NCBI GenBank assembly: GCA_965216315.1
Contig: CBDCFN010000016.1
Span: 2,277,060-2,341,059, forward strand
Length of the DNA stretch: 64,000 bases
Source: a bacterium
Lineage (GTDB): Bacteria > UBA10199 > 2-02-FULL-50-16 > JAJFLM01
Reading direction: 5' to 3'
Translations under genes and position numbers: made by a program
Shown here: in pieces, positions 1 to 64,000 of the stretch
How the letters are laid out: the number at the start of each line of letters is the position of its first letter
Numbering within the stretch: position 1 is the stretch's first letter
The notes under the pieces: generated by a model
What the model saw: the letters and a program-made list of their open reading frames with translations, nothing else
Database searches by the model: none
Told to the model about the DNA's origin: nothing

Positions 1-101
1 TCAACATCCGTGTCACCATCTTTTTGGTTAACAGTAAACGTCGCCGCCGTCGCAGTCGCACTCGTGAACAAGATAAATAACGTGATGACCCATTTGGACA
101 T
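1..101 (-). CDS. partial CDS (5' end only, runs off window start): secreted protein, apparent third paralog of the CSLREA/beta-helix family
   Basis: rc ATG at 99-101 preceded by AAGGGGGAA SD; translation MSKWVITLFILFTSATATAATFTVNQKDGDTDVD = signal peptide then A-T-[FY]-x-V-[DN]...D-G/D-D motif like the mature N-termini of the 329-1891 and 12702-14180 products; absent from ORF track because under 60 codons lie inside the window. Confidence 0.4.
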   Translation of the reverse strand, partial: MSKWVITLFILFTSATATAATFTVNQKDGDTDV

Positions 102-328
102 GATTCCCCCTTGTAAGTTGCGCCCAGGCGTGACCGCATGAAGGCGTTATTGTACGCATGTGGGGTGGAGATAGGCAAGCACAAGGCCCGTGATCAGCGG
201 CTTAGAGGCCTACCTGGCTCAAAATGGCCTAAATAACCATGAATTACAGGCGATCCCTCGCTTGTATTCGTGAGATTGCCACGTCGGCTTTGAGCCGACT
301 CGCAATGACAACAATTGATTTTATTAAA

Positions 329-1891
329 TTACTTCCTAATCAACGAACAGCCACCGGAACCGCCGCTTTCATCCGTACAGGTACTGCTGCAACCATCCCC
401 GGCCGTCGTATTGCCATCGTCGCACTCCTCGCCGGTCTGGAGAATCCCGTCGCCGCAAGCGGCCGCCCCTTCATTTTGACAAGTGGAAGAACAACCATCA
501 CCGTCAGCCGTGTTCCCGTCGTCACACTGCTCGCCCGCATCGACGGTGCCATCGCCGCAGGCAGCACCGCCGCCGGTCTCAGTCGTGCAATCCGCCGCAC
601 AGCCGTCGCCGTCCGTCGTATTACCATCGTCACATTCTTCACCGGTGTCGACGTTGCCATTCCCGCAACCGACCTCGACGGCGCCCGCATCACACAAGGC
701 CGTCCCGTCGCCGTCCCCGTCGGCAGGACGCGTAAAGCCACGCTGGTCTGCGGTCAACTCAATCGCGTCTTCATCGACGCAGGAGCCGTCGGCAATGAGA
801 TCGATCGCCGGGCTATTGGCCGCCAGCGTGTGCGTCGGTGTCGGTCCTCCGTTATCCGCCAGTGTCGCTGCGACGATGGGATCGGTTACGGAGTTGTCGT
901 CGCCGGTCTGATTAAACTGACCTGCGCAGGTCGCATCATCGCTGAGGTTATGGCCATCGGAGCTGAGATTGGCAAGAGTACCCGCACAATTTTGCTTCAC
1001 GCCATTAGCCGTATTATTAACGAAAATAGAATTTTGTATTGTCGCATTCTGCGTAATCAGCAGCGCACCACCCGCGCCGGCTGGATCAGCAGCTTCATTG
1101 TTAACAAACGTCGAACTAAAAACATTCAGTGTCCCGGTACTGTTTTCTATAGCGCCACCACCCGTTGTATTGCTGGTCGATGTGTTGTTCGAGAACGTGC
1201 TGTTAATAACGAAACATGTCCCCGTTTCACAGAAAAAGGCTCCGCCACGACTACTCGCCGTATTATCGGACAGAGTTGTGTTACGGAAGATGACCGTCTG
1301 ATTATTGTTCATCGCCACGCTGCCACCGTCAGTACCATCTCCATTTTTTAAGTGGCATTCCTCTATAAGAAGCGCGAATTTGGTGTCGTCACCCGCACCG
1401 TCGCTGACGGTATACACGTGACCTCCGCGACCACTCGACGGGAGGTTGTCGGCATCAAGTGTCATCCCCTTAATGACCACTGTACCATTGGTCGCAAGAT
1501 TCGGATGAAAATGCCGGTCATCAAAGCCGGGGCCGGATTTTATCGTCGTCAGATCGGCGCCGGCTCCCATGATCGTCACCGGTTCAAAAATATCCAGGTC
1601 CCCGATATTTTCAAATTGATTGAACGCGTCTTGATCCGTCTCCGTATTGGCATTGCGGTCGATGTCAATTATGTATTCCCCTTCACCGAGTATAATCACA
1701 TCATGCGCCGCATCGGTATTGGCCTTAATCACCGCTCCACGCAAACTGCAGTCATTATCCGTCGCGTCATCACAAGTTGTCGCTGCCGCATTATCGTCGG
1801 TGCGATCAACGAGGTAGGTCGCCGCCTGAATCTGCGTTGAAAAAAACAGCGCCGCTAACGTTATTACGATATAAGAATAAAATTTTGCCAT
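329..1891 (-). CDS. secreted right-handed beta-helix protein with CSLREA-type N-terminal motif and three C-terminal Myxococcus-type cysteine-rich repeats
   Basis: 520 aa ORF; signal peptide MAKFYSYIVITLAALFFSTQIQA; CSLRGAV motif; N/T/G-rich beta-helix-like middle; three CGNG-x-VD-x-GE(E/Q)CDDGN-x3-GDGC repeats; ends GGCSLIRK without a hydrophobic tail; the many + strand ORFs over 239-1840 are shadow frames. Confidence 0.75.
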   Translation of the reverse strand: MAKFYSYIVITLAALFFSTQIQAATYLVDRTDDNAAATTCDDATDNDCSLRGAVIKANTDAAHDVIILGEGEYIIDIDRNANTETDQDAFNQFENIGDLDIFEPVTIMGAGADLTTIKSGPGFDDRHFHPNLATNGTVVIKGMTLDADNLPSSGRGGHVYTVSDGAGDDTKFALLIEECHLKNGDGTDGGSVAMNNNQTVIFRNTTLSDNTASSRGGAFFCETGTCFVINSTFSNNTSTSNTTGGGAIENSTGTLNVFSSTFVNNEAADPAGAGGALLITQNATIQNSIFVNNTANGVKQNCAGTLANLSSDGHNLSDDATCAGQFNQTGDDNSVTDPIVAATLADNGGPTPTHTLAANSPAIDLIADGSCVDEDAIELTADQRGFTRPADGDGDGTALCDAGAVEVGCGNGNVDTGEECDDGNTTDGDGCAADCTTETGGGAACGDGTVDAGEQCDDGNTADGDGCSSTCQNEGAAACGDGILQTGEECDDGNTTAGDGCSSTCTDESGGSGGCSLIRK

Positions 1892-2014
1892 GATATCGAC
1901 CCCCTGGTTTCGTGGAATCGTAAGTATACCCTATTGAGCAAAGCAGACAAGTTTTGTCGGATATGTGTATCAATTGGCAGGAATCAAGGGCAGAGGCCTC
2001 GATCTATCGAATTT

Positions 2015-2794
2015 CTATTCGGGCATTTCCTCGACCGACCCATCCGTATTCATCATTGCCCCGTCTTTTGCGATACGCTCCATGAGTTCGTGTAGTGGAA
2101 CGGCATGACTCCGACGGGATTCAAACTTTCGCTCTTCATGCTTTTCATCCGTCGCCGCACCTTCTTCCGCGTCGTCATCCTCCCGCATTTCCTTTGCTTG
2201 CATCGGCATCAATCCAGCCAGATGACCGTAACTGGATTTATTTAAAGTTGTGAATGAAGTATCCGTCTCTGCTTCGGTATTCGGAAGCGCGACCCAACGA
2301 TCGTCGTCGAGAGCCAGACCAAGCTGTCCCCAGCTTAGCGGACGTTCGCTCGCCTCGACATGAAGCTGTTCACTCAAACCCTCTTCCGTCGTGAAAAGCA
2401 AAGGGATCTGCTCCTCGCTGCTGAGACTCAAGGAGAAATGATAATACTGCCCGGTCTCAACCCAAAAACTAAAACGACACTCGAAATCGACCGAACCGAT
2501 GACGACGGTTTGAGGACCCTGCTGCACCCAAATCTGGCGTCCGACGCAGTCGCCGTCGCCCGCGAATTCCGCTTCTGCCTGCCACTCGGACTGCGGCGGC
2601 ACCATGCCGATGATCTGGCGATAGGCGGACGGTGGATTACCGGCCTCGGTCCCGCCTTGAAACTGGCTTAGCGGCGGCTGCGTGCCGCAGGCAAAGCCGC
2701 CCAGGGCCTGAATGAACAGGCCCACCACGATGACGATGCATTTTCGTATGGTGTATTCTCCCGATAAGATATTTTGCTTAAGTGAGAACATCAC
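2015..2794 (-). CDS. lipoprotein with GGTEAGNP motif (third gene of the module at 2.0-4.6 kb)
   Basis: 259 aa ORF; N-terminus charged n-region then hydrophobic stretch and lipobox GGFAC; GGTEAGNPP motif soon after the Cys; acidic C-terminal region. Confidence 0.55.
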   Translation of the reverse strand: MMFSLKQNILSGEYTIRKCIVIVVGLFIQALGGFACGTQPPLSQFQGGTEAGNPPSAYRQIIGMVPPQSEWQAEAEFAGDGDCVGRQIWVQQGPQTVVIGSVDFECRFSFWVETGQYYHFSLSLSSEEQIPLLFTTEEGLSEQLHVEASERPLSWGQLGLALDDDRWVALPNTEAETDTSFTTLNKSSYGHLAGLMPMQAKEMREDDDAEEGAATDEKHEERKFESRRSHAVPLHELMERIAKDGAMMNTDGSVEEMPE

Positions 2795-2835
2795 CTAAGT
2801 TATCGAAAGAATAAAGGAAATGTTGTATACAGCGG

Positions 2836-2862
2836 AAAATATCTGTTGACTCAAGTCAACAG
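2836..2862 (-). promoter_or_regulatory. motif copy CTGTTGAC-TTGA-GTCAACAGATATTTT (read on minus strand), upstream of the 2015-2794 lipoprotein gene
   Basis: perfect 8 bp inverted repeat with 4 nt spacer plus AGATA extension; overlaps a 10 bp stem hairpin (2859-2883) that spans the stop codon of 2871-3695. Confidence 0.45.
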
Positions 2863-2870
2863 CTGCGCCT

Positions 2871-3695
2871 TTAGCGCAGCTGTTCGTGCAGATCTTCCGG
2901 ATCTTCGATCGGCTGCTGCGCGCCACCGATCTCATTCAATGATTTGATGACCTTAATAACGCTGTCTCTTTTGATCATCATTTTATCATCACCCTGTTCT
3001 TCTTCCTGCTCCGTAATACCGTAAGTTCCGGTGAACGGATTAGTCACCTCTTCGGCGCCTTGATTCTCCTCGGTGCCGCCAAAGCCTTCTGCAGGACCGG
3101 CCTGTTCCGTCTCGTCTTCACCTTCGCCCTCAGGATAATAGGGACCGCCGGTCCCTTCACTGGACCCGCCCGCCCGGGCGGCATAACTATCGCCTTGCTG
3201 GTAGAAGGAGATCTTGCCAATATCGTGGGTCACTCCGCGGCCTTCGAAACGGACATGAGGCGTATCATCATCGCCAAAGCCAACTCGAACCCGGGTGCCG
3301 TCAGGCATTTCAATATCAAACATATACTTGTCGCCAGACCGCAATCCAGGGATCGTAAAATCACAACTCGGCGTTACAGACGCACTTGTCTCTAAATGAG
3401 TGTGCACGTTCGTGGCAATAACCTTAACGCCCGCGCAGGCGTTCGGTAAATTCGGATCAAAACCGGGAATCTCCTGCATACGAGGAACGTTACCGGTCAC
3501 CGAAACGATGCCGGGGTTTTCGGCCTGCCCGGGATCTTGATCAGTCACCGAGGGACCGTTCCTGGGGTTACCCGCTTCGGTACCGCCTCGAAGTCCGGGA
3601 TTTCCTAAACCGCCACCACTACCCCCAGTATTGCAAGCAGTGACCGTTATCGCCACGACAGCCAAGGTTAAAACTAAATTAAATGCTTTCTTCAT
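2871..3695 (-). CDS. lipoprotein with GTEAGNP motif, coupled to upstream TIGR02147-like gene
   Basis: ORF 2871-3734; internal Met (rc ATG 3693-3695) gives lipoprotein signal MKKAFNLVLTLAVVAITVTAC; motifs GLGNPG and GGTEAGNP; 25 bp after stop of 3721-4569. Confidence 0.65.
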   Translation of the reverse strand: MKKAFNLVLTLAVVAITVTACNTGGSGGGLGNPGLRGGTEAGNPRNGPSVTDQDPGQAENPGIVSVTGNVPRMQEIPGFDPNLPNACAGVKVIATNVHTHLETSASVTPSCDFTIPGLRSGDKYMFDIEMPDGTRVRVGFGDDDTPHVRFEGRGVTHDIGKISFYQQGDSYAARAGGSSEGTGGPYYPEGEGEDETEQAGPAEGFGGTEENQGAEEVTNPFTGTYGITEQEEEQGDDKMMIKRDSVIKVIKSLNEIGGAQQPIEDPEDLHEQLR

Positions 3696-3720
3696 GATGT
3701 AACACCCTTTCGTACGCTTC

Positions 3721-4569
3721 TTACGCTCTTTCATGTTTTGTCACCGGCAGCATCTGGATACTGAGCAAGACAACATCATCTGGATTGTCATCGTCAGCAA
3801 CCAACTGGAGGATTTCGCGTCGAAACTCCTGAATGCGTTTTTTGATCTGCGGGACTCTTTCTTTAATAATTCCTAAAGTCAGAGCACTGACATCCCGTTC
3901 TTTTTGTTCCACCTCGGGAAGCTGCCCTTTTAATAAATCAAACAAACTCTGGTGATAATTTAAAAGCACGAGGGAATCGGCTTCGGCACCGCTCGTTACA
4001 AGCGGTGTCGCCTGTTTCCACTTATTGGTCACCGCATCACGCTCAATAAAATGAAGTCGCGCCAACAATTCGACGGACTTTTTTACTTGCGCGGGAGACA
4101 CTTCCGGCTGCAATCTTTTAGCCAACCACTCGATTGAACCGTCAAAATCCTTAGAAATGATCAACTCGCGCACAACCGGATGATACCAGGTTGAAAAATA
4201 CTCGTAACGATCCTGCGCAAGTGGCTCTAACTGACTGTAGCGTTGAGAACGAATCAACTTCTTATAGTAAGCGTTTTTTTCCGCGTGCGTTTTCGCCTGA
4301 TTAAAGAAGACGAGATTACGAAAGTGCTCGCGCTCCGGACGCTCCAGTTTGATTCCTTTAATGAATTTCTTGAGGCTTTCCTCAGTCAGGTTACGTTCGC
4401 CATCCATGACGAGTTTAAAAATATTGGAGGATTTAAAGCCGGCTTGCCGGGAAAAGACCCGATATGAAAACCCGTACCGCTCTTTGGCCGATTCATACCA
4501 ATCGCGCAAGAAGGCCCGGTAATCCATATAATCGAATACTGAGACGTTATTGTTGCCGTTGTTACCCAT
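3721..4569 (-). CDS. XRE-type HTH protein, TIGR02147/DUF4423-like paralog 1
   Basis: 282 aa; conserved N-terminal block DYRAFLRDWYESAKERYGFSYRVFSRQAGFKSSNIFKLVMDGERNLT (HTH_XRE-like, GxRNLS end); paralogous to 7373-8233, 10214-11062, 18151-18723, 43573-44427. Confidence 0.75.
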   Translation of the reverse strand: MGNNGNNNVSVFDYMDYRAFLRDWYESAKERYGFSYRVFSRQAGFKSSNIFKLVMDGERNLTEESLKKFIKGIKLERPEREHFRNLVFFNQAKTHAEKNAYYKKLIRSQRYSQLEPLAQDRYEYFSTWYHPVVRELIISKDFDGSIEWLAKRLQPEVSPAQVKKSVELLARLHFIERDAVTNKWKQATPLVTSGAEADSLVLLNYHQSLFDLLKGQLPEVEQKERDVSALTLGIIKERVPQIKKRIQEFRREILQLVADDDNPDDVVLLSIQMLPVTKHERA

Positions 4570-4751
4570 GTCACTTACCTATACGCTATTATACCCTGTA
4601 TACTGCCTGTTCTCTAGTTATCGTTCAGCGTCCGGCTTGAGTTGCCTCATTTTGACGAAATTTATCAATTTTTTGTATGCAGCAATCCCTATCTAACTAT
4701 CTGTTATTATTAATTTTTTAATTTCTATCTTATTTATGCCCTTTTTTTTGA

Positions 4752-4790
4752 GTCAACAGGCCCCCCTGTTGACCCAGGTCAACAGATAAT
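4752..4790 (+). promoter_or_regulatory. motif copy GTCAACAGG-cccc-CCTGTTGAC-ccag-GTCAACAGATAAT, upstream of 4873-5463
   Basis: three half-sites of the same 8-mer in alternating orientation about 80 bp upstream of the ORF. Confidence 0.45.
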
Positions 4791-4872
4791 CCTGACGAAA
4801 CGCAACGAAGACTCGAACGAATCCGATAAGTCTCAACGAAACGAACCGCAATTTCTGAGCATGGAGGCAACA

Positions 4873-5463
4873 ATGGGTGAACCAAGCACACTTCTTAATA
4901 TCTATAATAGCACCAAAGACTATATTTGGAACTTAGCCGCTGCGCAGCCCGTGGAAACGGATAGCGATGTCGCTTCCGGCGCTGATGACACGGCGCAAAC
5001 TCATGCGAATACGGATTTACTAGACAAGACCGTCACCCCCTGCAAAAAGGCAACTCCTTCGGTCGTTCGCCTTCATCAAGCCCCGATGCGCCCCGGCCAG
5101 CGGGACGATGGGGATACCGAATTCACCAATTTCATGAAACGACCCGGTTTCGGGCACGACGAACGCGTCGTCAGAGAGCTTGGTTATGCGTTTGACAAGT
5201 CGAAACTACCGGACACGATTACAGTCCGCATGCAAATATCGTCCAATGGAAGTATTGCGGTCGCCGAACTCCCGGAAGACTACAAACCACCGAAGGGCAT
5301 TTCACGGGAGGAAATGAACCACATCATTCATCGAGCGCTCGTGCCTTTTAGCGTGCCTAGCTATGCAGTGCCGGAAGCATCGCGAACGAATCCATGCGCG
5401 TGGATCACGCACACCATATCGCTGAATCCGACACCGGATCCGGCATCAGTACCTAACAGTTAA
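4873..5463 (+). CDS. hypothetical protein
   Basis: ORF 4861-5463; GGAGG SD at 4864-4868 favours the ATG at 4873 (MGEPST...); followed by an intrinsic terminator at 5498-5538; no recognisable domain. Confidence 0.5.
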   Translation: MGEPSTLLNIYNSTKDYIWNLAAAQPVETDSDVASGADDTAQTHANTDLLDKTVTPCKKATPSVVRLHQAPMRPGQRDDGDTEFTNFMKRPGFGHDERVVRELGYAFDKSKLPDTITVRMQISSNGSIAVAELPEDYKPPKGISREEMNHIIHRALVPFSVPSYAVPEASRTNPCAWITHTISLNPTPDPASVPNS

Positions 5464-5470
5464 AAACAGC

Positions 5471-5510
5471 TTACACATACGCACCCATGACACTCCGAAA
5501 AAGGTCATCC
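5471..5510 (+). repeat. direct repeat copy 1 (TTACACATACGCACCCATGACACTCC-G-AAAAAGGTCATCC)
   Basis: 40 bp, 39/40 identical to 5636-5675; runs into terminator hairpin. Confidence 0.7.
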
Positions 5511-5538
5511 TCTTCACCCCTTGAGGATGGCTTTTTTT
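5498..5538 (+). terminator. intrinsic terminator after 4873-5463
   Basis: CATCCTC...GAGGATG stem followed by TTTTTTT (5532-5538). Confidence 0.55.
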
Positions 5539-5548
5539 CGTTCACTCG

Positions 5549-5572
5549 TGTTGACTGACGTTAACAGATAAA
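5549..5572 (+). promoter_or_regulatory. motif copy TGTTGAC-TGAC-GTTAACAGATAA
   Basis: same architecture as 4767-4790 and 5711-5733; sits between terminator 1 and a candidate short transcript. Confidence 0.4.
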
Positions 5573-5635
5573 CTTTTTGCAACGCAACAGTGTGTCGGTA
5601 GGTACCGATAACTAATATACAACAAGTTATTCAAC

Positions 5636-5675
5636 TTACACATACGCACCCATGACACTCCAAAAAGGTCATCCC
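5636..5675 (+). repeat. direct repeat copy 2
   Basis: see 5471-5510. Confidence 0.7.
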
Positions 5676-5700
5676 TCTCCCCGGGGGGATGACCTTTTTA
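5662..5700 (+). terminator. intrinsic terminator, bidirectional architecture
   Basis: AAAAA-GGTCATCCC-tctccccggg-GGGATGACC-TTTTTACTTTT; perfect 9 bp GC-rich stem. Confidence 0.6.
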
Positions 5701-5710
5701 CTTTTAAAGG

Positions 5711-5733
5711 TGTTAACTTACGTCAACAGATAA
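5711..5733 (+). promoter_or_regulatory. motif copy TGTTAAC-TTAC-GTCAACAGATAAAG, upstream of the LysM gene
   Basis: about 100 bp upstream of ATG 5832. Confidence 0.4.
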
Positions 5734-5831
5734 AGCCTTCGTTAACGAATATTAAACAACATCGTTTGCGAATAACCGATAATACTACAGGTAGGCTAAC
5801 TGATAACTCGTTTCAGAAAGGTTGGGATAAC

Positions 5832-6179
5832 ATGTCGTATCAAATTCATACCGTCCGTCCGGGAGACACGTTGGCAAGCATTGCGCGGCACTACGGCGTC
5901 ACCATGCAGCAACTCCGGAAGCTGAATGTTCATCTCACGCAATCGAGTGGCTCGATTCCTCGTACGAGTGCAGGAAGTAAGATTTACGTCGGTGACGAAG
6001 TCCGTATTAAAGAGCTCCTTGAGTGCGGCCGCAACGTCGGGCCTTTTCAGTTGGGTTGTCGTTATGCGTCGAGTGACACATTAAAACTGGAGTTTGGTAT
6101 CAAGGGCGACGTAAGCACACAACCCCTTAATTCCTCAATCATGGTTGGCGCCAGAATCACTTTTTCCGGGGGCAACTAA
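5832..6179 (+). CDS. LysM domain protein
   Basis: MSYQIHTVRPGDTLASIARHYGVTMQQLRKLN is a canonical LysM motif; start taken at the internal ATG 5832 because the upstream part of ORF 5652-6179 crosses a terminator hairpin and a promoter-like motif. Confidence 0.6.
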   Translation: MSYQIHTVRPGDTLASIARHYGVTMQQLRKLNVHLTQSSGSIPRTSAGSKIYVGDEVRIKELLECGRNVGPFQLGCRYASSDTLKLEFGIKGDVSTQPLNSSIMVGARITFSGGN

Positions 6180-6188
6180 ATAGCTGAA

Positions 6189-7376
6189 CTAGGGTTGCGC
6201 CGTAAACGAAGTCGTTGCGGCCTTGGTCTTACCGCCCGTCCCGCAGTCGATTTCATCGACCTTGACCTCGTATTCGGTCCCGGCGGCAAAGGGGTCAACG
6301 CCGTGCTCGCACGCGATCTCATCCGCCCCCAGCTGATGGTTGGTGCAATCGACGTCGATCGCGAGTCCTTTGGGCTGAATAATCAGCGCGCTGGGAAAAT
6401 CGATCAGGCCAAGATGATATTTGCAGCCCAAGCGAACAATCACCTGTTCCGAGAGGCCTACGCCCGTCTGACCGTTGAAGGGATAAATTCTCAAGACCGG
6501 AACCATCCCCCCCAAATCTTCCTCACGACAAGGTGAGCCGGGATCATTGTCATCGATAAAACCATTGAGGTCACAATCCCGCTCCATTTGATCAAGTACG
6601 CCGTCGTTATCATCGTCCGTGTCGATCGCATCCGAGTCCCCATCCTCGTCGCGGTCCGTATAGATCTCCGGATTGTGTTCCGGAATCGCGTCAAGACCCT
6701 CGATCTGCACCCGACCTAAGTCAACGGGTTTCTCGGCCGGGAGCCCGACGTAAAACTCATTTTGGCGGATAAAGGCGCGCTGCTTACTGAGATGTTCCAT
6801 CTTCACGACCAGGCGCGCGACGAGGTCACCGGTCTTTTTTCGGAACTCCAGCATATAAGCGCGCTTGGTCGGCACAGCGAGCTTAAAAGAGCAATCCGAT
6901 TCAATTCTCGTAGTGAGCTCTTGTCGTGCAGAGTTGATCGCGGTCACGGTCGCGGCCGGACAGACCTTGACTACCGCAATTTTAGTCGCCTGCTCGGCCC
7001 ATTCCGTCCGGATGTTTACCAGACTCATCTGCATGAGCGGCCTGATATCCTTATACGGCAATTCGCGCACCGGGCTCTCGATCAGCTGCCGTTCCTCTTC
7101 CACGGGCTGCAGCTGACCGATGATCAGGCGTAGCGGAGCCGGATCCTGATCGTAAGGTGTTCCCGGCCGTGGCCCTGGTCCCGGATCAGTCGGCGTCGCT
7201 TCCGGATTCCCGAAATCCGTTCCCCCGAACTCTGGGTTCCCGAAATCCGTTCCGCTGATCGTTTGCTCGGTATCGACAATGTCCGGTGGTGCGGTATCCG
7301 CTCCCTGCGGCTGGACGCACGCGGCAATAAAAAAGACGAGCGCAATAGTACTGAGCAACCGGCTCCAGCAGGTCAT
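6189..7376 (-). CDS. lipoprotein with tandem GTDFGNPE motifs and thrombospondin-type-3-like Asp-rich calcium-binding repeats
   Basis: 395 aa; lipobox FIAAC; GTDFGNPEFGGTDFGNPE; DRDEDGDSDAIDTDDDNDGVLD and DCDLNGFIDDND; start overlaps stop of 7373-8233 by 4 bp; paralogous to 11507-12652. Confidence 0.7.
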   Translation of the reverse strand: MTCWSRLLSTIALVFFIAACVQPQGADTAPPDIVDTEQTISGTDFGNPEFGGTDFGNPEATPTDPGPGPRPGTPYDQDPAPLRLIIGQLQPVEEERQLIESPVRELPYKDIRPLMQMSLVNIRTEWAEQATKIAVVKVCPAATVTAINSARQELTTRIESDCSFKLAVPTKRAYMLEFRKKTGDLVARLVVKMEHLSKQRAFIRQNEFYVGLPAEKPVDLGRVQIEGLDAIPEHNPEIYTDRDEDGDSDAIDTDDDNDGVLDQMERDCDLNGFIDDNDPGSPCREEDLGGMVPVLRIYPFNGQTGVGLSEQVIVRLGCKYHLGLIDFPSALIIQPKGLAIDVDCTNHQLGADEIACEHGVDPFAAGTEYEVKVDEIDCGTGGKTKAATTSFTAQP

Positions 7377-8233
7377 GATCCACCTGCCTCGTCCGTCGGC
7401 TCTTCGACCATCGGGAATAAATAGATATTCAACTGCAAGACCTCCTCCGTCTCCGTATCATCGGCGACCAGCTTGAGGATGTCCTGTCGAAATTTTTCGA
7501 TTTTCTTCTTTATCTGGTGCAGGCGGGGCTTGGTTACTCCCAAGGTCAACGCCCCCATATAGCGCCTCGGTGCCGGAACGGCCCCAAGCAGGTGGGGGAG
7601 AAGCTTCATCATAGTCTTATGATAATTGAAAAGCTCAACGGATTCAATAGCGGTCCCGGGGGCGAGCACGGAAGAGCTCTGTTCCCAGCGTCCTGACGGG
7701 CTGCGATGGATCAATTCGAGCTTTTCCAAGAGCTCGAGCGAGGCTTCGACCTGCTCCAATTTGATCCGTTTTCCGAGCCGCGTCATCAACCATTCCGGGG
7801 TTCCATCATAGTCCTTGGCCGTGATGAGCTCGCGAATGACCGCATGGTACCAAGCCGAACAATATTCATGCTGATGGGCTCTAATCGGTTGTCTTTGTTG
7901 GTATTTTTTCGAACGCAGCAACAAGTTGTAGTAACGATCCTCTTCTTCATGGGTCTTGGCCTGGTTATACGCGACCAGATTGCTAAAAAAATCGGCGTCC
8001 TGGGCCGCCAGCTTCAAGGCCTTAACCGTCTTCGGCAAGGTATCCGCAGTTAAGTTCCGTTTTCCCTGAATGACCAACATGATGTAGTTGGAGGACTTGA
8101 ACCCGGCGCGTTCCGCAAATCTTCGATAGGACATGGAGGCCCGGGTCTTTTTCTTCGCCTCAAACCAGTCGCGCAAATAGGTACGATAATCGTTGTAATC
8201 GTAGAGATTTATGTCCTCTGCCGGCTCCGACAC
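7373..8233 (-). CDS. XRE-type HTH protein, TIGR02147/DUF4423-like paralog 2
   Basis: 286 aa; DYRTYLRDWFEAKKKTRASMSYRRFAERAGFKSSNYIMLVIQGKRNLT; shared central CSAWYHAVIRELI block. Confidence 0.75.
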   Translation of the reverse strand: MSEPAEDINLYDYNDYRTYLRDWFEAKKKTRASMSYRRFAERAGFKSSNYIMLVIQGKRNLTADTLPKTVKALKLAAQDADFFSNLVAYNQAKTHEEEDRYYNLLLRSKKYQQRQPIRAHQHEYCSAWYHAVIRELITAKDYDGTPEWLMTRLGKRIKLEQVEASLELLEKLELIHRSPSGRWEQSSSVLAPGTAIESVELFNYHKTMMKLLPHLLGAVPAPRRYMGALTLGVTKPRLHQIKKKIEKFRQDILKLVADDTETEEVLQLNIYLFPMVEEPTDEAGGS

Positions 8234-8298
8234 CTACCAAAAATACCTGTAATTACTTGTAGGCGCAACTAAATGGTCTCTTTGGGAGTTCTGGACCG

Positions 8299-10185
8299 CT
8301 AACCCTCACCATTCGGGTCTTGGATGACCATGCGTGCCGCCGCCGTCCAATAGTCGACGTCAATCTCCGCATCGACGAGGAGGCGTGCCCCGGCCAAGGT
8401 CGTAATCTCCGGATGTTCGTGGAAGCGAATCGGGATCAACGGGATAAAGTAAGGTGGGTAACGCTCCAATACATAATCAAGCAGCTCCATTTTATCATCG
8501 TCGCTAAGCCACTCGAGTCGCGCTAACCCCAAAAACCGAAAGGCCTGTCGCAAGTTGAGCGGCTTCGGATAGAGCGACACATGGGCCGTTTGATAGATAT
8601 TCCATAATTCGTGGAGGTGGCTCTCGATCTGACTGCGCTGTTTCTGCGGCGAGGTCACGCCGCCACCTACGAAGATGATGTGCTGTCCCGGATAACGCAA
8701 AAACCGTTTGGCAAATTCCGCAAATTTCTCGACATACTTACCCGAGATATAAACAGACTCATCAAAAATAAACACTGTCGGTTGCACGATATCATCGATC
8801 TCGCGGATCAAGCCGATGGCCCGATCACCTCCCCCCATCGCCTGGGCATCAAGCGAAACGACTCGGTGCCCCCTTTCTGATAAGACCCGTTCCAAATTCC
8901 AGATGAGAACCTCACTTTTTCCGGAGCCCGAAAGGCCGGTCGAAGAGACGAGCTGGACACCATCCTCAATCGCGCTAACGACCTGATCGACTTCGGAAGC
9001 ACGATAGTCACGAAGCGACTTATCCGAAGGATCTCGATCGATCGACCGCAGCAGCCGACTATCCTGAGTACGAAAGCCCACCACATGATAAGGGGATCGC
9101 GGTTGAGTCCGCTGCGATAAGTCAGGAATCGGCGGGGTCTGACGCGGGCGCGGAAATAGGTGGGGTCGATAAATAATCAAGGCATTGCGCACCGTCTCCG
9201 GCAAATTGGTAAAGGGCATCCCGAGCACACCCCGTACACGACGGAGAATGCGGCCGCCGCGTCCCGCAATAACCGATTCACGAAAACGGCTGATAGTCTC
9301 ATCATCCTTTAAATCCAATTGCATCGTGTAGCTGGAGCGATCGAGCAAGAAGGCCAGCCCCGGACGGCGCGCCACGTCCACGACCTGATCAACCGTAAAC
9401 TGATAACCATGACGCTCAATAATCTCGGACACAACTCGCAGCCAGCCGAGTTTAATCCGGGGGAGCACAATAAACCCAGCGAGTTCGCGTGGACTCCTCA
9501 GTTCATTGTATTTATCTTGAGCAAAGGCCTCGCCGTAATCGCCCGCAAATTCCTTCAGTTTATTGCCGATGGCATTGCGAGTTCCCTGATCGATCGTAAC
9601 CCCATCAAAGAAGCGGTAGGCATAACGGCCGACCTCACGCGCTTCGATCTGGAAGTCACTCACCATCCCACTCTTGCGCGCAAAATGAAGTAGATTTTGA
9701 TGGATCTGCAGAGCCAGTCGGGACTTGGATCCCGTAATTTCTATGGATGTATCACTCCTTCGCGTCAGCGATCCGTCCGCATTCCGTTGCCAGACGTACG
9801 TACAACTTCCATTGATACTGTCACCATTCCCTTTAAACTCGGCGTGCGTCTCAAAAGTATTTTCGTTGTGTCTCGCCACACGCAGGCAATCAAGCTTCAA
9901 GGAAATGTTCATTCCTTCAAAGGCATTAATCAGATCCTGGATGGTGACCCGCTCCCCAAAGAATTGCGCAAACGCTTGATGCAAAGCGGGATGCCGCGAC
10001 GCATCCTCAATCGCATAGTCGACATCGTCGATCGATACGGAGCTGAGCCGGTGCGTTTGAATAGGAAACGGCCCCGAAGGAGGATTTAAAATATCGAAAG
10101 AATCCCCGGAGGCCAGAACAGTCGTCATCAAGCCTATTGAGGCTAAACCGTTCGTATAGGAGGACACCACAGGCAGCATACTCAC
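8299..10185 (-). CDS. large protein of unknown function with C-terminal P-loop kinase-like domain (APS-kinase/small-molecule-kinase-like Walker A)
   Basis: 628 aa; track start is GTG at 10183-10185, an ATG lies two codons in (10177-10179); hydrophobic N-terminal stretch; Walker A STGLSGSGKSEV, then VSLDAQAMGGG, Walker B-like VFIFDE; lies between two TIGR02147-like genes with 28 and 65 bp gaps. Confidence 0.65.
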   Translation of the reverse strand: MSMLPVVSSYTNGLASIGLMTTVLASGDSFDILNPPSGPFPIQTHRLSSVSIDDVDYAIEDASRHPALHQAFAQFFGERVTIQDLINAFEGMNISLKLDCLRVARHNENTFETHAEFKGNGDSINGSCTYVWQRNADGSLTRRSDTSIEITGSKSRLALQIHQNLLHFARKSGMVSDFQIEAREVGRYAYRFFDGVTIDQGTRNAIGNKLKEFAGDYGEAFAQDKYNELRSPRELAGFIVLPRIKLGWLRVVSEIIERHGYQFTVDQVVDVARRPGLAFLLDRSSYTMQLDLKDDETISRFRESVIAGRGGRILRRVRGVLGMPFTNLPETVRNALIIYRPHLFPRPRQTPPIPDLSQRTQPRSPYHVVGFRTQDSRLLRSIDRDPSDKSLRDYRASEVDQVVSAIEDGVQLVSSTGLSGSGKSEVLIWNLERVLSERGHRVVSLDAQAMGGGDRAIGLIREIDDIVQPTVFIFDESVYISGKYVEKFAEFAKRFLRYPGQHIIFVGGGVTSPQKQRSQIESHLHELWNIYQTAHVSLYPKPLNLRQAFRFLGLARLEWLSDDDKMELLDYVLERYPPYFIPLIPIRFHEHPEITTLAGARLLVDAEIDVDYWTAAARMVIQDPNGEG

Positions 10186-10213
10186 TTCATCGCCGCTCTG
10201 CGTAAGAAGTTGC

Positions 10214-11062
10214 TTAAGCCTTGGGGCTCGTTAACGGAAACATGTGAATATTGACCTGAACGACCTCTTCCGGGGTTTCATCTGCGGAGACGAATTTGAG
10301 GATGTCCTGACGAAATTTTTGGACTTTTTTCTTGAGTTGCTCCAGCCTTTCTTTACGCACCCCGAGGGTCAATGCACTGATATCGCGTCGTTCTCCCGGT
10401 ACGGTATCAAGAACCTCCTTGGTCAACTCGAGCATATTATAATGATATGCAAATAATTCGATCGAGCGAACATCCGCCCCCGTCGAAACTAAACTATGGC
10501 TCTGTTTCCACCGACCTTTTTTATTGCGCTTGGCGAAGCCCAAGGTTTCTAATAATTCGAGAGAATGCGTCACATCGGCAACAGATACTTTCGGAAAAAT
10601 CCGTTCCGCAATCCATTCAGCAGTCCCGTCATATTCTTTTGCCGTAATGAGTTCGCGAATGACGGCATGGTACCAACGAGAGCAATATTCATATTGGTGC
10701 GTGCGTATCGGTTCTAACTGGTTATACTTTCTCGACCGCAGCATGCGTTGATAATAACGCTCTTTGTCCCGCTGATGTTCCTCCTGCGTATAATGAACCA
10801 GGTTTTCAAAAAATTCCGTCTCCTGCTTGTTCAGCTTGAGCGCCTTGGCCACTTTAGGAATGCTTTCTTGGCTCAAATTTCGCTTGCCCTGCAACACCAT
10901 CATAATGAAATTCCAGGACTTGAGGCCGGCACGCTCCGAGAACTTTCGATACGACATGCCCGCCCGGGTCTGTTTAGCAGCTTTGTACCAATCGTTTAGA
11001 AAATCACGATAATCTAGATAACTAAACGGGCTGACCTGATTGGCAATGCGTGACTGTGACAT
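10214..11062 (-). CDS. XRE-type HTH protein, TIGR02147/DUF4423-like paralog 3
   Basis: 282 aa; DYRDFLNDWYKAAKQTRAGMSYRKFSERAGLKSWNFIMMVLQGKRNLS; closest in sequence to paralog 5. Confidence 0.75.
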   Translation of the reverse strand: MSQSRIANQVSPFSYLDYRDFLNDWYKAAKQTRAGMSYRKFSERAGLKSWNFIMMVLQGKRNLSQESIPKVAKALKLNKQETEFFENLVHYTQEEHQRDKERYYQRMLRSRKYNQLEPIRTHQYEYCSRWYHAVIRELITAKEYDGTAEWIAERIFPKVSVADVTHSLELLETLGFAKRNKKGRWKQSHSLVSTGADVRSIELFAYHYNMLELTKEVLDTVPGERRDISALTLGVRKERLEQLKKKVQKFRQDILKFVSADETPEEVVQVNIHMFPLTSPKA

Positions 11063-11440
11063 AGGGGTTTCAATGATCTTATAACAACCCCCTCATCAAG
11101 TACACAGAAATTGGCATGATGCTTTTAAAGAAAAGAGGCTAATAATACCTCGCTTTTTAGCAGCGAGTTTTCTGTACACGCTCAATGCACAGAGCCTTGT
11201 TGCAGAGGACACCGGCAAGGCGGCACAGCAGGCAATGACGGGGCGACGACCGGAGAGACGCCGCCCCGCCCAGGGTTCAGCTAGCGGTATTGACCGATTC
11301 CAAGGAAACGGACGCACCCGACAACCACCAGCAGAGCCAGAGTGCCTACAGAGAGAAGAACTGATGACTCGCCCGAACAGTTAGTTATCGGATATATGAG
11401 GTCCGCGGATGCGGATTATCAGCAGAATATTCTATAATCA

Positions 11441-11456
11441 GTGTACTTTAGTACAC
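11441..11456. promoter_or_regulatory. palindromic operator-like site GTGTAC-ttta-GTACAC
   Basis: perfect 6 bp half-sites; preceded by TATAAT on the + strand; in the 445 bp region upstream of paralog 3. Confidence 0.45.
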
Positions 11457-11506
11457 TAACAAGTCTCATTTATTTAACAATTCTAAGCAACTATGATTAG
11501 TCGATT

Positions 11507-12652
11507 CTATAAAGCCGTCTTAAAAGTCCAACTCGTCTGCGGAATACTTTCCCCGCCGTCACAGTCGGTCTCCAGCAGCGTCGCCGTGTACGTCATGTTG
11601 TGCACAAAGGGAAGCGCGTGCGTACACTCAATAACCGTATTGCCAACAAAGAGAACCGACACGCACGCAATCGTGGCAGCCACTTCATCCTCGAGTTTGA
11701 TCTTGCCCGAATCAAACTGGCCGACATCAACGGGGCAACTGACCTTGACCCGTATCTTTTGCAACTCACCTATATCCGTTTCGCCACTAAAAGGAGACGC
11801 TGCGAGCACTCGCGGTCCGGAAGAGGATCCTCCTGCGGAACACGCGGAATCTTCGTCGCCATCATCGGGAAAGCCATCGAGGTCACAGTCCGGCTCTTCC
11901 ACATCAGGAATTCCATCATTATCGTCGTCAGGATCGTCTTTGTCATTGAGGCCATCTCCGTCGCGGTCACTCCACGCGCGCGGATCATTGGCCGCCGTTG
12001 CAATCTTACCTGTGCGCGCAATAGCCCCCAAATCGAGCGGGGTGTCCGAAGCCGGGATGTTGAAAGTATGAAGCGGAACGCCTCCGACTACTGAGACGAC
12101 TAAACGCGATTGGATCGAGCCTGCCGACCAAAAACTCATATGATAAAGTTGATTGGAGGGGACCTCAATACGGAAAGAACAATCGTCTTGAATATCGGAC
12201 TCATGAACCTCTCCATCGGAAGCGGTTAACTTGACGTGGTCGACCCCGCAAATCAGCTTCGGCGGGGTCGCGAAGGAACCGGGACCAGGCGCGGGCGGTT
12301 CCGGCACGGTACTTCCTCCCGTCGTAAACCCCGGGGCCAAACCTACCTGGTCGCCCGCGAATCCAGGATTGTCTCCCGGTGCCGGCTCCTCGTTCCCTGA
12401 AGGGGCCTTTTCTGCAATGAGTTTCAACTGACCCGTCACGAGAGCGATGGGATTGCCGAATTCGGAACCCCCTTGAGGATTACCAAATTCCGAACCTCCC
12501 TGTTCCTGCGGATTACCGAATTCGGAAGCGCCGGTCTTTTCGACCTCAGCCCCAGTGGGGACGTTATCGGGAGAATCAAGACCGCCTCCCGGTACACAGG
12601 ATGTCAGTAGGAATAACAGGGCCGTAATCGAAACAATTGAACGCGCGTGCAT
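11507..12652 (-). CDS. lipoprotein with three GSEFGNP motifs and thrombospondin-type-3-like Asp-rich repeats
   Basis: 381 aa; lipobox LLTSC; GASEFGNPQEQGGSEFGNPQGGSEFGNP; DRDGDGLNDKDDPDDDNDGIPD and DCDLDGFPDDGDED; paralog of 6189-7376. Confidence 0.7.
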   Translation of the reverse strand: MHARSIVSITALLFLLTSCVPGGGLDSPDNVPTGAEVEKTGASEFGNPQEQGGSEFGNPQGGSEFGNPIALVTGQLKLIAEKAPSGNEEPAPGDNPGFAGDQVGLAPGFTTGGSTVPEPPAPGPGSFATPPKLICGVDHVKLTASDGEVHESDIQDDCSFRIEVPSNQLYHMSFWSAGSIQSRLVVSVVGGVPLHTFNIPASDTPLDLGAIARTGKIATAANDPRAWSDRDGDGLNDKDDPDDDNDGIPDVEEPDCDLDGFPDDGDEDSACSAGGSSSGPRVLAASPFSGETDIGELQKIRVKVSCPVDVGQFDSGKIKLEDEVAATIACVSVLFVGNTVIECTHALPFVHNMTYTATLLETDCDGGESIPQTSWTFKTAL

Positions 12653-12701
12653 AGACTCTCCCTTTATACCATGTTGTCCCCCGTCAGGGAATAACTACCG
12701 A

Positions 12702-14180
12702 TTATTGTCTCAACAGCGCACGGCGCCCAAACAACACGCCTAATGCTGCCAAGGCCATCACGAAGAGGCCGAGTGTATTTGCCGCGTGAGGCGTCGCGTT
12801 CAGGCTACAACCACCCGATGTCGCGAGTGATTCACTTTCTTCACCCGTTCCATCACCGACGATAACTTCTTCATTTTCCGCCGGATTCTCTTCCGCATCC
12901 TCTCCCTTATCCGCGTCTATGTTTATAAGTTCGCCTTCACATTGATCATCACAACCGTCGCCATTTTCTTCATTCCCGTCGTCGCAGTCCTCTCCCTCAT
13001 CCACAATACCATTGCCACAGAGACCTTTTTCGAAGGCCCCGACATCCGAACTGACCCCAAGAGGCCTCGGAAAACCGCGCTGGTCTTCAGCCAGCTTGAC
13101 AATGATGGCGGCATCAATAGCGAGGCTGCCGGCTCCAAGCGCATGTGTGCGGGTGTCTCCGCCGTTAAAAGCCAAGGCTTGCAACTTAAGATCGGCACTG
13201 TCGACTCCCGATTGATCCGTCGTTTCCGTAAGGTTACAGGTTCCGTCGACATCAATGTTGCCACCACCCGATGTAATCGTCCCGAGACCACCGGACGTAT
13301 CGCAATTCGCGTCAACGCCGCCGGATCCGTCTACCTGTGCCAACAAACTATTATACAAATTCACTTCGCCATCACCGGCAACGAGATGAGCCGCTAGCAG
13401 GTCAGCACGATTATGATAGAAAGTGACATGCCAGAGATCCACATCGTCCGCGAGACTCACCAGCCCGCCACCGGTCGGCGCCGTATTGTTACTGATCGTG
13501 ACATTCACCAACTTGATGTTGCTAGAGCCCGTTCCAACGGCAACACCGCCACCAAAATCGGCAGCGCTATTGTCGCTGACCAAACAGCGCTCCATATCAA
13601 GCGTTCCGGTTCCTATCGCCAGACCGCCGCCAGCGTCGGCTTCATTGCCGATAAGCTCGACATCACGCAAAATAATATCACCGGATCCATCCGAATAGAT
13701 TCCGGCACCGGGTTCCGTGGGGCTCGATCCACTCTGAATCGAGAGTCGCTCAAAAGTTACGTTCGCATTATTTAAAACGTGAAACACTCGACTGTGTTGA
13801 CCACCACTGATAATCGGCAGAGGCAATTTCTTAAGCGGGATAGCACCCGAACTCAAACTCGGGTCCCCTTGGATGATGACATCATCCGTGATATCAAAAT
13901 CGCGCAGGCCATTCGCATCATCATCGACAAGCATCGTCTCATCGATTCCATAAATGCCGTTGGCAATGATAATCGTATCTTCGCCGGGATTGCTATTCGC
14001 TAGATTAATCGCCGCACGCAAGGTGCATGACGTTCCGCCACCGAGCATGAAGAAACAGATACCACCATCTTCCGTTCGATCCACGGTATAAGTCTCCGCG
14101 TGGACTTGAGCCGCCGCCAACATCGCGACAACCACCGCGCTAATAATTGAGAATTTTTTAATCGTTTCCAGTATACCCAT
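12702..14180 (-). CDS. secreted beta-helix protein with CSLREA-type motif, one Myxococcus-type cysteine-rich repeat and MYXO-CTERM-like C-terminal sorting signal
   Basis: 492 aa; signal peptide; CTLRAAINLAN motif; CGNGIVDEGEDCDDGNEENGDGCDDQC; C-terminus SGGCS...TLGLFVMALAALGVLFGRRALLRQ (Cys motif, hydrophobic helix, basic tail). Confidence 0.75.
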   Translation of the reverse strand: MGILETIKKFSIISAVVVAMLAAAQVHAETYTVDRTEDGGICFFMLGGGTSCTLRAAINLANSNPGEDTIIIANGIYGIDETMLVDDDANGLRDFDITDDVIIQGDPSLSSGAIPLKKLPLPIISGGQHSRVFHVLNNANVTFERLSIQSGSSPTEPGAGIYSDGSGDIILRDVELIGNEADAGGGLAIGTGTLDMERCLVSDNSAADFGGGVAVGTGSSNIKLVNVTISNNTAPTGGGLVSLADDVDLWHVTFYHNRADLLAAHLVAGDGEVNLYNSLLAQVDGSGGVDANCDTSGGLGTITSGGGNIDVDGTCNLTETTDQSGVDSADLKLQALAFNGGDTRTHALGAGSLAIDAAIIVKLAEDQRGFPRPLGVSSDVGAFEKGLCGNGIVDEGEDCDDGNEENGDGCDDQCEGELINIDADKGEDAEENPAENEEVIVGDGTGEESESLATSGGCSLNATPHAANTLGLFVMALAALGVLFGRRALLRQ

Positions 14181-14275
14181 GATCTTTCCTCCAGTTAGAA
14201 ATTTTTCGGTCCTACTAGTTATCGACTCCGGTGGGGTCTAAGTTGAGCGTCAATGAGGAATATTTACCTAAAACA

Positions 14276-14291
14276 GTGTACATGAGTACAC
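14276..14291. promoter_or_regulatory. palindromic operator-like site GTGTAC-atga-GTACAC
   Basis: 96 bp upstream of the 12702-14180 start, in an AT-rich promoter region. Confidence 0.45.
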
Positions 14292-14396
14292 ATATAATCT
14301 TAATAAAACTTAATTATTTTAATTAGTTAGATAATATTTATTTGAGATATTTGCGAAATTGTTGTCCACATAGACTTGTGGAGTCGGACTGAGGGG

Positions 14397-14434
14397 CATA
14401 AAAAAAGGGCCGGGCCCCGAAGAGCCCGACCCAG
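14397..14434 (-). terminator. intrinsic terminator downstream of 14455-14985
   Basis: minus-strand reading gives GGGTCGGGCTCTTCGGGGCCCGGCCC hairpin followed by TTTTTTT (forward A-run 14400-14406). Confidence 0.6.
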
Positions 14435-14454
14435 GTGTGTCTCATGCGTATGGG

Positions 14455-14985
14455 TTAGGTGTTCACAAAAGGATTAACTACCTTTGGCGCTTTCGACGTG
14501 GCTGGTTTGTATGGTCCGCCGCGATAGACGAACGGACTCTGATTCGCCCTCTTGTCGAGCGCGTCGATCTCGTCCGTCGAAAGGCGATGTTCCGCACAAT
14601 AGTCATGAATCTGATCGGATAGCTGCCAATAATTACTGCGATTTCCGGCCTTAATCTGACTGGCCGCTTGCTTCATCATCCCTTCCGCTTCGGCTTTGTA
14701 GAGCGCATGATTTTCCGTGCGTTCCAACGCAACGTTTACGGCACGTAATTTAACCGTTTGTACGTAACTCTCCGGCAAAAAAGAACCGAGTTCTTCCGCC
14801 CGAACGGCCAAATGATCCAAAGCCGCGTCGACAGTGACAAGACTTTCAAACTGGCCGGCCTCAACAAGCTCAACCACGCGCGTCATATCTTCATGTAAAC
14901 GCAGTTCCTGGCGATTCATCTGATTATAATTAATATTCGGTAATTTGTGTGTTGCTCGTATAGACATTGGTCTCCCCCAATACAC
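14455..14985 (-). CDS. hypothetical protein
   Basis: 176 aa ORF with ordinary composition; terminator immediately downstream; no recognised domain. Confidence 0.45.
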   Translation of the reverse strand: MYWGRPMSIRATHKLPNINYNQMNRQELRLHEDMTRVVELVEAGQFESLVTVDAALDHLAVRAEELGSFLPESYVQTVKLRAVNVALERTENHALYKAEAEGMMKQAASQIKAGNRSNYWQLSDQIHDYCAEHRLSTDEIDALDKRANQSPFVYRGGPYKPATSKAPKVVNPFVNT

Positions 14986-15066
14986 TTTGAGTTAATATTT
15001 TAATTCTCCAATGTCGCTTATTATCGGGAGATGCCATTGAAACGTTTCGTCGGCGCCTAAATTAAC

Positions 15067-15082
15067 GTGTACCATGGTCCAC
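15067..15082. promoter_or_regulatory. palindromic operator-like site GTGTAC-catg-GTCCAC (variant half-site)
   Basis: in divergent region between 14455-14985 and 15144-15686. Confidence 0.4.
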
Positions 15083-15143
15083 TAGAATACCTACCACTCG
15101 ACAGATACAACACAACGCACACACAATCGAACCGATAAACTAT

Positions 15144-15686
15144 TTGCATAAGGAGTTTGTCATGAGCATTTATTCACTTCCTAAAACACAGGACGAACAA
15201 AAAAATATTCTGACAGAGTCGGCGTCAGAACAGGAAGAAGACTATTCATTTACCATTGACGGCAACTTAATGGTCGACACGGGGGCCAATATAAGCACGG
15301 ATAAGGCCACCGCTTCGATGACTTTTCAGCTGGGCGGCACTTTCTTTTGGCATCTCCACCCTGACATCTCGCCCGGCTTTTACGTCGGTGCCCGCTATCA
15401 CTTAGTTCCGGAACGCGCCCATCGCGTCCACCGTGTCGGCCTCACTGCGAGTCCCGCGTTGATGATTCATCTAGCACGCACAACAATCATCGCCGAGGGC
15501 GGTCTACGCCCTCAATATAATCACACTGACGCGGCTTTTGATCTCGGCGGCGGAGGTTCCATCAATATTGTATTTTCCGATTGGGGCGTGGGCGTTTTTG
15601 CGGAGCAACACGACATTCTCATGGATAGAATGCGCGATGGCGTGAGTCTTGGTATCCGCCTCTTTACTCATTTTATCCTGTACTAG
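15144..15686 (+). CDS. hypothetical protein
   Basis: 180 aa ORF; GTGTAC-N4-GTCCAC palindrome about 62 bp upstream; start could be the second Met. Confidence 0.45.
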   Translation: MHKEFVMSIYSLPKTQDEQKNILTESASEQEEDYSFTIDGNLMVDTGANISTDKATASMTFQLGGTFFWHLHPDISPGFYVGARYHLVPERAHRVHRVGLTASPALMIHLARTTIIAEGGLRPQYNHTDAAFDLGGGGSINIVFSDWGVGVFAEQHDILMDRMRDGVSLGIRLFTHFILY

Positions 15687-15732
15687 GTCCTATCTTGCTT
15701 CCAGCATTGATTTAGTTTAAAGCTTGGAGCCC

Positions 15733-16572
15733 ATGTCCACCGCGATTTCAATCAAGGGGCTCTACAAGAAGTATGGCAAGTTTGAGGCCTTGCGCAATGT
15801 GGAACTCGAAATCCCACAAGGCGAATTTTTCGGCCTGTTGGGTCCTAATGGGGCCGGTAAAACAACCCTCATCAAGACGATTGTTGGCCTCGCGAAAAAG
15901 AATGCCGGCTCGGTTGAAGTCTGCGGCCTGGATGTCACTCAACACTATATCCGGACACGTGCCTTGATCGGCCTTTCTCCGCAAGAACCCAACGTCGACC
16001 GCTATTTTAAGGTCCGCAAATTGATGGAGTTTCAAGGCGGCTTTTATGGACAGTCACGAACGGAACGGCGGCACCGCACGGAAGAGTTGATTGAACAGTT
16101 CGGATTGACTGAAAAAATTAACACTCAATTCTGGCGGCTCTCCGGCGGCATGCAAAAGCGCGTCATGGTCGCGCGTTCGATGATGGCGTATCCTAAAATC
16201 CTCATCTTAGACGAGCCTACTTCGGGAGTGGATGTGGAACAACGCTATGAACTTTGGGAACAGCTGCGTGGCCTTAATAAAGATGGGACAACGATTATCC
16301 TCACCACTCACTATATTGATGAAGCCGAACAACTCTGCGAACGAGTCGGCATTATTGATCAAGGACAGATCATCGAAATAGGCCCTCCTCAAGAATTGAT
16401 TCAACGGCACTGCCAACAATACTTCATCGTCAATGGCGAACAGCATCAACAAATCAATGGACTGCAAGTCAATGACGTCCAAATTGAAAAAGGCAGCCTC
16501 GAAAAGGTCTTTTTGAAACTGACAGGTCATTCCATTCATCAAGATGAAGCTCGGGAGGACACGTCCGCATGA
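15733..16572 (+). CDS. ABC transporter ATP-binding protein (ABC-2 type)
   Basis: Walker A GPNGAGKTT, ABC signature LSGGMQKR, Walker B ILILDEP; track ORF begins at TTG 15724, ATG 15733 has GGAG SD. Confidence 0.85.
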   Translation: MSTAISIKGLYKKYGKFEALRNVELEIPQGEFFGLLGPNGAGKTTLIKTIVGLAKKNAGSVEVCGLDVTQHYIRTRALIGLSPQEPNVDRYFKVRKLMEFQGGFYGQSRTERRHRTEELIEQFGLTEKINTQFWRLSGGMQKRVMVARSMMAYPKILILDEPTSGVDVEQRYELWEQLRGLNKDGTTIILTTHYIDEAEQLCERVGIIDQGQIIEIGPPQELIQRHCQQYFIVNGEQHQQINGLQVNDVQIEKGSLEKVFLKLTGHSIHQDEAREDTSA

Positions 16573-17333
16573 AATCATGGAATGCAATCTCCACGCTGAT
16601 CGAACGCGAGTTCTATCGTTTTTTCCGTCTTGCCGGCCAGACTATTGCCCCACCGGTCATCATGACCATCTTATTTATTGTGATTTTCGGCTATTCACTC
16701 GGTAGTCGCATCCGTGAGATCTCGGGTTTTTCCTATATTATCTATATCATTCCGGGGCTCGCGGGAATGGGCGTCATCAATAACGCCTATGCCAATTGCA
16801 CCACGTCGCTTTTCATGGCGCGCAGTGACCGATCAATTGAAAACATCCTCGTCACTCCTATCAGCTATATACGTATCGTCTCTTCGATGGTCATGGGCGG
16901 CATGGCCCGCGGAATGATTGTCGGCGGCATCACCGTCGCGGTCGCCGTTCCTTTAACCGGACTCGAGATCGCATCAATCCCCGCCACGATAGGAGTGATG
17001 ATCCTTGTCGCAATTTGCTTCGCGTCCTTTGGAGTCATCAACGGACTCTGGGCTGAGAGTTGGGATCACGTCGCCACGGTAGCCAATTTCGTTATTACGC
17101 CGTTCATCTACCTTGGTGGTGTCTTTTATTCGATTTCCATGCTGCCGCCAACCTGGAGACAGGTCTCTGCCGGCAATCCACTTTACTACATGATTGACTC
17201 GATGCGCTGGGCCATCCTGGGCAGCAGTGATATCGATCCGTCAATCAGTATCAGCATCATCGCTGGGCTGGCCTTGATCACCTTTTCGACTGCTGTCTAT
17301 CTATTTCGGCGCGGCTACAAACTCGTTGTCTAA
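16569..17333 (+). CDS. ABC-2 family transporter permease
   Basis: 254 aa polytopic membrane protein; start overlaps ATPase stop by 4 bp. Confidence 0.8.
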   Translation: MKSWNAISTLIEREFYRFFRLAGQTIAPPVIMTILFIVIFGYSLGSRIREISGFSYIIYIIPGLAGMGVINNAYANCTTSLFMARSDRSIENILVTPISYIRIVSSMVMGGMARGMIVGGITVAVAVPLTGLEIASIPATIGVMILVAICFASFGVINGLWAESWDHVATVANFVITPFIYLGGVFYSISMLPPTWRQVSAGNPLYYMIDSMRWAILGSSDIDPSISISIIAGLALITFSTAVYLFRRGYKLVV

Positions 17334-18124
17334 GAGCGTGCTATTTTAGCCTTTAAGATCTCTTTTTTGATAAGCGACCTAAACTCTTCGACTTTTTTAG
17401 CGATCTTTTGCTCACTCCCAAGGTCTTGCAAGGTCACTCGCTGCGGCGCTCCCCATCTCATCACTACTTTTGATGGAAACAGGAATGGTAGTTTCGGAAT
17501 AATCATGAACGGCGTTTTCACCAACGGCTTTACGAGACTATCGATAACAAATTTGTTTTGAATGAGCCAAATCTTAAGTGTTTTCTCCAAACCTGCATGC
17601 CCAATCGGAATGATCGATACTGACTCTTTACCTGTCTCCTTTAAATACTGCTTGGCAATCCTTAAGAAACCCGCATGAAAGGCCGCCACCGAGTGGCCGT
17701 TATTAAATGCTTTAACAAAATCCAATCCTTCCGGAAATAGTAAGATATGACGACGTTTCAGCGCTTGAACCCCTGTTGCAACTGAAAGCGGAACACATTG
17801 CCCTAACTGGAGATATTCTCTGAAAATAGGTATTTTGAAGGCCTCGCGCAACACCATCATATGAATCTTTCCAGCGCCTTGAGAGAAGACATGCTGACAC
17901 ACCAGCGGCGCCTCAAGGGTCAGAGCATGATTGAGAATGAAAATTACGTGCTCCTTTTTCGCCCGCACTATACCTTCCTCGACAGAACCTTCGTGCCGAA
18001 CACGATAGTGTAAGTCATGAAGATACTTAAGCCAGGATTTCGCATGGAGCTCGTAGACAGAATCGCTGACAATGGAATCGTCATAATTGAAGGAAAAAAC
18101 CTTTTTTAATAGTCGTGGCATCAT
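17330..18124 (-). CDS. lysophospholipid acyltransferase-like protein
   Basis: 264 aa; NH motif (ILNHALTLEAP) and LLFPEG motif typical of PlsC-type acyltransferases. Confidence 0.55.
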   Translation of the reverse strand: MMPRLLKKVFSFNYDDSIVSDSVYELHAKSWLKYLHDLHYRVRHEGSVEEGIVRAKKEHVIFILNHALTLEAPLVCQHVFSQGAGKIHMMVLREAFKIPIFREYLQLGQCVPLSVATGVQALKRRHILLFPEGLDFVKAFNNGHSVAAFHAGFLRIAKQYLKETGKESVSIIPIGHAGLEKTLKIWLIQNKFVIDSLVKPLVKTPFMIIPKLPFLFPSKVVMRWGAPQRVTLQDLGSEQKIAKKVEEFRSLIKKEILKAKIARS

Positions 18125-18150
18125 CGCAACTATTATGAATATTAATTAAA

Positions 18151-18723
18151 TCAAACTGGTCTGTCTAATTTTTTATATGTTAGCTTTTTTTCGTCTGGAA
18201 TCACGGGGATGAGTTCGATCGACATCGTCATCATCTCTTCAGGAACGACATCATCGTCGACTAAATTGAGAAGTTTACTCCGAAACTCTCGGATTATTTT
18301 TTTGAGTTGAGGCAAGTTATCTCTAATGATTCCAAAAGTAATCTCACTTAAATCGCGTTTACCCTGATCGAGGCTGAGTGTTTGAAGGCGATGCACATTA
18401 CGAATAGCCATCAGTTCTAGATAGTGTTCCTTAATTTCGTCAGGGCTCTCAGCCTGATTTAAGAAGACGAGATGCCGAAAATACTCCGCTTCGTCGTCTT
18501 CCAAGCGCAAACCTCGAATAAATTTTCTTAAACTTTTTAGTGTTAGGTTGCGGTCGCCATCCATAACGAGCTTGAGGATATTAGAAGAACCAAACCCGGC
18601 ATGTTGTGAAAAGATACGGAGAGAAAATCCGTAGGTCAGGCGCTTGGCACTCTCATACCAGTCCTTGAGAAAAGTCCTATAATCGAGATAATCATAGACA
18701 CAGATGTCGGATACAATATTCAT
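18151..18723 (-). CDS. XRE-type HTH protein, TIGR02147/DUF4423-like paralog 4, shortened (about 190 aa versus about 283)
   Basis: YDYLDYRTFLKDWYESAK...SLRIFSQHAGFGSSNILKLVMDGDRNLT conserved; central block present in the other four copies is missing; start taken at rc ATG 18721-18723; no lipoprotein partner downstream. Confidence 0.6.
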   Translation of the reverse strand: MNIVSDICVYDYLDYRTFLKDWYESAKRLTYGFSLRIFSQHAGFGSSNILKLVMDGDRNLTLKSLRKFIRGLRLEDDEAEYFRHLVFLNQAESPDEIKEHYLELMAIRNVHRLQTLSLDQGKRDLSEITFGIIRDNLPQLKKIIREFRSKLLNLVDDDVVPEEMMTMSIELIPVIPDEKKLTYKKLDRPV

Positions 18724-18936
18724 GCTAAACCTGTATCCGCTTTGATGCCCACTTTCCTTATCGGTCAAAGCCAAATTTTGTTTTCAACTATTTTTAATTT
18801 TTTGAAAAAACTCTTAATTTCAGCGACTTATAATGACTACGAGGCAGGCGGAACGGACCGCAGCCTCTCGGTCCGCCCGCCAGCAGTGCTATCGCACCGG
18901 TCATACCCTCGCGATAGGTGGAGTCATTTTCATCGA

Positions 18937-19512
18937 TTAGGGTGCCCGCAGGAATTCAAACGAAAGGCTCACCCCAAGCGTGACAGCCCACGAGTCAAGC
19001 TCCGTAACATCCATAAAGCCGGCTTTCAGATAAATCGGTATTTCGACAGATGGCAGGATTCCAAACGCGCCCGCGGCAGCGCCGACTTGAGTTTTATCGG
19101 CATTAAGATCGCGAAGTACCTCAGCTTCAACTCCAGCCCAGACCCCAAAAAAGACGGGGCCCATAACGTTGGCACTGCCACCCACGCGTTTACTGTCCGC
19201 ACTCATATAACTGCTGACACCAATGCCCAGGCTCATGCCGGTGGTATCCGTGGCCTGCAGGTTTAGGGCCGCGTTCCCCCCCACCTGATGACCATTCTCG
19301 GTCGGTACCGCCGCTCCGCCAACGCGCCAAAGATCATGCAGTCTCAATTCCTCTCCAAATAATTTGATCGTCTTTCCTGGTCCACCCATAATTATTCCTC
19401 CTTCGCCCCAATAAGCTAAGAGAAATTTCGGCACGTGAGTGGAAATGTTTCTCGTCAATTCAAACGAAACGTTAATCTTTGCATTCGTTTGGATGCGATT
19501 AGGACGGGACAC
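18937..19512 (-). CDS. hypothetical protein, possibly a truncated outer-membrane beta-barrel remnant
   Basis: 191 aa; Gly/Ala/Val-rich alternating pattern, C-terminal ...SFEFLRAP; no signal peptide within the ORF, so could be a fragment or mispredicted. Confidence 0.3.
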   Translation of the reverse strand: MSRPNRIQTNAKINVSFELTRNISTHVPKFLLAYWGEGGIIMGGPGKTIKLFGEELRLHDLWRVGGAAVPTENGHQVGGNAALNLQATDTTGMSLGIGVSSYMSADSKRVGGSANVMGPVFFGVWAGVEAEVLRDLNADKTQVGAAAGAFGILPSVEIPIYLKAGFMDVTELDSWAVTLGVSLSFEFLRAP

Positions 19513-19693
19513 CGCACGGGGATAACGATGCCCCGCCGTTGCGTTCGGCTAACGACGTGCACGCACCTCAACCGAGTCACGTACACTCCCCGGTCACCAG
19601 CTGTATGCACTCATTACAGTATTAAGATTTTGAATGGGAGCAAAGAAAAGAAACAAACGCGCAATTCTTTTTGCATTCATTTGTATGCAGCGA

Positions 19694-20140
19694 CTATGGA
19701 GTAACTGATTTGCGATTCTGAAACCAACCAATTCCCGCACCGAGTAAAGCGGCGATGGGCGCCGTCAACCAACCGAACAACAAGAGACTCCAAAAAGTAA
19801 AAGCAAGACTCCCATAGAGCCCATCGATCGGACCAATTGGGGGCTCATTGAGTGAAGAACGTGAGTCAATGATGTTTAAATAAAGTATATGAATATACCA
19901 AGTCACTGGATGCGACGCGATGCCGACGATCAATCCGATTAAGGCCCCGCGCTTGCCGTTGACAAAAGACCATTTCTTAATAACCAAGTACCAGAGTCCC
20001 AATGAGACGAGAAAGGCAGCCAGGCCCGCGGACCCAGTCAGTTGCATCCAACCCCCACCTTCCGCGGAAGCCAACACCAACATGGCGACAAAGGCACCCG
20101 TTAGTCCGAAAACCAATGCCGCCTTGACAGAACGAATCAT
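19694..20140 (-). CDS. small integral membrane protein
   Basis: 148 aa with about four hydrophobic helices. Confidence 0.5.
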   Translation of the reverse strand: MIRSVKAALVFGLTGAFVAMLVLASAEGGGWMQLTGSAGLAAFLVSLGLWYLVIKKWSFVNGKRGALIGLIVGIASHPVTWYIHILYLNIIDSRSSLNEPPIGPIDGLYGSLAFTFWSLLLFGWLTAPIAALLGAGIGWFQNRKSVTP

Positions 20141-20255
20141 ATTCGAAGTCTAACTGATATCGACGAATCGTTCTACTACTCACACACTTACATTTACGAC
20201 GTTTTGAGCTGTAATTATAACTGATGACAAGAAGCGTGCGGCTTAGTAAAGGAGT

Positions 20256-22316
20256 ATGTCGATGTCGGAACCTAAACACACGAATCGTCTCGCCCAAGAA
20301 AAAAGCCCGTATCTCCTCCAACACGCCCACAATCCGGTCGACTGGTATCCCTGGGGCCCGGAAGCGTTTGAGAAAGCCAAGGCCGAAGACAAAGCGATTT
20401 TTCTCTCCATCGGTTACGCGACCTGCCATTGGTGTCACGTGATGGAACGCGAGTCCTTCGAAAATGAAGAAATCGCTAAGATCATGAACGAACACTTTAT
20501 CAATATTAAAGTCGACCGCGAGGAGCGCCCCGATGTCGATCAGATTTATATGACCGCAGTCCAGGCCATGACCGGCGGCGGGGGCTGGCCCCTCTCAGCC
20601 TTCTTAACACCCGAACGCACCCCTTTTTACGGCGGAACTTATTTTCCGCCTGATCGCCGTTATGGACGCCCGGGCTTTCCCGAAATACTCGAAGAAATTG
20701 CGCGCGTCTGGCGCGAAGAACGCGATCGTGTCATCGGCACCAGCAAACAATTAACGGAGGTCATTGAACAAAACCTCACGAATCAACCGGGTGAACTTCT
20801 CGATGAAGCGGTCCTCAAGAAATTTTATCAACACACCTCCCATAGCTTTGATGCCGAATATGGCGGCTTCGGCCCTGCACCGAAGTTTCCGCGGAGCGAG
20901 CAGATCTCGATCTTACTTCGGATCCATCGGAGAACCGGTGAAAAACGGGCTCTCGAAATGGCGACACGCACGCTGGATGCCATGGCGCGGGGAGGAATCT
21001 ATGATCACTTGGGAGGCGGCTTTGCGCGTTATGCAACGGACCAGCGCTGGTTGATTCCGCACTTTGAGAAAATGCTCTACGACAATGCCCTGCTCACGCG
21101 TTCTTATCTCGAGGCCTACCAGGTCACCCATAACGAAGACTGGGCGAGTATCGCTAAAGAAACTTTGGATTACGTCTTGCGCGACATGACGGCAGAGTCC
21201 GGCGGCTTCTTTTCCGCGGAAGACGCGGATAGCGAAGATGAAGAAGGAAAATTTTATACCTGGTCCGAACCGGAACTAAAAACCGTTCTCACGGAGGCCG
21301 AATTAAAGGAGTTCAAGCAGCTGTTTCCCCTCAGCCTTGCCAGCATACTCGATGGCAAGTTTGTCCTGCACCTGGACCCAAAAGCCCCCTGGCAAGAACG
21401 CTATACACAAGGCAATAAAGGGATTCTGCAAAAACTCTTTGAGCAGCGTGCGCGGCGAATACGCCCGCTACTGGACGACAAAATCCTTGCCTCCTGGAAT
21501 GGGCTGATGATCAGTGCCATGGCGCAAGCGGCCGGCATTCTGCAAGAAGTGCGCTACTTGGCAGCGGCTCAAAATGCGATGCATTTTATCATCGACAACT
21601 TTTGGGATGGCGAGATCTTGAAGCGACGCTATCGTGCCGGTGAGGTGCGTTACAATGGTTCCCTCGACGATTATGCCTGCATCATCGCGGCCCTGCTCGA
21701 CCTCTACGCAGCGGATTTTGACTCCCAATGGTTTACCCTCGCGGTTAATCTACAAAAAAGTGTGGATCGCTTATTTTGGGACGCGTCTGCAAGCGGCTAC
21801 TACTACACGGATGCAACGGACAATTCACTGATCACTCGCACCAAGGAACTCTACGATGGTGCCATGCCTTCGGGAAACTCCATCACGGCAATGAATCTCA
21901 TCCGGCTTTACCATTACACCCTAGATGAAAGGTATCTGCAACGTTTTCACGAAGTCATTCGTGCCGTTTCGGGGCGTCTCAAAGACAATCCCCTCATTGC
22001 CCCGGCGTTACTACTCGCCATCGACTTTGCAACAGATGAGCCGGCCGAAATCGTCATTGCCGGGATGAAGGATGATCCCTGCGTCCAAGAAACACTCAAC
22101 GATCTCGCGCAGAGTTTTTTACCGAATAAAGTCGTTGCCCTTGCCGACAGTATGGATCCAGAGCGCCTCCAACAAATGCCACTTATCGAAGGCAAGGTGC
22201 CTCAGAACAATAGGGCCACCATCTATATCTGTAAAAACCATAGCTGTCAGAAACCGGTACACGAATGGCCCAAAGCCAAGAAATCCTTAACTCCCAGTAA
22301 ATACGATATTTCTTAG
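20256..22316 (+). CDS. thioredoxin-domain protein of the DUF255/YyaL family
   Basis: N-terminal [22 protein letters not shown]...[12 protein letters not shown] thioredoxin-like CxxC block; long alpha-helical C-terminal domain; 686 aa. Confidence 0.85.
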
Positions 22317-22337
22317 CTCTCACCTTTAAGATTTCAT

Positions 22338-22353
22338 GTGGACCTAGGTACAC
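22338..22353. promoter_or_regulatory. palindromic operator-like site GTGGAC-ctag-GTACAC (variant half-site)
   Basis: 114 bp upstream of 22467-22880; a further GGTACACA half-site at 22368-22375. Confidence 0.4.
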
Positions 22354-22466
22354 TGAGAATTATTTCAGGTACACAACAACGCCTCCACTCAAACCGATAA
22401 AACCCAACGTAGTCATTTATAAAAACTAACAGAGAGTCATCAAATACTCATCGTTAAGGAGATCTC

Positions 22467-22880
22467 ATGAAACCGCGTATCGTATCTAAAGAACAGTTTA
22501 ATAATATGACCAGCAAAGAGGTCTGCGGTGACGCCTGGACCGGACCTCAAGTCGAAGACAAAGGCAAAATAGGCACGCTTGAGCTGACGGACGGTCAGGT
22601 TGTTCATCCTATTTGTGGCATGCAAACCTCACCTGCCGGACCCGACGGCGAGCTGATCAGCATTGACCGTACTTGGTACGATGGAAACAGCGGACATTTA
22701 TCTAATGTTCGTTGGTACTTTAGCGCTAACCCTACTTACAATTCCTTTTCGAATGAATCGCCGCTGACGCGTTTAAAAGATGTCCTTCAAGCCAATCCGA
22801 ACATCACTAATGTGTCTTCGAACCTGTGGAAATACATTACACAGCAGGAGATCATCTGGAACAACATGTCCGAATGTTAA
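22467..22880 (+). CDS. hypothetical protein
   Basis: 137 aa ORF with RBS AAGGAG upstream; GTGGAC-N4-GTACAC palindrome 114 bp upstream. Confidence 0.45.
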   Translation: MKPRIVSKEQFNNMTSKEVCGDAWTGPQVEDKGKIGTLELTDGQVVHPICGMQTSPAGPDGELISIDRTWYDGNSGHLSNVRWYFSANPTYNSFSNESPLTRLKDVLQANPNITNVSSNLWKYITQQEIIWNNMSEC

Positions 22881-22894
22881 AGAGAGGATCCACG

Positions 22895-23203
22895 TCACGA
22901 CTCTGGTCTGTCATCGCGCTTTTGCCATTCGCTAAAGGCCTGAGGATTCGTTGCTAAATCAAGAGCCGATATCTTCTTTGAGTGCCCCCGTGTAGCTTTA
23001 GCGTAGCCCATCACAAAACCGATAAGCCCTATCGGCACCGCGGCTATACCGCCCCAAACAACGGGCATGACGCACAGACCTGCAACATACGATGTCCCCG
23101 AATCGGCAGCACAAACAATCACACTAAAGAGCGCACCGAGCGCCACACAAATTCCTGCGGCACCGAAACCCCAAACTATGGCCCTTAAAAAGCGTTGTTT
23201 CAT
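22895..23203 (-). CDS. small membrane protein
   Basis: 102 aa, two or three hydrophobic helices. Confidence 0.4.
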   Translation of the reverse strand: MKQRFLRAIVWGFGAAGICVALGALFSVIVCAADSGTSYVAGLCVMPVVWGGIAAVPIGLIGFVMGYAKATRGHSKKISALDLATNPQAFSEWQKRDDRPES

Positions 23204-23384
23204 TATCGCGTAAATCTACTCCGGCCCGTCATTTTATTCCAGTTTCCTTACACCTCAGGCATTCGCGTTACTCGAATGTACTACTATCCAGTCGAATTGA
23301 TCCTTAAAAAATAAGGACTGAGACTTGTCACATAAGCAACAATTACTTCTTGTCGTGAGTTTATTCCTTATATAGAGTCCCCCA

Positions 23385-25637
23385 ATGCTGCGTCGTCTGA
23401 CCCCGGCCATAGTTATCGCATTGATCATTGGAGCGGTCTATCTGCTGTATCTCCACCATCAAATCATCTCCAAGTTTGAGTACCATCGGTGGAATTTGCC
23501 CTCACGGGTCTATTCGGATGCTTTCCCACTCTATCCGGGACGGCAGGTCCCGGCCTCGGCCATCCATCAGCGACTCCGCCATTTAGGTTATATTTCCGTC
23601 GGCTCGCAACCACGTCACCACGGCCAGTACCATTACGCCGGTGGGCAGTTTGCAATTTATCTCCACAGCTTCGACTACCCCGAAGACAAGTTTGAAGGAT
23701 ATCCCATCTCATTCAGCGTTGGCGATGGTGTCGTTCAAGACCTGATCCGACGGGATACCGGCGAGCCACTCTCCCTGACCCGACTCGAACCGGAGTTGGT
23801 TGCCTCGATCTTTGACCAGGAGATGGAAGACCGAACCGTCGTCAAACTCGAACAAGTCCCGGATGACCTGATTGAATCCATTATCGCGATCGAAGACGAA
23901 CGCTACTATTCGCACTTTGGGGTGGATCCCATCGGCATTGCCCGCGCCTTTGTCTCCAATATCACTAAGGGCGGTATTGTTCAGGGCGGTTCAACCCTGA
24001 CCCAACAACTCGTAAAGAATATTTTTCTTTATCCAAAAAAATCCTTCGTCCGTAAATTCAACGAAATGATCATGGCCCTGATGATGGAGATTCGCTACAG
24101 CAAAGATGAAATCCTGCAGGCCTATCTCAACGAAATTTACCTAGGACAACAGGGGGCGGCCAGCATCTCCGGCGTTGCCGAAGCGTCACGCTACTATTTC
24201 TCCAAAGAGGTCAGTCAGCTCAGCGTGGCCGAATGTGCCCTGCTTGCCGGCATGATCCGCTCTCCCGGCTATTACTCGCCCTTCAATAATCCGAAACGGG
24301 CACGCGACCGCCGCAACTTCGTTTTAAAACGCCTCCATGATAAGAAACTGATCCTCGCCCAAGAGTACAAACAGGCGCGTCAAGTGCCGTTGCCCAAGAA
24401 ACGTAAGCGCGACAAGCTAAGTAATGCCCCTTTCTTTGTCGATTTTGTCCAAAAACAGCTCAAAGAAAATTTTCCGGCCGACAAACTTCGTTCGGAAGGC
24501 CTGAGAATCTTCACAACCTTAGACATGAGCATGCAGCGAGCGGCGGAAAAGTCGGTCTCTGATTGGCTCAACCGCCTGGAAAAAGATTATGCCTATCTCA
24601 AAAAGAAAGCCAAAGAAGGGAAGCACTTGGAATCCGCGCTCATCGCCGTGCAACCACAAACAGGCTATGTCAGGGCCTATGTCGGCGGCCGTGACTACAC
24701 CAAAGTGCAATTCGACCACATCAGTGATGCGCGCCGCCAACCCGGCTCCGCCTTCAAACCCTTTGTCTTCCTCACGGCCTTAGATCCGTCACGCCGGGAT
24801 CCACCCTTCACCTTATCTTCTCTCATTGACGATGATCCGTTTCATGTGAAGGCGGGCGGCAAGCGTTGGTCACCGAAGAACTATGACAAAAAAAACCACG
24901 GCAAAGTCCGCCTCCGGACGGCACTCGAAAAAAGTCTCAACGTTGCCACTTCGCGATTAGCCTTAGAGGTCGGACTGGAACACGTGGTCTACACGGCACG
25001 TGAAGCGGGCATCACCAGCAAACTGGAAGCCTATCCGTCGCTCGCGTTGGGTTCCTTTGAAGTCACTCCTTTGGAACTCGTTGCCGCCTACACAATCTTT
25101 CCGAATCAGGGAGTCCGCACCCGCCCCGTCGCCATCCGCCAGGTTGTCACTAAGGAGGGCGAGGTCTTGGAGAAGAAAGACTTTCAGATGAAGCGGATTT
25201 TTTCGGAAGACGTTATCTATTTAATGAACCGATTGCTCGCCGGCGTCGTCGATCGAGGCACGGCGACACGCGCACGCAGCATGGGTCTTACCGGCATTGC
25301 GGCAGGCAAAACGGGAACGACGACGGACTATCGAGACGCCTGGTTTGTGGGCTATACACCGGACTTGCTGGCCCTCTCCTGGGTTGGCTATGATGATAAT
25401 GCCAAGACCCAACGTTCCGGCTCTAGCGGCGCCCTGCCTATTTGGACCAATTTCATGAAGCAGGCGACAAGGGGCCGTCAGTACAAAGATTTTATCGCGA
25501 CTCCGAAGATAATCGTCGTTGATGTTGACAAACAGACCGGGCTCTTGTCCAAAAGAAGCTGTGGACCAAGTTATGAAGAGTATTTCATCGAAAAGACCGA
25601 ACCGACGCGCTTCTGCGACGAGCCGGACCTCCCCTAA
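23385..25637 (+). CDS. class A penicillin-binding protein (bifunctional glycosyltransferase/transpeptidase, PBP1A family)
   Basis: N-terminal TM anchor; glycosyltransferase motifs IAIEDERYYSHFGVD and GGSTLTQQLVKN; transpeptidase domain with SAFKPF; 750 aa. Confidence 0.9.
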   Translation: MLRRLTPAIVIALIIGAVYLLYLHHQIISKFEYHRWNLPSRVYSDAFPLYPGRQVPASAIHQRLRHLGYISVGSQPRHHGQYHYAGGQFAIYLHSFDYPEDKFEGYPISFSVGDGVVQDLIRRDTGEPLSLTRLEPELVASIFDQEMEDRTVVKLEQVPDDLIESIIAIEDERYYSHFGVDPIGIARAFVSNITKGGIVQGGSTLTQQLVKNIFLYPKKSFVRKFNEMIMALMMEIRYSKDEILQAYLNEIYLGQQGAASISGVAEASRYYFSKEVSQLSVAECALLAGMIRSPGYYSPFNNPKRARDRRNFVLKRLHDKKLILAQEYKQARQVPLPKKRKRDKLSNAPFFVDFVQKQLKENFPADKLRSEGLRIFTTLDMSMQRAAEKSVSDWLNRLEKDYAYLKKKAKEGKHLESALIAVQPQTGYVRAYVGGRDYTKVQFDHISDARRQPGSAFKPFVFLTALDPSRRDPPFTLSSLIDDDPFHVKAGGKRWSPKNYDKKNHGKVRLRTALEKSLNVATSRLALEVGLEHVVYTAREAGITSKLEAYPSLALGSFEVTPLELVAAYTIFPNQGVRTRPVAIRQVVTKEGEVLEKKDFQMKRIFSEDVIYLMNRLLAGVVDRGTATRARSMGLTGIAAGKTGTTTDYRDAWFVGYTPDLLALSWVGYDDNAKTQRSGSSGALPIWTNFMKQATRGRQYKDFIATPKIIVVDVDKQTGLLSKRSCGPSYEEYFIEKTEPTRFCDEPDLP

Positions 25638-25671
25638 CCCCTCCTTGGTAAGGAGGGGAAGTCTCTGCATC

Positions 25672-26067
25672 TTGTTGGTTGCGTTGTGTTTGACCTTTAC
25701 CGCATGTCCCAAGCGGCCAACAACGCGTCCTCCCCGACCTGAGGTCGAACATCGCCGCCCCGAGGTCATTCGCCCCAACGGACAAGACTCGCCGGAACAA
25801 AAGGCCGCCGATCAACTGATCGTCGCGGGGATTGCCGCGCTCAAAGACGATGACGCGGAAAAAGCTGCAACTCATTTCGAGCAGGCCGTTCGCATCGCTT
25901 CCTCTTACGGTCCCGCCTACTATTGGCTGGCACGTGCCAAGTATGACCTCGACCAACTCACGCGCGCCTGGGATTTGCTCGACCGCGCGGAATTATTGAT
26001 CGGCCATGAGAGCCGCTGGCTCGAGCGCATCGACCAGCTCCGCGCCGCAATTTCCGACGCACGGTAG
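25672..26067 (+). CDS. putative small lipoprotein with TPR-like helical region
   Basis: AAGGAGGGG SD at 25650-25658; probable TTG start 25672 giving LLVALCLTFTAC lipobox; the upstream part of ORF 25519-26067 overlaps the PBP 3' end and is probably not translated. Confidence 0.4.
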   Translation: MLVALCLTFTACPKRPTTRPPRPEVEHRRPEVIRPNGQDSPEQKAADQLIVAGIAALKDDDAEKAATHFEQAVRIASSYGPAYYWLARAKYDLDQLTRAWDLLDRAELLIGHESRWLERIDQLRAAISDAR

Positions 26068-26098
26068 CCCCTTTCCCCGCGCCCCAATAGCGAGTATA

Positions 26099-26608
26099 AT
26101 GAAGCCATTCGACATGGCGACACGGAAGCAGGCAGCAGCGGACCCGAAGAAAAAGCCGGCCAAAAAGCGCGTCAAAAAAAAGCACGTCGTCGACTCAGTC
26201 AGATTCTCTAAACAATTAAAGTGGTTGGAGCCTTATCTGCGCCGGGCCAAGGACAAGATGCCCAGCCTGGAGCTGCCCCGCTACGTCCGTCCGTTCAAAC
26301 CTTCAAAAAACAAGATCTTGAGGACGCTGGGCAATGCCTTCTTTGAAACCAAGACGATTTCACTCGCGACCCACGATCAGCTGCTCCAAAAGCAACCGGA
26401 CAATACGTATCTGGTCTATCGCATCGTCAAACTGCATCGAAAACGCATCTTGGAAACCTTTGCGCACGAACTCGCCCACTTCCGCTATCCGGATCACAAC
26501 TACGAACAGGAAGAGTATACCAAGTCGATTTTTAAGGCCTTCGAGATGAAAGAGACCTGCCCCACCTGCAAGGGCACGGGTAAGGTGCATGCCCTCTGTG
26601 AAAGCTAA
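26099..26608 (+). CDS. putative zinc metallopeptidase-like protein (HExxH motif plus C-terminal CxxC zinc-ribbon-like element; SprT/YgjP-like)
   Basis: start taken at MKPFDMATRK; lysine-rich basic N-region; HELAH motif; CPTCKGTG near C-terminus. Confidence 0.45.
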   Translation: MKPFDMATRKQAAADPKKKPAKKRVKKKHVVDSVRFSKQLKWLEPYLRRAKDKMPSLELPRYVRPFKPSKNKILRTLGNAFFETKTISLATHDQLLQKQPDNTYLVYRIVKLHRKRILETFAHELAHFRYPDHNYEQEEYTKSIFKAFEMKETCPTCKGTGKVHALCES

Positions 26609-26688
26609 ACCGACCTCACAGGGATGAGTAGCGGTTCAATGAATTGAACCGCTACCAACCCTGGAATGAGGAGGTCTCACCCTAGCTC

Positions 26689-27369
26689 TTAGTGAACCGG
26701 AGACTGCGTGAGGTGTTCACGGATCTGTGCAAGCGCATCCGGGTTATCACGGAAGTACGCCTGGGCCAACGACTGGGCATCCCGGCTACCGCCGACGTAA
26801 ATATCCCGCGTCGCAATGGGCGCCACCGGTACGGCTGGTTCATCCGGCGGATTTCCCGTCACGACGACGGGGGTCCGAACGGGCCCGCCTGCATTGGCAA
26901 GGGGCATGGCTCCGGCGGGTCGGCGGTTAGCAAAGTTTGCCGAAAAGGTCAGGGTCTGGCCCTGGTAACGAACGGTTGCCACATTGGAGTCGCTTAGATT
27001 CGGTACCGTACCCGGCTGACCGACTCCGCCGCGAGCCATCGTTCCCTGCGAGCGCGCGATGATCGCATCGACAGGACTAAACAGGTTGGCGGGTTGCCGC
27101 GTCGTGCCGCTATCCGGCGCTTGAGTGGCGCGTGCCACTATCGGATTAGCAGGCGGGGGCGTCGGTTCGGGCAAACTCGCCAACAGATCCTCAGCTGGGT
27201 CCGCAGGGGCTGTTTGGCCGTGAGCTCGATCGTAAGTTGCAAGCGCTTCATCTACCGACTGCGTAATAGGATCTGCCGATGCTGTCGGGCTGGCTTGGCC
27301 GTGAGCTCGATCGTAAGATTGAAGGGCCGCGTCAACGACGGCCCCGATATCGATTGTATTTCCACCCAT
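26689..27369 (-). CDS. low-complexity Ala/Pro/Thr-rich protein of unknown function, paralog A (MGGNTI N-terminus)
   Basis: 226 aa; strong SD AAGGAG 8 nt upstream of ATG; internal repeats DAALQSYDRAHGQ and DEALATYDRAHGQ; no signal peptide; paralog of 28539-29087. Confidence 0.6.
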   Translation of the reverse strand: MGGNTIDIGAVVDAALQSYDRAHGQASPTASADPITQSVDEALATYDRAHGQTAPADPAEDLLASLPEPTPPPANPIVARATQAPDSGTTRQPANLFSPVDAIIARSQGTMARGGVGQPGTVPNLSDSNVATVRYQGQTLTFSANFANRRPAGAMPLANAGGPVRTPVVVTGNPPDEPAVPVAPIATRDIYVGGSRDAQSLAQAYFRDNPDALAQIREHLTQSPVH

Positions 27370-27476
27370 GATAAGTCTCCTTGTTTTATACGGTTTTGGT
27401 TAAATCCTTCATTGGACACAACGTTTCGCGTTCGGCTTCGATAAGGGTCGCGTCATGGGAATCAGACACTATTGTT

Positions 27477-28574
27477 ATGCCTGGATTCCAAAATCTCACG
27501 ACCGTGGCCCGACGTCTGCGCGTCCATCTGCAGCAGCATCACGGGCCGAATGACCCCGCGCTTGATCGCGGGATTCCTCTGCGCCGTTGGGCTGCCCCTT
27601 CTTCTTCCGGTCTCAGTTCCCAAGCCCCACAGCTTGTCCCGGGTCAGGCCGATACTCTGGTCAGCGTCCCGGAAATCTTTCAAGAAAGTCTGCGTCGTCT
27701 AGAACAAATTCGTTTTGGCTCGACTTCCTTTGCCAGGGAGGTGGCTTCAACCAACCCGACCGCCACTGACTTCTATAATGACTACCGCCGCGACGCGGCT
27801 TACTTTCCCCCCTGGCTCATCGATGATGGCAACCCCATCAACTTGGCGGATCATGCCTTGCGGGCCCGTATCGATTCCGTCGTTCAGACAGCTCAGCGGG
27901 AAGCACAACGCAGGGGCCACCGACGGGGATCGGTCCCCTACAATGACCTGGTTTTGACGCGGCTGTTGCAATCGCTCCGCCAGGCTCAAAGTGCCGGCGG
28001 TTTTGGCCTGAGCTACGTCTTCAGTGCCGGCAACCGCCATCGGCGCCGTAATGCCATCGAGGCCTTCGCCGCCCATCAAGGTGACTGCAATGCCTTCTCG
28101 TTTCTCTTCTACGCCTTGGCACGACGTGCGGGACTCAATCCCCGCTTCATCAGTATTCCGGGGGAGCGCCAAAGCTACACGGGACCGTTTCGGGCGATCT
28201 ATCACGTCGGCGTCGCCGTCGAAGTTCGTCCCGGCGCCTTACGGCCCTGTGATCCGAGTCGCGGGGTCCGTGTCGATGAAGGGCGTTATCAATGGTATCC
28301 GCTGACCAACCTCGAAATGCTGGCCAGTTTCCTGCGGGATGTCGGCCTCTACAATGTAAGTCGACCCGCAGAACAAGAGCAGATCTTGCTCCAGGCCTAT
28401 CGACTGGCTCCGAACAGCTTCGACATCGCTCACGACGTCAGCTGGTTTTATCGGAACATCCGGCACAGCCCCCGAAGGGCTGCGCCCTACGTGCGTAGGG
28501 CGCAGCAGATTAATCCTTCGATGCAGCCGATCTGGGAATCAGTCCAGCGTCAGCGGGCCGGGCGTCCGAAGTAA
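27477..28574 (+). CDS. transglutaminase-like cysteine peptidase superfamily protein
   Basis: Cys motif GDCNAFSFLFYALARRAGLNPRFISIP, His motif YHVGVAVEV and Asp CDPS in canonical order and spacing; start uncertain (track TTG 27381 is 12 bp from the divergent gene, ATG 27477 preferred). Confidence 0.6.
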   Translation: MPGFQNLTTVARRLRVHLQQHHGPNDPALDRGIPLRRWAAPSSSGLSSQAPQLVPGQADTLVSVPEIFQESLRRLEQIRFGSTSFAREVASTNPTATDFYNDYRRDAAYFPPWLIDDGNPINLADHALRARIDSVVQTAQREAQRRGHRRGSVPYNDLVLTRLLQSLRQAQSAGGFGLSYVFSAGNRHRRRNAIEAFAAHQGDCNAFSFLFYALARRAGLNPRFISIPGERQSYTGPFRAIYHVGVAVEVRPGALRPCDPSRGVRVDEGRYQWYPLTNLEMLASFLRDVGLYNVSRPAEQEQILLQAYRLAPNSFDIAHDVSWFYRNIRHSPRRAAPYVRRAQQINPSMQPIWESVQRQRAGRPK

Positions 28575-29087
28575 CGCCGCACGGTCATTGGGACGGGCCC
28601 AAAGAGTCTGACCGCCGTGGCTGCGAACCGCGACAAAACCTTCGCTGGGCGCGCTGGCGCCAGCAGACGTCACGATGACCGGATGACCTTGGATGGTGCC
28701 GGTGCGAACACTCGGCGTTCCGCTCCCACCACGGGCCATTGGCGTATCCGAGGTTACAGGAGCGTCAATAGGACGCTCGGTTACAGGTCTCGGCTGACTA
28801 AAACGAGCGGCACTGCGTGCCACTGCGCCAGCAGTAGGAGCACTACCGCTCGTCGATCCATTGTGGTTGGCATCATAAGAAGCGAGTGCACTATTCACCT
28901 GCGGTTCAACAGCGTTGTTATCATAGGAGTCTAACGCAGCATCGACGATGGCGACCGTTTGGCGCGCCTCAGGTGTGGTTGCGGGAGCATCAGACAGCGG
29001 CACGGAATCGAGTAATTCCGTATTCGGTTCAGGCGCGGCCTGTTGCATGAGAGTTTCAAGACTTGGTCTAATAGTATTATCCCCCAT
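28539..29087 (-). CDS. low-complexity Ala/Pro/Ser/Thr-rich protein of unknown function, paralog B (MGDNTI N-terminus)
   Basis: GAGGAGG SD 8 nt upstream of ATG at 29085-29087; shares MG-x-NTI start, VDAALxSYD, ALASYD and MARGG-x-G-x-P segments with 26689-27369; 3' end overlaps the convergent 27477-28574 by 36 bp. Confidence 0.55.
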   Translation of the reverse strand: MGDNTIRPSLETLMQQAAPEPNTELLDSVPLSDAPATTPEARQTVAIVDAALDSYDNNAVEPQVNSALASYDANHNGSTSGSAPTAGAVARSAARFSQPRPVTERPIDAPVTSDTPMARGGSGTPSVRTGTIQGHPVIVTSAGASAPSEGFVAVRSHGGQTLWARPNDRAALLRTPGPLTLD

Positions 29088-29238
29088 TGTATTTACCTCC
29101 TCAAGTAAAAGGGTGAATTGTTTGAGCACTACTAGAGCAAAGAGTGTGCCAGCAGAGGCATTTAGGAATAAAAGTTATAACACTATGAAAGTATTATGAG
29201 TATCGTACGTGAGGTGGGAGGTCGCCAGGACCTAAAAC

Positions 29239-29275
29239 GTGAACAACGTGAACATATATTGTTTACGTTGTTCAC
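29239..29275. promoter_or_regulatory. large inverted repeat GTGAACAACGTGAACA-tatat-TGTTTACGTTGTTCAC in divergent promoter region
   Basis: 16 bp arms matching 15/16 with 5 nt AT spacer; the left arm carries a tandem CGTGAACA direct repeat. Confidence 0.5.
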
Positions 29276-29333
29276 ACTATTGTGGGCTCAAAAGGAAATT
29301 GCACCTCTGCCCGGAATGGCATAGAGCTGCTGC

Positions 29334-29837
29334 ATGGCGACCAAGATCTTCATCGACGGCTACAATCTCCTCTGGGCCTCCGACACCCATCGCCCCGAGG
29401 CGATTCGCAACTTCGAGCACTCACGCGAAGAGTTGATCCAACGCCTCGCCGGCAGTCCGCGGCTCGCGCGCCATCAAGTCACAATTGTTTTTGACGCGCA
29501 CAAAACGGACGCCTACGACCTGAGTTCAGAAACCATCGATGGGATTGAGGTCCAGTTTACCAGGCAGGGCCAATCCGCCGACAGCGTGCTCAAAAAGCTG
29601 GCGCGTCAACATGGCAGTGCGGCCGTCATCATTAGTTCGGATCGAGAAGTCGCGCGTTATGCGGAAAAAAGGGGTTGCGGCGTATTAGGCTCTCATGAAT
29701 TTGACCTCCTCTTGGATAGTCCACCGGCCAGTGAGGATGACGCCTTCGAGGACGCCGACGAGATCAGTTATAGCAAAAAAGGACCCGCGCGCCGTGACCC
29801 CAAAGCACGGCGTCGCGCCCTCGCGCGGCTGCGCTAG
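29334..29837 (+). CDS. NYN-domain (YacP-like) predicted RNA-binding nuclease
   Basis: N-terminus KIFIDGYNLLWA matches YacP/NYN family starts; 167 aa; basic C-terminal tail. Confidence 0.65.
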   Translation: MATKIFIDGYNLLWASDTHRPEAIRNFEHSREELIQRLAGSPRLARHQVTIVFDAHKTDAYDLSSETIDGIEVQFTRQGQSADSVLKKLARQHGSAAVIISSDREVARYAEKRGCGVLGSHEFDLLLDSPPASEDDAFEDADEISYSKKGPARRDPKARRRALARLR

Positions 29838-29851
29838 GCCTATTCCCTCAC

Positions 29852-30190
29852 TTAATGAACCTGCTGGGCAACGGGAATCGCTAATTGACGCCGCCCGATC
29901 GCCAAGGCCGTGACGAGGCCGCCCTCAAAGTAGGCCCCGATCTGCGCCTCCAAACGTTGTTTGATGAAGCGAAAGGGACCGGGCTCACAACTGAGCGGTT
30001 CCGCGTAAATATCCGCGCGAACATTGGTCATCCGGCCCTCGCCGGTCACTGTATAAGTAAATCGAACCAGCCCATTAAATGAGTAAGGGACTCGAGAGAC
30101 GATTCTCTGTACCCCGCGTACCAGCTCCGCTTGGGTCCACTCCGGTTCGGCAGACTCTATCCTCAGTGTGGAATCGATATGGTGTGACAT
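29852..30190 (-). CDS. hypothetical protein
   Basis: 112 aa; strong SD AAGGAGGG 5 nt upstream of ATG. Confidence 0.5.
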   Translation of the reverse strand: MSHHIDSTLRIESAEPEWTQAELVRGVQRIVSRVPYSFNGLVRFTYTVTGEGRMTNVRADIYAEPLSCEPGPFRFIKQRLEAQIGAYFEGGLVTALAIGRRQLAIPVAQQVH

Positions 30191-30295
30191 GCTTACCCTC
30201 CTTAATGCCCACTAACGTAGCAAGTACCATGCCAAAAAAATCGCGTTCATTTTTTGGACCCAGTTGAAATCATTCAGTAAAGTTATCAACAGATT

Positions 30296-30327
30296 TTCTC
30301 ATTTTGATAACGTTATCAAAATGAGAA
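30296..30327. promoter_or_regulatory. perfect 32 bp palindrome TTCTCATTTTGATAAC|GTTATCAAAATGAGAA
   Basis: lies 106 bp upstream of 29852-30190 start and about 120 bp downstream of tRNA-Pro; no T-run follows on either strand, so operator-like rather than terminator-like. Confidence 0.5.
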
Positions 30328-30443
30328 TGTGGAAACGGGTCATCGCAAATATCCTTTTATTTTATCGATAGTTCGCAGCGATATCTGGAGTGAGCTAGGC
30401 GCAGGAGTGACCTAGGGTGCCGAAATTGTGAGCGAAGCAATTG

Positions 30444-30517
30444 TCGGGGAGACAGGATTTGAACCTGCGACCCCTGCGTCCCGAACGCAGTGCTCTACCA
30501 GGCTGAGCTACTCCCCG
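30444..30517 (-). tRNA. tRNA-Pro (anticodon CGG)
   Basis: cloverleaf readable by eye: acceptor CGGGGAG/CTCCCCG, D-arm GCTC..GAGC, anticodon stem CTGCG/CGCAG with loop TTCGGGA, T-arm GGTTCAAATCC; CCA not encoded. Confidence 0.9.
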
Positions 30518-30725
30518 TAATAATGGGGGTGTGTGCTTCGCCAAGCTAGCTTGGAACACACCCTTCTTACTATCGCGCCGTTTGCCTCGTGCCCTCCGCG
30601 GCACGAGTTTACCGGCTTGATCCCCCAAACCCCCGCTCCTCGATAAGCAAAGCTTTCTCGGAACGACGGCTCGACCGAAGCGAATGATGTCCTAAATTTC
30701 TGCGGAAAAAGCAAAGGAATATCCT

Positions 30726-31700
30726 TTAGGACCCTGACATCACGACACCGCGAGGCGGGGTAAAGGTCAAGTGCCCGCGTCCCGCCTGGGTAAAGGCCAT
30801 CGAGCGCAAGATTTCATGAGGGGTCGAGGTTGCGTCATCCACGGTCGCCAAGAGAACGTAGCCACAACCGGCGTGATACGCCGACCCCTTTTTATAAGGG
30901 ACGGGATGGTATTCGGTGCCCTCAATGACGTACGGATCCCCTCCCTCGCCGGCTTGGGGAATGCCTGCCTGACCCACGGGGGCTATCATGACATTGTCGA
31001 AGGTCCGCGTATAGGTCACACCCTCCGCCGTGCGTCCCGTCACTCCCAGCTGTCCTGCCACCGGGTTAAAAGGGCCCTGGAGAGGAAGACGAATCGAATC
31101 ACTGGAAAGATGGGACGTCCCGCCAAAACGAATGTCGCTGGCCAGATAAACCTGAGCCCCGTCGCTACCTTCCACCGTCTTACCGGCGATCGAGACGAGG
31201 AGCCCCTCGAGCTCCGTCGATTGACTCAAGGCCGTCTGAATATCACGGACCAGTGCCTGCTCCTGGCTGTCACTAAGATCCAATCCCGAGGCGAAGACCT
31301 GCACGCGGTCCAGAGACGCCATGGTCAGCCCCTCGGTATTCGCAACCGTCGCATCGAGATAAATCATCAAGGATCCGGTATCGAGACGGGTGTAGCGATC
31401 GCCCAAGGCTCCGGTCAGGGTCTCTCCCACGATTCGATTGACCTCCGGATTGGAGAGGCGATGGCCGGGGTCCGACATGGGCGGCGTCGACGCTGAAGAG
31501 GCCGGGAGGGTCCGTGCCATCACGGATGTACCGCCGTTGGCACCTGAAGACCCCGCCATCGCTTGAAACGAACGGCTTACCTCGGCCTCCGTCATAGTTG
31601 GCTCGGCCGCTACGGCGGTATCACTGGATACAAATTGTGCTGTATTGATATCGGCCATGGTGCGAACCATGGCGCTTCCTTGAATAATTGTTTCAGACAT
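30726..31700 (-). CDS. hypothetical protein
   Basis: start at MSETIIQ with GGAGG SD; 5' UTR and upstream operator nearly identical to those of 42867-43409; no recognised domain. Confidence 0.5.
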   Translation of the reverse strand: MSETIIQGSAMVRTMADINTAQFVSSDTAVAAEPTMTEAEVSRSFQAMAGSSGANGGTSVMARTLPASSASTPPMSDPGHRLSNPEVNRIVGETLTGALGDRYTRLDTGSLMIYLDATVANTEGLTMASLDRVQVFASGLDLSDSQEQALVRDIQTALSQSTELEGLLVSIAGKTVEGSDGAQVYLASDIRFGGTSHLSSDSIRLPLQGPFNPVAGQLGVTGRTAEGVTYTRTFDNVMIAPVGQAGIPQAGEGGDPYVIEGTEYHPVPYKKGSAYHAGCGYVLLATVDDATSTPHEILRSMAFTQAGRGHLTFTPPRGVVMSGS

Positions 31701-31769
31701 TACACACCTCCATGCCTTATTTATTTTCGTCACAATACTCAGGGCAGTTGTGAATGGCGCCGAGATTCA

Positions 31770-31786
31770 GTGTACTCTCAGTACAC
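31770..31786. promoter_or_regulatory. palindromic operator-like site GTGTACT-ctc-AGTACAC
   Basis: 70 bp upstream of 30726-31700 start; the extended 19 bp match CGTGTACTCT-N-AGTACACG is shared with 43478-43496. Confidence 0.5.
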
Positions 31787-31950
31787 GATATTATATGTTA
31801 TAACTATTTGTTTTTATTTATTATTCTATCTATTCTATTTTTTATGTGATTATATATGAAGGAGTTAAAAGTACACGAGGCGAGAACGCAGCAACTTAGA
31901 ATTAATGCCGTCGATAAGACCTCGACTCAAGTGAGGGAGGCTTGTGTGGT

Positions 31951-32853
31951 GTGAGTGGAAACTTCTGTAAACCCTTAAAAGATCAAGATCCGACCGCTCA
32001 TGCGCTCTGTAACCAACTGCGTCATGCCGGCGTCACGAGGGACACACTCGACCAAGGTTCGACTCGCCCTGACTACCAGAACTTCGGCCGTCACCAACTC
32101 GAGGTCACCGACACGTCCGGTTTCTCAATGGCGCACAATGGCGTCCTTGAAATCGCAGAAATTTATGACGCGGCCCTAGCCGCTGCGAGCCTGGCCTGGC
32201 AGCAACCCAGCCGGTACCACGTCGACCCTCGGTCGCAACTAGCCATCCCTTGGCTCCCATCGACCGGCAGTGGTGACACCTCAGTGGATCGCCAACTAGA
32301 AGCCTTGATCCAAAATCCAGCCGCGGCCCTGCCCACCCATGAACCTCCGGGTAGCCCGGCCGCCCATCGTCAGCTGGCCCAACTCCTTTATACAATCTTG
32401 TTACCGGCACTGAACCCAGGGACAGACCTTGACGCCTACCTCTATGCTTCCTACTGCCGCAAACTCGGCATTGTCGCCCAACCGATAGAGTTGACCCTGT
32501 CCGATCGCGTACTGATCGGACTCCAGCTCGATCCCCAGTGGCCCAACCACCTGACATTTGTCGACTTTACGAGAGGGCCGCGCGGTTTTGACGTGACCCT
32601 CTTTGCCGGCGATTGGGTCGCCATCTCCGAGCGAGAGCTGCTCGCCTATCATTATCTCCAGCAAGCGGCCCAACCCCAGGGACTCCAGCGGGCCCTCATG
32701 ATCGCCCCGCAGAACTACCGCGTCATTGCCGCCGAGGCCCGCTTCTTAATGGAAAACGGTTCGCGTGATCAGGCCTGCCAGCGGCTCCGCGAGAGCCTCC
32801 GCCTCAACGCCGTCTTCGCCGGCGCCAGTCAGATGTACGCCCATGACTGCTAA
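31951..32853 (+). CDS. hypothetical protein, possible Cys-His-Asp hydrolase-like fold
   Basis: ORF 31942-32853; GAGGGAGG SD at 31933-31940 favours the GTG at 31951; ordered motifs ASYCRKLGI, NHLTFVDF, GDWV noted, but assignment is weak. Confidence 0.45.
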   Translation: MSGNFCKPLKDQDPTAHALCNQLRHAGVTRDTLDQGSTRPDYQNFGRHQLEVTDTSGFSMAHNGVLEIAEIYDAALAAASLAWQQPSRYHVDPRSQLAIPWLPSTGSGDTSVDRQLEALIQNPAAALPTHEPPGSPAAHRQLAQLLYTILLPALNPGTDLDAYLYASYCRKLGIVAQPIELTLSDRVLIGLQLDPQWPNHLTFVDFTRGPRGFDVTLFAGDWVAISERELLAYHYLQQAAQPQGLQRALMIAPQNYRVIAAEARFLMENGSRDQACQRLRESLRLNAVFAGASQMYAHDC

Positions 32854-32900
32854 CACACGCGCACCGTGACAAAGTTGCAGGGCTCTGTTAGGCCCAAGGC

Positions 32901-34976
<2,076 letters not shown>

Positions 34977-34988
34977 GAAATAGACACT

Positions 34989-35549
34989 ATGCTGTTAGAC
35001 ATCGTTAAATACCCGAACCCGGAACTCACGAAGGCCTGTGCCCCCGTTGACGCCGTTAATCAGGACATCCGTCAACTCGTGACCGATATGTTCGAAACCA
35101 TGTACGCCAATCAGGGCGTCGGGTTGGCGGCCCCCCAGGTAGGCGTCCCTCTCGACCTACTCGTTATCGACGTCGGGCGGCTCGAAAATGAAGAGACTAA
35201 GCCGGACCCGATTGCCTTGATCAATCCTCAACTTAAGAGCCAAGAAGGCAAAATTATCTGGGAAGAAGGCTGCCTTTCGTTGCCTGAGCTCATCGTCCCG
35301 GTCGAGCGTTCCGCCAAGGTCGTCGTGACGGCCCTCAATCCGGATGGAAAGGAAATTACCCTCCTCGGGGAAGAACTACTGGCCGTTGCCCTCCAGCACG
35401 AGATCGACCACCTCAACGGCATCCTCCTCGTCGACAAGGTCTCGCGGCTCAAGCGTGACCTCTATCGCAAAAAATTGGCTAAGCATGAGGTCATCGAGGA
35501 ATCGATCGAGGCCCCCGCCGTAGCCAGTCGAAAACCTTATCTGGGGTAG
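34989..35549 (+). CDS. def: peptide deformylase
   Basis: motifs GVGLAAPQVG, EGCLS, QHEIDHLNG. Confidence 0.9.
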   Translation: MLLDIVKYPNPELTKACAPVDAVNQDIRQLVTDMFETMYANQGVGLAAPQVGVPLDLLVIDVGRLENEETKPDPIALINPQLKSQEGKIIWEEGCLSLPELIVPVERSAKVVVTALNPDGKEITLLGEELLAVALQHEIDHLNGILLVDKVSRLKRDLYRKKLAKHEVIEESIEAPAVASRKPYLG

Positions 35550-35554
35550 AAGCG

Positions 35555-36556
35555 ATGACGTCACCCCTTCGCATCCTCTTTATGGGTAGTCCCGCCGCTG
35601 CGGTCCCCTGTCTCGATTATCTCCATGAATCAGAACATGAGCTGGTCGCCGTCGTCACGCAACCGGATCGTCCGGTGGGGCGCGGCCGCCACCTGACTCC
35701 TTGTGCCGTCGCGGCGCGCGCCCGCGAATTGGATCTGCCCCTCTATCAGCCCGACAAATTGACACAACCTCCCTTCAGCGACACCCTCAAGCCGCTCGCG
35801 ATCGACCTCGCCATCGTCGTCGCCTACGGCAAGCTGTTGAGACCTGATATACTGCAAGCCCCCCGCTATGGCTGTTGGAATGTCCACTTCTCGCTCCTGC
35901 CCAAGTATCGCGGGGCGGCCCCCTGTCAATGGGCCCTCATCAATGGCGAAGCTGAGACGGGCATCAGTATCATTCGCCTGGTTGAGGCGCTGGACGCCGG
36001 CCCGATTCTCAACCAGGCCCGCACTCCCATCGATGCCAACGAAACGGCGGGTGAGCTACTGACGCGACTCGCCGCACAAAGCCCGGCGCTCCTTGCGAAG
36101 ACCCTCAAGGAGCTCCAAATGGATCGCCTCAATGAAACGGTCCAGGATGACGCAGCGGCCAGCCTCGCCCCCATCCTCAAAAAGGAGGATGGCCACTTGG
36201 ATTGGACGCAGAACGCGCTTCAGCTCAAGAACCGAATTCGGGGACTCAACCCCTGGCCCGGGGCCTATAGTTATTTGCCCCATGAGATAGGCTCGGCGCC
36301 ATCACACAGGGGACCCTCCGTTGACAAGATCCGGCTGAAAATCTACAGTGCCCAAACCGTCACATCACCGGGCCCTGAAGCTAACAAGGCAAGCCCGGGA
36401 ACAATACTCCAGGCGGACATCAAAGCGGGACTCTGGGTGGCCTGTGGCGACGGCGCCCTGCAAATCGACGAACTCCAGTCCCCTGGGAAGAAACGCATGC
36501 GTGCCGCCGATTTTTTACGGGGGCACCCGCTCAATGAGGAGTCACAGCTCTTATGA
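35555..36556 (+). CDS. fmt: methionyl-tRNA formyltransferase
   Basis: N-terminal formyltransferase domain (RILFMGSP, NVHFSLLPKYRGAAP) directly downstream of def. Confidence 0.9.
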   Translation: MTSPLRILFMGSPAAAVPCLDYLHESEHELVAVVTQPDRPVGRGRHLTPCAVAARARELDLPLYQPDKLTQPPFSDTLKPLAIDLAIVVAYGKLLRPDILQAPRYGCWNVHFSLLPKYRGAAPCQWALINGEAETGISIIRLVEALDAGPILNQARTPIDANETAGELLTRLAAQSPALLAKTLKELQMDRLNETVQDDAAASLAPILKKEDGHLDWTQNALQLKNRIRGLNPWPGAYSYLPHEIGSAPSHRGPSVDKIRLKIYSAQTVTSPGPEANKASPGTILQADIKAGLWVACGDGALQIDELQSPGKKRMRAADFLRGHPLNEESQLL

Positions 36557-37206
36557 AACTCATCGCTCCTTCCATCCTTTCGGCCGATTTTGCGAACCTC
36601 GGCACTGAAATCCAGGCGGTCGAGCAGGCCGGCGCCGACTGGATCCACTGCGACGTCATGGACGGCCATTTCGTCCCGGCCCTGACGATAGGACCCATGC
36701 TGGTCGAAGCCGCGGCACGCAGCACGAGCCTCCCGCTCGACGTCCACCTGATGATTGAAAATCCGGACGACTACATCCCCGAATTTGCAAAGGCGGGGGC
36801 CCAGTATATCACCGTCCATCAGGAGGCCTGCCCCCACCTGCATCGGACGATACAGCTCATTAGAGACAACGGCGCCAAACCAGGCGTCTCGCTGAATCCA
36901 TCGACCCCCGTCAGCACACTTGAGGACATTCTCGAAGACGTGGACCTCGTACTGATCATGACCGTCAATCCGGGTTTTGGGGGCCAGGAGTTTATCGAAG
37001 GCTGCCTGCCCAAGATCTCCAAGCTGCGTCAAATGATCGATGCGGGCACGCACCCCGTCCTCCTCGAGGTCGATGGCGGCGTCAAGGCCCACAACATCGC
37101 CCGCCTCTCCGAAGCGGGGGCCGATGTCTTCGTCGCCGGGTCTGCCATCTTTGGCAGCGACGACTATGCTAGCACCATCGCAGCCTTTCGCAAGGCCATC
37201 GCCTAG
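36553..37206 (+). CDS. rpe: ribulose-phosphate 3-epimerase
   Basis: MKLIAPSILSADFANLG..., HCDVMDGHFVP, TVNPGFGGQ motifs; 4 bp overlap with fmt. Confidence 0.9.
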   Translation: MKLIAPSILSADFANLGTEIQAVEQAGADWIHCDVMDGHFVPALTIGPMLVEAAARSTSLPLDVHLMIENPDDYIPEFAKAGAQYITVHQEACPHLHRTIQLIRDNGAKPGVSLNPSTPVSTLEDILEDVDLVLIMTVNPGFGGQEFIEGCLPKISKLRQMIDAGTHPVLLEVDGGVKAHNIARLSEAGADVFVAGSAIFGSDDYASTIAAFRKAIA

Positions 37207-37359
37207 ACCTGATCTGCGTCATTTCATAGCGAACAAAGTGAGCGAGAGGGGGAGGCTCCAGGAGCTTTGCTTCTGGAGGGGGCGACGCAAGCCCCTACGA
37301 CGTCCTGGTGCGTCATAAATCCTGGACAATGCGTCATTGGATATGTAAGCATAGGATGT

Positions 37360-37569
37360 ATGGAGCTCGAAATCTATCGTGCCGCAATCGGAGGACTCGG
37401 ACCGTGGGAACTGGTCATCATTCTCGCAGTCGTCTTAGTCGTGTTTGGTGCCGGCAAGCTCCCGAAGGTGGGATCATCAATCGGTGAGGCCCTCAAGAAT
37501 TTTAAAAAATCAGTCAGTAGTGACGATGACGATCAAAATAAGAAACCGGATGGAGGGGATGCATCATGA
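37360..37569 (+). CDS. tatA: twin-arginine translocase subunit TatA/E
   Basis: GGLGPWELVIILAVVLVVFGAGKLPKVGSSIGEALKNFKK is the TatA TM plus amphipathic helix signature; start taken at in-frame ATG 37360; acidic C-terminus. Confidence 0.7.
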   Translation: MELEIYRAAIGGLGPWELVIILAVVLVVFGAGKLPKVGSSIGEALKNFKKSVSSDDDDQNKKPDGGDAS

Positions 37570-38084
37570 CGGCCAAAAAGGAACGGATAATTAAGCGCTA
37601 TCAAAACCGTAAGCTCTATGACACGAGCCAAAGCCGGTACGTAACGCTCAACGATATCGCCGACATGATCAAGAACGGTGAAGACGTCAAGATTATTGAT
37701 AACCAGTCCAAAGAGGATCTGACCTCGCTGACTTTGACGCAGATTATCTTTGAACAAGAAAAGAAGAAAAAAAGCCTCCTCCCGCTTCCAGCGCTGCGGG
37801 ACATCATTCGCAGTGGACCGAGCCAAGTCGTCGATTTTGTCGCCAGTAAGGCCGACGAGGTCGTGCACTCCATTACCCATGCCCGCGATGAGGTGGAAGA
37901 CTATCTGGATAAAATGATCAAAAAAGGCGATCTCTCGCTCGAAGATATGCGCCAGCTCCTCCGCTCCTTCGTCGACAATAAGATCAAGCCGAAGATCGGT
38001 GTCCCCGGCTTCCAGTCCGAAGTCCATCAGATGCGCAAGAAGATCGACGATCTGGAGAAGAAGCTTCAGCAGTATGAAAAGTAG
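37566..38084 (+). CDS. PhaR-like DNA-binding protein (PHA synthesis repressor family N-terminal domain)
   Basis: RIIKRYQNRKLYDTSQSRYVTLNDIADMIKNGEDVKIIDNQSKEDLTSLTLTQIIFEQE closely matches the PhaR N-terminal domain; coiled-coil C-terminus; start overlaps tatA stop. Confidence 0.7.
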   Translation: MTAKKERIIKRYQNRKLYDTSQSRYVTLNDIADMIKNGEDVKIIDNQSKEDLTSLTLTQIIFEQEKKKKSLLPLPALRDIIRSGPSQVVDFVASKADEVVHSITHARDEVEDYLDKMIKKGDLSLEDMRQLLRSFVDNKIKPKIGVPGFQSEVHQMRKKIDDLEKKLQQYEK

Positions 38085-39007
38085 TGTTCGCAGACCTGTC
38101 TCGAAAAAAGCTCATCCTCGTCTCCGGTAAAGGGGGCGTCGGCAAAACGACGATCAGCGCGGCGCTCGCCTGGCACTTAAGCCAGGCTGGCCGCAAGGTC
38201 CTGCTCGCTACGATCGATTGCGAGGACCAAATCCCCTCCCTCTTTGACCGCAAGCCGATGGGCTATGAACCGAGTCCACTCCGCCCCCAACTCTCCGGCA
38301 TCAACATTACCGCCCGTAAGGCTTTTGAAGAATATGTCGTCCGACAGATCATGTTTCACTCGATCTATTCAGCCGTCTTCGACAATAAATACGTGCGCGC
38401 TTTTATTGAGGGCACCCCGGGCATGGCGGAGCTCATGTGCATCGGTAAGGTCTACGACATGGTCGATGAATACGACACGATCGTGCTCGATGCCCCCGCA
38501 ACCGGACATGGTAAGTCGCTCCTCCAAGTCCCGACGGTTGTTGCCGAAGCCGTCCGGGTTGGTCCTCTGAAGACAAATTCCGAGAAAATTGAAGCCCTTC
38601 TTAAGGACTCAACAAAAACCGGCCTGCTCATCGTCAGTCTTGCCGAGGAAATGCCGGTTGAGGAGACCCTCGAACTGCGGGAATGGATCCAAAGCCATCT
38701 CGGCATTGAGCCAACCGGGGTTATCATTAACGGCCTGTTTACACCGTTGTTCCCCCACCACTCCGATCAAGAACGATGTGAGACTTTTTTCCGCGAACAC
38801 AACTCCAACCCCGTCATGGAAGGCTTACGTCATAGCTATTATATGCGCATGAAACGCTCGGAGCTCCATGCGCACTACACGCAACAGCTGCAAGAACAAC
38901 TTAAAGGGCTCCCAACCGTAGAAATCCCGTTTTATTTTTGCGAATCTATTGGGACAACTGAGCTCAAAGACATTGGAGAACGCATCGAAAGCCATGAATC
39001 AACGTAA
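38084..39007 (+). CDS. ArsA/GET3-family P-loop ATPase (single domain), copy 1
   Basis: GTG start overlapping PhaR-like stop; deviant Walker A VSGKGGVGKTT; DAPATGH switch motif. Confidence 0.75.
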   Translation: MFADLSRKKLILVSGKGGVGKTTISAALAWHLSQAGRKVLLATIDCEDQIPSLFDRKPMGYEPSPLRPQLSGINITARKAFEEYVVRQIMFHSIYSAVFDNKYVRAFIEGTPGMAELMCIGKVYDMVDEYDTIVLDAPATGHGKSLLQVPTVVAEAVRVGPLKTNSEKIEALLKDSTKTGLLIVSLAEEMPVEETLELREWIQSHLGIEPTGVIINGLFTPLFPHHSDQERCETFFREHNSNPVMEGLRHSYYMRMKRSELHAHYTQQLQEQLKGLPTVEIPFYFCESIGTTELKDIGERIESHEST

Positions 39008-40124
39008 AGGCAAACCCAAACTCTCCGCACTGATCCAATCCCAGGAGATTCTCGTCGTCTGTGGCAGCGGTGGCGTCGGCAAAACAACCTCGGCGGCCGC
39101 CATCGCAATGCAAGCGGCCATGATCGGCAAACGAGCTATCGTCCTCACGATTGATCCCGCCAAGAGATTGGCTTCTTCAATGGGTCTCGAGGCCCTCACG
39201 GATGAACCGATGCAAATACAGGACGATTATTTTCCGAGCCCGCCTAAGGGATCGCTCCATGCCATGATGCTCGATACCAAACGGACCTTTGATCGTATCA
39301 TCGAAAAATATGCCCCCTCGGTGGAGGCACGACAGGCCATCTTGGAGAACCGTCTCTATCAACAAATGTCCAATATGCTCGCCGGCTCGCATGAGTACAT
39401 GGCCATGGAACGACTGTATGAAATCCACCATGATGGTAATTTCGATCTGGTCGTCCTGGATACGCCACCGACGCGTAACGCCCTTAATTTTCTCGACTCA
39501 CCTAAAAAAATGGTCGACCTGACGCGCCACTCCGTCATCAAGTGGTTTCTTAAACCAGGGGTCTTTGCCGGCAAAGTCAGCTTTGGGCTCTTCCAAAAAA
39601 CAGCGGAAAAAGTCCTCAATGTCTTCGATCAACTTGCCGGTTTTAGTTTTCTCCATGAGCTAGCGGAAATGATTAGCGGCATGGCCGATATGTTGGGGGG
39701 GTTTGGTGAACGCGCCGAAAAGATTTATGAGCTGCTACGCTCGTCAAAAGTCAGTTTCATCTTAGTCGCTACTCCTGAAAAAATGGCATTGCAAGACGCA
39801 CGCTACTTTCATGAGCAGATCGGCGAATATGAATTACCTCTCGCCGGTTTTGTATTTAACCGGGTCTATCCGAATTACATTCCATCGGAGGAAGCGATTG
39901 AAGAGGCCAGGGCCCAACTCAAATCACTCCCCAACAACGTCGAAATCGGCTTGATCAAGAATCTTGAGGACTTTTTTATGCTGCAAAAGAGACATGAATT
40001 GAGCATCAAGGAATTCAAAAAGGCATGTGGCTCCAAGACCTTCTACACGTCCGTCCCTTTTTTAGAGACGGACGTGCATGACATGGAAGGACTTGCCGAA
40101 ATTAATCGGTATTTATTCGCTTAA
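38994..40124 (+). CDS. ArsA/GET3-family P-loop ATPase (single domain), copy 2
   Basis: Walker A CGSGGVGKTT, LDTPPTRN motif; ORF track start 38949, ATG 38994 chosen to minimise overlap. Confidence 0.75.
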   Translation: MNQRKGKPKLSALIQSQEILVVCGSGGVGKTTSAAAIAMQAAMIGKRAIVLTIDPAKRLASSMGLEALTDEPMQIQDDYFPSPPKGSLHAMMLDTKRTFDRIIEKYAPSVEARQAILENRLYQQMSNMLAGSHEYMAMERLYEIHHDGNFDLVVLDTPPTRNALNFLDSPKKMVDLTRHSVIKWFLKPGVFAGKVSFGLFQKTAEKVLNVFDQLAGFSFLHELAEMISGMADMLGGFGERAEKIYELLRSSKVSFILVATPEKMALQDARYFHEQIGEYELPLAGFVFNRVYPNYIPSEEAIEEARAQLKSLPNNVEIGLIKNLEDFFMLQKRHELSIKEFKKACGSKTFYTSVPFLETDVHDMEGLAEINRYLFA

Positions 40125-40125
40125 A

Positions 40126-40710
40126 CTATCCGAAGTATTCTTTGAGGCCTTCACTGTTCGGCTTCATCGACTTCTCACCCTCTTGCCAGTTGGCCGGGCA
40201 AACTTCGCCGTGTTTCTCATGAAACTGCAGGGCCTCCACCATGCGAAGGGCCTCATCCACGCTGCGGCCTAATGGCAGATCATTGACCACTTGATGACGC
40301 ACTTTACCATCCTTATCGATCAAGAAGAGACCACGATAGGCAATACCCGCACCTGGAACAAGCACGTCATAATCAGCGGCAATCGACTTACTCAGATCGG
40401 ATACCAACGGATACGTCACGCCTTCGATACCACCGACTTTCTTAGGTGTATTGACCCACGCCAGATGAGAGAAATGTGAATCAACTGAACATCCAATAAC
40501 TTGAACATCCTTGGCTTCAAATTCGGCCAGCTTCTCTTGAAAGGCATGGATTTCAGTCGGACATACAAAAGTAAAATCGAGGGGATAGAAAAAAAGTACG
40601 ACATACTTCTTCCCCTTGAATTGCGACAAGGTAAATCCATCTTGGATATCGCCATTGACAACCGCGTTAGCTTTAAAATCTGGAGCCGGTTTTCCGACTA
40701 GTACACTCAT
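40126..40710 (-). CDS. typical 2-Cys peroxiredoxin (AhpC/Tsa family)
   Basis: FFYPLDFTFVCPTE peroxidatic Cys motif and C-terminal resolving Cys (EVCPANW). Confidence 0.9.
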   Translation of the reverse strand: MSVLVGKPAPDFKANAVVNGDIQDGFTLSQFKGKKYVVLFFYPLDFTFVCPTEIHAFQEKLAEFEAKDVQVIGCSVDSHFSHLAWVNTPKKVGGIEGVTYPLVSDLSKSIAADYDVLVPGAGIAYRGLFLIDKDGKVRHQVVNDLPLGRSVDEALRMVEALQFHEKHGEVCPANWQEGEKSMKPNSEGLKEYFG

Positions 40711-40737
40711 GATTCACTCCTTTTTATCATCTTGTGA

Positions 40738-41154
40738 TTACGTTGTTGCTATACAATCTTGACAAATCCCCGTGAGAACAACTGAGACAGAGTCGACACG
40801 ATTGTTTGTCCTTTTTTCAAAATCTTTAAAAGTAGGCAGCCCACCCTCATCGGGAATATCTAAAATCGCGTGGCATTCCGAACAACAGAAATGGTGATGA
40901 GGCTTTGTCTCCGGGTCGAAACTGACCTGATCTTCGTAAAACTTATATTTTCGGACCAAGCCCAATTCACTCAACATGTTGAGCGTATTATAAACAGTGG
41001 CCATGCTCATCGTCGGGTAGGCCGGCTTGAGATCTTCGTAAACCCGCGCCGCAGTGGGATGGGACCTGTTGCCCTCCATATAATCGACGATCGAGAGGCG
41101 CTGCGGGGTAAGCTTGAAACCTGATTCCTTCAATTTTTCAGTGAGTTGGCTCAT
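40738..41154 (-). CDS. Fur-family metalloregulator, likely PerR-type given adjacent peroxiredoxin
   Basis: Fur-type HTH (LKLTPQRLSIVDYM), HHHFCC..C metal-site motifs; 138 aa; 21 bp palindrome immediately upstream. Confidence 0.8.
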   Translation of the reverse strand: MSQLTEKLKESGFKLTPQRLSIVDYMEGNRSHPTAARVYEDLKPAYPTMSMATVYNTLNMLSELGLVRKYKFYEDQVSFDPETKPHHHFCCSECHAILDIPDEGGLPTFKDFEKRTNNRVDSVSVVLTGICQDCIATT

Positions 41155-41158
41155 TACT

Positions 41159-41179
41159 AATTAAGAATAATTCTTAATT
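41159..41179. promoter_or_regulatory. perfect 21 bp palindrome AATTAAGAAT-A-ATTCTTAATT, candidate Fur/PerR-type operator for the regulator-peroxiredoxin operon
   Basis: 7-1-7/10-1-10 inverted repeat architecture resembling Fur/PerR boxes, located 5 bp upstream of the regulator start codon. Confidence 0.55.
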
Positions 41180-41217
41180 TAGAATTATTATAACTTAGAA
41201 CAAGGAAGTCAAGGGGC

Positions 41218-41556
41218 CTATTCAGCCGTGTACGCCACGATGGCCTCATGGTCCGTGGAGCCAAGGTCGATAAAACGGATCCCGAGTCCGGAGACACCAG
41301 GATAAGTAGGGGCCAGCTTTTCGAGCCGAACCACCTCGCCGGTCGTACGAATCGGCGCCTCCGTCGGCCCCAATGAAAAAGAAAGAAACATCTTCGTACC
41401 TAATTTGAGTGGAATTTCCGACTCGATAAACAGGCCACCCAAACTAATATCCGTTGTATAGAAGTAAATAAATCCTTCTCCGAATTCATCTTCGAGAACA
41501 ACTTGAGTTCTCAAAGTCTTGCGCGGATGAATGCGTTTTTCAGATGCGTCTGCCAT
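41218..41556 (-). CDS. PilZ domain protein (putative c-di-GMP receptor)
   Basis: RIHPRK (RxxxR) and DISLGG (D-x-S-x-x-G) motifs; 112 aa. Confidence 0.7.
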   Translation of the reverse strand: MADASEKRIHPRKTLRTQVVLEDEFGEGFIYFYTTDISLGGLFIESEIPLKLGTKMFLSFSLGPTEAPIRTTGEVVRLEKLAPTYPGVSGLGIRFIDLGSTDHEAIVAYTAE

Positions 41557-41990
41557 TAGCCTTTGGCACTCCTTTTAAGTCGCCGTTTCTTAGGGGCCGG
41601 CGCCGGTTCTGTCGAACCACTGAGCGGATGAAATTTAGAAGCCACTCGATTGATGACGGTGATCAAGTCGTAAGGATAAAACGGCTTCGGCACGAGCTCG
41701 ACCTTGTCTTCTTCGCGAGCCAACTCTTTGAGATCCATCCGTTGCGGGCCACTGATCAACACCGTCGGATATTCATCGATAAAGGCCGGCCGGCCTTCCT
41801 GCTCGATCGCATTGCCATTAATGAGAATCACGTGAGGTTTCGCTCGGCGTTGGCGGGCATCCAGACCGTCTGCACTCTCGGCAAATTCAATCCGATAACC
41901 GGGCAGATCCCTGAAGAGCAGCCCATACATATTCTTGGCTAATTCCGAGCGATCAATGATCAAAAGACGCAAAGTAGAGGTGCGACGCAT
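41556..41990 (-). CDS. response-regulator receiver-like protein (divergent REC domain)
   Basis: LLIIDRSE...VILINGN pattern like CheY-fold receivers; basic C-terminal tail; overlaps PilZ start by 1 nt. Confidence 0.5.
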   Translation of the reverse strand: MRRTSTLRLLIIDRSELAKNMYGLLFRDLPGYRIEFAESADGLDARQRRAKPHVILINGNAIEQEGRPAFIDEYPTVLISGPQRMDLKELAREEDKVELVPKPFYPYDLITVINRVASKFHPLSGSTEPAPAPKKRRLKRSAKG

Positions 41991-42185
41991 GGGAGAGAAC
42001 CTACTTCAATAGGACGCGGATGACAAGCCTTACGAAAAAGGCGTCATAGGTGGGCCAGGGGTGGGATTTGCTCGCTACGCTCACCGCAATCTAAGGAATT
42101 ACATCCTGGTCTTCGCCTTCGGCGAAGCGGATTGTCGAACCCACTGCCTGTGGCAGGGGCTTCTCATCCTCCACTACAAATAAAA

Positions 42186-42215
42186 ATAAGGACCCCAGTT
42201 AGGGTCCTTATTTTT
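42186..42215 (-). terminator. intrinsic terminator downstream of tRNA-Ser(GCU), hairpin flanked by A and T runs on both sides
   Basis: AAGGACCC-cagtta-GGGTCCTT perfect 8 bp stem flanked by AAAAAT and ATTTTTAT. Confidence 0.65.
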
Positions 42216-42218
42216 ATG

Positions 42219-42305
42219 CGGAGAGGGTGGGATTCGAACCCACGGTGCAGTTTCCCGCACACTTCCTTAGCAGGGAAGCGCCTTCAGCCACTCGGCCACC
42301 TCTCC
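42219..42305 (-). tRNA. tRNA-Ser (anticodon GCU)
   Basis: acceptor GGAGAGG/CCTCTCC, anticodon stem CTTCC/GGAAG with loop CTGCTAA, long variable arm, T-arm GGTTCGAATCC; 87 nt. Confidence 0.9.
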
Positions 42306-42552
42306 GATCCGAAAACGAAAGCGCAGCTTCCGCTTTCTTTAGTTAAGGGGAAGATACTGCTCTCCCCCTTAACTATCCCTCATCTGTCATAATCGCCTCA
42401 ATTTCAAGATATTTTCTAAGGAGGGGGTACCAGCGAGCGCAGCGAGTGTCCGTAGGGGGAACCTGGGTTCCCCCTCGGAAATATTCGAAAGTGACAATTG
42501 GATTCAATCTATGAGCTTCGTTTTAGCGAAGCCCTCTAGGTCACTACAGATG

Positions 42553-42637
42553 CGGAGGGGGTGGGATTCGAACCCACGGTACCTTGCGGCACGGCGGTTT
42601 TCAAGACCGCTGCCTTCAACCACTCGGCCACCCCTCC
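42553..42637 (-). tRNA. tRNA-Ser (anticodon UGA)
   Basis: acceptor GGAGGGG/CCCCTCC, anticodon stem GCGGT/ACCGC with loop CTTGAAA, long variable arm, T-arm GGTTCGAATCC; 85 nt. Confidence 0.9.
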
Positions 42638-42805
42638 AATTCGCCAGCGAAAGCATGAGCTTTCACTGGCCTTAGTTAAGGGGGGAGATAAGGGCCTCCC
42701 CCCCTAACAATTCCCCTCTGTCTTGTTCAGACGGGGGTACGGAGAAGTGTCACATCCTAGCGACGTTGAAGTATGTTGGCAAGTCAGGTGTTCATTTACA
42801 CACCC

Positions 42806-42826
42806 AAAAAGCCCCTCGCGGGGCTC
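42806..42826 (-). terminator. intrinsic terminator downstream of 42867-43409
   Basis: minus-strand GCCCC-GCGA-GGGGC hairpin followed by TTTTT. Confidence 0.55.
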
Positions 42827-42866
42827 TTGGGGTGTGTATTGGGTGATGTAAAGAAAAACTTTCAAC

Positions 42867-43409
42867 TTATTTTGCGTCAGCCACGACTCCAGTATCCAAA
42901 TTAAGGTAGTGACGGTGTCTTCCCGTCGCATCTGTATAGACAAGCTTAACTTCATGGTCGTTACGCCCTGCCGTAATACGGACATTCCGCTTAATGTAAT
43001 TGAAGCCATTTAGGTCGCGATCAAATTTTCCAATAGTTGAACCAATCAATCGATACTGACCATCCGACATCAACGCAGACGTTTCTTCCCAGCCAGAACC
43101 GTCACCCCAATACCGTGTATTATCATCTCTACGGGTTAGGGATACGAAATGACGGTCCAAAGTTTTTTGGGCTCTTTTGCTGGTCTTGTAGCGTGTGTCA
43201 TGATCGAGTCGATTTTTACATAGATCATCCAGTGCCCTCCGAGGATCGATTGAGCGCTCGACTCCATCGATTGTTTGGCAAAACGCATCCCCTTCATCGA
43301 CAACCCCATTCTCATTGAGATCACGAACTCTCATGCCAGCGGGATTATTAGAATTGTACTCGTCGACAGATACCTGTTTAAATAACTTCGGATTCTTTAT
43401 TTCCGCCAT
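42867..43409 (-). CDS. hypothetical protein
   Basis: start at MAEIKNPKLF with GGAGG SD; 5' UTR and operator nearly identical to those of 30726-31700; terminator downstream. Confidence 0.5.
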   Translation of the reverse strand: MAEIKNPKLFKQVSVDEYNSNNPAGMRVRDLNENGVVDEGDAFCQTIDGVERSIDPRRALDDLCKNRLDHDTRYKTSKRAQKTLDRHFVSLTRRDDNTRYWGDGSGWEETSALMSDGQYRLIGSTIGKFDRDLNGFNYIKRNVRITAGRNDHEVKLVYTDATGRHRHYLNLDTGVVADAK

Positions 43410-43478
43410 CACACACCTCCATGCTTTTCAAATTTTCGTCAGTATTGACACGAGAGTTGCTACAAGAGAGGTATTTCC

Positions 43479-43495
43479 GTGTACTCTAAGTACAC
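43479..43495. promoter_or_regulatory. palindromic operator-like site GTGTACT-cta-AGTACAC
   Basis: 70 bp upstream of 42867-43409 and 78 bp upstream of paralog 5. Confidence 0.5.
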
Positions 43496-43572
43496 GCTCA
43501 TAATGCCATATAGCCCTTTTTAAACACTAAATAAGTAGGATATTGTCCTTAATATAGACGGAAATTTCGGGT

Positions 43573-44427
43573 ATGATAGTACACGTGACCCCAGTCAAGC
43601 TCTTCGAATACCTCGATTACCGCGAATACCTCAAAGCTTGGTTTGAGGCAGCCAAACAGACACGGGCGGGGATGTCGTACCGGCTCTTTTCCAAGCGGGC
43701 CGGGCTCAAATCGACTAACTTCATCATGCTCGTCATGCAGGGCAAACGGAACTTGAGTGACAAAGCGGCCAAAATGGTCGCGAAAGGGCTCAAGCTGTCC
43801 AAGGAAGAGTCGGAGTTCTTCCGCTATCTCGTCCTCTTTAACCAGGCCGAGGCCCATAACGATAAGGCCCTGTATTATGAGCAGATGCTGCAATTTCGAC
43901 AGTACCGCAAGCACCGGCCGATTAGCCAGGAAGAGTATGCATACTGCTCTCAATGGTATCATGCGGCCATTCGCGAGCTGATCCTTGATCCTGATTTTGA
44001 TGGCAAGCCCACCTGGATCGCGGAACGGCTTGGCAATCGAATTAGCCGCGAGGAGGCTGCAGAATCGCTGAAGTTACTGCAAAAACTGAACTTTGTGCAG
44101 CGCACCCCATCAGGTCGCTGGCAGCAACAGGATGTGACGCTGACGGCGGGATCTCGGGTTGTATCTCTCGAGTTATTCAATTATCATTTAAGTATGATGG
44201 CGCTGTCCCCCCAGTTACTTGAAAGCCTGCCCGGGCAGCGTCGCGATATGAGCGCGGTCACGATGGGTATCGCAGCAGGACGTTTGCCTGAGCTCAAAAA
44301 GAAACTCCAGAAATTCCGTAAGAGTCTCCTCAAATTTTCCGCTGAAGCGGCCGACCCCGAGGAAGTGGTGCAGGTCAATCTCTACATGTTCCCCTTAACC
44401 GTCCCGAAAGGGTGCAAAGACTCATGA
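43573..44427 (+). CDS. XRE-type HTH protein, TIGR02147/DUF4423-like paralog 5
   Basis: 284 aa; YLDYREYLKAWFEAAKQTRAGMSYRLFSKRAGLKSTNFIMLVMQGKRNLS. Confidence 0.75.
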   Translation: MIVHVTPVKLFEYLDYREYLKAWFEAAKQTRAGMSYRLFSKRAGLKSTNFIMLVMQGKRNLSDKAAKMVAKGLKLSKEESEFFRYLVLFNQAEAHNDKALYYEQMLQFRQYRKHRPISQEEYAYCSQWYHAAIRELILDPDFDGKPTWIAERLGNRISREEAAESLKLLQKLNFVQRTPSGRWQQQDVTLTAGSRVVSLELFNYHLSMMALSPQLLESLPGQRRDMSAVTMGIAAGRLPELKKKLQKFRKSLLKFSAEAADPEEVVQVNLYMFPLTVPKGCKDS

Positions 44428-45065
44428 AATTCATATTACTAGGAACTCTGCTCTTCTTATTAAGTGCCTGCGCACCGGGGATGTCTCCCCTTAGCAGCAG
44501 TCCTACTTCAATGGATGCGGAAACGGCAGGTGGTGAGACTGCAGCTCCCGACGACGTCGACGCCGGGAGCCCCCAAGTTGGGGGGACTGAATTTGAAAAT
44601 CCCGAAGCCGGCGGCGCGCCTCCCGATGTACCGGGAGAAGATATCCCCGTCAGCGACGAAGATGATGACCCTAAAGGAAACCCTGCGGACACCGTACAAA
44701 ACAATACGACACGTATTGTCGTAGGCCACTTACAAACCGAAGGGGGAGATAACGATGGCGCGGCCAACCCTCACGTCACGGTTCTCGGCTATGTGAACTC
44801 GAGTTGTCCCGCGGACGATCTTATCATCGTTGACCCGAACGCGAAGGAACAATCGGTCAAGATTGGTCCGAAATGTCTCTTTCAATTCAGTGCCCTAACA
44901 GGTCTTCATTACCAGGTACGCTTCCTAAAAGACGGCGAAATGGTCGCTAAATTTCCCACGCCCCTACTGGTCAAACAGGGGAACCCCCCCCTCGACCTGG
45001 GGAAAATTCGATTTCAGGATGGGCTGGCAATCCGGACCGCTATAGAAAAGAAACTCTCTCCCTGA
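44424..45065 (+). CDS. lipoprotein with GGTEFENPE motif, coupled to paralog 5
   Basis: start MKFILLGTLLFLLSAC overlaps upstream stop (ATGA); GGTEFENPEAGG motif; acidic region. Confidence 0.65.
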   Translation: MKFILLGTLLFLLSACAPGMSPLSSSPTSMDAETAGGETAAPDDVDAGSPQVGGTEFENPEAGGAPPDVPGEDIPVSDEDDDPKGNPADTVQNNTTRIVVGHLQTEGGDNDGAANPHVTVLGYVNSSCPADDLIIVDPNAKEQSVKIGPKCLFQFSALTGLHYQVRFLKDGEMVAKFPTPLLVKQGNPPLDLGKIRFQDGLAIRTAIEKKLSP

Positions 45066-45071
45066 CAAATA

Positions 45072-45371
45072 TTAGCGATACTTTTCGGCCTTGTGGTGGT
45101 TATGCACCTTGATTTCTTTGGGAATCTCAACGTCCCGAAAGATCATCTTACAACGATAGCAGACGAGTTGAGTCGGTACGACCAGAAAAAGGACACCATC
45201 AATGATAATAGCGCCGATCCACGAGAGATTATAGGTCCAAAAACTCGTCACCGCAGCCACCAGAATCACCGCAATCCCTAACTTTTTAGGAAAGCGCTTT
45301 TCCTTATAGACATCCGGGCATTGACATTCTGGACATATAAAAGGGCTTGTCTGTGCAGCTGCTTCCATCAC
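45072..45371 (-). CDS. small membrane protein with two CxxC pairs (zinc-ribbon-like)
   Basis: CPECQC...CYRCK flanking two hydrophobic helices; 99 aa. Confidence 0.45.
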   Translation of the reverse strand: MMEAAAQTSPFICPECQCPDVYKEKRFPKKLGIAVILVAAVTSFWTYNLSWIGAIIIDGVLFLVVPTQLVCYRCKMIFRDVEIPKEIKVHNHHKAEKYR

Positions 45372-45381
45372 TCATTCCTCG

Positions 45382-46199
45382 TTATGACGGCACGGAAGAA
45401 AATGCGAAGATAAACTGCGAAATCAGTTCGCCAATGATAATAAATACAAAACCGATATACATAAAGGCGGTTGCTGACTGATTGGACCCGATGCGTGACG
45501 TCGACCAAATCATGTAGGCTAGAATGGCCGGGATCCCGAGACCCACACAGATCCGCAACCAGAAGAAGATTCCATAGCCTTGAAAGGACGTCAGCAAGGC
45601 GACAATGGTCTTCATTTCGCCCGTTGGATTCATCAACAACCAAGTCGCCCCGACCGCCAGAATTTTAAGGGTGATTGTAATAATGACGATTGCCGCCATA
45701 CGGTTAAGCAATTTTTTTGGCATATCCGTACCAACTAAATACCAATGACCAAAAAGCATTCCGCCCAAAAAGGCTCCCAGCAGCCAGCTGGTCGTCAGGA
45801 AATGAGTCGTGACCAGAAATCCCGGCAAACCTAATGTGGGTCGAGCCCCCATGAAAAGGAGGCTATCAACGATAATTGCCGCAATGGCCAACAATCCGGT
45901 TAACTTCAAAAAAATCTTGTACGTATCCTTGAGGGTTAAATAGATAATGCCCCAGCCTAGCAATGCCATCGCCGCAACCACACCGTACAAAACATTTGCA
46001 TAGACAGTCAGGCTACTGGCTGGCACATCGCCATAGTGCCAACGCAGCAATAATCCACCGATGATGAACAGAAAGGAGAGCAAATTAATCCACTTGAAAA
46101 AATTCGCATCTATTTCGTCTTGTTGAAGGAATAAGCAAAGCGCCAGCATTCCGCAGCCCATCTGCAACAGAAATAAGTTGAAAATAATAGTGACGCTCA

Positions 46200-46200
<1 letters not shown>
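45382..46200 (-). CDS. polytopic integral membrane protein of unknown function
   Basis: 272 aa, seven or more hydrophobic helices; start overlaps serS stop. Confidence 0.5.
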
Positions 46201-47477
<1,277 letters not shown>

Positions 47478-48515
47478 TTAGTTAGCCCTCGACAATTCGT
47501 CATCAATGACCTCTTTGAATGCCGGAAATGGGCGCGCACCGGAAAGCATGCGACCATTAATAAAAAATGCCGGCGTTCCCGAAACCCCAACGGACTGCCC
47601 GTAACGAAGTGAATCTTGCACTAACTTGGCATATTTATCGGAAGACAGGCAGCTCTCAAAGTCCGCTTGCTTCAGCTTGAGCTCTTTTGCGTATTTCTTG
47701 AGGGCATCTTCACTCAAGGCTTTTTGGGATTTAAAGAGCCTGTCATTATATTCCCAGTACTTGCCCTGTTCACGTGCGCAATGAGCGGCCTCGTGAGCCT
47801 TCTGCGCCTCCTTGTGAAAGGAGAGCGGGAAGTCTCTAAAAACATAATGCACCTTCTCACCATACTCAGTAATAATCTGATTCACCGTCTCGCGAGCTCG
47901 TCCGCAAAAAGGACACTGGTAATCTGAAAACTCAATAATTTTGACAGGGGCGCCTTCCGGACCTTTGCCCGGATGATCGCCGCCAGCAACTTCCACTCGC
48001 GGCGGCGTAATCAAAAACTTAATATCCGCGTCTTTGCGCAGCTTGGCAATTAGCGCCCCACGAGCCTCACGAAATTTCTGTTGATACATGTAACCGCGAA
48101 TCAGCCCCTTGACCTCATCAAACTTCTTTCCTTGAAACCGCGCTTTGCGTTGATTGTAATAGTCTTCAATGACGTCATCCGTGATACTGATTTTTCCGCT
48201 GATTTCTCTCTTGTTAAGTTCTTCAATAGAAATGCCCTGCTTAGCCGCTTCGGCTTCGATAAGTTTCTGATTGATAATCTGATCCACGCCACTCTTTTGG
48301 GCCGCATACATATCCATGCGCGCCTGCCGTAATTGTCCCGACGCAATTTGCTCGATATCCGCCTCTGTCACTGCCTTGCCATTGACCGTTGCCAACACAA
48401 CGTTGTCCGTATCGCCTTGCGCAGTTGATGAAGACGTCGCTGACTTCGGCCCGCCTTGATTACAGGCTAACAATAAACTCACTAAGGCAATCAGGGGAAT
48501 GGATCTCTTGAACAT
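47478..48515 (-). CDS. DsbA-family thiol:disulfide oxidoreductase lipoprotein with N-terminal chaperone-like domain
   Basis: lipobox LLLAC; thioredoxin-fold CPFC active site (FSDYQCPFCGRA); start at internal ATG 48513-48515. Confidence 0.7.
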   Translation of the reverse strand: MFKRSIPLIALVSLLLACNQGGPKSATSSSTAQGDTDNVVLATVNGKAVTEADIEQIASGQLRQARMDMYAAQKSGVDQIINQKLIEAEAAKQGISIEELNKREISGKISITDDVIEDYYNQRKARFQGKKFDEVKGLIRGYMYQQKFREARGALIAKLRKDADIKFLITPPRVEVAGGDHPGKGPEGAPVKIIEFSDYQCPFCGRARETVNQIITEYGEKVHYVFRDFPLSFHKEAQKAHEAAHCAREQGKYWEYNDRLFKSQKALSEDALKKYAKELKLKQADFESCLSSDKYAKLVQDSLRYGQSVGVSGTPAFFINGRMLSGARPFPAFKEVIDDELSRAN

Positions 48516-48586
48516 GATGAACTCCTTAGGCATGAAATATAACAAAGTAGGGGCGACCAGACCGGCCGCCCCTACTGAATTGTTAT

Positions 48587-49999
48587 CTATATATCATAAT
48601 ACAGAGAAAACTCAAAAGGAACCGGACGCAGTTTCATCGGGTTCACTTCTTCATTTGTCTTGTAATCAATCCACATCTGGATCACGTCTTCGGTAAAGAC
48701 ATCACCCTTGAGCAAGAAGCCATGGTCTTCCTTGAGGGCTTCCAACGCTTCTTCAAGTGAGCCAGGTGTGCTCGGCACATTGGCCAACTCTTCAGGGGAG
48801 AGTGAATAGATGTCTTTATCCAACGGATCACCCGGATCAATGCGGTTCTGAATTCCATCCAGGCCCGCCATCAACATGCAAGCAAAGGCCAGATAGCCGT
48901 TACAGGATGGATCCGGAAAGCGGCACTCAAGGCGCTTGGCCTTGGGTGAGTTGGAATACATGGGAATACGTATTGCCGCAGAACGGTTGCGACTTGAGTA
49001 GGCCAGATTAACCGGCGCTTCAAATCCAGGCACCAAACGACGATAAGAATTAGTCGTCGCGTTACTGAAAGCACAGATTGAACGGGCATGTTTAAGAATG
49101 CCGCCCATATAATGGAGGGCCGTTTCCGACAAACCACCGTACTTGTCACCGGCAAAAGTCGGGTCCCCACCCTTCCAAATGGATTGGTGGACGTGCATGC
49201 CGCTGCCATTATCTTCAAAAATCGGCTTCGGCATAAAAGTAACGGTCTTATTGTGACGACGTGCTACGTTCTTGACGATATATTTAAACCACATCAGCTT
49301 GTCAGCCATTCGCGTCAATTCGTCAAAACGCATGTCGATCTCAGCCTGGCCGGCTGTTGCCACTTCATGATGTTGGCATTCAACATGAATCCCAATTCTT
49401 TCCATTTCCAAGACCATTTCAGAACGAATATCCTGAAAGCTGTCCGTAGGAGGCACTGGAAAATACCCTTCTTTGTAGCGAGGTTTATAACCAAGATTCG
49501 GATTTTCATCACGTCCGGTGTTCCAACGACCTTCCTTGGAATCAACATAGTAAAAACCATGTTGTTGTGATTGGTCGAAACGAACATCATCAAAGATGAA
49601 AAATTCTGCTTCAGGACCAAAAAAGACTTTGTCACCGATACCTGTTGACTTCAGATACTCTTCAGCCTTCTGAGCAACATTGCGAGGATCGCGCGTATAC
49701 TTTTCTTTAGTGATCGGATCCATGATATTACAAATCAACGACAACGTCGGAACTTGCATGAAAGGATCCATCATAGCCGTAGCGGGATCAGGCATCACCA
49801 GCATGTCAGATGCGTGAATTGCCTGCCATCCGCGAATAGATGATCCATCGAATCCATAACCATCTTCAAACGAAGATTCATCTAACTCACTCATGGGGAT
49901 CGTAAAATGCTGCCACACGCCAGGAAAGTCGATGAACTTCAGATCGACCATCTTGGCATTATTTTCTTTGGCATAGGCCAGTGCTTCTTTAGGCTTCAT
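48587..49999 (-). CDS. glnA: glutamine synthetase type I
   Basis: 470 aa; GS catalytic motifs ([23 protein letters not shown], adenylylation-region NLAYSS); downstream of glnB. Confidence 0.92.
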
Positions 50000-50024
50000 T
50001 GCAAAACTCCTTCTCTAATATAGT

Positions 50025-50384
<360 letters not shown>

Positions 50385-50551
50385 CTATCGTCTTAGTCGA
50401 TTCCGATAAGGCCTGTCTAGGGGGAAATTGGCTTAGGGAAATGTTGTTAAATTACTAAAGCTTACCCTGTCAGTGCCGTCAAAAGAACGACACTGACAGG
50501 CGACAAAAATGTCATTGGCCGACAATTTTATGCGGTTACAGGGGCCCCACG

Positions 50552-51244
50552 TCAGGCCGATGGCCCGGATGAAACTGTAAAGGCGTCATAGTCACAGGCC
50601 GACGGGGCCCGGACCTTATCCGCATTGCCGTCGGTCAGGATACCAAAGCCGGTCGGACTCTTTTGGATCTCTTCACCAAAGTTGGCTTTGTAGTCCTCCG
50701 GAATATTAACGGACACGGTCTGCCAAGCCCCCGGATCCGCCGGAGGGCCGGAGTTCTTGATGATCATATGAAACTTATTGGGTTTCTTCCGAATCACCGT
50801 ACCGACCGGAACGGAGGTCGACCAGGTATATTTCAAGGCCTTGCCGCTATACTTCCCAAAGACAATGTAGATCCCACAGGCCGAATCGTTGGTGTTCTTG
50901 AAGTCACGTTCGTCGGCACCCTTCGGCAACGTCCGTGCCCGCCATTTCCAACTGATCCAAGGATGCTTTTTAACATCCCACAGAAACTGACGCATCACCT
51001 GAACCGAGAGATTCTTGTCATCTTTAGCGCGCAAAAACTTATTTCCGCCTTCTTCGGCAACAACGTACACTTCCTGGGCTTTGCCGCGTTGAAACGGATA
51101 GGTGCGCAAGCGCTTGGGAAACTTCCCTACTTTATAATCGGAAAATGATTCGATGACTCTGGAATCTGCATGCGTAGCATTCACACTGCTTGTGACAAAA
51201 AAACCGGCTGCAATAAACATGAGAAACAATTTTAATAGGCTCAT
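50552..51244 (-). CDS. secreted protein of unknown function
   Basis: 230 aa with signal peptide; translationally coupled to galU upstream; hairpin downstream. Confidence 0.45.
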   Translation of the reverse strand: MSLLKLFLMFIAAGFFVTSSVNATHADSRVIESFSDYKVGKFPKRLRTYPFQRGKAQEVYVVAEEGGNKFLRAKDDKNLSVQVMRQFLWDVKKHPWISWKWRARTLPKGADERDFKNTNDSACGIYIVFGKYSGKALKYTWSTSVPVGTVIRKKPNKFHMIIKNSGPPADPGAWQTVSVNIPEDYKANFGEEIQKSPTGFGILTDGNADKVRAPSACDYDAFTVSSGPSA

Positions 51245-52119
51245 AGCTGTACATTCTCCTTTATGAAATCTCGTAATCCCTCGCCGATATCTGGATGAGC
51301 GAGGCCATAGGCCAAACTAGCTGTCGCGTAACCCAATGGGTTGCCCGCATCATAATGTTCACCACTAAATTCATAACCAATCAAACCTTCGGCTTGCGCT
51401 AATTCTTGCAAGGCATCTGTCAATTGAATCTCGCCAACGGCTCCCGGCGTAAGGCGTTCTAACGAATCAAATATCTTTGATGGTAACAGATAACGGCCCA
51501 CAATGGCTAGATCTGATGGAGCGTCGCTAATAGCCGGTTTTTCAACAACTGTTTTCACTTGATGCACCCTATCCTGCGTGGCCGTAACATCAACGATACC
51601 GTAACGCGTTACTTGTTCCGTTGGAACGCGACGAAGCGCGACACAGGCCAATTTTTCCTTGTCCCATACGGACATCATCTGCTGCAAACAGGGGACTTCC
51701 GAGCGCACCAAATCATCGGGAAGCAGCACCGCAAAGGACTCATCACCAACGGCCTCTCGTGCCATCAACACAGCATGTCCCAGGCCGAGTGCCTCTTCTT
51801 GAATCACTTCCGTCACTTTGATGCCTTGTTGAATTTGTTGGAGAACAGCCAACAGGTCGGCCTGACCCTTCTTTTCGAGGTGCCTCATTAAATCAGTGTC
51901 CGGCTCAAAGTAATCCATCAAGGCATACTTGCGGGGGCTGACGACTAAGATCACCTCCTCGATCCCGGAAGCCACAACTTCATCGATATTCAACTGGAGC
52001 AACGGACGGTCCACAATTGGGAACAGCTCTTTGGGCGTCACTTTAGAGGCCGGCAAAAAGCGGGTACCCAGACCTGCAGCCGGGATGACGACCTTACGTA
52101 TCGAAGATGCTTTTGTCAT
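51241..52119 (-). CDS. galU: UTP--glucose-1-phosphate uridylyltransferase
   Basis: N-terminal KVVIPAAGLGTRFLPASK nucleotidyltransferase motif; 292 aa. Confidence 0.85.
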   Translation of the reverse strand: MTKASSIRKVVIPAAGLGTRFLPASKVTPKELFPIVDRPLLQLNIDEVVASGIEEVILVVSPRKYALMDYFEPDTDLMRHLEKKGQADLLAVLQQIQQGIKVTEVIQEEALGLGHAVLMAREAVGDESFAVLLPDDLVRSEVPCLQQMMSVWDKEKLACVALRRVPTEQVTRYGIVDVTATQDRVHQVKTVVEKPAISDAPSDLAIVGRYLLPSKIFDSLERLTPGAVGEIQLTDALQELAQAEGLIGYEFSGEHYDAGNPLGYATASLAYGLAHPDIGEGLRDFIKENVQL

Positions 52120-52121
52120 GA

Positions 52122-53219
52122 TTAGGGTTTTGCAACGACCTTTAAAGGAGTGACATTAACCGGTGGCGTACGACTTTTACTAACAGCTACTTTATCGTGT
52201 TCTTTGAGCCAACTCAATATTTGCGGATAGACTTCCTTGGGCGCATTAATTCCGAGCACGAGATCCAAATGGCCATAATCACTTTTGTATCCGAACTCTT
52301 TGCCGAACACGATGAATTTTTTCTTACGTGATTTCACGCGATCATAACCATAATAAACATCGGGAAGCGGTGTCAGCCCATCCACGGAACCGGCCAACAC
52401 CATCCAAGGGGCCTTAATGGAATGCAAACTATGATGATAGCTAAAGCGTCTATCTAGGGTATCAAAGTGATTTTCTTGATACCAACGATGGAGCTGCAAA
52501 AAAAGTGGTACGGAAATATTTTCGACCGCAACGCGAGAAGCAATACGAAGCGTCTTCTTATCAATATTATCGAGACAGTAATAAAAATTATCCAGTAATG
52601 GCGCCGCTAAGCCAACCGCGGGAAAAGCCAGCGATGAAAGATATTTGCCGGGAATAACCGGGACCCATTTCAATAAGCGATCCTCAATCTTGATCAGCAG
52701 TTGAGCAAAACCAGGCTTGGCATGGGCGTTCATCGCCGAAGCGATGGCAACAGCACTGCGGCAGATCTTATTTCCCATCGTCTGCACCACTGCATAGATT
52801 AAGGCTCCCCCCAAACTGTGCCCTACCCAATGAAAAGATTTGTGGCCGGTTTCTTTTTTGATGTGATCAATAAACTTCGGAATATCCGTAAAGACGTGGT
52901 CATCAAAGGTCCAATCCGGACGGATCAACGATTGCACCCGCTTCATCGGCGAGAGGGCCTGGCTCTTGCCTGCCCCGCGCAGTTCTAAAATCCAGACATC
53001 AAAGCCCCTGCGATAGAGGTATTTCGCCAACGAAATATTCTCGTCAGGAAAGTCGACGTCATAGCGATTCGTCCCCAGCCCGTGGATGAGCAACACCGGT
53101 GCCCGTTGGGTCTTGCGCCCATAGCGGTAGGCCGCAAGACGCCACCCATCTTGGGTCTCAATGAAATATTCGATCGGTTCGAGCCTTCGCTTGGCCATAC
53201 TACTCCACAAATTCTCCAT
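52122..53219 (-). CDS. alpha/beta-fold hydrolase
   Basis: HGLGTN oxyanion region and nucleophile elbow GHSLGG; 365 aa. Confidence 0.7.
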   Translation of the reverse strand: MENLWSSMAKRRLEPIEYFIETQDGWRLAAYRYGRKTQRAPVLLIHGLGTNRYDVDFPDENISLAKYLYRRGFDVWILELRGAGKSQALSPMKRVQSLIRPDWTFDDHVFTDIPKFIDHIKKETGHKSFHWVGHSLGGALIYAVVQTMGNKICRSAVAIASAMNAHAKPGFAQLLIKIEDRLLKWVPVIPGKYLSSLAFPAVGLAAPLLDNFYYCLDNIDKKTLRIASRVAVENISVPLFLQLHRWYQENHFDTLDRRFSYHHSLHSIKAPWMVLAGSVDGLTPLPDVYYGYDRVKSRKKKFIVFGKEFGYKSDYGHLDLVLGINAPKEVYPQILSWLKEHDKVAVSKSRTPPVNVTPLKVVAKP

Positions 53220-53391
53220 TATTATTACGAATTTGTTTCGCGCCGCAGGAGAACATCTGACTTGAGCATAGAGGGAAAATAGGGGTCCTGTCTAGGGGAT
53301 TAGCAAAGACGCCGAGAGTACTTAATGAACTGAAATAATTGCTTTTTTCAGCTGATGTGGCTCTATAAGCCAAATCACGCAAACCACATGA

Positions 53392-53637
53392 ATGAACCCA
53401 GAGGAGCCAATCATGACTGAAAAAGCCGAACGCGATATCGAAAAAGGCTATAGCACGTCCGAATTTGTCGCTAAATTACGCCGCTTAGCGGACTCGCTTG
53501 AAAATGGTGAGAAATTTGAGATCCAGATCGCCAATGAACGGATCTACATCCCCGTGCGCGCCGAATTTAATATTGAGCACGAGCGTGAAGGCGATGAGGA
53601 AGAGATCGAGTTTCAGATCAAATGGAAGAACGATTGA
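53392..53637 (+). CDS. small acidic protein, amphi-Trp-domain-like
   Basis: 81 aa, Glu-rich, C-terminal IEFQIKW; family call recalled from memory. Confidence 0.4.
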   Translation: MNPEEPIMTEKAERDIEKGYSTSEFVAKLRRLADSLENGEKFEIQIANERIYIPVRAEFNIEHEREGDEEEIEFQIKWKND

Positions 53638-53652
53638 TTATTTCCTTGCTAT

Positions 53653-53668
53653 TTGAACGATCGTTCAA
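53653..53668. promoter_or_regulatory. candidate SOS (LexA) box, perfect palindrome TTGAACGATCGTTCAA of GAAC-N4-GTTC type
   Basis: 16 bp perfect inverted repeat 50 bp upstream of the lexA-like start. Confidence 0.6.
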
Positions 53669-53717
53669 TAGACTCTTTTGAGTGCCAACTCGAAACCCTA
53701 ATAGCCTCGAATCTACC

Positions 53718-54269
53718 ATGACGCCCCTGAGACGCTTCTATCGCGTCCAGGGGCGCATGCCTAGCTACGAGGAGATGAAGGAGCTGTATGGCTATGCCTC
53801 CAAGAATGCCGCTTATTACCTGGCGAATAAGCTGATCGAGGCGGGATATATTATTAAAGATGCTACCGGACGCTTGTTGCCAGCGGGGAAGCACTTTGGT
53901 CTGCCTGTCCTAGGCTATGTGCAGGCCGGCTTCCCCAGCCCGGCGGAAGAGGAACTCATCGATACCCTGAGCCTGGACGAGTACCTGATCGAGAGCCCGG
54001 AGATGAGCTTTATGCTCAAGGTCACGGGAGACTCGATGATTGAGGCGGGGATCCATCCGGAAGACCTCGTCATCGTCGAACGAGGCCAACAACCGAAGAA
54101 CGGCAACATCGTCTTGGCTCAAGTGGATGGGGAATGGACTCTCAAGTATTATCAAAAAAAGAAGAACCAACTCTTCCTCGTCCCCGCCAATCATAAGTAT
54201 CCGATTATCCGACCCGAACGCGAATTGAGGGTCGAGGGAATTATTCGCGCCGTTATTCGAAAATATTGA
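53718..54269 (+). CDS. lexA: LexA-like repressor (S24 peptidase family)
   Basis: N-terminal winged-helix region, Ala-Gly cleavage site context (VQAGFP), S24 catalytic GDSM and downstream Lys; start at ATG 53718. Confidence 0.75.
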   Translation: MTPLRRFYRVQGRMPSYEEMKELYGYASKNAAYYLANKLIEAGYIIKDATGRLLPAGKHFGLPVLGYVQAGFPSPAEEELIDTLSLDEYLIESPEMSFMLKVTGDSMIEAGIHPEDLVIVERGQQPKNGNIVLAQVDGEWTLKYYQKKKNQLFLVPANHKYPIIRPERELRVEGIIRAVIRKY

Positions 54270-54303
54270 CCACAATTGATTTATAAGTGGACGCCGGGTG
54301 GTT

Positions 54304-54368
54304 CGAGCTGCCTTCGGACCGTCTGCGTTTTGAGACGCAGCCGAAGGTCTGCGAAGAATCAGGACCCG
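54304..54368. repeat. structured repeat copy in lexA/Y-family-polymerase intergenic region
   Basis: nested inverted repeats CCTTCGG...CCGAAGG and CTGCGT...ACGCAG; homologous to 33357-33419. Confidence 0.6.
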
Positions 54369-54384
54369 GCGCAATTGAAATAAA

Positions 54385-55686
54385 ATGAACCCGATCACAA
54401 TTCGTTCTTGGCCCAGTGCGATCGCGCACGTGGATGCCGATGCCTTTTTTGCAAGCGTGGAACAGGCCCTCCATCCCGAATACCGTGGTAAACCCATCAT
54501 TACCGGCGCTGAACGTGGCATTGTCGCGTGTGCCAGTTACGAGGCCAAGGCCCTCGGCATCCGACGGGCCGTGAGCCTCAAAGAAGCCAAGGCCATCTGC
54601 CCGCAGCTTATTATCGTCCCTAGCGACTATGAGACTTACAGTCTGTTTTCCAAACGCATCTTCGCAATTCTCCGCCGTTTCTCTCCCCAGGTCGAAGAGT
54701 ACTCCATCGACGAAGCCTTCGTAGACCTCAAAGGACTGCGCCGCGTCCATCATTGCTCTTACCCTCAGATTGCTGAAAAGATGAAAACCGCGATTGAGAG
54801 TGAGCTGGGCATTACCGTCTCGGTAGGTCTCAGCCTTTCCAAGAGCTTAGCAAAACTCTGTTCTAAACGAGATAAACCCGATGGTTTTACGGCAATCCCG
54901 GGTCGAGAGATCCACCAACTCTTACAAACCACACCACTCCAAGAGGTTTGGGGCTTCGGACCTAACACCACGGCCCTGCTCCAAAAAAACGGGCTCCGTA
55001 GCGCTTGGGATTATCTACAGTTGCCGATTGATTTTATTAAGAAGCGTCTCGGCAAAGTGGGATTGGAACTCTACTATGAACTCAGAGGCGAATCACTTTA
55101 CAAAGTCGACCGCGTCCTCAAATCGACTTATGCGAGTATTTCCAAATTCAAAACCTTTGCCCCGGCTTCACGTGACCGATCGATGGTTTATGCTCGGGCC
55201 TTACGTAACCTCGAATCCGCTTGTATCAAGGCCCGCCGCTATCAACTCCAGACCAAGCGACTTGTCTTGATATTGCGTGCCCAGGACTTTTCCAGTCGTG
55301 CGCAAGAAGTCCGGCTCTCTCGACCTAGCGCCTATCCACTCGAACTTCAAACCGCACTCCAACAACTCTTTGCTAATCTGTTTGAGCCCAGACAACTCTA
55401 CCGCGCCACCGGCATAGTCCTCACTCACCTGACCACCACTGACGGCCAACAATTTGATCTCTTCGAAGATCCCGTTCGTGTCATCAAAATCAGCCAGCTT
55501 TATGAGTCGATTGACGAGATCAATGCGCGCTATGGCAAACACACAGTGTTTTTAGGGAATGAAGTGGTGATTCGCGGCGCTCATTCCGGCCGCCGCGGCA
55601 AAGCCCCCACGCGCCAAAAGAATTTACTCAAAGGAGAAACGGGGCGACAAAGAATTGGAATTCCTCGACTGGAATATAAAATCTAG
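54385..55686 (+). CDS. Y-family DNA polymerase (UmuC/DinB-like translesion polymerase)
   Basis: IAHVDADAFFASVEQ, SIDEAF catalytic motifs; 433 aa; downstream of lexA-like gene. Confidence 0.85.
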   Translation: MNPITIRSWPSAIAHVDADAFFASVEQALHPEYRGKPIITGAERGIVACASYEAKALGIRRAVSLKEAKAICPQLIIVPSDYETYSLFSKRIFAILRRFSPQVEEYSIDEAFVDLKGLRRVHHCSYPQIAEKMKTAIESELGITVSVGLSLSKSLAKLCSKRDKPDGFTAIPGREIHQLLQTTPLQEVWGFGPNTTALLQKNGLRSAWDYLQLPIDFIKKRLGKVGLELYYELRGESLYKVDRVLKSTYASISKFKTFAPASRDRSMVYARALRNLESACIKARRYQLQTKRLVLILRAQDFSSRAQEVRLSRPSAYPLELQTALQQLFANLFEPRQLYRATGIVLTHLTTTDGQQFDLFEDPVRVIKISQLYESIDEINARYGKHTVFLGNEVVIRGAHSGRRGKAPTRQKNLLKGETGRQRIGIPRLEYKI

Positions 55687-56486
55687 GCATTGAGCCGATA
55701 GAGAATAAAAGTAATATCATCGGGCTTCGATGGCTTGCCGTTTTTCGGAGCCTGCATCCGCTGTTGCGCTTCAGCAACTAGATCCGACATAATACATTCA
55801 AGCTTGCCCTTGCGAATACGCTCGATCAATTCATCATTGGTGAAATTATCCGCGAGTCCATCCGAACAGACCAGTACCGTATCACGAGAGCGCAAACGAC
55901 GCGGCATCCCGACCTCAATGTGCAAATCACTCGCCCCGATCACGTTCGACACGATGTGCAAGTCATCATGAGCCAAGGCTTCCTTTTCATTCAAAACTCC
56001 CGCCTCGACCGCATAACCGACCGGCGAATGGGAAATACTCTGAGAGCGCACCTTACCTCGCTGCCCCACCGCCACGATGTGAGAATCCCCGACATGATAG
56101 TTTCGAATTAAGTCGCCCATGACACCAACGACGGAAAGAGTCGTTGCAGCCCCTGTCCCAAGATTGCGGACGGCTTTATTGGCTGCTTCAAATCCATTGA
56201 GCACATAAGGGCGCCAGGTCTTCGCCTCCAGATCAACCGTTTCAAGAGCTTTTTGTAATTTGGTAACCGCCAGCGCCGCCGCTTTGGCTCCACCGCGATG
56301 CCCACCTAAACCATCCGCGACGGCCAACACCACGCCTTTTCTTCCGATAGGAATAATCGCGGCAGCATCTTCGTTAGGGCCTTCTTTATCAGGTGCGCGT
56401 GCACTGAAAACTCCGACGACTCCCCAATCCAATAAACATATCTCTCCGGCTTCCATCGTCGCTTCGAGATATGTTTTTACTCCCAT
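55683..56486 (-). CDS. PP2C-family Ser/Thr protein phosphatase
   Basis: AVADGLGGH and VCSDGLAD metal-binding motifs; 267 aa. Confidence 0.8.
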   Translation of the reverse strand: MGVKTYLEATMEAGEICLLDWGVVGVFSARAPDKEGPNEDAAAIIPIGRKGVVLAVADGLGGHRGGAKAAALAVTKLQKALETVDLEAKTWRPYVLNGFEAANKAVRNLGTGAATTLSVVGVMGDLIRNYHVGDSHIVAVGQRGKVRSQSISHSPVGYAVEAGVLNEKEALAHDDLHIVSNVIGASDLHIEVGMPRRLRSRDTVLVCSDGLADNFTNDELIERIRKGKLECIMSDLVAEAQQRMQAPKNGKPSKPDDITFILYRLNA

Positions 56487-57211
56487 TCCAGGCTCTCCAG
56501 ATACTGCCGCAATTGACCTGCCGTCTTAAATTTTTTAAGGATCATGGACCGCTTCAATCCACAACAAATGTCCTTCACCACCGCAGGCTGTTTCGCATAA
56601 CGCTTGGCTCCCCCAATGATATCGTAAAAGAGCCGGATCATATCACAGACATCATCTTTAATATTTTGCGGCCTAGGGGCCTTCCAATGGAAAAGATCGA
56701 TCAACTTCAGGTCAAATCCCAACCCATACCGTTGCACAATAATATTATCGGTATGAAGATCCCCGTGATACTCATTGAGGGCATGAATCTCTTCCATCCC
56801 GGTAGCCAGGTCATGCAATAAACAGAGTGCTTCAAAGAAATTAAAGCGTTTGCCCGCCTGTCGTTTTAAAAACTCACTGAGCAACTCACCTTCTACAAAT
56901 TCCGATACTAGGAAAGTAACCGGCACCTTGCGGAACTGAATCGTTTCCTGCGTATGATAATGCATGACTATAGGACAATGTCTCAGCTTATAGAGTTTTT
57001 TGGCATGAAACTTCACCATACGGTTTTGTAGATTTCTATGAGGGAAAAAGAACTTGCCCGCCTTTTCAATACCGGTTTTGAGCTCTCTCAGCAGATAGAC
57101 CTCACCTTCCCAGCCTGAGCCAATCCGTTCTAGGACTTCATACTTACGGACAAGGATACGGCCTGCGTTAAAACCAAATGAGGTGACTCTTTTAGATGAT
57201 TGGACTGCCAT
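56477..57211 (-). CDS. small protein-kinase-like protein (minimal eukaryotic-like kinase fold)
   Basis: glycine-rich loop GSGWEGEVY, Lys in AGKFFF, catalytic-loop-like HGDLHTDNI, DLF; 244 aa; 10 bp overlap with PP2C gene. Confidence 0.6.
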   Translation of the reverse strand: MAVQSSKRVTSFGFNAGRILVRKYEVLERIGSGWEGEVYLLRELKTGIEKAGKFFFPHRNLQNRMVKFHAKKLYKLRHCPIVMHYHTQETIQFRKVPVTFLVSEFVEGELLSEFLKRQAGKRFNFFEALCLLHDLATGMEEIHALNEYHGDLHTDNIIVQRYGLGFDLKLIDLFHWKAPRPQNIKDDVCDMIRLFYDIIGGAKRYAKQPAVVKDICCGLKRSMILKKFKTAGQLRQYLESLEWE

Positions 57212-57318
57212 TGTAACTCATCAAGAATATCGTGCTCAATAAATCAATTTCTGCCTTTTTAAAAGATTTTTTCGTGTCACTTGACGATTTTAAACCATAT
57301 CATTATTTATTCCCCGCC

Positions 57319-57588
57319 ATGCCTATCTACGAATACATCTGCCAAAAATGTGGCCAGGAGATTGAGGCCATCCAAAAGGTCTCAGAAGCACCGCTGACTC
57401 AACATGACGACTGTGGCGGCAAACTCGAAAAAAAACTCTCTCTCTCCGCTTTTCATCTCAAGGGGGGTGGCTGGTACGCAGATGGCTATAGCCAAAAGAG
57501 CAGCAAACCTGATAAAAAAGAACCTAAAACGAGCTCAGACGATAAAAAAACAACGTCAAAGAAAAAAGAAAAGACGCCGTCATCGTAG
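57319..57588 (+). CDS. FmdB-family zinc-ribbon protein
   Basis: MPIYEYICQKCGQEIE...CGGK CxxC-CxxC start typical of the family; Lys/Ser-rich tail. Confidence 0.6.
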   Translation: MPIYEYICQKCGQEIEAIQKVSEAPLTQHDDCGGKLEKKLSLSAFHLKGGGWYADGYSQKSSKPDKKEPKTSSDDKKTTSKKKEKTPSS

Positions 57589-57644
57589 CATGCAGTGGCT
57601 GAACCCGTTATTTTGCCTTACAATAAGCGTAGGAACCTTAAGAA

Positions 57645-58838
57645 ATGAAAGCATTAATACTTGCGCTTAGCCTACTGAATTCTATCTTTATACTTGCTTG
57701 TTCTTCATCATCTGATGATGTCGAACACCGCGCTGTCAAATGGGTTCTTTCCCGACCCGTCAGTTTTGACCTCAGAATCCCCCCCCAGATTTTCAAGGGT
57801 CAATTGCCGAGCGATCCTGAGCTGGCCGAATGTCATACGCAAGGCATGGAAATCGTCAATGAAAATGTCATTATCAGCTGTAGTCTGTACAATTCCCGCC
57901 AAAAAATTCGCCGGAGCTATGCGGCCGAAAGCCTACTCCTCAAAGCTCCATTAAAAGACATTACTAACACAGCCCAGAAACATCACATCGCCTGGTCAAT
58001 GAAGAAAATCACTGAGACCGTTCCCGCTGCCGAACAAAAACGAATTACTGATTCAATGATTCGCAATATTCCAAGCACCCTCGGCACTTTCATGAATTGG
58101 TTTTTGCCTTTAGATGATATTGAGCACGTCATGGGACATCCGTCGGGCCTTGCTTATGACCAGAAAGCCGGCGGGCTCTGGGTCGCAAACGCCGTCTATG
58201 GATGGGATTCTTATACTCATCTACTCCTCTTAGACCCAGACACGCTTGAACCTATTCCCAAGCACCAACCACTCGCCGTTCACGATCACCTTGGTTTTGT
58301 TGCGACGACAGCAGGCCCTTTTCTCTGGTCTTTCAACTGGGGAAAAGAACCGCGTATGATTATTATTGATCCAAGCACGGGAAAGACACGGTGGCGACCG
58401 CGCCCTGTTCCTAATAATATCGCGTATCAGGACTGCGACAACCTTGATGAGCATACTATACTATGCGCAGGAGGCATGAAACTGCCTAATAGTTGGTACC
58501 CGCAACGGGATGGTGTCCTCCACATGCTGAGTGTAAGCGGTAATGAACTTGATTATTTAAAAGTCTATCACACCGAAACACTTGTATGGAGACCTAAATT
58601 CGCAGAGAAGGTATCATCAAAATTCGGCTCAAGAAGCTTTGTCAGTGTAGAAACAATCGGTGACATCGAAATGGATGAATCTAATTACTACGGGGATTAC
58701 ACGACACCACTACCACTCACCAATGCCGGTATGGCTGTCGGCCCAAACAAGAAATATATCTATTTCCTGCCTGATGATCTGCCCCATGCACGGTTGATAA
58801 GATTTGAGCTGAGTAAGGTTCCTGCCGGTAAGGACTAG
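57645..58838 (+). CDS. lipoprotein of unknown function
   Basis: 397 aa; lipobox FILAC; no recognised domain. Confidence 0.5.
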
Positions 58839-61300
58839 TGAGTAATTGTAGCTGAATCGGATTGAGTAACATCCTTAGAAAAGATTTCTTCAGAATCTTC
58901 CGCACCACCATCATCGACGAGAGGACTCTTTTTAAATAGGCTTTCGGGATTCTCCATCCGCAATGCAATCATCAGGACATCGTCCATATTCTCAACCGGC
59001 CTGACATCAAGCTGCTTGAGAATCTTCTTAGGAATATCCTTCAGATCTTTTTCATTTTCTTTGGGGATAATAATGAGTTTGATGCCGCCTCGATGCGCTG
59101 CAAGACTCTTCTCCTTGAGCCCGCCGATAGGAAGAACGCGTCCGCGCAAGGTAATTTCACCGGTCATCGCCACATCTTTACGAACAGGTATCTTTAAAAG
59201 AGCCGAGACAATCGCTGTCGCCATCGTAATACCTGCCGACGGACCATCTTTGGGAGTGGCTCCTTCCGGAACATGTATATGAATATCGAGACGTTGATAA
59301 AAATTGCGCGGCAGTCCAAAGGCCTGTGCGCGTGAACGCACATAACTCATCGCCGCCTGCGCCGACTCCTGCATGACATCACCTAGTTTGCCGGTCACCG
59401 TCAATTTTCCTTTACCAGGCACGACACTGACCTCGGTTTGAAGCAGTTCACCACCAAACTCAGTCCAAGCCAAGCCTGTTGACATGCCAACTTCATCCTT
59501 TTCCTCCATCGCCCCATATCGAAACTTAGGTGGTCCTAAATAGGTAGGAATGTTTTTAGCCGCCACACGCACGCTTTTCTCAGATCCTTCTTCCGTTAAT
59601 TTGCGCGCGACTTTACGGCAAATTTTGGCAATGACTCGATCGAGGTTTCTCACCCCGGCTTCACGCGTATAACGTCGAATGATATGCTTAATCGCGCTAT
59701 CCAGTACCAGCAATTTCTCACTTGTCAGCCCGTGATCCTCGAGTTGTTTTCGAACCAAATACTTTTTAGCAATATTAAGTTTTTCATCTTCCGTATACCC
59801 AGGGATACGAATCATTTCCATACGGTCAAGCAATGGATGTGGGATTGAAGACAGCGTGTTGGCTGTCGTAATAAACATAACATGGGAAAGATCGTAATCC
59901 AGATCCAGATAATGATCGTTGAAAGTTGTGTTTTGTTCCGGATCTAGAACCTCCAGCAGGGCCGCCGACGGGTCACCACGAAAGTCCATTGACATTTTAT
60001 CGACCTCATCGAGAAGGAAGACCGGATTACTGGAACCTGCCTTTTTAAGGCTTTGAATAATCTTGCCCGGTAGCGCACCGATATAGGTCCGGCGATGGCC
60101 TCGAATCTCAGCCTCATCTCGAACGCCCCCTAAAGAGCAACGAATAAACTTGCGGCCCATCGCACGCGCAATTGAGCGCGCCAGCGATGTCTTTCCGACA
60201 CCCGGAGGTCCGACCAGGCACAAGATAGGGCCCTTCATCTTCTCAACCCGACTCAGTACGGCAAGATATTCGAGAATCCGTTCTTTCGGCTCATCAAGCC
60301 CATAATGATCCTCGTCGAGTACGTTGCGAGCCACTTTGATATCAACCTTGTCCTCTGTCATGTCATACCATGGCAGGGAAATCGCCCAATCGATATAATT
60401 ACGCACGACCGTCGCTTCGGCACTCATCGGACTCATCATCTTTAACTTGCGAAATTCTTTTTGGACTTTTTTGGTCGCCTCGGCGCTCATCTTCTTGCTC
60501 TTGATTTCGTCTTCCAGTTCTTGGAGTTCGCTCCTAAACTCATCTCTCTCTCCGAGCTCACGCTGAATGGCCTGCATTTGTTCATTGAGGTAATATTCCT
60601 TTTGCGTCTTCTCCATTTGCTTCTTGACGCGACCACGAATTTTTTTCTCAACCTGCAAGATCTCTATTTCCGACTGCAAATGACCATAGAGTTTTTCAAG
60701 GCGTTCGGCTGGAATTTCCGTTTCTAATAATTTTTGTTTATCAGATAACTTCAATTGGAGATGAGCAACGATCGTATCGGCTAAACGCGAAGGGTCATCA
60801 ATCGTCGCAACAGACGTCATCATTTCAGGCGGAATATATTTGTTCAACTTGATGTATTGCTCAAAGGTCGTCTTGACGGTACGCATGAGAGCTTCGATCT
60901 CTGTCGTCAACTCCCGATTCTCATACACTTCATCGACCTCGGCTAAAAAGAACGGCGTTTTTGCTACAAACTCTTTAATACGTGCGCGCCGTTTACCTTC
61001 TACCAGCACCTTGACAGTCCCATCGGGCAAACGCAGGAGCTGAATGATCGTCCCCAGCGTTCCCATCCTATAAATATCTTCTTCTTTGGGGTCATTCGTT
61101 TTGGCATTGACCTGTGCCGCCAGCAAAATGTCCTTCTCTTTGCTCATCGCCTCATCCAAGGCGGCTATCGATTTCTCCCGGCCAACAAAAAGGGGCACGA
61201 CCATGTGGGGAAAGACAATGATGTCACGAAGCGGCAGCAGGGGAACACCGACTCCCTTAGGCCCTTTCGCTTCTTCCATATCATCCTTAACAAAACCCAT
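58835..61300 (-). CDS. lon: ATP-dependent Lon protease
   Basis: N-terminal LON domain, Walker [10 protein letters not shown], proteolytic Ser in PKDGPSAGI; 821 aa. Confidence 0.95.
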
Positions 61301-61345
61301 AGTAATTCTCTTTAACTAAAGATTGAACTGCCGCCGTATCTGCCG

Positions 61346-62599
61346 TTAAGCAGATTCGGCCTCTTTTTCATAGACGACGACCGGTTCGCCCTTCTTAACG
61401 ATAACATCTTCGTTAATGATAACTTCCTTGATATCGTCGTTAGAAGGGACATCGTACATTATGTCTAACATAATGTGCTCGAGGATGGCACGCAAGCCCC
61501 GAGCCCCGGATTTTCTTTTAGCGGCCTCTCGGGCGACGGCACGGAGCGCGCCCTCCCGGAATTTCAGCTTCACCTTCTCAAAATCGAAAAGGCGTTGATA
61601 CTGCTTCACCAGGGCGTTTCTCGGCTTGGTCATTATCTCAACCAAGGAGTTTTCATCTAACTCCCCTAAGGTCGCAATGACGGGAATACGCCCAATGAAC
61701 TCTGGGATAAGCCCGAATTTCAACAGATCTTCAGTCAGTGTCTTAGGCAATAGTTGACTAACACCCATTTCCTTATGTGTCTGCAGATCTGCCCCAAAAC
61801 CTAAGCTCTTAGTTCCGATGCGGCGCCGAATAATGTCCTCGAGACCAACAAACGCACCACCAACGATAAATAAAATGTTGGAGGTATCAATCGGAATAAA
61901 CTCTTGCTGCGGATGCTTGCGTCCCCCTTTGGGAGGCACATTGGCAACCGTTCCCTCAATAATTTTCAGTAATGCCTGCTGAACCCCTTCGCCTGAAACG
62001 TCGCGTGTAATGGAGGGACTATCGGCCTTGCGACTTATCTTATCAATTTCATCGATGTAGACAATGCCCCGCTCACAGCGCGCCTTATCATAGTCCGCGG
62101 CCTGCAAGAGATTGAGAATAATATTCTCGACGTCTTCACCAACATAACCGGCTTCGGTCAGGGTTGTAGCATCAGCAATCGTAAAAGGAACATTAAGAAT
62201 TTTTGCCAACGTCTGTGCGAGCAACGTCTTACCGCAACCCGTCGGACCAATCAGTAGGATATTGCTCTTTTGGAGTTCGACATCGCTCGTTGAACCCCGT
62301 GCCTCAATCCGTTTGTAGTGGTTATAAACCGCGACAGCCAGAACCTTCTTGGCCCGTTCCTGGCCGATGACATATTCGTCTAAGATATTTTTGATTTCAT
62401 GCGGCTTGGGAATACCGGTCTTAGCAGTCGATTGATCTGTCCGTGCATTCTCTTCGGCGATAATGTCATTACATAGATCAATACATTCATCGCAAATATA
62501 GACCGTGGGTCCTGCGATCAGCTTTCTAACTTCCTTTTGCGACTTGCCACAAAAGGAACAAGAAAGATTCGTTGGGTCATCCACATAATTTCGACTCAT
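61346..62599 (-). CDS. clpX: ATP-dependent Clp protease ATP-binding subunit ClpX
   Basis: N-terminal zinc finger CSFCGK...CDEC, Walker A GPTGCGKT, 417 aa. Confidence 0.95.
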
Positions 62600-62607
62600 T
62601 GAATCAC

Positions 62608-63249
62608 CTACTTCTTGGTGCCACTCACAACTTCCATTTTTTTATCAATATCTCGTGACCTAATCACGTCATCTACCAAGCCGTACTCAACGGCCTCCTC
62701 GCCAGACATGAAAAAATCACGCTCCGTATCGGCCTGTATCTTCTTAATCGACTGGCCCGTTGCCTTAGCTAGTATGTTATTCAGTTCCTCGCGCAATCGC
62801 AAGATTTCTCGGGCATGGATATCAATATCGGTCGCTTGGCCTTGAAATCCGCCCATTGGCTGGTGGATGAGGATGCGGGAATGCGGGAGGGCATGGCGTT
62901 TGCCTTTAGTCCCGGCAGCAAGCAGTACAGCCCCCATAGAGGCCGCCTGACCCACACAGAGAGTCGACACGTCCGGTTTTACATACCGCATCGTGTCAAG
63001 AATGGCGAGACCGGCAGTGACGGAACCGCCCGGCGAATTGACATAGACGTAAATATCTTTTTCCGGGTCATCTGATTCCAAAAAAAGCATCTGCGCAATG
63101 ATCAAATTGGCCATATCATCCCCAATGGCCGTCCCGATAAAGATAATTCGGTCTTTTAAGAGCCGAGAAAAGATGTCATAGGCCCGCTCCCCTCGGTGGG
63201 TCTGCTCAATGACCATGGGCACTAACGTCGAGGCATACGGTCCGCTCAT
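62608..63249 (-). CDS. clpP: ATP-dependent Clp protease proteolytic subunit
   Basis: catalytic Ser in GQAASMGA, His in HQP; 213 aa. Confidence 0.95.
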
Positions 63250-63273
63250 AATTCCCCCATTAAGTATTTAAAT

Positions 63274-64000
63274 TTATTCACTTTTTTTTGCCTGCTTTGT
63301 ATCGATTTTAGCTTCAGCCAGAATAAAATCAAGGGTTTTGTCCTGCAGGATCAAGGCATCCAATTGGCGCATTCGATCCTGATTGGCTTCGTAGAACTGC
63401 CGCACATTCACTTTTTGCTGATTCGTCATGCGCGCCACTTCCTCCAACTTCGCTTCCCTATCTTCATCGTTGACCTGAATGCTTTCATCAATCCAGATTC
63501 TCTCAAAAAGCAACATGCCTTTCACGCGCAACGTCGCCTCGGCTAAATTCTTTTCGCGGAACACTTCCGGTGTAATTCCAAGGGCCTCTGCTGACTGACC
63601 CTGCATCTTTAAATTCTGAGTCAGTTGATCAAACATGCTCGCAAGTTCGCTTTCAATCATCGACTCAGGAACCTCAAACTCATTCGCTTTCACAAGTGAC
63701 TCGACAACTTCCCGATGGAGTCTGCCTCTATCGGCGCGCTTTTTCTGTCCAGCCAGGTCCTCCTTGATCTGTTTTTTTAAAGCTTTCAGATCTTCCTGGC
63801 CCAAGTCTTTGGCAAACTCATCATCTAACTTGGGCAACACCTTTTGTTTCACATCCTTTAAATGCACGGAGTAATGCATTTTTTTGCCTGCAAAGTTCTT
63901 ATCGGCAAAATCATCCGGTAGAGTTACGTCTATTTCCCGTTTATCACCAATTTTAGCGTCTTTGAGATTATCTTCGAATTCTTTCAGCAGGGTCCCGCTG
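63274..64000 (-). CDS. tig: trigger factor, 3' part only (ORF remains open to the window end)
   Basis: reading frame continues upstream of the track Met through position 64000; C-terminal chaperone domain; canonical tig-clpP-clpX-lon order. Confidence 0.85.
   Translation of the reverse strand, partial: SGTLLKEFEDNLKDAKIGDKREIDVTLPDDFADKNFAGKKMHYSVHLKDVKQKVLPKLDDEFAKDLGQEDLKALKKQIKEDLAGQKKRADRGRLHREVVESLVKANEFEVPESMIESELASMFDQLTQNLKMQGQSAEALGITPEVFREKNLAEATLRVKGMLLFERIWIDESIQVNDEDREAKLEEVARMTNQQKVNVRQFYEANQDRMRQLDALILQDKTLDFILAEAKIDTKQAKKSE

What the first reader, a model, noticed from the sequence alone, without database searches (positions are those of the whole stretch)
1..14180. Three paralogous CSLREA-type beta-helix surface proteins with different C-terminal ends
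329-1891 and 12702-14180 (plus the partial gene at 1-101) share a signal peptide, a C-S/T-L-R motif near the N-terminus, a beta-helix-like repeat region and Myxococcus-type CGNG...CDDGN...GDGC repeats. Only 12702-14180 retains a MYXO-CTERM-like tail (GGCS, hydrophobic helix, RR), while 329-1891 stops right after GGCSLIRK. This may reflect loss of the anchor (released versus anchored isoforms) or a frameshift. The second paralog sits directly upstream of a GSEFGNP lipoprotein.
Basis: partly seen in the sequence, partly recalled or inferred. Interest (0 to 1): 0.45.

Follow-up and report, generated by a model that had tools for sequence, protein, structure and literature searches.

The report
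Beta-helix surface proteins, short cysteine tail
Two complete genes and one cut-off gene encode related secreted beta-helix proteins, and the "truncated" end of one of them (…GGCSLIRK) is a conserved short cysteine tag found on many unrelated exported proteins, so it is probably an undescribed sorting or modification signal and not a broken membrane anchor.

Summary
Gene A (329-1891, minus strand) and gene B (12702-14180, minus strand) are paralogs (32% identity, E 8e-34). Both pass the NCBIfam cut-offs for choice-of-anchor Q and for the cysteine-rich acidic repeat. An AlphaFold model of A is a right-handed beta-helix whose closest solved structure is Rhombotarget A.

The CSLREA and MYXO-CTERM models are the best matches for their regions in B, but both score below cut-off. 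The third gene (1-101) shows only 33 codons.

The short end of A is not a frameshift, a sequencing error or random decay:
- A 63%-identical syntenic ortholog ends GGCSLIR-stop, with 5 of 7 tail codons changed synonymously.
- All 16 Gly-linker-plus-Cys short ends among 309 family-related proteins read GGCSL[IVL]R plus 0-2 residues (one reads GGCSLVLR).
- An independent metagenome DNA scan found GGGCSLIR-stop ending long ORFs from other families (LTD, CBM_4_9, TSP3, a metalloprotease-like protein, propeller-like repeats), with p = 1e-7 against an internal control.

B most likely uses a MYXO-CTERM-like anchor (cysteine motif, membrane helix, Arg cluster). A carries a helix-less cysteine tag whose processing is unknown. 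My leading guess is a CaaX-like lipidation and trimming step.

The proteins are ordinary; the tag appears undescribed.

The parts
329..1891 (-). Gene A: a 520-aa exported choice-of-anchor Q beta-helix protein with three cysteine-rich acidic repeats and the short C-terminal tag GGCSLIRK.
   Evidence: ORF. NF041518 53.3 bits and TIGR02232 103 bits. AlphaFold2 beta-helix with Rhombotarget A as best PDB match. An identical protein, P0001, is on record from a 2.40-Mb contig.
1823..1891 (-). Gene A signal peptide (aa 1-23, MAKFYSYIVITLAALFFSTQIQA).
   Evidence: Read directly from the sequence. Modelled as an N-terminal helix, aa 2-17. No signal-peptide predictor was available.
1739..1750 (-). Gene A C-S-L-R motif (aa 48-51, in DNDCSLRGAVIKAN).
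   Evidence: C48 is invariant and R51 nearly invariant in the 22-sequence family alignment. The TIGR04214 model itself does not report A.
866..1714 (-). Gene A right-handed beta-helix turns (about aa 60-342).
   Evidence: AlphaFold2 strand ladder, block-mean pLDDT mostly above 90 between about aa 100 and 340. Foldseek matches: Rhombotarget A 9cdu/9cdv at E 4e-8, then PL6 lyases and C5-epimerases.
671..865 (-). Gene A choice-of-anchor Q domain (aa 343-407).
   Evidence: NF041518 53.3 bits, cut-off 25.
377..670 (-). Gene A: three cysteine-rich acidic repeats (aa 408-505; CGNG..CDDGN..GDGC..C).
   Evidence: TIGR02232 in 3 stretches and PF13948 DUF4215. The repeats match Pappalysin-1 chains in the PDB.
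332..355 (-). Gene A short C-terminal cysteine tag GGCSLIRK (aa 513-520). The TAA stop is at 329-331.
   Evidence: The same tag is seen in the ortholog P0002. It is also seen in 15 other family-related proteins and in unrelated metagenomic ORFs.
272..308 (-). Stem-loop just downstream of the gene A stop (TCATTGCGAGTCGGCTCAAAGCCGACGTGGCAATCTC). It has no U-run and occurs once in the window.
   Evidence: fold z = -2.5. It may be a terminator or a REP-like element. It is not part of a displaced tail.
1..101 (-). Gene C, 5' end only (33 codons: MSKWVITLFILFTSATAAATFTVNQKDGDTDVD). It is probably a further family member.
   Evidence: In the syntenic locus L002 the gene after the A ortholog is a 1060-aa protein with two choice-of-anchor Q domains and a long tail SSSGGCSLQPSATTQPFSMIIFSIFSLFLFGIMRKSTQR. 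The fragment itself hits no HMM.
12702..14180 (-). Gene B: a 492-aa exported choice-of-anchor Q beta-helix protein with one cysteine-rich repeat, an acidic linker and a tripartite MYXO-CTERM-like tail.
   Evidence: ORF. NF041518 62.6 bits, TIGR02232 29 bits, CSLREA 16.3 bits. PF13229 Beta_helix 29.1 bits. No close ortholog was found; the best hit is 35% identical.
14016..14027 (-). Gene B C-T-L-R motif (aa 52-55).
   Evidence: TIGR04214 scores 16.3 bits on the whole protein and 20.9 bits on the N-terminal 80 aa. Both are below the 25-bit cut-off.
12705..12818 (-). Gene B C-terminal sorting-type tail (aa 455-492). It has a SGGCSL signature, a 9-aa spacer, the hydrophobic helix LGLFVMALAALGVLFG (nt 12726-12773), then RRALLRQ.
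   Evidence: TIGR03901 MYXO-CTERM is the best match on the isolated tail, at 18.9 bits against a cut-off of 20.
11507..12652 (-). Lipoprotein gene 49 bp downstream of B (381 aa). It has a lipobox LLTSC, three [AG]SEFGNP repeats (one ASEFGNP, two GSEFGNP), TSP3-like acidic repeats and a Big_5 Ig-like domain. It probably forms an operon with B.
   Evidence: Terminator-like hairpins flank the B-lipoprotein pair at 14432-14407 and 11167-11149. The terminator scan as a whole was not enriched over shuffles.
2015..4569 (-). Cassette upstream of A: a TIGR02147/DUF4423 gene (3721-4569), overlapping by 14 nt a GGTEAGNP lipoprotein gene (2871-3734), then a second GGTEAGNP lipoprotein gene (2015-2794), then A.
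   Evidence: L002 has the same order: TIGR02147, lipoprotein, A ortholog.

Best explanation
A, B and probably C are paralogous exported right-handed beta-helix proteins of the choice-of-anchor Q / CSLREA / Rhombotarget-A kind. Each has a Sec leader, an N-terminal cap with the C-S/T-L-R motif, a beta-helix closed by the choice-of-anchor Q domain, and a stalk of cysteine-rich acidic repeats and linker. A C-terminal cysteine-containing address label follows.

B carries the tripartite label (GGCSL signature, membrane helix, Arg cluster) of the MYXO-CTERM type. By analogy with Myxococcus TraA, B is expected to be held in the inner membrane, modified on the cysteine and cut just after it by a CPBP/Rce1-type myxosortase. 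It would then be moved to the cell surface with a lipid anchor.

A carries a different, selected label: the same GGCSL signature ending four residues later (-I-R-K-COOH), with no helix. This label is a conserved modular tag found on many unrelated exported proteins in the same uncultivated lineages. It often sits on genes next to paralogs that have the long label.

I therefore read it as a functional short variant of the cysteine sorting signal, recognised through the cysteine and the SL[IVL]R end. My leading guess is a CaaX-like cysteine modification followed by trimming of the last few residues. It is not a broken anchor.

What is shown: paralogy, domains, fold, absence of a hidden tail, conservation, and modular spread of the tag.

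What is inferred: every processing step, the fate of A (anchored or released), and the function of the beta-helix.
For: Family and fold:
- for domains and paralogy.
- for the model (mean pLDDT 77.6; Rhombotarget A match at E 4e-8).

B tail: tripartite, with MYXO-CTERM as the best model.

Not an artefact:
- No hydrophobic tail in any frame of 1-328.
- The syntenic ortholog P0002 (63% identity) ends GGCSLIR-TAA, with 5 of 7 tail codons changed synonymously.
- The syntenic orthologs P0074 and P0046 (53% identity) both keep the short end.

Specific motif:
- Among 309 family-related proteins taken without regard to their ends, 16 have a Gly-linker plus Cys in the last 12 residues.
- All 16 read GGCSL[IVL]R plus 0-2 residues (one reads GGCSLVLR).
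- Long tails vary after the Cys: CSLQ, CGLI, CGLV, CSCR, CDCS, CGCR, CSLN.
- P0038 (GGCSLIRAH) is nested among 65%-identical long-tail proteins that read GGCGLIQ and GGCGLIP. The short form therefore needed G-to-S and Q-to-R changes as well as a stop.

Modular spread, from a metagenome DNA scan for GGGC-x-[L/F]-I-[R/S]-stop:
- 13 of 15 matches that end ORFs of at least 100 aa read exactly CSLIR.
- Only 7 of 38 chance matches in short ORFs did so (p = 1e-7).
- These ORFs carry LTD, CBM_4_9 and TSP_3/MtsC-like domains, a metalloprotease-like HExxH motif, propeller-like repeats, or no known domain.
- DUF5122 proteins in L078 also carry the tag.

Mixed arrays: short and long ends occur on neighbouring paralogs.
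- In L002 a short-ended gene is followed by a long-ended one.
- L079 has one short-ended gene, then two long-ended ones.
- Its syntenic counterpart L077 has two short-ended genes.
- In P0004 a long-ended gene has been merged with a following short-ended one.

Pathway analogy: PMC11980579 and bioRxiv 10.1101/2023.06.07.544157.
Against: - No processing enzyme was seen. The window contains no CPBP protease or T2SS genes among the ORFs scanned. None was seen in the neighbourhoods whose gene content was listed.
- Without a membrane helix it is unclear how a periplasmic C-terminus would reach a membrane-embedded lipid transferase or protease.
- Cysteine lipidation is still only proposed, even for canonical MYXO-CTERM (PMC11980579).
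- B's tail and N-terminal motif both score below the curated cut-offs.
- The organism is not a recognised member of the Myxococcota. Its nearest named PriA relative is only 43% identical, from a 'Deltaproteobacteria bacterium' MAG.
- Counting cysteines did not show that the tail Cys is the odd one out.
- Easy evolutionary switching between short and long ends would also fit a simple anchored/released toggle.
Confidence: 0.6

Rival explanations
1. Anchorless release form. A has lost the membrane helix and is secreted free into the medium, as Myxococcus TraA is when its MYXO-CTERM is removed. B stays on the cell. On this view the GGCSLIR end is kept for a reason other than lipid anchoring. It could be recognition by the secretion system, protection of the C-terminus, or an intermolecular disulfide. 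It is not cut or lipidated.
For: - A has no helix and no Arg cluster.
- TraA without MYXO-CTERM is released via the T2SS (PMC11980579).
- Short and long ends alternate between neighbouring paralogs and between syntenic orthologs, as expected for an easy functional toggle.
- Other helix-less ends exist: P0060 and P0099 read GGGCSLVSFTSVSE[HN]RAAGSG[IL]IR, and a protein in L078 reads GGCSLVPNFS.
Against: - Release alone needs no conserved tail, yet S, L, [IVL] and R after the Cys are nearly invariant across proteins that are only 35-60% identical or are unrelated.
- The tail is conserved through synonymous codon turnover.
- A free reactive cysteine on a flexible Gly linker would be an odd thing to preserve without a use.
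Confidence: 0.27
2. Artefact or pseudogene. The short end would come from a sequencing or assembly error, a frameshift, or a recent nonsense mutation or insertion (for example the hairpin element at 272-308) that cut off a normal MYXO-CTERM-like tail.
For: - A stem-loop element sits 21 bp after the stop.
- B and many homologs have the full tail.
Against: - No tail remnant exists in any frame of 1-328.
- An independent genome (GCA_021772655.1) has the same end at the same position with unrelated downstream DNA.
- More than 30 independent sequences share the end.
- The metagenome internal control gives p = 1e-7.
Confidence: 0.02
3. The short tag serves a system unrelated to myxosortase-type sorting. 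It could mediate covalent attachment through the cysteine to a polysaccharide, an S-layer or a partner protein, or recognition by a dedicated exporter. On this view its resemblance to the MYXO-CTERM signature reflects only shared ancestry of the linker.
For: - The tag has its own strict sequence rules (S at +1, R at +4) that the long tails do not follow.
- No model or paper describes it.
- Short-end genes in L077 and L079 are flanked by OmpA-like genes.
Against: - The GGC[S/G]L signature is shared with the long tails of the same genomes.
- The two tail types interconvert within close clades.
- No recurrent dedicated neighbour gene was seen across loci.
Confidence: 0.11

Closest known systems
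Choice-of-anchor Q domain proteins (NCBIfam NF041518), including CSLREA-N-terminal proteins (TIGR04214)
   Same: Both A and B pass the NF041518 cut-off. They share the N-terminal ATYTVD...C-S/T-L-R cap, the beta-helix and the DQRG...CD.GA.E closing domain. Many homologs are named 'CSLREA domain-containing' or 'choice-of-anchor Q' by JGI and NCBI. The family is very large: 36,877 representative clusters at E <= 0.001.
   Different: CSLREA_Nterm scores below cut-off in B and does not hit A. The short GGCSLIR end is not among the anchor types I know for this family (from my own knowledge). It hits no NCBIfam model.
MYXO-CTERM sorting signal (TIGR03901) and the myxosortases MrtX/MrtC/MrtP (CPBP/Rce1-like intramembrane proteases)
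   Same: B's tail has the defining three parts: a signature with a Cys, a membrane helix and an Arg cluster. MYXO-CTERM is its best model match. A keeps the same GGCSL signature (PMC11980579; bioRxiv 10.1101/2023.06.07.544157).
   Different: - B scores 18.9 bits against a cut-off of 20.
- The signature here is GGC[S/G]L, whereas Myxococcus-type tails read GC[G/S/D]C.
- A has no helix and no Arg cluster.
- No myxosortase was seen.
- The organism is an uncultivated 'Deltaproteobacteria'-labelled lineage, not a recognised member of the Myxococcota or Bradymonadales.
Rhombotarget A (RbtA; PDB 9cdu, 9cdv), a GlyGly-CTERM / rhombosortase substrate
   Same: It is the closest solved fold to the model of A (Foldseek E 4e-8, alignment across nearly the full length). 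Homolog P0046 weakly hits the RbtA model TIGR04212, at 30.8 bits against a cut-off of 295. The design is the same: a beta-helix with a C-terminal sorting label.
   Different: Identity is only 18% and TM-score 0.45-0.53. RbtA uses a GlyGly-CTERM tail cut by rhombosortase. It has no cysteine-rich repeats and no Cys tag.
Eukaryotic and archaeal CaaX box processed by Rce1-type CPBP proteases
   Same: Both are very short C-terminal labels with an obligatory cysteine followed by a few mostly aliphatic residues. Rce1 belongs to the same protease superfamily as the myxosortases. Haft noted that this superfamily handles both long (MYXO-CTERM) and short (CaaX) signals.
   Different: - CaaX has exactly three residues after the Cys and acts on cytosolic proteins after prenylation.
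- Here there are 4-6 residues (SLIR, SLIRK, SLIRAH), the last conserved one is Arg, and the proteins are Sec-exported.
- No lipid transferase is known for this tag.

The resemblance is a lead, not a test.
Myxococcus cysteine-rich acidic repeat (TIGR02232 / DUF4215), also present in Pappalysin-1
   Same: A has three copies and B has one, all above cut-off. They match Pappalysin-1 chains in the PDB.
   Different: None of note. This is a standard stalk module.

Membership tests
Choice-of-anchor Q domain family (NF041518) | HMM score at or above the curated cut-off of 25 bits | tested here: met
   A scores 53.3 bits (aa 343-407) and B scores 62.6 bits (aa 330-384). Orthologs and other short-tail proteins also pass.
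CSLREA N-terminal domain (TIGR04214) | HMM score at or above the curated cut-off of 25 bits | tested here: not met
   B scores 16.3 bits on the whole protein and 20.9 bits on the first 80 aa. A gives no hit even at E <= 10. The literal motif is present: DCSLRGA in A and SCTLRAA in B.
Cysteine-rich acidic repeat (TIGR02232 / PF13948) | HMM score at or above the cut-off (20.8 bits for TIGR02232; 27 bits for PF13948) | tested here: met
   A scores 103 bits in three stretches and 55.3 bits on PF13948. B scores 29 bits on TIGR02232, but only 18.9 bits on PF13948, below that cut-off.
Right-handed parallel beta-helix (Rhombotarget-A-like fold) | A confident model with stacked three-strand turns and a significant structural match to solved beta-helices | tested here: met
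   AlphaFold2 gives mean pLDDT 77.6, with block means mostly above 90 between about aa 100 and 340. Foldseek against the PDB gives 9cdu/9cdv at E 4e-8, then PL6 lyases and AlgE4. Pfam Beta_helix scores 29.1 bits in B.
MYXO-CTERM sorting signal (TIGR03901) | HMM score at or above the curated cut-off of 20 bits | tested here: not met
   The isolated B tail scores 18.9 bits (E 0.0014). It is the best hit but is below cut-off and was not reported on the full protein. The A tail gives no hit.
MYXO-CTERM sorting signal (TIGR03901) | Tripartite architecture: a signature with an invariant Cys, then a transmembrane helix, then an Arg-rich cluster at the extreme C-terminus | tested here: met
   Met for B: SGGCSL, a 9-aa spacer, LGLFVMALAALGVLFG, then RRALLRQ. 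Not met for A, which has only the signature plus IRK.
MYXO-CTERM sorting signal (TIGR03901) | A cognate myxosortase (CPBP core NF040914; MrtX/MrtC/MrtP) encoded in the same genome | not testable with these tools
   Only 64 kb of the genome is available. The ORFs scanned in the window show housekeeping genes only. The source contig could not be retrieved.
MYXO-CTERM sorting signal (TIGR03901) | Occurrence in the Myxococcota or Bradymonadales | tested here: inconclusive
   The closest relatives of the window's PriA are unnamed MAG proteins (55-63% identity). The nearest named one is 'Deltaproteobacteria bacterium RIFCSPLOWO2_02_FULL_50_16' at 43%.
GlyGly-CTERM / rhombosortase targets (RbtA, TIGR04212) | A GlyGly-CTERM tail and an RbtA equivalog score of at least 295 bits | tested here: not met
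   A and B give no GlyGly-CTERM hit. Only homolog P0046 touches TIGR04212, at 30.8 bits.
CaaX box | A cysteine exactly four residues from the C-terminus (C-a-a-X) on a cytosolic protein | tested here: not met
   The tails have 4-6 residues after the Cys (SLIR, SLIRK, SLIRR, SLIRAH, SLVLR), and the proteins carry Sec leaders. The similarity is in principle only.

The most novel reading that the evidence does not exclude
GGCSL[IVL]R-COOH is a previously undescribed prokaryotic protein-sorting or lipidation signal. It would be a helix-less, CaaX-like short form of the cysteine-based MYXO-CTERM class. It is used as a modular tag on many unrelated Sec-exported proteins in uncultivated 'deltaproteobacterial' lineages. 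On this reading it is recognised through its cysteine and trimmed by a CPBP/Rce1-type protease (or by a new enzyme) without ever having a membrane-spanning segment.
Probability: 0.3. Interest if true: 0.8.

Novelty: new variant of a known kind. Interest (0 to 1): 0.55.

Why it matters
The beta-helix proteins themselves are routine members of a very large family.

What matters is the tail. All described prokaryotic C-terminal sorting signals have the same three parts: a signature, a membrane helix and a basic cluster. This applies to LPXTG, PEP-CTERM, GlyGly-CTERM, MYXO-CTERM and the rest.

Here a tag keeps only the cysteine signature plus four fixed residues. It is under clear selection. It sits on many unrelated exported proteins, and it alternates with the full tripartite tail on neighbouring paralogs.

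If the tag is processed, it would be a bacterial counterpart of the eukaryotic CaaX box acting outside the cytoplasm. It would give a natural minimal substrate for asking what myxosortase-type proteases and the still-unknown cysteine-modifying enzyme recognise.

If the tag is not processed, these gene pairs are natural anchored/released isoform sets.

Either way, gene callers and annotators should not flag such ends as truncations.

Tried and rejected
- **Retrieving the source contig, to get gene C in full and to look for a myxosortase.** Three exact-protein look-ups found nothing. The single genome-contig scan returned only a 28%-identical Teredinibacter locus. Cluster look-ups gave no names.
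- **Displaced-frame tail in 1-328.** None in any frame. The only hydrophobic run, LITGLVLAYL, is 10 residues long with no basic cluster.
- **REP or mobile-element truncation.** The hairpin motif occurs once in the window, and near matches are at chance level. The ortholog has different downstream DNA.
- **Cysteine parity as a test for a free tail cysteine.** Uninformative: 13 of 22 short-tail proteins have an odd count, and A has 22 Cys including a lone C179.
- **PDB sequence search.** It matched only the cysteine repeats, to Pappalysin. The fold search was needed to reach Rhombotarget A.
- **HMM scan of the 33-aa gene C fragment.** No hit.
- **Promoter and terminator scan.** Counts were not above shuffles, so operon structure is only suggested.
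- **Rfam and tRNA scans.** Nothing in 1-14180.
- **First metagenome pattern.** The accepted pattern needed a third Gly, so it samples only GGGC... tails.
- **Neighbourhood inspection for a recurrent partner enzyme.** No CPBP protease or other recurrent candidate was found across L002-L004, L077-L079 and the metagenome loci.
- **Literature search for the tail sequence.** Only irrelevant hits.
- **A tail-only protein-database search.** I considered this and dropped it, because an 8-residue match cannot reach a usable E-value in 5.8 billion sequences.

Full report
**What is in the window**

All the genes in question lie on the minus strand.
- Gene A, 329-1891, is 520 aa.
- Gene B, 12702-14180, is 492 aa.
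- At 101-1 there are the first 33 codons of a third gene, C. They read MSKWVITLFILFTSATAAATFTVNQKDGDTDVD.

A and B align over almost their whole length: 32% identity, E 8e-34. Each has a hydrophobic leader ending in AxA. Each then has the family's N-terminal cap, A/E-T-Y-x-V-D-R-T-x-D...C-S/T-L-R (A aa 48-51, B aa 52-55).

The rest of the 64-kb window is ordinary chromosome. It holds PBP1, PriA, Fmt, SerS, GlnA, DinB, Lon, ClpX and three tRNAs.

PriA's closest relatives are unnamed MAG proteins at 55-63% identity. The nearest named one is a 'Deltaproteobacteria bacterium RIFCSPLOWO2_02_FULL_50_16' protein at 43%. The host is therefore an uncultivated lineage of the former Deltaproteobacteria.

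**Family tests**

Both proteins pass the curated NCBIfam cut-offs for two models:
- The choice-of-anchor Q domain, NF041518: 53.3 and 62.6 bits, cut-off 25.
- The cysteine-rich acidic repeat, TIGR02232: three copies in A at 103 bits and one in B at 29 bits, cut-off 20.8.

- CSLREA_Nterm (TIGR04214) gives 16.3-20.9 bits in B against a cut-off of 25, and nothing in A.
- MYXO-CTERM (TIGR03901) gives 18.9 bits on B's isolated tail against a cut-off of 20. It is still the best-matching model there.

Many homologs are named 'CSLREA domain-containing protein' by JGI and 'choice-of-anchor Q' by NCBI.

The family is very large. The N-terminal 410 residues of A match 36,877 representative clusters at E <= 0.001. 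Many of these are giant multi-repeat proteins.

**Fold**

I built an AlphaFold2 model of A on a 22-sequence alignment. Mean pLDDT is 77.6, and block means are mostly above 90 between about aa 100 and 340. The model is a regular ladder of short strands.

Foldseek against the PDB puts Rhombotarget A (9cdu, 9cdv) first at E 4e-8. PL6 alginate lyases and mannuronan C5-epimerase beta-helices follow at about 1e-3.

The repeats match Pappalysin-1 by sequence.

So the description 'beta-helix surface protein with Myxococcus-type repeats' holds. The biochemical function of the helix remains unknown.

**The two ends**

B ends SGGCSL-NATPHAANT-LGLFVMALAALGVLFG-RRALLRQ. That is a cysteine signature, a spacer, a 16-residue hydrophobic helix and a basic cluster.

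A ends SGGCSLIRK, followed by TAA. None of the three minus-strand frames of 1-328 encodes a hydrophobic helix with a basic cluster. The region holds only a stem-loop at 272-308, then the start of gene C.

**The short end is not an artefact**

The best homolog of A is P0002, at 63% identity. It comes from another assembly, GCA_021772655.1. It sits in the same gene order: a TIGR02147 gene, a GGTEAGNP lipoprotein gene, the A ortholog, then a larger choice-of-anchor Q gene. It ends ...SGGCSLIR-TAA.

The tail codons are:
- window: ggt ggc tgt tcg ttg att agg
- L002: gga ggc tgt agc ctg atc aga

Five of the seven codons differ, and every difference is synonymous. One is a switch between the two serine codon families. 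That is the signature of purifying selection on the peptide.

A second ortholog pair shows the same. P0074 and P0046 are 53% identical. Both lie next to the rpsB-tsf-pyrH-frr-uppS-cdsA-dxr cluster, and both keep the end, as GGGCSLIR and GGGCSLLR.

**The short end is a specific motif**

I collected 309 family-related proteins in three searches without regard to their ends. Sixteen have a Gly-rich linker and a cysteine within the last 12 residues. All sixteen read GGCSL[IVL]R followed by 0-2 residues. The extensions are none, K, R, I, S, AH or TP. One sequence reads GGCSLVLR.

The long tripartite tails in the same sample are variable after the cysteine: CSLQ, CSLN, CGLI, CGLV, CSCR, CDCS, CGCR.

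In a neighbour-joining tree of the beta-helix domains, short ends appear in at least three separate places. P0038 (GGCSLIRAH) is nested among 65%-identical proteins with long tails that begin GGCGLIQ and GGCGLIP. Making the short form therefore took G-to-S and Q-to-R changes as well as a stop.

A few other helix-less ends exist:
- P0060 and P0099 end GGGCSLVSFTSVSE[HN]RAAGSG[IL]IR, with or without a final P.
- A protein in L078 ends GGCSLVPNFS.

**The tag is modular**

To escape the bias of searching with family members, I scanned the JGI metagenome collection for the DNA pattern GGN GGN GGN TGY WSN YTN ATH MGN TRA. This encodes GGGC-x-[L/F]-I-[R/S]-stop. It gave 72 loci.

The three degenerate positions provide an internal control.
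- Among de-duplicated matches lying in short chance ORFs, 7 of 38 (18%) read CSLIR. This is close to the 21% expected from the codon degeneracy of the pattern.
- Among matches that end ORFs of at least 100 aa, 13 of 15 read CSLIR.
- The binomial p is 1e-7.

These long ORFs are exported proteins of different kinds:
- choice-of-anchor Q beta-helices with thrombospondin-3 repeats (L005, and two in tandem in L027);
- 'FRISxxGPDGD...YLVVW' repeat proteins (L017, L075);
- a lamin-tail-domain protein (L025);
- a 965-aa protein with 14 cysteine repeats (L043);
- a CBM_4_9 protein (L014);
- a protein with a metalloprotease-like HETGHxxxxxH motif (L072);
- a protein with no known domain (L053);
- an MtsC-like TSP3 protein ending GGGCTLIR (L062).

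In L078, two DUF5122-type proteins also carry helix-less Cys ends, one of them ...SSSGGCSLIR.

A short conserved C-terminal peptide, preceded by a low-complexity linker and shared by unrelated exported proteins, is exactly how the known sorting signals were first recognised. That method is described in bioRxiv 10.1101/2023.06.07.544157.

No NCBIfam or Pfam model covers the tag. The two myxosortase papers do not mention it. A full-text search for the peptide found nothing relevant.

**Context**

Short-tail and long-tail genes are often neighbours.
- In L002 a short-tail gene is followed by a long-tail gene.
- In P0004 a long-tail gene has been merged by the gene caller with a following short-tail gene.
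- L079 has one short-tail and two long-tail genes between two OmpA-like genes. Its syntenic counterpart L077 has two short-tail genes in the same position.

The window itself fits this pattern. A (short) is followed by C, whose L002 counterpart has a long tail.

The finding's region also holds three TIGR02147/DUF4423 paralogs, 43-53% identical to one another.
- Two of them (3721-4569 and 7373-8233) overlap the start of a lipoprotein gene by 14 and 4 nt respectively.
- The third (10214-11062) is followed by a 628-aa P-loop-like gene.
- The lipoproteins all carry G-[ST]-[ED]-[AF]-G-N-P soon after the lipobox.
- The same TIGR02147-lipoprotein coupling is seen in L002 and L043.

B and the GSEFGNP lipoprotein gene 49 bp downstream of it are bracketed by terminator-like hairpins. 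The terminator scan as a whole was not above shuffles.

**How it most likely works**

Shown:
- There are two full paralogs with the same body and different ends.
- B's end is tripartite.
- A's end is a selected, modular tag with no helix.

From the literature: in Myxococcus, MYXO-CTERM proteins are exported by Sec and held by the C-terminal helix. They are then cut by the CPBP/Rce1-type protease MrtX in a cysteine-dependent way and moved to the surface by the T2SS. Lipidation of the cysteine before cleavage is proposed but not shown. TraA lacking the tag is released to the medium (PMC11980579).

Inferred for B: the same route, using a lineage-specific GGC[S/G]L version of the signature.

Inferred for A: because the tag has its own strict sequence rules and is spread over unrelated proteins, some machinery reads it. 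The most economical guess is that the same or a related cysteine-modifying enzyme and CPBP protease act on it, as Rce1 acts on the short CaaX box. That would leave a modified C-terminal cysteine.

The main alternative is that A-type proteins are the released counterparts of anchored paralogs, with the tag serving recognition or stability.

My estimates are:
- about 0.6 that the tag is a functional processing or sorting label;
- about 0.3 for the specific CaaX-like lipidation and trimming version;
- about 0.27 for a release form with an uncut tail;
- about 0.02 for an artefact.

**Comparison and novelty**

The proteins are new members of a known kind (choice-of-anchor Q / CSLREA / RbtA-like).

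B works like a MYXO-CTERM protein. I do not file it as a member, for three reasons: the HMM cut-off is missed, the cognate enzyme could not be checked, and the lineage is uncertain.

The GGCSL[IVL]R-COOH tag is best described as a new variant of the cysteine-bearing C-terminal sorting signals. It lacks two of their three defining parts. It also differs from CaaX in length, in compartment and in its terminal arginine.

**Limits**

- The metagenome pattern sampled only GGGC...IR-stop tails.
- There is no whole-genome view, no enzyme, and no experimental data.
- Gene C is seen for only 33 codons.

Noticed in passing
window 3721-4569, 7373-8233, 10214-11062 (all minus strand); also L002 1680-2549 and L043 7130-7987: There are three TIGR02147/DUF4423 (Fsuc_second) paralogs within 8 kb, 43-53% identical to one another. 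Two of them overlap the start of a lipoprotein gene (by 14 nt at 3721-3734 and by 4 nt at 7373-7376). The same tight coupling is seen in L002 (a 1-nt junction) and L043 (a 4-nt overlap). This looks like a conserved regulator-like gene plus lipoprotein cassette of unknown function.
   Followed up: partly
window 2015-2794, 2871-3734, 6189-7376, 11507-12652 (all minus strand); L002 2550-3362: All four lipoproteins carry one to three copies of G-[ST]-[ED]-[AF]-G-N-P (GTEAGNP, GTDFGNP, GSEFGNP) 15-45 residues after the lipobox cysteine. In six-frame searches of the window and of all fetched loci, the motif occurs only in these proteins and in the L002 lipoprotein. It could be a lipoprotein sorting or surface-exposure signal. 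None of these proteins reaches any family's cut-off; the only near-threshold hit is a Big_5 domain in one of them, at 23.3 bits against 23.6.
   Followed up: partly
window 8299-10185 (minus strand): A 628-aa protein lies between two TIGR02147 genes. It has only faint P-loop hits (APS kinase and CbiA-like, around aa 408-461) and no family assignment.
   Followed up: no
proteins P0398, P0400, P0412, P0417, P0433, P0241, P0266, P0268, P0269 and others: Many other choice-of-anchor Q proteins end in a different very short tail, [FY]-L-P-[LIA]-[VIL]-x-[KR]-COOH. Examples are ...RLVYLPLTIR...FKIYLPLVIK and ...YQLYLPAMTR. This is a second helix-less conserved C-terminal motif in the same family.
   Followed up: no
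L077 6815-13221 and L079 3997-12448: These are syntenic arrays in which two or three tandem choice-of-anchor Q genes are bracketed by two OmpA-like genes (455-463 aa). The array lies between gltBD/EamA and ferredoxin-mraZ. The same slots hold short tails in one genome and long tails in the other.
   Followed up: partly
window 272-308 (minus strand): A hairpin, TCATTGCGAG-TCGGCTCAAAGCCGAC-GTGGCAATCTC, sits 21 bp after the gene A stop. It has no U-run and resembles the 'CATTGCGAG...GCAATC' repeat hairpins I recall from other bacteria (from memory). There is only one copy in this window.
   Followed up: partly
window 332-355 compared with 1739-1750 (minus strand): The C-terminal tag G-C-S-L-I-R resembles the N-terminal cap motif D-C-S-L-R-G of the same protein. 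The CSLREA model even touches the tail, at 9.8 bits with E 0.73. This may be coincidence.
   Followed up: no
window 38084-39007 and 38949-40124 (plus strand): A pair of adjacent Get3/ArsA-fold ATPases resembles mycobacterial BagA and BagB. The BagB-like score is 318 bits, below its cut-off of 521, and the BagA-like score is 123 bits.
   Followed up: no
window 47478-48545 (minus strand): This is a thioredoxin-like lipoprotein related to the Rcas_1661 (seleno)lipoprotein family, at 112 bits against a cut-off of 190. It lies next to glnA and serS.
   Followed up: no
P0060 and P0099; L078 6540-8090: Intermediate helix-less Cys tails also exist. Examples are GGGCSLVSFTSVSE[HN]RAAGSG[IL]IR (with or without a final P) and GGGCSLVPNFS. 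The short-tag class may therefore be broader than GGCSL[IVL]R.
   Followed up: no

Follow-up and report, generated by a model that had tools for sequence, protein, structure and literature searches.

What are the repeated regulator-lipoprotein units carried by a 64-kb stretch of bacterial DNA (64,000 nucleotides; hereafter the window), and why do their lipoproteins share one short peptide tag? A first-pass annotation had described five paralogous regulators, coupled to lipoproteins with a G-N-P motif near the lipidated cysteine, and regarded so much local duplication as unusual. It is not: several paralogs per genome are normal for this regulator family, which has the NCBIfam type 'paralog', and at least four loci are present in the single MAG OFTM19. 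What stands out instead is that pair, tag, and operator are conserved across phyla, and our preferred explanation, which the sequences make probable, is that these units are autoregulated operons for tagged lipoproteins.

Table 1. Regulators, tagged lipoproteins, and candidate operator palindromes in the window (nt, counted from its first letter)
Feature	Position	Strand	Remarks
Regulator 1	3721-4569	-	TIGR02147 278.2 bits, DUF4423 122 bits; recognition helix KSSNIFKLV
Regulator 2	7373-8233	-	TIGR02147 260.3 bits; recognition helix KSSNYIMLV
Regulator 3	10214-11062	-	TIGR02147 278.3 bits; recognition helix KSWNFIMMV
Regulator 4	18151-18723	-	TIGR02147 124.7 bits; in-frame deletion, no lipoprotein partner
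Regulator 5	43573-44427	+	TIGR02147 256.4 bits; recognition helix KSTNFIMLV
Tagged lipoprotein 1	2871-3695	-	Signal peptide, lipobox VTAC; tag GTEAGNP 3564-3584, degenerate GGGLGNP 3597-3617
Tagged lipoprotein 2	2015-2794	-	In tandem behind lipoprotein 1; tag GTEAGNP 2633-2653
Tagged lipoprotein 3	6189-7376	-	Tags GTDFGNP 7233-7253 and 7203-7223
Tagged lipoprotein 4	11507-12652	-	Tags ASEFGNP ~12509-12529, GSEFGNP 12476-12496 and 12449-12469
Tagged lipoprotein 5	44424-45065	+	Tag GTEFENP 44583-44603
Class A palindrome	2844-2861		50 nt upstream of lipoprotein 2
Class A palindrome (4767-4784) with third half-site (4752-4758)	4752-4784		Divergent region between regulator 1 and ORF 4861-5463
Class A palindrome, 1 mismatch	5549-5566		Within first copy of a 165-bp tandem duplication
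Class A palindrome, 1 mismatch	5711-5728		~104 nt upstream of likely start (5832) of a LysM-domain gene
Class B palindrome, GTGTACT-N2-AGTACAC	11441-11456		Between lipoprotein 4 and regulator 3
Class B palindrome	14276-14291		~96 nt upstream of beta-helix gene 12702-14180
Class B palindrome	31770-31786		AT-rich intergenic region, ORFs 30726-31733 (-) and 31942-32853 (+)
Class B palindrome	43479-43495		77 nt upstream of regulator 5; CATAAT 3 nt further

Family membership was assigned when the whole-protein score reached the curated cut-off of 50 bits for TIGR02147 (NCBIfam) or the gathering threshold of 30 bits for DUF4423 (Pfam PF14394). All five window paralogs belong to TIGR02147 (Table 1), and the four full-length copies, with scores of 256-278 bits for TIGR02147 and 122-138 bits for DUF4423, bear out the assignment proposed earlier. 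Regulator 4, rightly described as internally shortened and partnerless, passes TIGR02147 but reaches only 27.6 bits for DUF4423 (18151-18774); about 100 central residues, including the WYH block and the winged helix, are gone in frame, and it has no tagged lipoprotein.

The claim of an XRE helix-turn-helix (HTH) holds for the fold and not for the sequence profiles. No Pfam XRE-type HTH model (HTH_3, HTH_31, or similar) matches the regulators at E ≤ 0.01, and the Pfam search returned a faint CYNS_N match; the N-terminal domain of the structural model (AF2, regulator 3; pLDDT 86), by contrast, is a five-helix XRE fold, followed by a helical and winged-helix domain that corresponds to the DUF4423 region. 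Foldseek relates this N-terminal domain to the HTH of C proteins with a probability of 0.97-1.0 at 20-28% identity. Among the PADLOC defence models, the sole match is a weak 'Control_protein' HTH for regulator 3 (E = 1.9e-4), with none for the partners. Within DUF4423, residues W, R, H, R, and T are invariant.

Restriction-modification controller (C) proteins, such as C.BclI, C.AhdI, and C.Esp1396I, and other small XRE autoregulators share their N-terminal fold with the window regulators; a short palindromic operator at the regulator's own promoter would be a further likeness. The window regulators differ in their length of about 280 aa, with the additional helical and winged-helix region, in having no restriction-modification genes near the pairs, and in that the regulated gene would be a lipoprotein. 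HigA-type antitoxins and DdrO/ImmR-type XRE repressors are likewise distinct, as there is no toxin or protease partner here; the partner instead combines a signal peptide with variable domains of the binding type and yields no match to a toxin family.

Lipoproteins were defined by a signal peptide ending in the lipobox [LVI][ASTVI][GAS]C. As first annotated, five such genes exist, each tagged and each with a signal peptide and lipobox cysteine (VTAC, IAAC, LTSC, LSAC, and GFAC, the last atypical), so that their products are predicted to be lipidated and exported. They are not otherwise divergent, as had been thought: all five are homologous beyond the motif through a common beta-rich domain that spans about 90 aa and contains two invariant cysteines, a CxF, a tyrosine, and a P-LDLG segment. 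Lipoprotein 1 has no Pfam or NCBIfam match, the C-terminus of lipoprotein 4 weakly matches Big_5, and only two homologs of lipoprotein 3 are found among 5.8 billion proteins. The AF2 model of lipoprotein 3 is poor (pLDDT 41.7 overall, and 21-33 for tether residues 20-139) and therefore permits no structural statement on the tag.

A tagged lipoprotein directly follows only three of the window's regulators, rather than the four adjacent pairs, three of them overlapping, that had been reported. Regulator 1 is separated from lipoprotein 1 by 25 nt, while regulators 2 and 5 overlap lipoproteins 3 and 5, respectively, by 4 nt, with the lipoprotein start on the regulator stop. Regulator 3 is followed by a 628-aa ORF (8299-10185) that is not a lipoprotein, and lipoprotein 4 is located 444 nt upstream of this regulator.

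Beyond the window, we compared 80 loci from other genomes, 78 of them usable, from Fibrobacterota, Myxococcota, Oligoflexia, and UBA10199-like MAGs. The pairing recurs there: the gene directly after the TIGR02147 gene encodes a signal peptide, a cysteine, and the tag in 67 of the 78, with a 4-nt gene overlap in 43 of these 67 pairs and A, G, or S at lipobox position -1 in 59 of the partner proteins. In two further loci the tag is found on the second downstream lipoprotein, and in six high-GC Polyangiaceae loci the regulator is present and the tagged partner absent. The passenger domains of the partners are unrelated across loci (CBM_4_9, Beta_propel, Big_5, a weak DUF4382, or none, some with Asp-rich repeats), and no third gene is conserved near the pairs, including any importer or protease gene.

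The tag is specific to these partners. Translating the window in all six frames yields seven matches to the strict motif G[TS][ED][FA][GE]NP, all of them in the five lipoprotein ORFs, and three other lipoprotein-like ORFs (25645-26067, 47478-48545, and 57645-58838) are without it. Across the loci, strict matches number 52 in partner genes and 2 elsewhere (1.63 million six-frame residues), and none of the 44 other lipoprotein-like ORFs in the locus flanks carries it. In the 67 partner proteins, [GS][TSI][ED]x[GD]NP lies 0-19 residues past the cysteine; its N and P never vary, and an acidic residue stands three positions ahead. Up to three copies are found in the window and four in one other locus (L007). 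A profile built from the tag alone retrieved two proteins, each encoded immediately after a PF14394 gene. The synonymous positions of the tag codons show all four bases, and because these third positions vary freely, selection acts on the peptide.

The regulator genes of the comparison set are also preceded by a palindrome, GTNTNC-N5-GNANAC, about 70-110 nt upstream and enriched there about 20-fold. Specifically, perfect GTNNNC-N3-7-GNNNAC palindromes are found within 250 nt upstream of 27 of 79 regulators, i.e. roughly a third (about half when one mismatch is allowed); they are about 20 times as frequent there as elsewhere in the loci, and their positions peak at -80 to -100. The third base of the palindrome tracks one residue of the recognition helix, a covariation that is confounded by phylogeny. 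Of 29 loci with the helix '[SA]P-N', 28 have GTAT[AT]C; all 7 with 'S[ST]-N' or 'TS-N' have GT[GT]T[AT]C or a close variant, and all 4 with the Fibrobacter helix 'SSHAH' have G[GT]TTAC.

Two such dialects are found in the window. Class A (TGTTGAC-N4-GTCAACA; four sites vs 0.15 expected) occurs near regulator 1, and class B (GTGTACT-N2/3-AGTACAC; four sites vs 0.00 expected) near regulators 3 and 5, with a half-site GTGTACT at 11099-11105 near regulator 3. This division matches the recognition helices, KSSNIF in regulator 1 vs S[SWT]N[FY]IM in regulators 2, 3, and 5. Inspection places -10-like hexamers 0-5 nt past the palindromes. From the ATG of regulator 1, the nearest class A site is 200 nt away, a position that suits the divergent gene 4861-5463 better; a promoter-like TTGACT-18-TAAGAT is found on the minus strand at 4756-4727. 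The site before lipoprotein 2 also fits a terminator-like hairpin after lipoprotein 1, and a terminator scan flags 2843-2862.

Putative operators also precede other genes for envelope or secreted proteins, i.e. those for lipoprotein 2, the LysM protein, and a beta-helix 'choice-of-anchor Q' protein. The beta-helix gene precedes lipoprotein 4, and its ortholog in another genome (locus L001) has operator-like palindromes upstream as well. Given the operators before lipoprotein 2 and before the beta-helix gene ahead of a tagged lipoprotein, every tagged lipoprotein of the window therefore stands behind a putative operator.

If the units are autoregulated operons, the first gene would encode a cytoplasmic TIGR02147 protein in which a controller-protein-like HTH is joined to the DUF4423 region. 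A dimer of this regulator may bind the 6-N(4-5)-6 palindrome GTNTNC...GNANAC, which lies about 70-110 nt before the regulator's start codon, at or over the promoter, and would thereby control its own level and that of the translationally coupled downstream gene, presumably by repression rather than activation. The second gene would supply an exported lipoprotein whose passenger domain is free to vary between loci and whose flexible tether, just past the lipidated cysteine, bears the tag G-[TSI]-[ED]-x-G-N-P. We infer that the tag marks the exported protein for handling, i.e. surface sorting, docking, or anchor release, and is read by a conserved partner. A general sorting signal, however, is expected on lipoproteins unlinked to the regulator as well, and none was seen there, which this reading leaves unexplained. 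Since the pairing, the tag, and a matching operator recur across several phyla, we consider the unit a real and undescribed envelope module.

Some known signals resemble the tag. In Bacteroidota, the LES, a short acidic motif just past the lipidated cysteine, directs surface exposure. Similarly, the tag is a short motif with an acidic residue, within a few residues of Cys+1 and independent of the passenger. Unlike the LES, it reads G-T-E-x-G-N-P with invariant G, N, and P, can be repeated, lies up to about 40 residues from the cysteine, and occurs only on lipoproteins tied to a single regulator family instead of marking all surface lipoproteins.

The tag could also be the ligand of the regulator, with the DUF4423 region binding G-T-E-x-G-N-P and closing a feedback or signaling loop, which we regard as unlikely. 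It would be sensed either on the unexported precursor, which the same mRNA encodes, or after its release in the envelope as a peptide or lipopeptide and subsequent re-import, in a Gram-negative analogue of XRE-type regulators that sense lipoprotein-derived peptides. The regulator is indeed the tag's only conserved neighbor, the tag is essentially confined to genes behind TIGR02147 regulators, translational coupling of the two is frequent, tandem tags (1-4 copies) recall multi-copy peptide precursors, and the invariant DUF4423 residues could form a pocket for an acidic-residue motif. Yet the regulators lack both a signal peptide and a membrane segment, whereas the tag belongs to the exported, mature part of the lipoprotein, and no TPR or other known peptide-binding fold is found in the regulator by Pfam (TPR) or among structural neighbors. 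The tag also stays the same across paralogs as their operators and DNA specificities diverge, so that it could not provide paralog-specific signaling, and a conserved importer or protease is missing nearby. RNPP/PrgX-type XRE regulators of Gram-positive bacteria sense peptides from lipoprotein precursors. By analogy, the genes here link an XRE-type regulator with a short conserved stretch of a precursor that is secreted or lipidated; the window units, however, have no TPR sensor domain and no linked Opp-like importer, the organisms are diderm, and the conserved segment is in the mature lipoprotein, not in the signal peptide.

Cleavage of the tag is a further, improbable reading, in which the Asn-Pro bond or an adjacent one would be cut, by Asn cyclization or a dedicated protease, and the passenger freed from its lipid anchor, with the lipoprotein pathway serving as a secretion route. 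Cleavage by Asn cyclization is known from the NPTH site of FlhB/YscU and the N42-P43 site of reovirus mu1. The invariant N and P with their preceding acidic residue, the repeated copies, the position in a tether that is modeled with low confidence, is probably flexible, and links the lipid anchor to the first folded domain, and passengers that look extracellular or binding (including the Asp-rich repeats) would all suit a release site, but there is no catalytic context like that of known autocleaving folds, the motif is in a predicted disordered region, and the strict linkage to the regulator would be left unexplained. There is a similarly slim chance that both processes are joined, i.e. that a cut at or near Asn-Pro releases the cargo and yields a small lipopeptide or peptide, retained or set free, and that the DUF4423 region of the co-encoded regulator senses this product or else the precursor before its export.

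We find it very unlikely that the tag has no separate function and is an ancestry remnant of one lipoprotein family, with the pairing an inherited operon. The homology of the five window lipoproteins beyond the tag and the paralog expansion typical of the family would fit such descent; however, seven residues are nearly fixed across phyla with synonymous sites randomized, flanking sequence and whole passenger domains are replaced while the tag stays, and in one locus (L011), of two beta-propeller paralogs, the one downstream of the regulator is tagged and the upstream one is not. Finally, the residues G, P, E, D, and T are abundant in the tag linkers, but an origin of the motif in the composition of Gly/Pro/Glu-rich linkers, in chance, or in a translated DNA element (operator or RNA motif) is refuted by its confinement to the lipoprotein ORFs, the count of 52 vs 2, and the free third positions, and no Rfam family matches the region.

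For the autoregulated operons we favor, the wider context is a very large family that is almost absent from the literature. In a library clustered at 50% identity, 14,103 clusters match TIGR02147/DUF4423 at E ≤ 1e-10, and the names that the family libraries assign go no further than 'TIGR02147 family protein' or 'domain of unknown function'. Neither these names nor any paper that our searches turned up refers to the coupled tagged lipoprotein, the operator, or the recognition code; literature on the pairing itself or on the tag did not come up either, and a family member is mentioned only once, as Bd3700 in a proteomics table. The family now gains a concrete description, i.e. a DNA operator with a one-residue, one-base rule, a downstream partner, and a cargo-independent seven-residue tag. 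Even conservatively, thousands of 'hypothetical' lipoproteins could be named as one regulated class. If the tag is a sorting, release, or signaling element, it would be a new addition to the few linear signals that determine what becomes of bacterial lipoproteins, and it would explain why paralogs have multiplied in Fibrobacter, Myxococcota, predatory bacteria, and uncultured lineages. Should the tag prove to be both cut and sensed, the units would represent a lipoprotein-derived feedback or signaling circuit in diderm bacteria, and an unrecognized envelope system across several phyla.

The regulator-lipoprotein module is real, non-random and cross-phylum. Scanning an alignment of the regulator against one genome per GTDB species confirmed 160 loci, 80 of which were kept; these come from Deltaproteobacteria-labelled MAGs (UBA10199 among them) and from Myxococcota, Fibrobacter/Fibrobacterota, Chitinispirillaceae and Oligoflexia, the closest relative being a UBA10199 MAG with 71% identity. 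The pairing recurs outside the window: among the 78 loci with enough downstream sequence, 67 encode next, on the same strand, a signal-peptide/Cys protein with the tag, a seven-residue G-[TSI]-[ED]-x-G-N-P peptide near the lipobox Cys. In these partners the Cys lies at position 13-38 (64/67), the lipobox -1 residue is A, G or S (59/67), and the motif [GS][TSI][ED]x[GD]NP follows the Cys by 0-19 residues, most commonly by one (e.g. C-x-GTETGNP). Regulator stop and partner start overlap by 4 nt in 43 of the 67 pairs. In two more loci the tag is on the second lipoprotein downstream, and in two it is degenerate. Six Polyangiaceae loci (L040, L058, L060, L069, L076, and L079) form an orphan regulator subfamily with no tagged lipoprotein downstream, characterized by high GC (0.68-0.72), the helix [ST]SNF[LV]KLV with RNLG, and GTGTTC/GTGTAC candidate operators. 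Two database proteins, P0206 (596 aa) and P0215 (597 aa), have two TIGR02147-like stretches apiece and are possible tandem regulator fusions.

Within the window, the five paralogous regulator genes proposed in the first-pass annotation are borne out (see table). Their family assignment also holds, as four copies score 256-278 bits against NCBIfam TIGR02147 (cut-off 50 bits) and 122-138 bits against Pfam DUF4423. This TIGR02147/DUF4423 family is very large, counting 14,103 representative clusters at E<=1e-10. The copy at 18151-18723, thought to be internally shortened, scores 124.7 bits on TIGR02147 and is indeed shorter by about 100 central residues, lost in frame and including both the WYH block and winged helix. 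By contrast, the HTH_XRE assignment is not supported by profile searches, with sequence-level XRE models below significance for the window regulators; the PADLOC 'Control_protein' model gives a weak but significant match. An AF2 model from 40 sequences (pLDDT 86) has an N-terminal helical domain, more helices, a helix-plus-beta-hairpin (161-187) and a pair of long helices at the C-terminus. Over its full length the model has no structural analogue in Foldseek, which matches its N-terminal domain to R-M controller proteins (probability 0.97-1.0), and the regulator profile retrieves no significant PDB sequence. The regulators would act like small XRE/controller-protein autoregulators, from which they differ by an additional helical and winged-helix region. 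Identity as an RNPP regulator (no TPR) or an antitoxin (no toxin) is ruled out, and PADLOC gives no defence system.

Coordinates of module genes, candidate operators and tRNA genes in the window
Feature	Position	Strand	Basis or placement
Regulator 1	3721-4569	-	ORF listing and translation
Regulator 2	7373-8233	-	ORF listing and translation
Regulator 3	10214-11062	-	ORF listing and translation
Regulator 4	18151-18723	-	ORF listing and translation
Regulator 5	43573-44427	+	ORF listing and translation
Tagged lipoprotein 1	2871-3695		Signal peptide, lipobox Cys and motif
Tagged lipoprotein 2	2015-2794		Signal peptide, lipobox Cys and motif
Tagged lipoprotein 3	6189-7376		Signal peptide, lipobox Cys and motif
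Tagged lipoprotein 4	11507-12652		Signal peptide, lipobox Cys and motif
Tagged lipoprotein 5	44424-45065		Signal peptide, lipobox Cys and motif
Class A palindrome, TGTTGAC-N4-GTCAACA	2844, 4767, 5549, 5711		Found by inspection, 0.15 sites expected; before lipoprotein 2, divergent ORF 4861-5463, and a LysM-domain gene (probable true start 5832)
Class B palindrome, GTGTACT-N2/3-AGTACAC	11441, 14276, 31770, 43479		Found by inspection, 0.00 sites expected; before the regulator 5 operon, before beta-helix 'choice-of-anchor Q' gene 12702-14180 (-) and then lipoprotein 4, before the stretch into regulator 3, the 628-aa ORF, regulator 2 and lipoprotein 3, and in an AT-rich intergenic region at 31.8 kb
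tRNA genes	30444-30517, 42219-42305, 42553-42637	-	Sole Rfam matches in the window

The five lipoprotein ORFs said to bear the motif are likewise upheld. For its strict form, G[TS][ED][FA][GE]NP, six-frame translation of the whole 64 kb gives seven matches, 7/7 inside these ORFs and none in the three other lipoprotein-like ORFs of the window. Copies number one to three per lipoprotein (four in a related locus, L007), with G, N and P invariant and an acidic residue at position 3. The lipoproteins had been called otherwise divergent; instead, all five are homologous outside the motif as well, sharing a beta-rich domain with two invariant Cys, CxF, Tyr and a P-LDLG segment. None of the five lipoproteins has a Pfam or NCBIfam family match except for a borderline Big_5 one. 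Lipoproteins 3 and 4 also have Asp-rich DxDxDGxxD repeats (residues about 240-275) that resemble, by eye, thrombospondin type-3 calcium-binding repeats; after these, at the C-terminus, comes an Ig-like (Big_5-like) domain containing Cys. The claim that four regulators each have a lipoprotein next stands for three (25-nt gap, 4-nt overlap and 4-nt overlap). For the fourth, regulator 3, it does not: the gene directly 3' encodes a 628-aa non-lipoprotein (8299-10185, minus strand), and lipoprotein 4 lies 444 nt upstream of the regulator. This 628-aa protein, encoded between regulators 3 and 2, has a P-loop-like GSGKSE segment, matches no significant Pfam, NCBIfam or PADLOC family, and is outside the conserved module of other genomes.

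The tag is specific to the partner position. In the six-frame translation of the 80 loci (1.63 million residues), G[TSIV][ED]xGNP matches 52 times in partner genes vs twice elsewhere, and one of these two is a partner gene on a short contig; the tag is found in 0/44 other lipoprotein-like ORFs of the locus flanks. A profile of signal peptide, Cys and tag alone retrieved 2 proteins out of 5.8 billion, too few for statistics, both encoded directly behind a PF14394 gene. No Pfam or NCBIfam model covers the tag in 10 diverse partners, and Rfam has no RNA family in the module region. All four bases are used at its third codon positions, so selection acts on the peptide; as such, a DNA-level or RNA element is ruled out by the synonymous-site variation.

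What follows the tag is variable. Partners range from 96 to 1010 aa and their domains are unrelated—i.e. CBM_4_9 (Fibrobacter intestinalis), a PF09826 beta-propeller, Big_5, a weak DUF4382, or none recognised. Searching a large protein collection with lipoprotein 3 returned only itself and one 61% relative, vs 84 close relatives for the regulator; the cargo behind the tag thus behaves as if fast-evolving or swapped. No third conserved neighbour (sigma factor, transporter, or protease) was found around the pair, and an ECF-sigma-like ORF is near it in just 5 loci. Given this variable cargo and the lack of a conserved third gene, the tag behaves as a portable N-terminal label. One locus, L011, has paralogous PF09826 beta-propeller lipoproteins (183-2234 and 3085-5100) on either side of one regulator; the upstream one is untagged (CNGGNGGGGGGDETP) with a GTATTC palindrome ~150 nt before its gene, and the downstream one is tagged (CAGGTDVGNP).

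Candidate operators accompany the pair. Perfect GTNNNC-N3-7-GNNNAC palindromes occur within 250 nt upstream of 27/79 regulators in other genomes, ~20x as often as elsewhere in the loci. Half-sites are nearly all GTATTC, GTATAC, GTTTAC, GTGTAC or GTGTTC, with a spacing of mostly 5 and a peak at -80 to -100. Allowing one mismatch yields 43 loci with a palindrome, and the half-site correlates cleanly with the HTH recognition helix, read as the residues before and at its conserved Asn. Specifically, helix [SA]P-N goes with GTAT[AT]C (28/29 loci), S[ST]-N or TS-N with GT[GT]T[AT]C or a near variant (7/7), and the Fibrobacter helix SSHAH with G[GT]TTAC-N4-GTAAAC (4/4). The window agrees: regulators 3 (KSWN) and 5 (KSTN) adjoin GTGTAC, and regulator 1 (KSSNIF) adjoins GTTGAC; L001, the locus with the 71% ortholog, has GTTGAC-N4-GTCAAC sites too. 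Although inflated by sequence relatedness, this correlation is what direct readout by the N-terminal HTH would predict. By inspection, -10-like hexamers (CATAAT, TATTAT, and GATAAT) lie 0-5 nt after the window palindromes, which suggests that the candidate operator covers the spacer and -35 region, and from this we infer repression.

The class A and class B placements put each tagged lipoprotein of the window behind a candidate operator of this family, and the tag is unchanged between paralogs although their candidate operators diverge. Extra GTGTACT half-sites are enriched (11 vs 2.3 expected); among them is one 37 nt ahead of where regulator 3 begins and another a short way into regulator 5. 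As a caveat, the class A site at 2844-2861 is also picked up as a terminator-like hairpin. A ~165-bp tandem duplication (5467-5572 and 5632-5734) has a class A palindrome in each copy, together with a conserved leader of 35 nt and a terminator-like hairpin (AAAAAGGTCATCC...GGATGACCTTTTT); the 5' end annotated for the LysM ORF (5652-6179) falls in the second copy, and the ATG at 5832 is the likelier start of this gene. The beta-helix gene has an L001 ortholog (3779-5227) that also has operator-like palindromes of the local dialect upstream. Both encode secreted right-handed beta-helix, choice-of-anchor Q proteins with a myxo-type Cys-rich acidic repeat and a CSLREA-like N-terminus. An imperfect palindrome at 8244-8261 (TACCTGTAATTACTTGTA), in the 65-nt gap just upstream of regulator 2, has an architecture unlike either class.

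An AF2 model of lipoprotein 3, whose single 61% relative precludes a deep alignment, is poor overall (pLDDT 41.7) and gives 21-33 over the tether that holds the tag (residues 20-139), a weak hint that this tether may be flexible. We favour the tag as a putative handling signal for the exported protein, acting in sorting, docking or release. Alternatively, it might interact directly with the regulator, or serve a putative Asn-Pro-based release. One observation goes beyond every simple model, namely how strictly the tag is tied to regulators of this family. The Bacteroidota lipoprotein export signal resembles the tag in position and logic only. The literature searched does not mention TIGR02147, PF14394, the InterPro ids or motif strings, and has DUF4423 once, as an incidental table entry for Bd3700, upregulated as Bdellovibrio grows in prey. 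The window copies are new members of a known family, with a combination of pair, tag and operator code that appears to be undescribed.

Follow-up and report, generated by a model that had tools for sequence, protein, structure and literature searches.

A recurrent palindrome around a TIGR02147/DUF4423 gene, probable binding site of the encoded protein upstream of alternative-sigma-type promoter elements

Results

A palindrome with operator properties flanks a TIGR02147/DUF4423 gene

We analyzed a 64-kb stretch of bacterial DNA (the window) in which a minus-strand gene (3721-4569) encodes a 282-aa protein of the TIGR02147/DUF4423 family, our proposed regulator. The protein matched NCBIfam TIGR02147 over residues 10-278 with 278 bits, against a cut-off of 50 (E = 7e-83), and Pfam DUF4423 with 122 bits. 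An AlphaFold model shows a Cro/C1-type fold, with an N-terminal XRE-like helix-turn-helix (HTH), whose helix 3 reads SSNIFKLV, followed by a winged helix. Foldseek matched the N-terminal domain of the model to C.Esp1396I (probability 0.97, TM 0.56-0.60). Residues 1-108 had no Pfam match, HTH_3 included, even at E ≤ 10, and the family profile matched no PDB sequence. The gene overlaps by 14 nt that of a partner lipoprotein (2871-3734, minus strand; signal peptide, lipobox, and GGTEAGNP), and because of this overlap we regard the pair as a conserved two-gene operon. The family contains approximately 11,000 clusters at 50% identity, with at least five paralogues in the window. The organism itself belongs to a distant, poorly sampled lineage labelled Deltaproteobacteria (best Fmt match, 63%).

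An 18-bp inverted repeat, TGTTGAC-N4-GTCAACA (7-4-7), flanks this gene in four copies (2844-2861, 4767-4784, 5549-5566, and 5711-5728), each less than 2 kb away. A recurrent motif at four sites had been reported in a preliminary description of this DNA, and the recurrence is real: a search of the window for TGTTGACNNNNGTCAACA with up to two mismatches gave four matches where 0.15 were expected, and none of 100 shuffles gave four. All copies are intergenic, and the density in coding regions, the comparison proposed there, was zero. Thus, the palindrome has the properties of an operator, as it is dyad-symmetric, enriched, intergenic, and kept beside orthologous regulator genes (below).

As also described earlier, the copies carry a one-sided extension. 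Copy 1 (2838-2861, minus strand) is a perfect palindrome with GATAT on the minus strand and lies directly past the stop codon and hairpin of the partner lipoprotein gene. Copy 2 (4767-4790, plus strand) is likewise perfect and is followed by GATAAT. Copies 3 (5549-5572) and 4 (5711-5734), both on the plus strand, each have one mismatch and continue into GATAAA; copy 3 begins 9 nt past a terminator and copy 4 begins 7 nt past that of a candidate small RNA. A 162-nt direct repeat has its two units at 5467-5572 and 5632-5734. The third half-site ascribed to copy 2 was confirmed: GTCAACAG (4751-4758, plus strand), in the divergent intergenic region, makes a second perfect 7-4-7 palindrome at 4754-4771, and equivalent extra half-sites occur in the related loci L025, L050, L030, and L057. 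A half-site near 30286, ATCAACAGAT, also exists, and its proposed kinship to the motif found no support. Since it is alone, with neither a partner nor a promoter element at the characteristic spacing, and chance would yield about one 9-10-mer of this kind, we judged it fortuitous and outside the system.

Three copies lie 45-100 nt upstream of an ORF in the same orientation. Copy 1 faces a lipoprotein gene (2015-2794, minus strand), whose product has GGTEAGNP just past the lipobox cysteine and is a paralogue of the lipoproteins that partner TIGR02147 genes. Copy 2 faces a plus-strand gene (4873-5463, alternative start 4861) for an orphan 196-aa protein that had no homologue besides itself among 5.8 billion sequences. 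In its 3′ UTR (5464-5540, plus strand), a CTTACACATACGCACCCATGACACTCC segment identical to that of the small RNA precedes an intrinsic terminator. Copy 4 faces a gene for a 115-aa LysM-domain protein (5832-6179, plus strand). The earlier claim that every copy precedes such an ORF fails for copy 3, which has none; each copy nonetheless faces a transcription unit.

A promoter-like element lies at two fixed distances from the palindrome

Downstream of the palindrome, its nearest base 38-40 or 48-49 nt before the -10-like hexamer, is a separate [C/A]AAC-N17-CGATAA element. In the window, CAAC-N16-CGATAA at 2800-2825 (minus strand) is 38 nt after copy 1, CAAC-N17-CGATAA at 4803-4829 and 5585-5611 (plus strand) is 39 nt after copies 2 and 3, and CAAC-N16-CGATAA at 5757-5782 (plus strand) is 48 nt after copy 4, one helical turn beyond the others. 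The regulator gene has its own CAAC-N17-CGATAA (4644-4618), which together with the leader and ribosome-binding region spans 4550-4644 on the minus strand. Across the window and six related loci (L012, L024, L025, L030, L050, and L051), the palindrome-to-CGATA[A/T] spacing was 38-40 or 48-49 nt at 17 sites; the exceptions are two L012 sites with CGAGAA or GGATAA at the same offset, and the -10 is of the CGATAA type in 15 of 17. By chance, CGATA[AT] would occupy one of these offsets at approximately 0.003 per site per side. The element is also common away from the palindrome, as [CA]AAC-N16-18-CGATA[AT] occurred 15 times in the window compared to 1.4 times in shuffles (10-fold enrichment), with 11-12 of the 15 intergenic and facing ORFs.

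At all 17 sites, a gap of 17-27 bp separated the palindrome from the -35-like CAAC downstream, and the palindrome never reached into the core promoter. The two spacing classes, 38-40 and 48-50 nt, differ by 10 nt, which is one helical turn, and the stretch between site and promoter element is A/T-rich. GTGTAC-N4-GTACAC, a palindrome of a second class within the window, has the same two spacings (39, 40, 49, 49, and 50), and one of its sites serves two divergent promoter-like elements. The recurrence of this geometry across the 17 sites suggests that the palindrome is an upstream regulator site whose function depends on the face of the helix.

ECF-sigma promoters have a -35 with an AAC motif, a spacer of 16-17 nt, and a -10 starting with CGT. 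The downstream elements fit the AAC and the spacer, with CGATAA as the -10 instead of CGTx. They also resemble sigma28 promoters at the -10 (GCCGATAA), since each of the four window sites has CGATAA, with C as the preceding base in three of them and T in the fourth, while the position of the sigma28 -35 (TAAA(G), in Bdellovibrio TTAAG, 15-16 nt farther upstream) is occupied by CAAC or AAAC. A Pfam scan of the approximately 65 window ORFs revealed no sigma factor gene. On these likenesses, [C/A]AAC-N17-CGATAA is most likely a promoter class, widely used in this genome, that combines a sigma28/FliA-like -10 with an ECF-like AAC in the -35. The idea of an alternative sigma factor, originally attached to the palindrome, fits the downstream element and not the palindrome itself.

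One palindrome copy precedes a candidate small RNA

Copy 3 and its promoter-like element are followed not by an ORF but by approximately 85 nt that end in a strong intrinsic terminator. This segment (5618-5704, plus strand) is C-rich and unstructured in its 5′ part, and its terminator is a 17-bp hairpin with a U-run (z = -6.1). Its only ATG (5652) has no ribosome-binding site and reads through the terminator, leaving no credible ORF. With its own promoter-like element and terminator, it is a candidate non-coding RNA that copy 3 would drive. No Rfam family matched at the gathering score, and there was only sub-threshold noise at E ≤ 5. A search for further copies of its CGCACCCCAT segment found the expected sites only.

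The leader of the regulator mRNA is complementary to this RNA. Among approximately 300 translation-initiation regions, that of the regulator gave the best predicted duplex in both the window and L024 (-28.2 and -29.7 kcal/mol, z = -3.6), this target having been picked post hoc. Small RNA and leader paired only weakly across species (-16.2 and -13.6), so that the predicted pairing is species-specific, and the two small RNAs of L012 had no complementarity to the leader of their own regulator.

Half-sites vary with the putative recognition helix

We examined loci encoding related proteins. All five orthologous loci (64-75% protein identity) carried the palindrome, or a symmetric variant of it, one to four times, and each had one in the divergent region beside the regulator gene; as these loci were reached through the protein, the co-occurrence is partly ascertained. 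In L052, L054, and L056, a palindrome lies 55-78 nt before the ATG of the regulator. Scans for the motif itself, made without the protein, yielded two real matches. Across 185,579 species genomes other than that of the source organism, 23 scattered single matches approximated the number expected by chance, and only L012, which has a TIGR02147 gene, was real. Most of 24 metagenome matches were unrelated, such as Firmicutes-type operators overlapping a TTGACA -35; only L030, a 4.1-kb contig with no such gene within reach, had the full architecture. None of the approximately 46 chance loci from the two scans encodes a TIGR02147 protein.

Paralogues with a different putative recognition helix are accompanied by different palindromes (GTGTAC..GTACAC, GTATAC..GTATAC, and GTCCAC..GTGGAC). 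Helix 3 SSNIFK goes with half-site GTCAAC, PSIFK with GTGGAC, N[FY]IM with GTACAC, [PT]NFFK with GTATAC, and SNFLM with GAACAC. Five helix types thus match five half-site types, a co-variation that covers approximately 10 proteins and is confounded by phylogeny. For a prospective test, we picked P0033 (57% identity, helix SSNIFK) before seeing its DNA. The prediction was confirmed, as its locus (L057) has GTTGAC-N4-GTCAAC at two sites, both perfect, and no further GTnnAC palindrome within 20 kb. One of these sites is 16 nt before the start codon of P0033 itself, a position that suggests autorepression. With the operator directly before the start codon here, regulation may differ in sign from site to site.

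Discussion

A model that accommodates these data is that the palindrome is the binding site of the adjacent TIGR02147/DUF4423 HTH protein, upstream of alternative-sigma-type promoters and most likely serving activation; we consider this model probable, with appreciable room for error. The protein, a two-domain HTH regulator, would bind the palindrome through its N-terminal XRE-like HTH, probably as a dimer. Each operator would lie upstream of a [C/A]AAC-N17-CGATAA promoter. If transcription starts approximately 7 nt after CGATAA, the operator would be centered at approximately -60, or at approximately -70 where it is one helical turn more distant, and from there the protein would most likely activate in the manner of a class I activator; repression from the same site is less likely. 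The local regulon would have four members: the lipoprotein (2015-2794), the orphan protein (4873-5463), the LysM protein (5832-6179), and the small RNA. Both this RNA and the identical 3′ UTR segment of the orphan gene may base-pair with the regulator mRNA at its ribosome-binding region, forming a feedback loop.

The same regulator and operator could instead act negatively, with the protein as a repressor or anti-activator that occludes an UP-element or alpha-CTD contact or loops DNA between sites. XRE-family proteins and MarR/ArsR-like neighbors are mostly repressors, the palindromes 16 nt before the start codon in L057 and 55-78 nt before it in L052, L054, and L056 are at positions typical of autorepression, and the extra half-sites and clustered sites could allow looping. 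At the target promoters, however, the distance of 17-27 bp from CAAC leaves the core promoter free at 17 of 17 sites, and spacing classes one turn apart are a signature of activators that contact RNA polymerase, which makes a repressor unlikely in our view, with perhaps a one-in-several chance of being right. A regulator encoded elsewhere, such as a CRP/FNR-type protein, with TIGR02147 adjacency reflecting coincidence or co-regulation, is improbable. CRP/FNR class I sites are classically at -61.5 and -71.5, the FNR-type box is TTGAT-N4-ATCAA, and TTGAC-N4-GTCAA resembles such boxes and shares their 5-4-5 geometry. Yet the Pfam scan of the approximately 65 window ORFs found no CRP/FNR-type gene, the type of palindrome varies from one TIGR02147 paralogue to the next, and the sites predicted for P0033 from its helix were found.

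The preliminary description had taken the motif for promoter and operator in one, recognized by an alternative sigma factor or a dedicated regulator. Its operator half agrees with our reading. The palindrome is not itself the promoter, and a reading of the motif as an alternative or ECF sigma promoter, with TTGAC as the -35 and GATAA as the -10, is very improbable. Although TTGAC and GATAAT resemble sigma70 hexamers and the motif points toward its genes, the two are only 10 nt apart, a spacing on which we rejected a sigma70 promoter inside the motif, and a sigma70 scan flagged none of the four copies. Moreover, the site is a perfect dyad, a -35/-10-like pair is separately conserved 20-49 nt downstream, and the AGATAA extension is missing from the GC-richer relatives L025, L050, and L057, which retain the palindrome and the CGATAA element. 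We give almost no credence to the palindromes acting as RNA (terminator or attenuator hairpins) or being REP/MITE-like mobile repeats. A terminator scan did flag the copy at 2862-2843, right past the partner lipoprotein gene, and copies 3 and 4 lie within the 162-nt direct repeat. But the other three copies are unlikely to be transcribed, because they are just past strong terminators or in the divergent promoter region, and a hairpin or terminator role was rejected for them; they are followed by GATAA rather than a U-run; and 8 of 17 have one-sided mismatches, which weaken a hairpin, while the half-site is kept across genomes diverged to approximately 57-75%. An integron attC-like or mobile repeat was rejected, since the site is 18 bp, has no integrase, and is fixed in position relative to CGATAA and the promoters.

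If the protein binds as proposed, its closest parallels are the restriction-modification C proteins (C.Esp1396I and C.AhdI), which are XRE-type HTH dimers on short inverted repeats beside their own gene, can activate or repress depending on the site filled, and have C-box operators with a GAC(T)...(A)GTC core like that of the palindrome. In contrast, the TIGR02147 protein has 280 aa, with an extra winged-helix/DUF4423 domain and no sequence-level HTH_3 match; its sites are 17-27 bp upstream of the -35 rather than over it; and it would control several unlinked units, including an RNA, outside any restriction-modification context. Class I CRP/FNR promoters share arms of approximately 5-7 bp, a 4-nt spacer, sites upstream of the -35 at positions whole helical turns apart, and an A/T-rich stretch where the alpha-CTD would sit; in contrast, the protein family proposed here is unrelated to CRP/FNR, its core promoter is not sigma70-like, and the start-relative positions compared here are predicted ones.

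The genomic setting, rich in TIGR02147 and DUF4215 genes, resembles that of Bdellovibrio bacteriovorus. In its FliA (sigma28) attack-phase regulon (Karunker et al., 2013; PMC3627812), TTAAG-N16-CCGATA is the sequence of the promoters whose starts were mapped, and CCGATA(A) is the -10 of many non-flagellar genes, among them genes for small RNAs and for secreted or surface proteins. The -35 here is [C/A]AAC rather than TTAAG, and upstream palindromic operators are undescribed there. Like ECF sigma/anti-sigma modules, the system has a paralogue-expanded regulator co-transcribed with an envelope protein, a private DNA target for each, and AAC in the -35; unlike them, it pairs a putative HTH DNA-binding protein, not a sigma factor, with a GGTE[AT]GNP lipoprotein rather than a membrane anti-sigma.

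The arrangement is a conventional regulator and operator, with no new principle. More tentatively, and with the odds against it in this full form, TIGR02147/DUF4423 proteins might be a large unrecognized family of transcription factors, each paralogue with its own specificity, in which helix 3 of the XRE-like HTH would reveal the half-site GTxyAC. Every regulator would share a transcript with a GGTE[AT]GNP lipoprotein relaying an envelope signal, analogous to ECF sigma/anti-sigma pairs but activating sigma28-type promoters, and at least one branch would have a small RNA feeding back on regulator translation.

For this large family without an assigned function, our literature searches found a single paper, which lists a Bdellovibrio member as up-regulated during growth in prey. 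The locus offers a testable function, that of a DNA-binding regulator. It also supplies an operator sequence and a promoter architecture, a simple code that links helix to half-site in the different paralogues, and a small local regulon, which would comprise secreted proteins and a candidate small RNA. These features could help decode regulation in this poorly sampled lineage and possibly also in Bdellovibrio-like predators, in which one life-cycle phase is dominated by sigma28-type promoters.

A palindromic motif recurs at four intergenic sites

Searching the 64-kb window with TGTTGACNNNNGTCAACA, allowing up to two mismatches, yielded four matches, at 2844-2861, 4767-4784, 5549-5566, and 5711-5728. 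Only 0.15 were expected, and no shuffle gave four. All four copies are intergenic. The motif recurrence noted in the preliminary description is confirmed, and so are two of its details: an asymmetric GATAA(T/A) extension is present at the gene-proximal flank of every copy, and a third half-site (GTCAACAG, 4751-4758) accompanies the copy at 4767. Each copy had also been placed upstream of a co-oriented ORF. This is correct for three copies, which face genes for a lipoprotein (2015-2794), an orphan protein (4873-5463), and a LysM protein (5832-6179), but the copy at 5549 faces no ORF. A mechanical ORF of 175 aa (5652-6179) shares its reading frame with the LysM gene and crosses the terminator, operator, and promoter; with the LysM domain running from residue 6, the gene almost certainly starts at 5832.

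A related half-site described near 30286 proved to be a single 10-mer that lacks the rest of the architecture, and we take it as chance. The perfect 32-bp palindrome TTCTCATTTTGATAACGTTATCAAAATGAGAA at 30296-30327, downstream of tRNA-Pro (30443-30517), has no relation to the four-copy motif. Another palindrome, TTTGAACGATCGTTCAAT at 53652-53669, closely precedes a LexA-like (Peptidase_S24) gene (53682-54269) that is followed by a Y-family polymerase gene (54385-55686); these are probably an SOS box and cassette.

The palindromes lie at two fixed distances from a promoter-like element

We aligned the four copies together with flanking sequence and located all occurrences of CGATAA across the window. 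The distance from palindrome to CGATAA was 38, 39, 39, or 48 nt, with CAAC 20-21 nt upstream of CGATAA. The window contains 15 instances of the combination [CA]AAC-N16-18-CGATA[AT] compared with 1.4 in shuffles (10-fold enrichment), with examples on the plus strand at 4803-4829, 5585-5611, 5757-5782, 15113-15138, 22374-22400, and 31892-31917 and on the minus strand at 18783, 15047, 14245, 4644, and 2825. Since it is so enriched and most copies (11-12 of 15) are intergenic and point at ORFs, we regard it as a general promoter-like element of this organism. ECF promoters contain AAC in the −35 region, and the CAAC of the window is nearer to this sequence. The −10 fits the sigma28 consensus, and attack-phase promoters of Bdellovibrio bacteriovorus with mapped starts have TTAAG-N16-CCGATA (PMC3627812).

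The palindrome had been proposed to be promoter and operator in one. As a sigma70-type promoter it is ruled out, because TTGAC and GATAA are just 10 nt apart; what stands of that proposal is a probable operator, which a dedicated regulator would read. Terminators occur directly before the copies at 5549 and 5711, resulting in a modular order of terminator, operator, promoter, and transcript. At the lipoprotein gene 2015-2794 (2791-2805, minus strand), a gap of only ~6-8 nt separates the end of CGATAA from the first ATG in frame (2791), so either this mRNA would lack a leader or its start codon has been wrongly assigned.

Scanning metagenomes and a genome collection that did not contain the source genome for the motif gave mostly chance matches. 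Two loci stood out: L012, which is orthologous, and L030, where the order is motif, 48 nt, CCGATAAC, and ORF. None of the ~46 chance-hit loci contained a TIGR02147 family gene. Using homologues of the adjacent DUF4423 protein, we obtained four contigs (L024, L025, L050, and L051), all of which contain the palindrome or a symmetric variant. Across 17 sites, CGATA[A/T] follows the palindrome end by 38-40 or 48-49 nt; two exceptional sites in L012 have CGAGAA or GGATAA at the same offset. Because the GATAA extension is absent from the GC-richer L025 and L050, it is not essential to the site. Its location at about −50 would suit a UP-like element.

The window also contains a second dyad class, (A)GTGTAC-N4-GTACAC(T), at 11440-11457, 14275-14292, 15066-15083, and 22337-22354, with a further copy containing a 5-nt spacer at 43474-43490. 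These dyads precede CGATAA by 39, 40, 49, 49, and 50 nt, and the one at 15066 is shared by two divergent promoters. Spacings that fall into two classes exactly one helical turn from each other, in every case upstream of −35, would fit a factor that has to approach RNA polymerase on a single face of the DNA, as class I activators do.

The putative recognition helix of TIGR02147/DUF4423 proteins varies with the dyad

All four copies of the motif are within 2 kb of gene 3721-4569, which encodes a TIGR02147/DUF4423 protein. Its AlphaFold model (pLDDT 84.5) contains two DNA-binding-type domains, with a winged helix like those of ArsR, HxlR, and MarR. No sequence profile picks up the HTH, and no PDB relative was found by sequence. 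The family comprises ~11,000 clusters at 50% identity (E <= 1e-10), and our literature search turned up no work on its function. The ~65 ORFs scanned in the window include no CRP/FNR-type or sigma gene. TIGR02147/DUF4423 paralogues number five there, each with a downstream partner gene: 3721-4569, 7373-8233, 10214-11062, 43573-44427, and a degraded copy at 18151-18774, probably a pseudogene, in which ~95 central residues are missing. Outside the window, the same 2.4-Mb contig encodes at least two more (P0032 and P0072).

Protein alignment revealed that helix 3, the putative recognition helix, differs from group to group, and that the local dyad differs with it. The 3721-4569 protein and its homologues P0003-P0006 have SSNIFK with GTTGAC..GTCAAC, while P0007 has PSIFK with GTCCAC..GTGGAC and P0063 has SNFLM with GTGTTC..GAACAC. 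For P0083 and P0074, [PT]NFFK is accompanied by GTATAC..GTATAC, located both ~75 nt upstream of the gene and beyond the partner gene. Three window paralogues (10214-11062, 7373-8233, and 43573-44427) have N[FY]IM and GTGTAC..GTACAC, which is probably their operator class.

A few of the 111 homologues share the helix SNIFKLVM although they are just ~57% identical overall. We took one of these, P0033, as a prospective test of the match between helix and dyad. The 20 kb at its locus contain exactly two GTnnAC-N4-GTnnAC palindromes, both of which are perfect GTTGAC-N4-GTCAAC (chance expectation ~0.001). One is 16 nt before the P0033 start codon, with an extra half-site adjoining. No other single result argues as strongly that the family member bearing this helix and the GTTGAC/GTCAAC dyad go together.

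Partner lipoproteins, controlled units, and a candidate small RNA

A lipoprotein gene follows every TIGR02147 gene examined, and in many cases the stop codon of one overlaps the start codon of the other. The mature N-termini of these partners contain GGTE[AT]GNP or a close variant (GTDFGNP, GGTEFENP) a short distance past the lipobox cysteine, the proteins being very divergent in other respects. Genes of this type are found in the window (2871-3734, 6189-7376, 44412-45065, and 2015-2794) and in L012 (2550-3362), L024 (1982-2665), L025 (4941-5480), L050 (3087-3605), L051 (1254-2000), L052 (10839-11861), L054 (10864-11910), and L056 (8856-10325). Gene 2015-2794, which the motif would control, is itself of the partner lipoprotein family. 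That the partner lipoprotein acts in signalling is speculation.

The units that the motif would control are poorly conserved in content. Those in the window encode the lipoprotein, orphan protein, and LysM protein, and those in relatives comprise small ORFs, a protein of 864 aa, and an alpha-CTD-like protein that stands alone. Stand-alone RNA polymerase alpha C-terminal domain proteins (Pfam RNA_pol_A_CTD, 94-99 aa) are encoded in L025 (2013-2297, minus strand) and L050 (4-303, minus strand), and the L025 gene is directly behind a palindrome and CGATAAC promoter. A free alpha-CTD under this operator would be curious, given the proposed alpha-CTD-dependent activation.

The transcript predicted after the copy at 5549 is an RNA of ~85 nt (5618-5704) ending in a 17-bp terminator (z = −6.1). 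L024 contains two such units in tandem and L012 contains two; none of the small RNAs from the window, L024, or L012 matched Rfam. The 5′ part of this RNA is unstructured, recurs at 94% identity in the 3′ UTR of 4873-5463, and shows complementarity to the regulator mRNA across its leader, Shine-Dalgarno region, and start codon. Its predicted duplex with the window regulator leader (−28.2 kcal/mol) was the best of 304 background regions, as was that of L024 RNA b with the leader of its own regulator (−29.7 kcal/mol, best of 304). Cross-species pairs gave −16.2 and −13.6 kcal/mol (not ranked), L024 RNA a paired unremarkably with the regulator leader, and no such pairing was found for the L012 RNAs. 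Co-evolving pairing of RNA and leader, with a feedback loop, is a tentative reading that we consider somewhat less probable than its opposite, the target having been noticed post hoc. A seed segment, a terminator, and an operator together form a module that is present twice, as a direct repeat with a 162-nt period (5467-5572 and 5632-5734, 75-94% identity). This suggests that the 3′ UTR and operator of 4873-5463 were duplicated in tandem and so gave rise to the small-RNA gene.

The system does not appear to belong to the C-protein, CRP/FNR, or ECF systems, whose defining sequence or gene features were absent where testing gave a clear result. Comparative evidence, including one successful prediction, argues that the palindrome would be the operator of a dedicated regulator and not itself a promoter. 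Taken together, the system appears to resemble an HTH regulator that is specific to its paralogue and whose dyad operator occupies class-I-like positions on alternative-sigma promoters.

Follow-up and report, generated by a model that had tools for sequence, protein, structure and literature searches.

The interval between a protein-coding gene (4873–5463) and a LysM-domain gene in a 64-kb stretch of bacterial DNA (the window, 64,000 nucleotides) raises the question of what a repeated segment lying between two genes might encode. The original prediction described a 40-bp direct repeat (5471–5510 and 5636–5675) that is 39/40 identical, and direct reading together with a repeat search bore this out, one indel being the sole difference and counting as one. 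When the copies were aligned, 5467–5496 matched 5632–5661 at 29/30 positions and 5498–5510 matched 5662–5674 at 13/13, with the 1-nt indel (GAAAAA vs AAAAA) separating the two matching blocks. The 27-mer CTTACACATACGCACCCATGACACTCC occurs in exactly two copies in 64 kb, where none is expected, and a palindromic motif of the form TGTTRAC-N4-GTYAACA-GATAA occurs in four copies, all within 3 kb, where again none is expected by chance. The repeat is therefore not a chance observation.

Both copies of the repeat lead into intrinsic terminators with a T-run, as had been claimed. Terminator T1 (+ strand) consists of a hairpin at 5497–5538 followed by Ts to 5540, starts 34 nt past the stop codon at 5461–5463, and folds strongly (−21.5 kcal/mol over 82 nt, z = −4.25). 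Terminator T2 (+ strand; hairpin 5662–5699, then UACUUUU to 5706) has a 17-bp stem and a z-score of −6.2, and a simple terminator scan picked up just its inner part. Each thus has a stable hairpin leading straight into a U run where a transcription unit ends, and T1, standing behind the 4873–5463 message, is predicted to terminate the upstream mRNA, in agreement with the earlier view of the first module.

We next considered the flanking genes. The upstream gene (4873–5463, + strand, 196 aa) has GGAGG 5 nt before its ATG and shows codon bias in frame (coding score +0.13, vs −0.37 out of frame). A word-indexed homologue search of 5.8e9 proteins returned a self match only, and an exhaustive HMMER search recovered one distant homologue (34% identity, E = 4.7e-6), whose 1.8-kb contig (L058) contained no terminator/promoter module when examined. 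This lineage-restricted gene is probably real, and the first RNA copy described below would therefore be its 3'UTR. For the downstream LysM-domain gene (+ strand, 115 aa) we take the ATG at 5832 as the true start, giving 5832–6179: the Pfam LysM domain (1e-12) covers residues 6–36 counted from this start, and by reading the putative transcription start site (TSS) is followed by no further in-frame start. The public annotation instead begins at 5652 and gives a protein of 175 aa, 60 codons too long, with the extra segment covering T2 and the regulatory elements behind it (operator C and promoter C, below). The extension at 5652–5831 looks non-coding (GC3 0.33, coding score 0.01) when compared with 5832–6176 (0.57 and 0.20), which confirms the suspicion that the 5652–6179 call is an over-extension of the LysM gene. 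A word-indexed search with the LysM protein also returned only itself, and exact-sequence look-ups of the two flanking proteins, with either start, and of P0001 matched no contig.

Behind each terminator we found, as expected from the original description, one copy of the palindromic motif: candidate operator B (TGTTGACTGACGTTAACAGATAA; 5549–5571, + strand) begins 9–10 nt past T1 and candidate operator C (TGTTAACTTACGTCAACAGATAA; 5711–5733, + strand) 5 nt past T2. Two further copies lie outside 5471–5733, namely operator A (TGTTGACCCAGGTCAACAGATAA; 4767–4789, + strand), which carries an extra inverted half-site GTCAACA at 4753–4759 (whole element 4753–4789), and operator D (TGTTGACTTGAGTCAACAGATAT; 2839–2861, − strand). 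The element TGTTGAC-N4-GTTAACAGATAA had been taken for a promoter in its own right. Our analysis points instead to a palindrome that stands upstream of a separate sigma28/FliA-like core promoter, an arrangement seen at 19 sites in 8 loci. Two other promoter readings of the motif were tried and rejected. A sigma70 reading would require a TTGACA-N17-TATAAT-like site, of which there is none on the + strand between 4400 and 6500, and within the motif TTGAC and GATAA are just 10 nt apart. For sigma54 (GG-N10-GC), reading showed TTGCA at site B only, with the GG missing.

The separate core promoter is defined by CGATAA, which occurs behind every motif at a fixed distance and has GCAAC or ACAAC 16–17 nt before it. 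On the + strand, core promoters A (GCAAC-N17-CGATAA, 4802–4829), B (GCAAC-N17-CGATAA, 5584–5611) and C (ACAAC-N16-CGATAA, 5756–5782) have putative TSSs near 4836, at 5617–5621 and near 5789, respectively; on the − strand, core promoter D (ACAAC-N16-CGATAA, 2826–2800) follows operator D and would drive the minus-strand ORF ending at 2015. Throughout the window, CAAC-N16/17-CGATAA is found 12 times where 0.31 are expected, and 0/100 shuffles reached 12. Most of the sites that we inspected stand shortly upstream of ORF starts, and at least one (27419) may fall inside coding sequence.

To characterize the spacing between the two elements, we compiled the 19 palindrome sites from the window and from loci L001, L022, L053, L054, L055, L056 and L057, and measured from 5 nt behind the palindrome to CGATAA. 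The gap was 33–35 nt in 12/19 sites and 43–44 nt in the remaining 7/19, with none between, and an RCAAC-like box usually preceded CGATAA by 16–17 nt. In the window, operator C is 43 nt from its CGATAA, one helical turn more than operators A, B and D. A 10-bp spacing quantum is what is expected of an upstream site whose action depends on the face of the helix. From this fixed spacing, we conclude that the palindrome behaves as an upstream regulator site and not as a promoter; assuming a TSS ~7 nt past CGATAA, the palindromes would be centred near −60.5 and −70.5. When genome contigs were scanned with the motif, 49 of 51 matches were unrelated sites in unrelated taxa, and of the two matches in metagenomes, one (L053) is plausible and one (L052) lies within coding sequence.

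We then compared the core promoter with known sigma28/FliA promoters. The −10 element is the one expected of this class, (G)CCGATA(A), and reads CCGATAA at 4823–4829, 5605–5611 and 5776–5782 and TCGATAA at 2806–2800. The spacing also matches, but where a canonical −35 box (TAAA or TTAAG, about 15–16 nt upstream) would stand, we found GCAAC or ACAAC, and for this reason we refer to the promoter as sigma28-like only. The TSS-mapped attack-phase FliA promoter of Bdellovibrio bacteriovorus is TTAAG-N16-CCGATA; it drives small RNAs too and serves far more than flagellar genes (PMC3627812). The −10 CCGATA and the N16 spacing of our promoters equal those of this promoter and of the attack-phase small RNAs that it drives, whereas the −35 box differs (RCAAC rather than TTAAG) and the palindrome is an additional upstream element. 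As a separate observation, the lineage itself looks Bdellovibrio-like, with TIGR02147 and DUF4215 genes, CCGATA promoters and relatives whose label is simply 'Deltaproteobacteria bacterium'.

What would these promoters transcribe within the repeated interval? An orphan transcript of ~125 nt starting from the motif had been proposed. With core promoter B placed downstream of the palindrome, the predicted transcript starts at ~5617–5621 and is ~87 nt long, running from ~5618 to ~5700–5706. This free-standing small-RNA copy 2 (5618–5706, + strand), with predicted promoter B and T2 as its boundaries, was folded in silico: its predicted fold has a free energy of −27.4 kcal/mol (z = −5.5) and comprises a 5-bp mini-hairpin (5624–5637), an unpaired C-rich stretch of ~24 nt (~5638–5661; ACACAUACGCACCCAUGACACUCC) and T2 (5662–5706). 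The + strand from 5573 to 5706 accommodates no ORF, as the sole start codons there (5652 and 5689) cross T2 without a stop, and the earlier statement that the interval between the modules holds no plausible ORF thus stands. Copy 2 therefore has the attributes of a sibling small RNA, with its own terminator, its own promoter (predicted), no ORF and a length within 50–300 nt. Small-RNA copy 1 (5464–5540, + strand) would be the 3'UTR of 4873–5463 and consists of the conserved 40-mer (5467/5471–5510) and T1. Its anatomy, sharing the 3' end and terminator of the mRNA, fits that of a 3'UTR-derived small RNA, and reading of the last 100 nt of the ORF, upstream of this copy, showed no CGATA-type promoter.

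In both RNA copies the terminator is immediately preceded by an unpaired C-rich stretch, ACGCACCCAU..CACUCC. This would be the conserved unpaired seed looked for between homologous copies of sibling small RNAs: the 40-mers show 0/39 mismatches, and the stretch is unpaired in the folds. A search of Rfam found no family for the RNAs either at gathering thresholds or at permissive E-values; the window yielded three tRNAs only, and the best sub-threshold matches were terminator look-alikes. On balance we lean, by a modest degree, towards reading the interval as a small regulatory RNA present in two sibling copies within a small, locally regulated gene cluster. What had been called a tandem duplicated module does contain two terminator modules, but it is more aptly viewed as a putative small-RNA gene in two sibling copies, a gene that occurs in tandem in a related genome as well.

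The ATG within the 40-mer (5487 and 5652) could alternatively be the start of a small protein, since it is kept in both copies and the public LysM annotation begins at 5652. We consider this scarcely credible: the 1-nt indel lies four codons past the ATG and throws the copies into different frames, no Shine-Dalgarno sequence precedes the ATG, and the frame of copy 2 has no stop before T2 and continues into the extension described above (GC3 0.33, coding score near 0). As the indel shifts the frame of the only ATG, the conservation of the 40-mer is not protein-coding.

If the conserved stretch acts as a seed, its likely targets can be considered from its complement. The reverse complement of the C-rich stretch, GGAGUGUCAUGGGUGCGU, resembles a ribosome-binding site plus start codon, and occlusion of translation start regions is therefore the likely action of the RNAs. 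Seed target scans of all 40-nt windows and of 63 start regions in the 64-kb window gave nothing beyond background, with the start region of 4873 ranking 13/63.

The divergence between the two units is very uneven. In contrast to the 0/39 mismatches in the 40-mer, the next 35 nt, which comprise the terminator loop, right arm and spacer, contain 12/35 (motif excluded; Fisher p = 4e-5), and past the operator the units are scarcely alignable. This pattern is what purifying selection would leave if it acted on the unpaired stretch and the left arm of the terminator, although the perfect identity of the 40-mer could also have arisen by gene conversion or a later partial duplication. The latter possibility belongs to an explanation in which the interval is a by-product of segmental duplication: a ~165-bp piece holding 3'UTR, terminator, operator and promoter would have been copied, promoter B would make a short, functionless transcript into T2, and recent duplication or gene conversion would account for the identical 40-mers. 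The two units are indeed collinear between the 4873–5463 stop codon and the LysM gene, with a start-to-start spacing of 162–165 nt, the flanking genes are both lineage-restricted, which suggests a fast-evolving region, and the target scans of the window gave none. The unevenness of the divergence speaks against this account, however, as does the fact that the elements of promoter B are all intact while the sequence between them has wholly diverged from A and C. Together with the recurrence of the units in related contigs, this makes a functionless duplicate an unlikely explanation.

That recurrence was found through a neighboring gene. Since both flanking proteins are lineage-restricted, we took as an anchor the TIGR02147/DUF4423 family gene at 3721–4569 (− strand), which is divergent from the locus (278.2 bits vs a cutoff of 50; Pfam DUF4423, 2.3e-35). 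Anchor orthologues at 64–75% identity led to loci L054, L022 (from the metagenome-assembled genome OFTM19), L055, L056 and L057, and palindrome-plus-CGATAA promoters were present in all five. L054, a related metagenomic contig with a DUF4423 orthologue 75% identical to ours, has the layout of the window: two tandem small-RNA-like units divergent from the DUF4423 gene are followed by a protein gene with a promoter and a third palindrome before it. In unit 1, a palindrome and ACAAC-N17-CGATAT come before a stretch of about 85 nt that holds no credible ORF, and then a terminator; unit 2 has the same order, with a degenerate palindrome and ACAAC-N17-CGATAA at its head. Alignment showed that unit 2 and the window copies share ACGCACCUAU, CACUCC and the terminator arms GCCAUCC/GGAUGGCUUUUUU, such that the blocks ACGCACCYAU and CACUCC and the terminator recur in an L054 tandem unit at the equivalent position, which speaks against a functionless duplicate. 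The local alignment of unit 2 beat 500/500 shuffles. Unit 1 carries CACAU-CGCACCCCAU and folds alike, with a 5' hairpin, an unpaired C-rich stretch and a terminator; its sequence similarity is marginal, being reached by about 4–5% of shuffles.

L022 is syntenic by tblastx, and its DUF4423 orthologue is 72.6% identical (tblastx; 71% by BLASTP). Here too we found a tandem pair of units that are built alike and contain CACACUCCC and CAACUCCCCC; they lie at another place in the locus, and their similarity to the window copies is not significant. Tandem units of promoter, short RNA and terminator recur in both L054 and L022, a further argument against a functionless duplicate. RNA sequence homology among the related loci was seen in L054 only and was absent or unseen in L055, L056 and L057. 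Covariance in relatives, another check proposed with the original prediction, gave a divided result: L054 unit 2 shows compensatory changes in three stem pairs relative to the window copies, but a covariance model derived from an alignment of the three clear copies scored L054 unit 1 at 28.3 bits vs 26 bits for unrelated bidirectional terminators in unrelated loci. The model therefore sees mostly the terminator and does not separate the family from generic terminators.

The same comparison bears on whether the conserved element is a conditional terminator or leader. Here the 40-mer would be a RAT/antiterminator-style site for a protein or RNA that controls read-through from 4873–5463 and promoter B into LysM, with B and C as tandem LysM promoters. 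Consistent with this, the left arm of the terminator, AAAAAGGUCAUCC, is part of the conserved block, AUGAC and GUCAU could (by reading) form a weak competing helix of 5 bp, and the units all face LysM. Yet the hairpins are very stable (stems of 15–17 bp, z from −4 to −6) and have long U tails, each downstream unit has a full operator and promoter of its own, which would make control of read-through redundant, and the L054 and L022 units differ in their terminators while keeping the unpaired C-rich stretch. We regard such control as quite improbable. A dispersed repeat or mobile element (REP/MITE-like, or a cassette-boundary element) rather than a gene is more improbable still. The locus does present a structured, repeated intergenic element adjoining lineage-restricted ORFs; nevertheless, only two copies exist in 64 kb and these are adjacent, a repeat search showed the unit to be flanked by neither terminal inverted repeats nor target duplications, and the palindrome keeps a fixed distance from a type of promoter that ordinary genes use. 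The core of integron attC sites is GTTRRRY, and by reading the palindrome is unlike it.

Returning to two sibling small RNAs, we compared this arrangement with known systems. LhrC1–5 of Listeria monocytogenes are sibling small RNAs, homologous to one another and separately equipped with promoter and terminator, that all require a single regulator, which works through an element upstream of about −53, and whose unpaired C-rich motifs (UCCC) pair with Shine-Dalgarno regions (PMC4132741). The copies described here are alike in their homology, C-rich unpaired motif and upstream regulator element, all as predicted from sequence, but have no sequence or Rfam relationship to LhrC, use a sigma28-like promoter with a palindromic operator, and include one copy that is the 3'UTR of a protein gene. 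PrrF1/PrrF2 of Pseudomonas and OmrA/OmrB of E. coli are adjacent head-to-tail small-RNA genes with a shared regulator site and their own terminators. Our copies resemble OmrA/B in having an identical core and a divergent remainder, and differ from both pairs in sequence, regulator (theirs being Fur and OmpR) and sigma factor, as well as in that both members of those pairs are free-standing. CpxQ, SroC and DapZ are 3'UTR-derived small RNAs; like them, copy 1 shares the terminator of an mRNA and has a conserved candidate seed just upstream, but unlike them it has a free-standing sibling with an identical seed next door and, by reading, no internal promoter. We therefore consider that the copies probably form an undescribed sibling small-RNA family of an already known kind.

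In the mechanism that we propose, four units would be controlled together: a − strand unit (2794/2745 to 2015), the 4873–5463 gene (+), the orphan RNA and the LysM gene (5832–6179, +), each of which has a sigma28/FliA-like core promoter with TGTTGAC-N4-GTCAACA at a helical-phase-fixed distance upstream. A dimeric transcription factor may bind the palindrome, centred near −60 or −70, and turn on all four sigma28-type promoters together. Promoter A would then produce the 4873–5463 mRNA, whose 3'UTR (5464–5540) is small-RNA copy 1 and ends at T1; promoter B, right behind T1, would produce small-RNA copy 2 alone (about 5618–5706), ending at T2; and promoter C, right behind T2, would produce the LysM mRNA. 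The C-rich stretch of the two RNAs could act as a seed by pairing with G-rich ribosome-binding and start regions (GGAGUG, AUGGGUG) of target mRNAs.

As to the regulator, the TIGR02147/DUF4423 protein encoded at 3721–4569 is a candidate. All nine GTNNAC-N4-GTNNAC sites of the window are near-palindromes with CGATA 39–41 or 49–51 nt downstream, and they split into two classes, GTTGAC/GTCAAC at this locus and GTGTAC/GTACAC at 11441, 14276, 15067 and 22338. At 11441, the site precedes another DUF4423 paralogue, and the other DUF4423 paralogues within the window are without the TGTTGAC-class palindrome. The two classes and the 11441 site are suggestive of paralogue-specific operators. A CRP/FNR-type factor is a second candidate for binding the palindrome. 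Class I sites of this type (TGTGA-N6-TCACA, TTGAT-N4-ATCAA) are positioned at −61.5/−71.5; the TTGAC-N4-GTCAA geometry and the estimated centres near −60.5/−70.5, one helical turn apart, are similar, but the promoter here is sigma28-like rather than sigma70 and the co-localised candidate is a TIGR02147/DUF4423 protein. As a tentative and rather doubtful extension, the palindromes may be operators of paralogues in the large, uncharacterised TIGR02147/DUF4423 family, each with its own GTNNAC-N4-GTNNAC variant and acting from ~−60/−70 on sigma28-type promoters, with the C-rich small RNAs as the post-transcriptional arm of one regulon and with one of the copies having become the 3'UTR of a young gene.

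If transcribed as predicted, the two copies would represent a family of small RNAs not described before, in a lineage for which sampling is poor, and a free-standing gene and an mRNA 3'UTR would offer, side by side, two routes to one small RNA. The promoter and regulator by-products of the analysis may outdo the RNA itself in usefulness: the promoter grammar of RCAAC-N16/17-CGATAA with a phase-locked GTNNAC-N4-GTNNAC would help to place start codons and operons more accurately in these genomes, and the TIGR02147/DUF4423 family gains a candidate function as a transcription factor. Should the proposed link between this family and the palindromes hold, it would provide a first operator, regulon and mode of action for the TIGR02147/DUF4423 family in a Bdellovibrio-like lineage.

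The CGATAA core promoters are far more numerous in the window than chance would predict: CAAC-N16/17-CGATAA has 12 matches against 0.31 expected. Motif matches include 4618-4644 and 14219-14245 on the minus strand and 15113-15138, 17522-17547, 22374-22400, 31892-31917 and 41757-41782 on the plus strand. Judged from sequence, this appears to be a general, sigma28-like promoter type of the source genome; such a general type has been reported for Bdellovibrio attack-phase genes (PMC3627812).

A second palindrome class, GTGTAC-N4-GTACAC, is present as a sequence pattern at 11441-11456, 14276-14291, 15067-15082 and 22338-22353. Its distance to CGATA in the window is 39-41 or 49-51 nt, a phase-locked spacing like that of the first class, TGTTGAC-N4-GTCAACA. 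The palindrome at 15067 is common to two divergent promoters, with CGATAA at 15026(-) and 15133(+). More broadly, all nine GTNNAC-N4-GTNNAC sites in the window are near-palindromic and tied to CGATA.

The window encodes five TIGR02147/DUF4423 paralogues within 64 kb, at 3721-4569, 7373-8233, 10214-11062 and 18187-18720 on the minus strand and 43594-44400 on the plus strand; in the 18187-18720 copy the middle third is missing, at about residues 122-215 of the query. Directly downstream of three or more of them, in the paralogue's own orientation, comes a non-homologous gene (2871-3734, 6189-7376 and 8299-10185), possibly lipoprotein-like. On the minus strand, a class-2 palindrome promoter at ~11391 stands ~320 nt upstream of the paralogue start at 11062, leaving 11062-11391(-) as a putative long leader or unannotated element.

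Between the DUF4423 gene 3721-4569 and promoter A (4802-4829, ahead of gene 4873-5463), the divergent intergenic region holds three alternating half-sites, GTCAACA-N8-TGTTGAC-N4-GTCAACA (4753-4784), the first pair of which also forms a 9-bp G+C-rich hairpin with a T8 run ahead. The LysM gene (+) and 6189-7376 (-) converge with a gap of 9 nt (6179-6189), and no terminator lies between the two. The terminators of the two predicted small-RNA copies, T1 (5497-5540) and T2 (5662-5706), are symmetric, each with an A run, a hairpin and a T run. Transcription on the minus strand that has passed across LysM in antisense could end at them as well.

Near tRNA-Ser genes, a terminator hairpin preceded by the C-rich stretch CAUCACCCAAUACACACCCCAA (42798-42850, minus strand) matched the small-RNA covariance model weakly (14.5 bits, E 0.33); the element is possibly another small RNA, or simply a 3' end. 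In the related MAG OFTM19, the ribosome-binding region of a palindrome-driven 441-aa gene (L022 1406-1450, minus strand; AAUGGAGUGUAAGUUAUGGG) contains GGAGUGU, the exact complement of ACACUCC in the small-RNA-like units, and may be a target site for them.

Two orthologous loci carry minus-strand genes for stand-alone RNA polymerase alpha C-terminal domain (PF03118) proteins (L055 2013-2297; L056 4-303), 94-99 aa long and composed of that domain alone; the L055 gene lies downstream of a palindrome, CGTTGAC-N4-GTCAACG (at 2500), and a CGATAA promoter. In more distant orthologous loci the half-sites are altered (TGTCCAC-N4-GTGGACA, GTCCACA, CGTTGAC..GTCAACG; L057 150-172(-), L055 3875-3892, L056 2015-2032), with unchanged spacing to CGATAA. 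Half-sites that change while spacing is kept may reflect co-evolution of operator and regulator.
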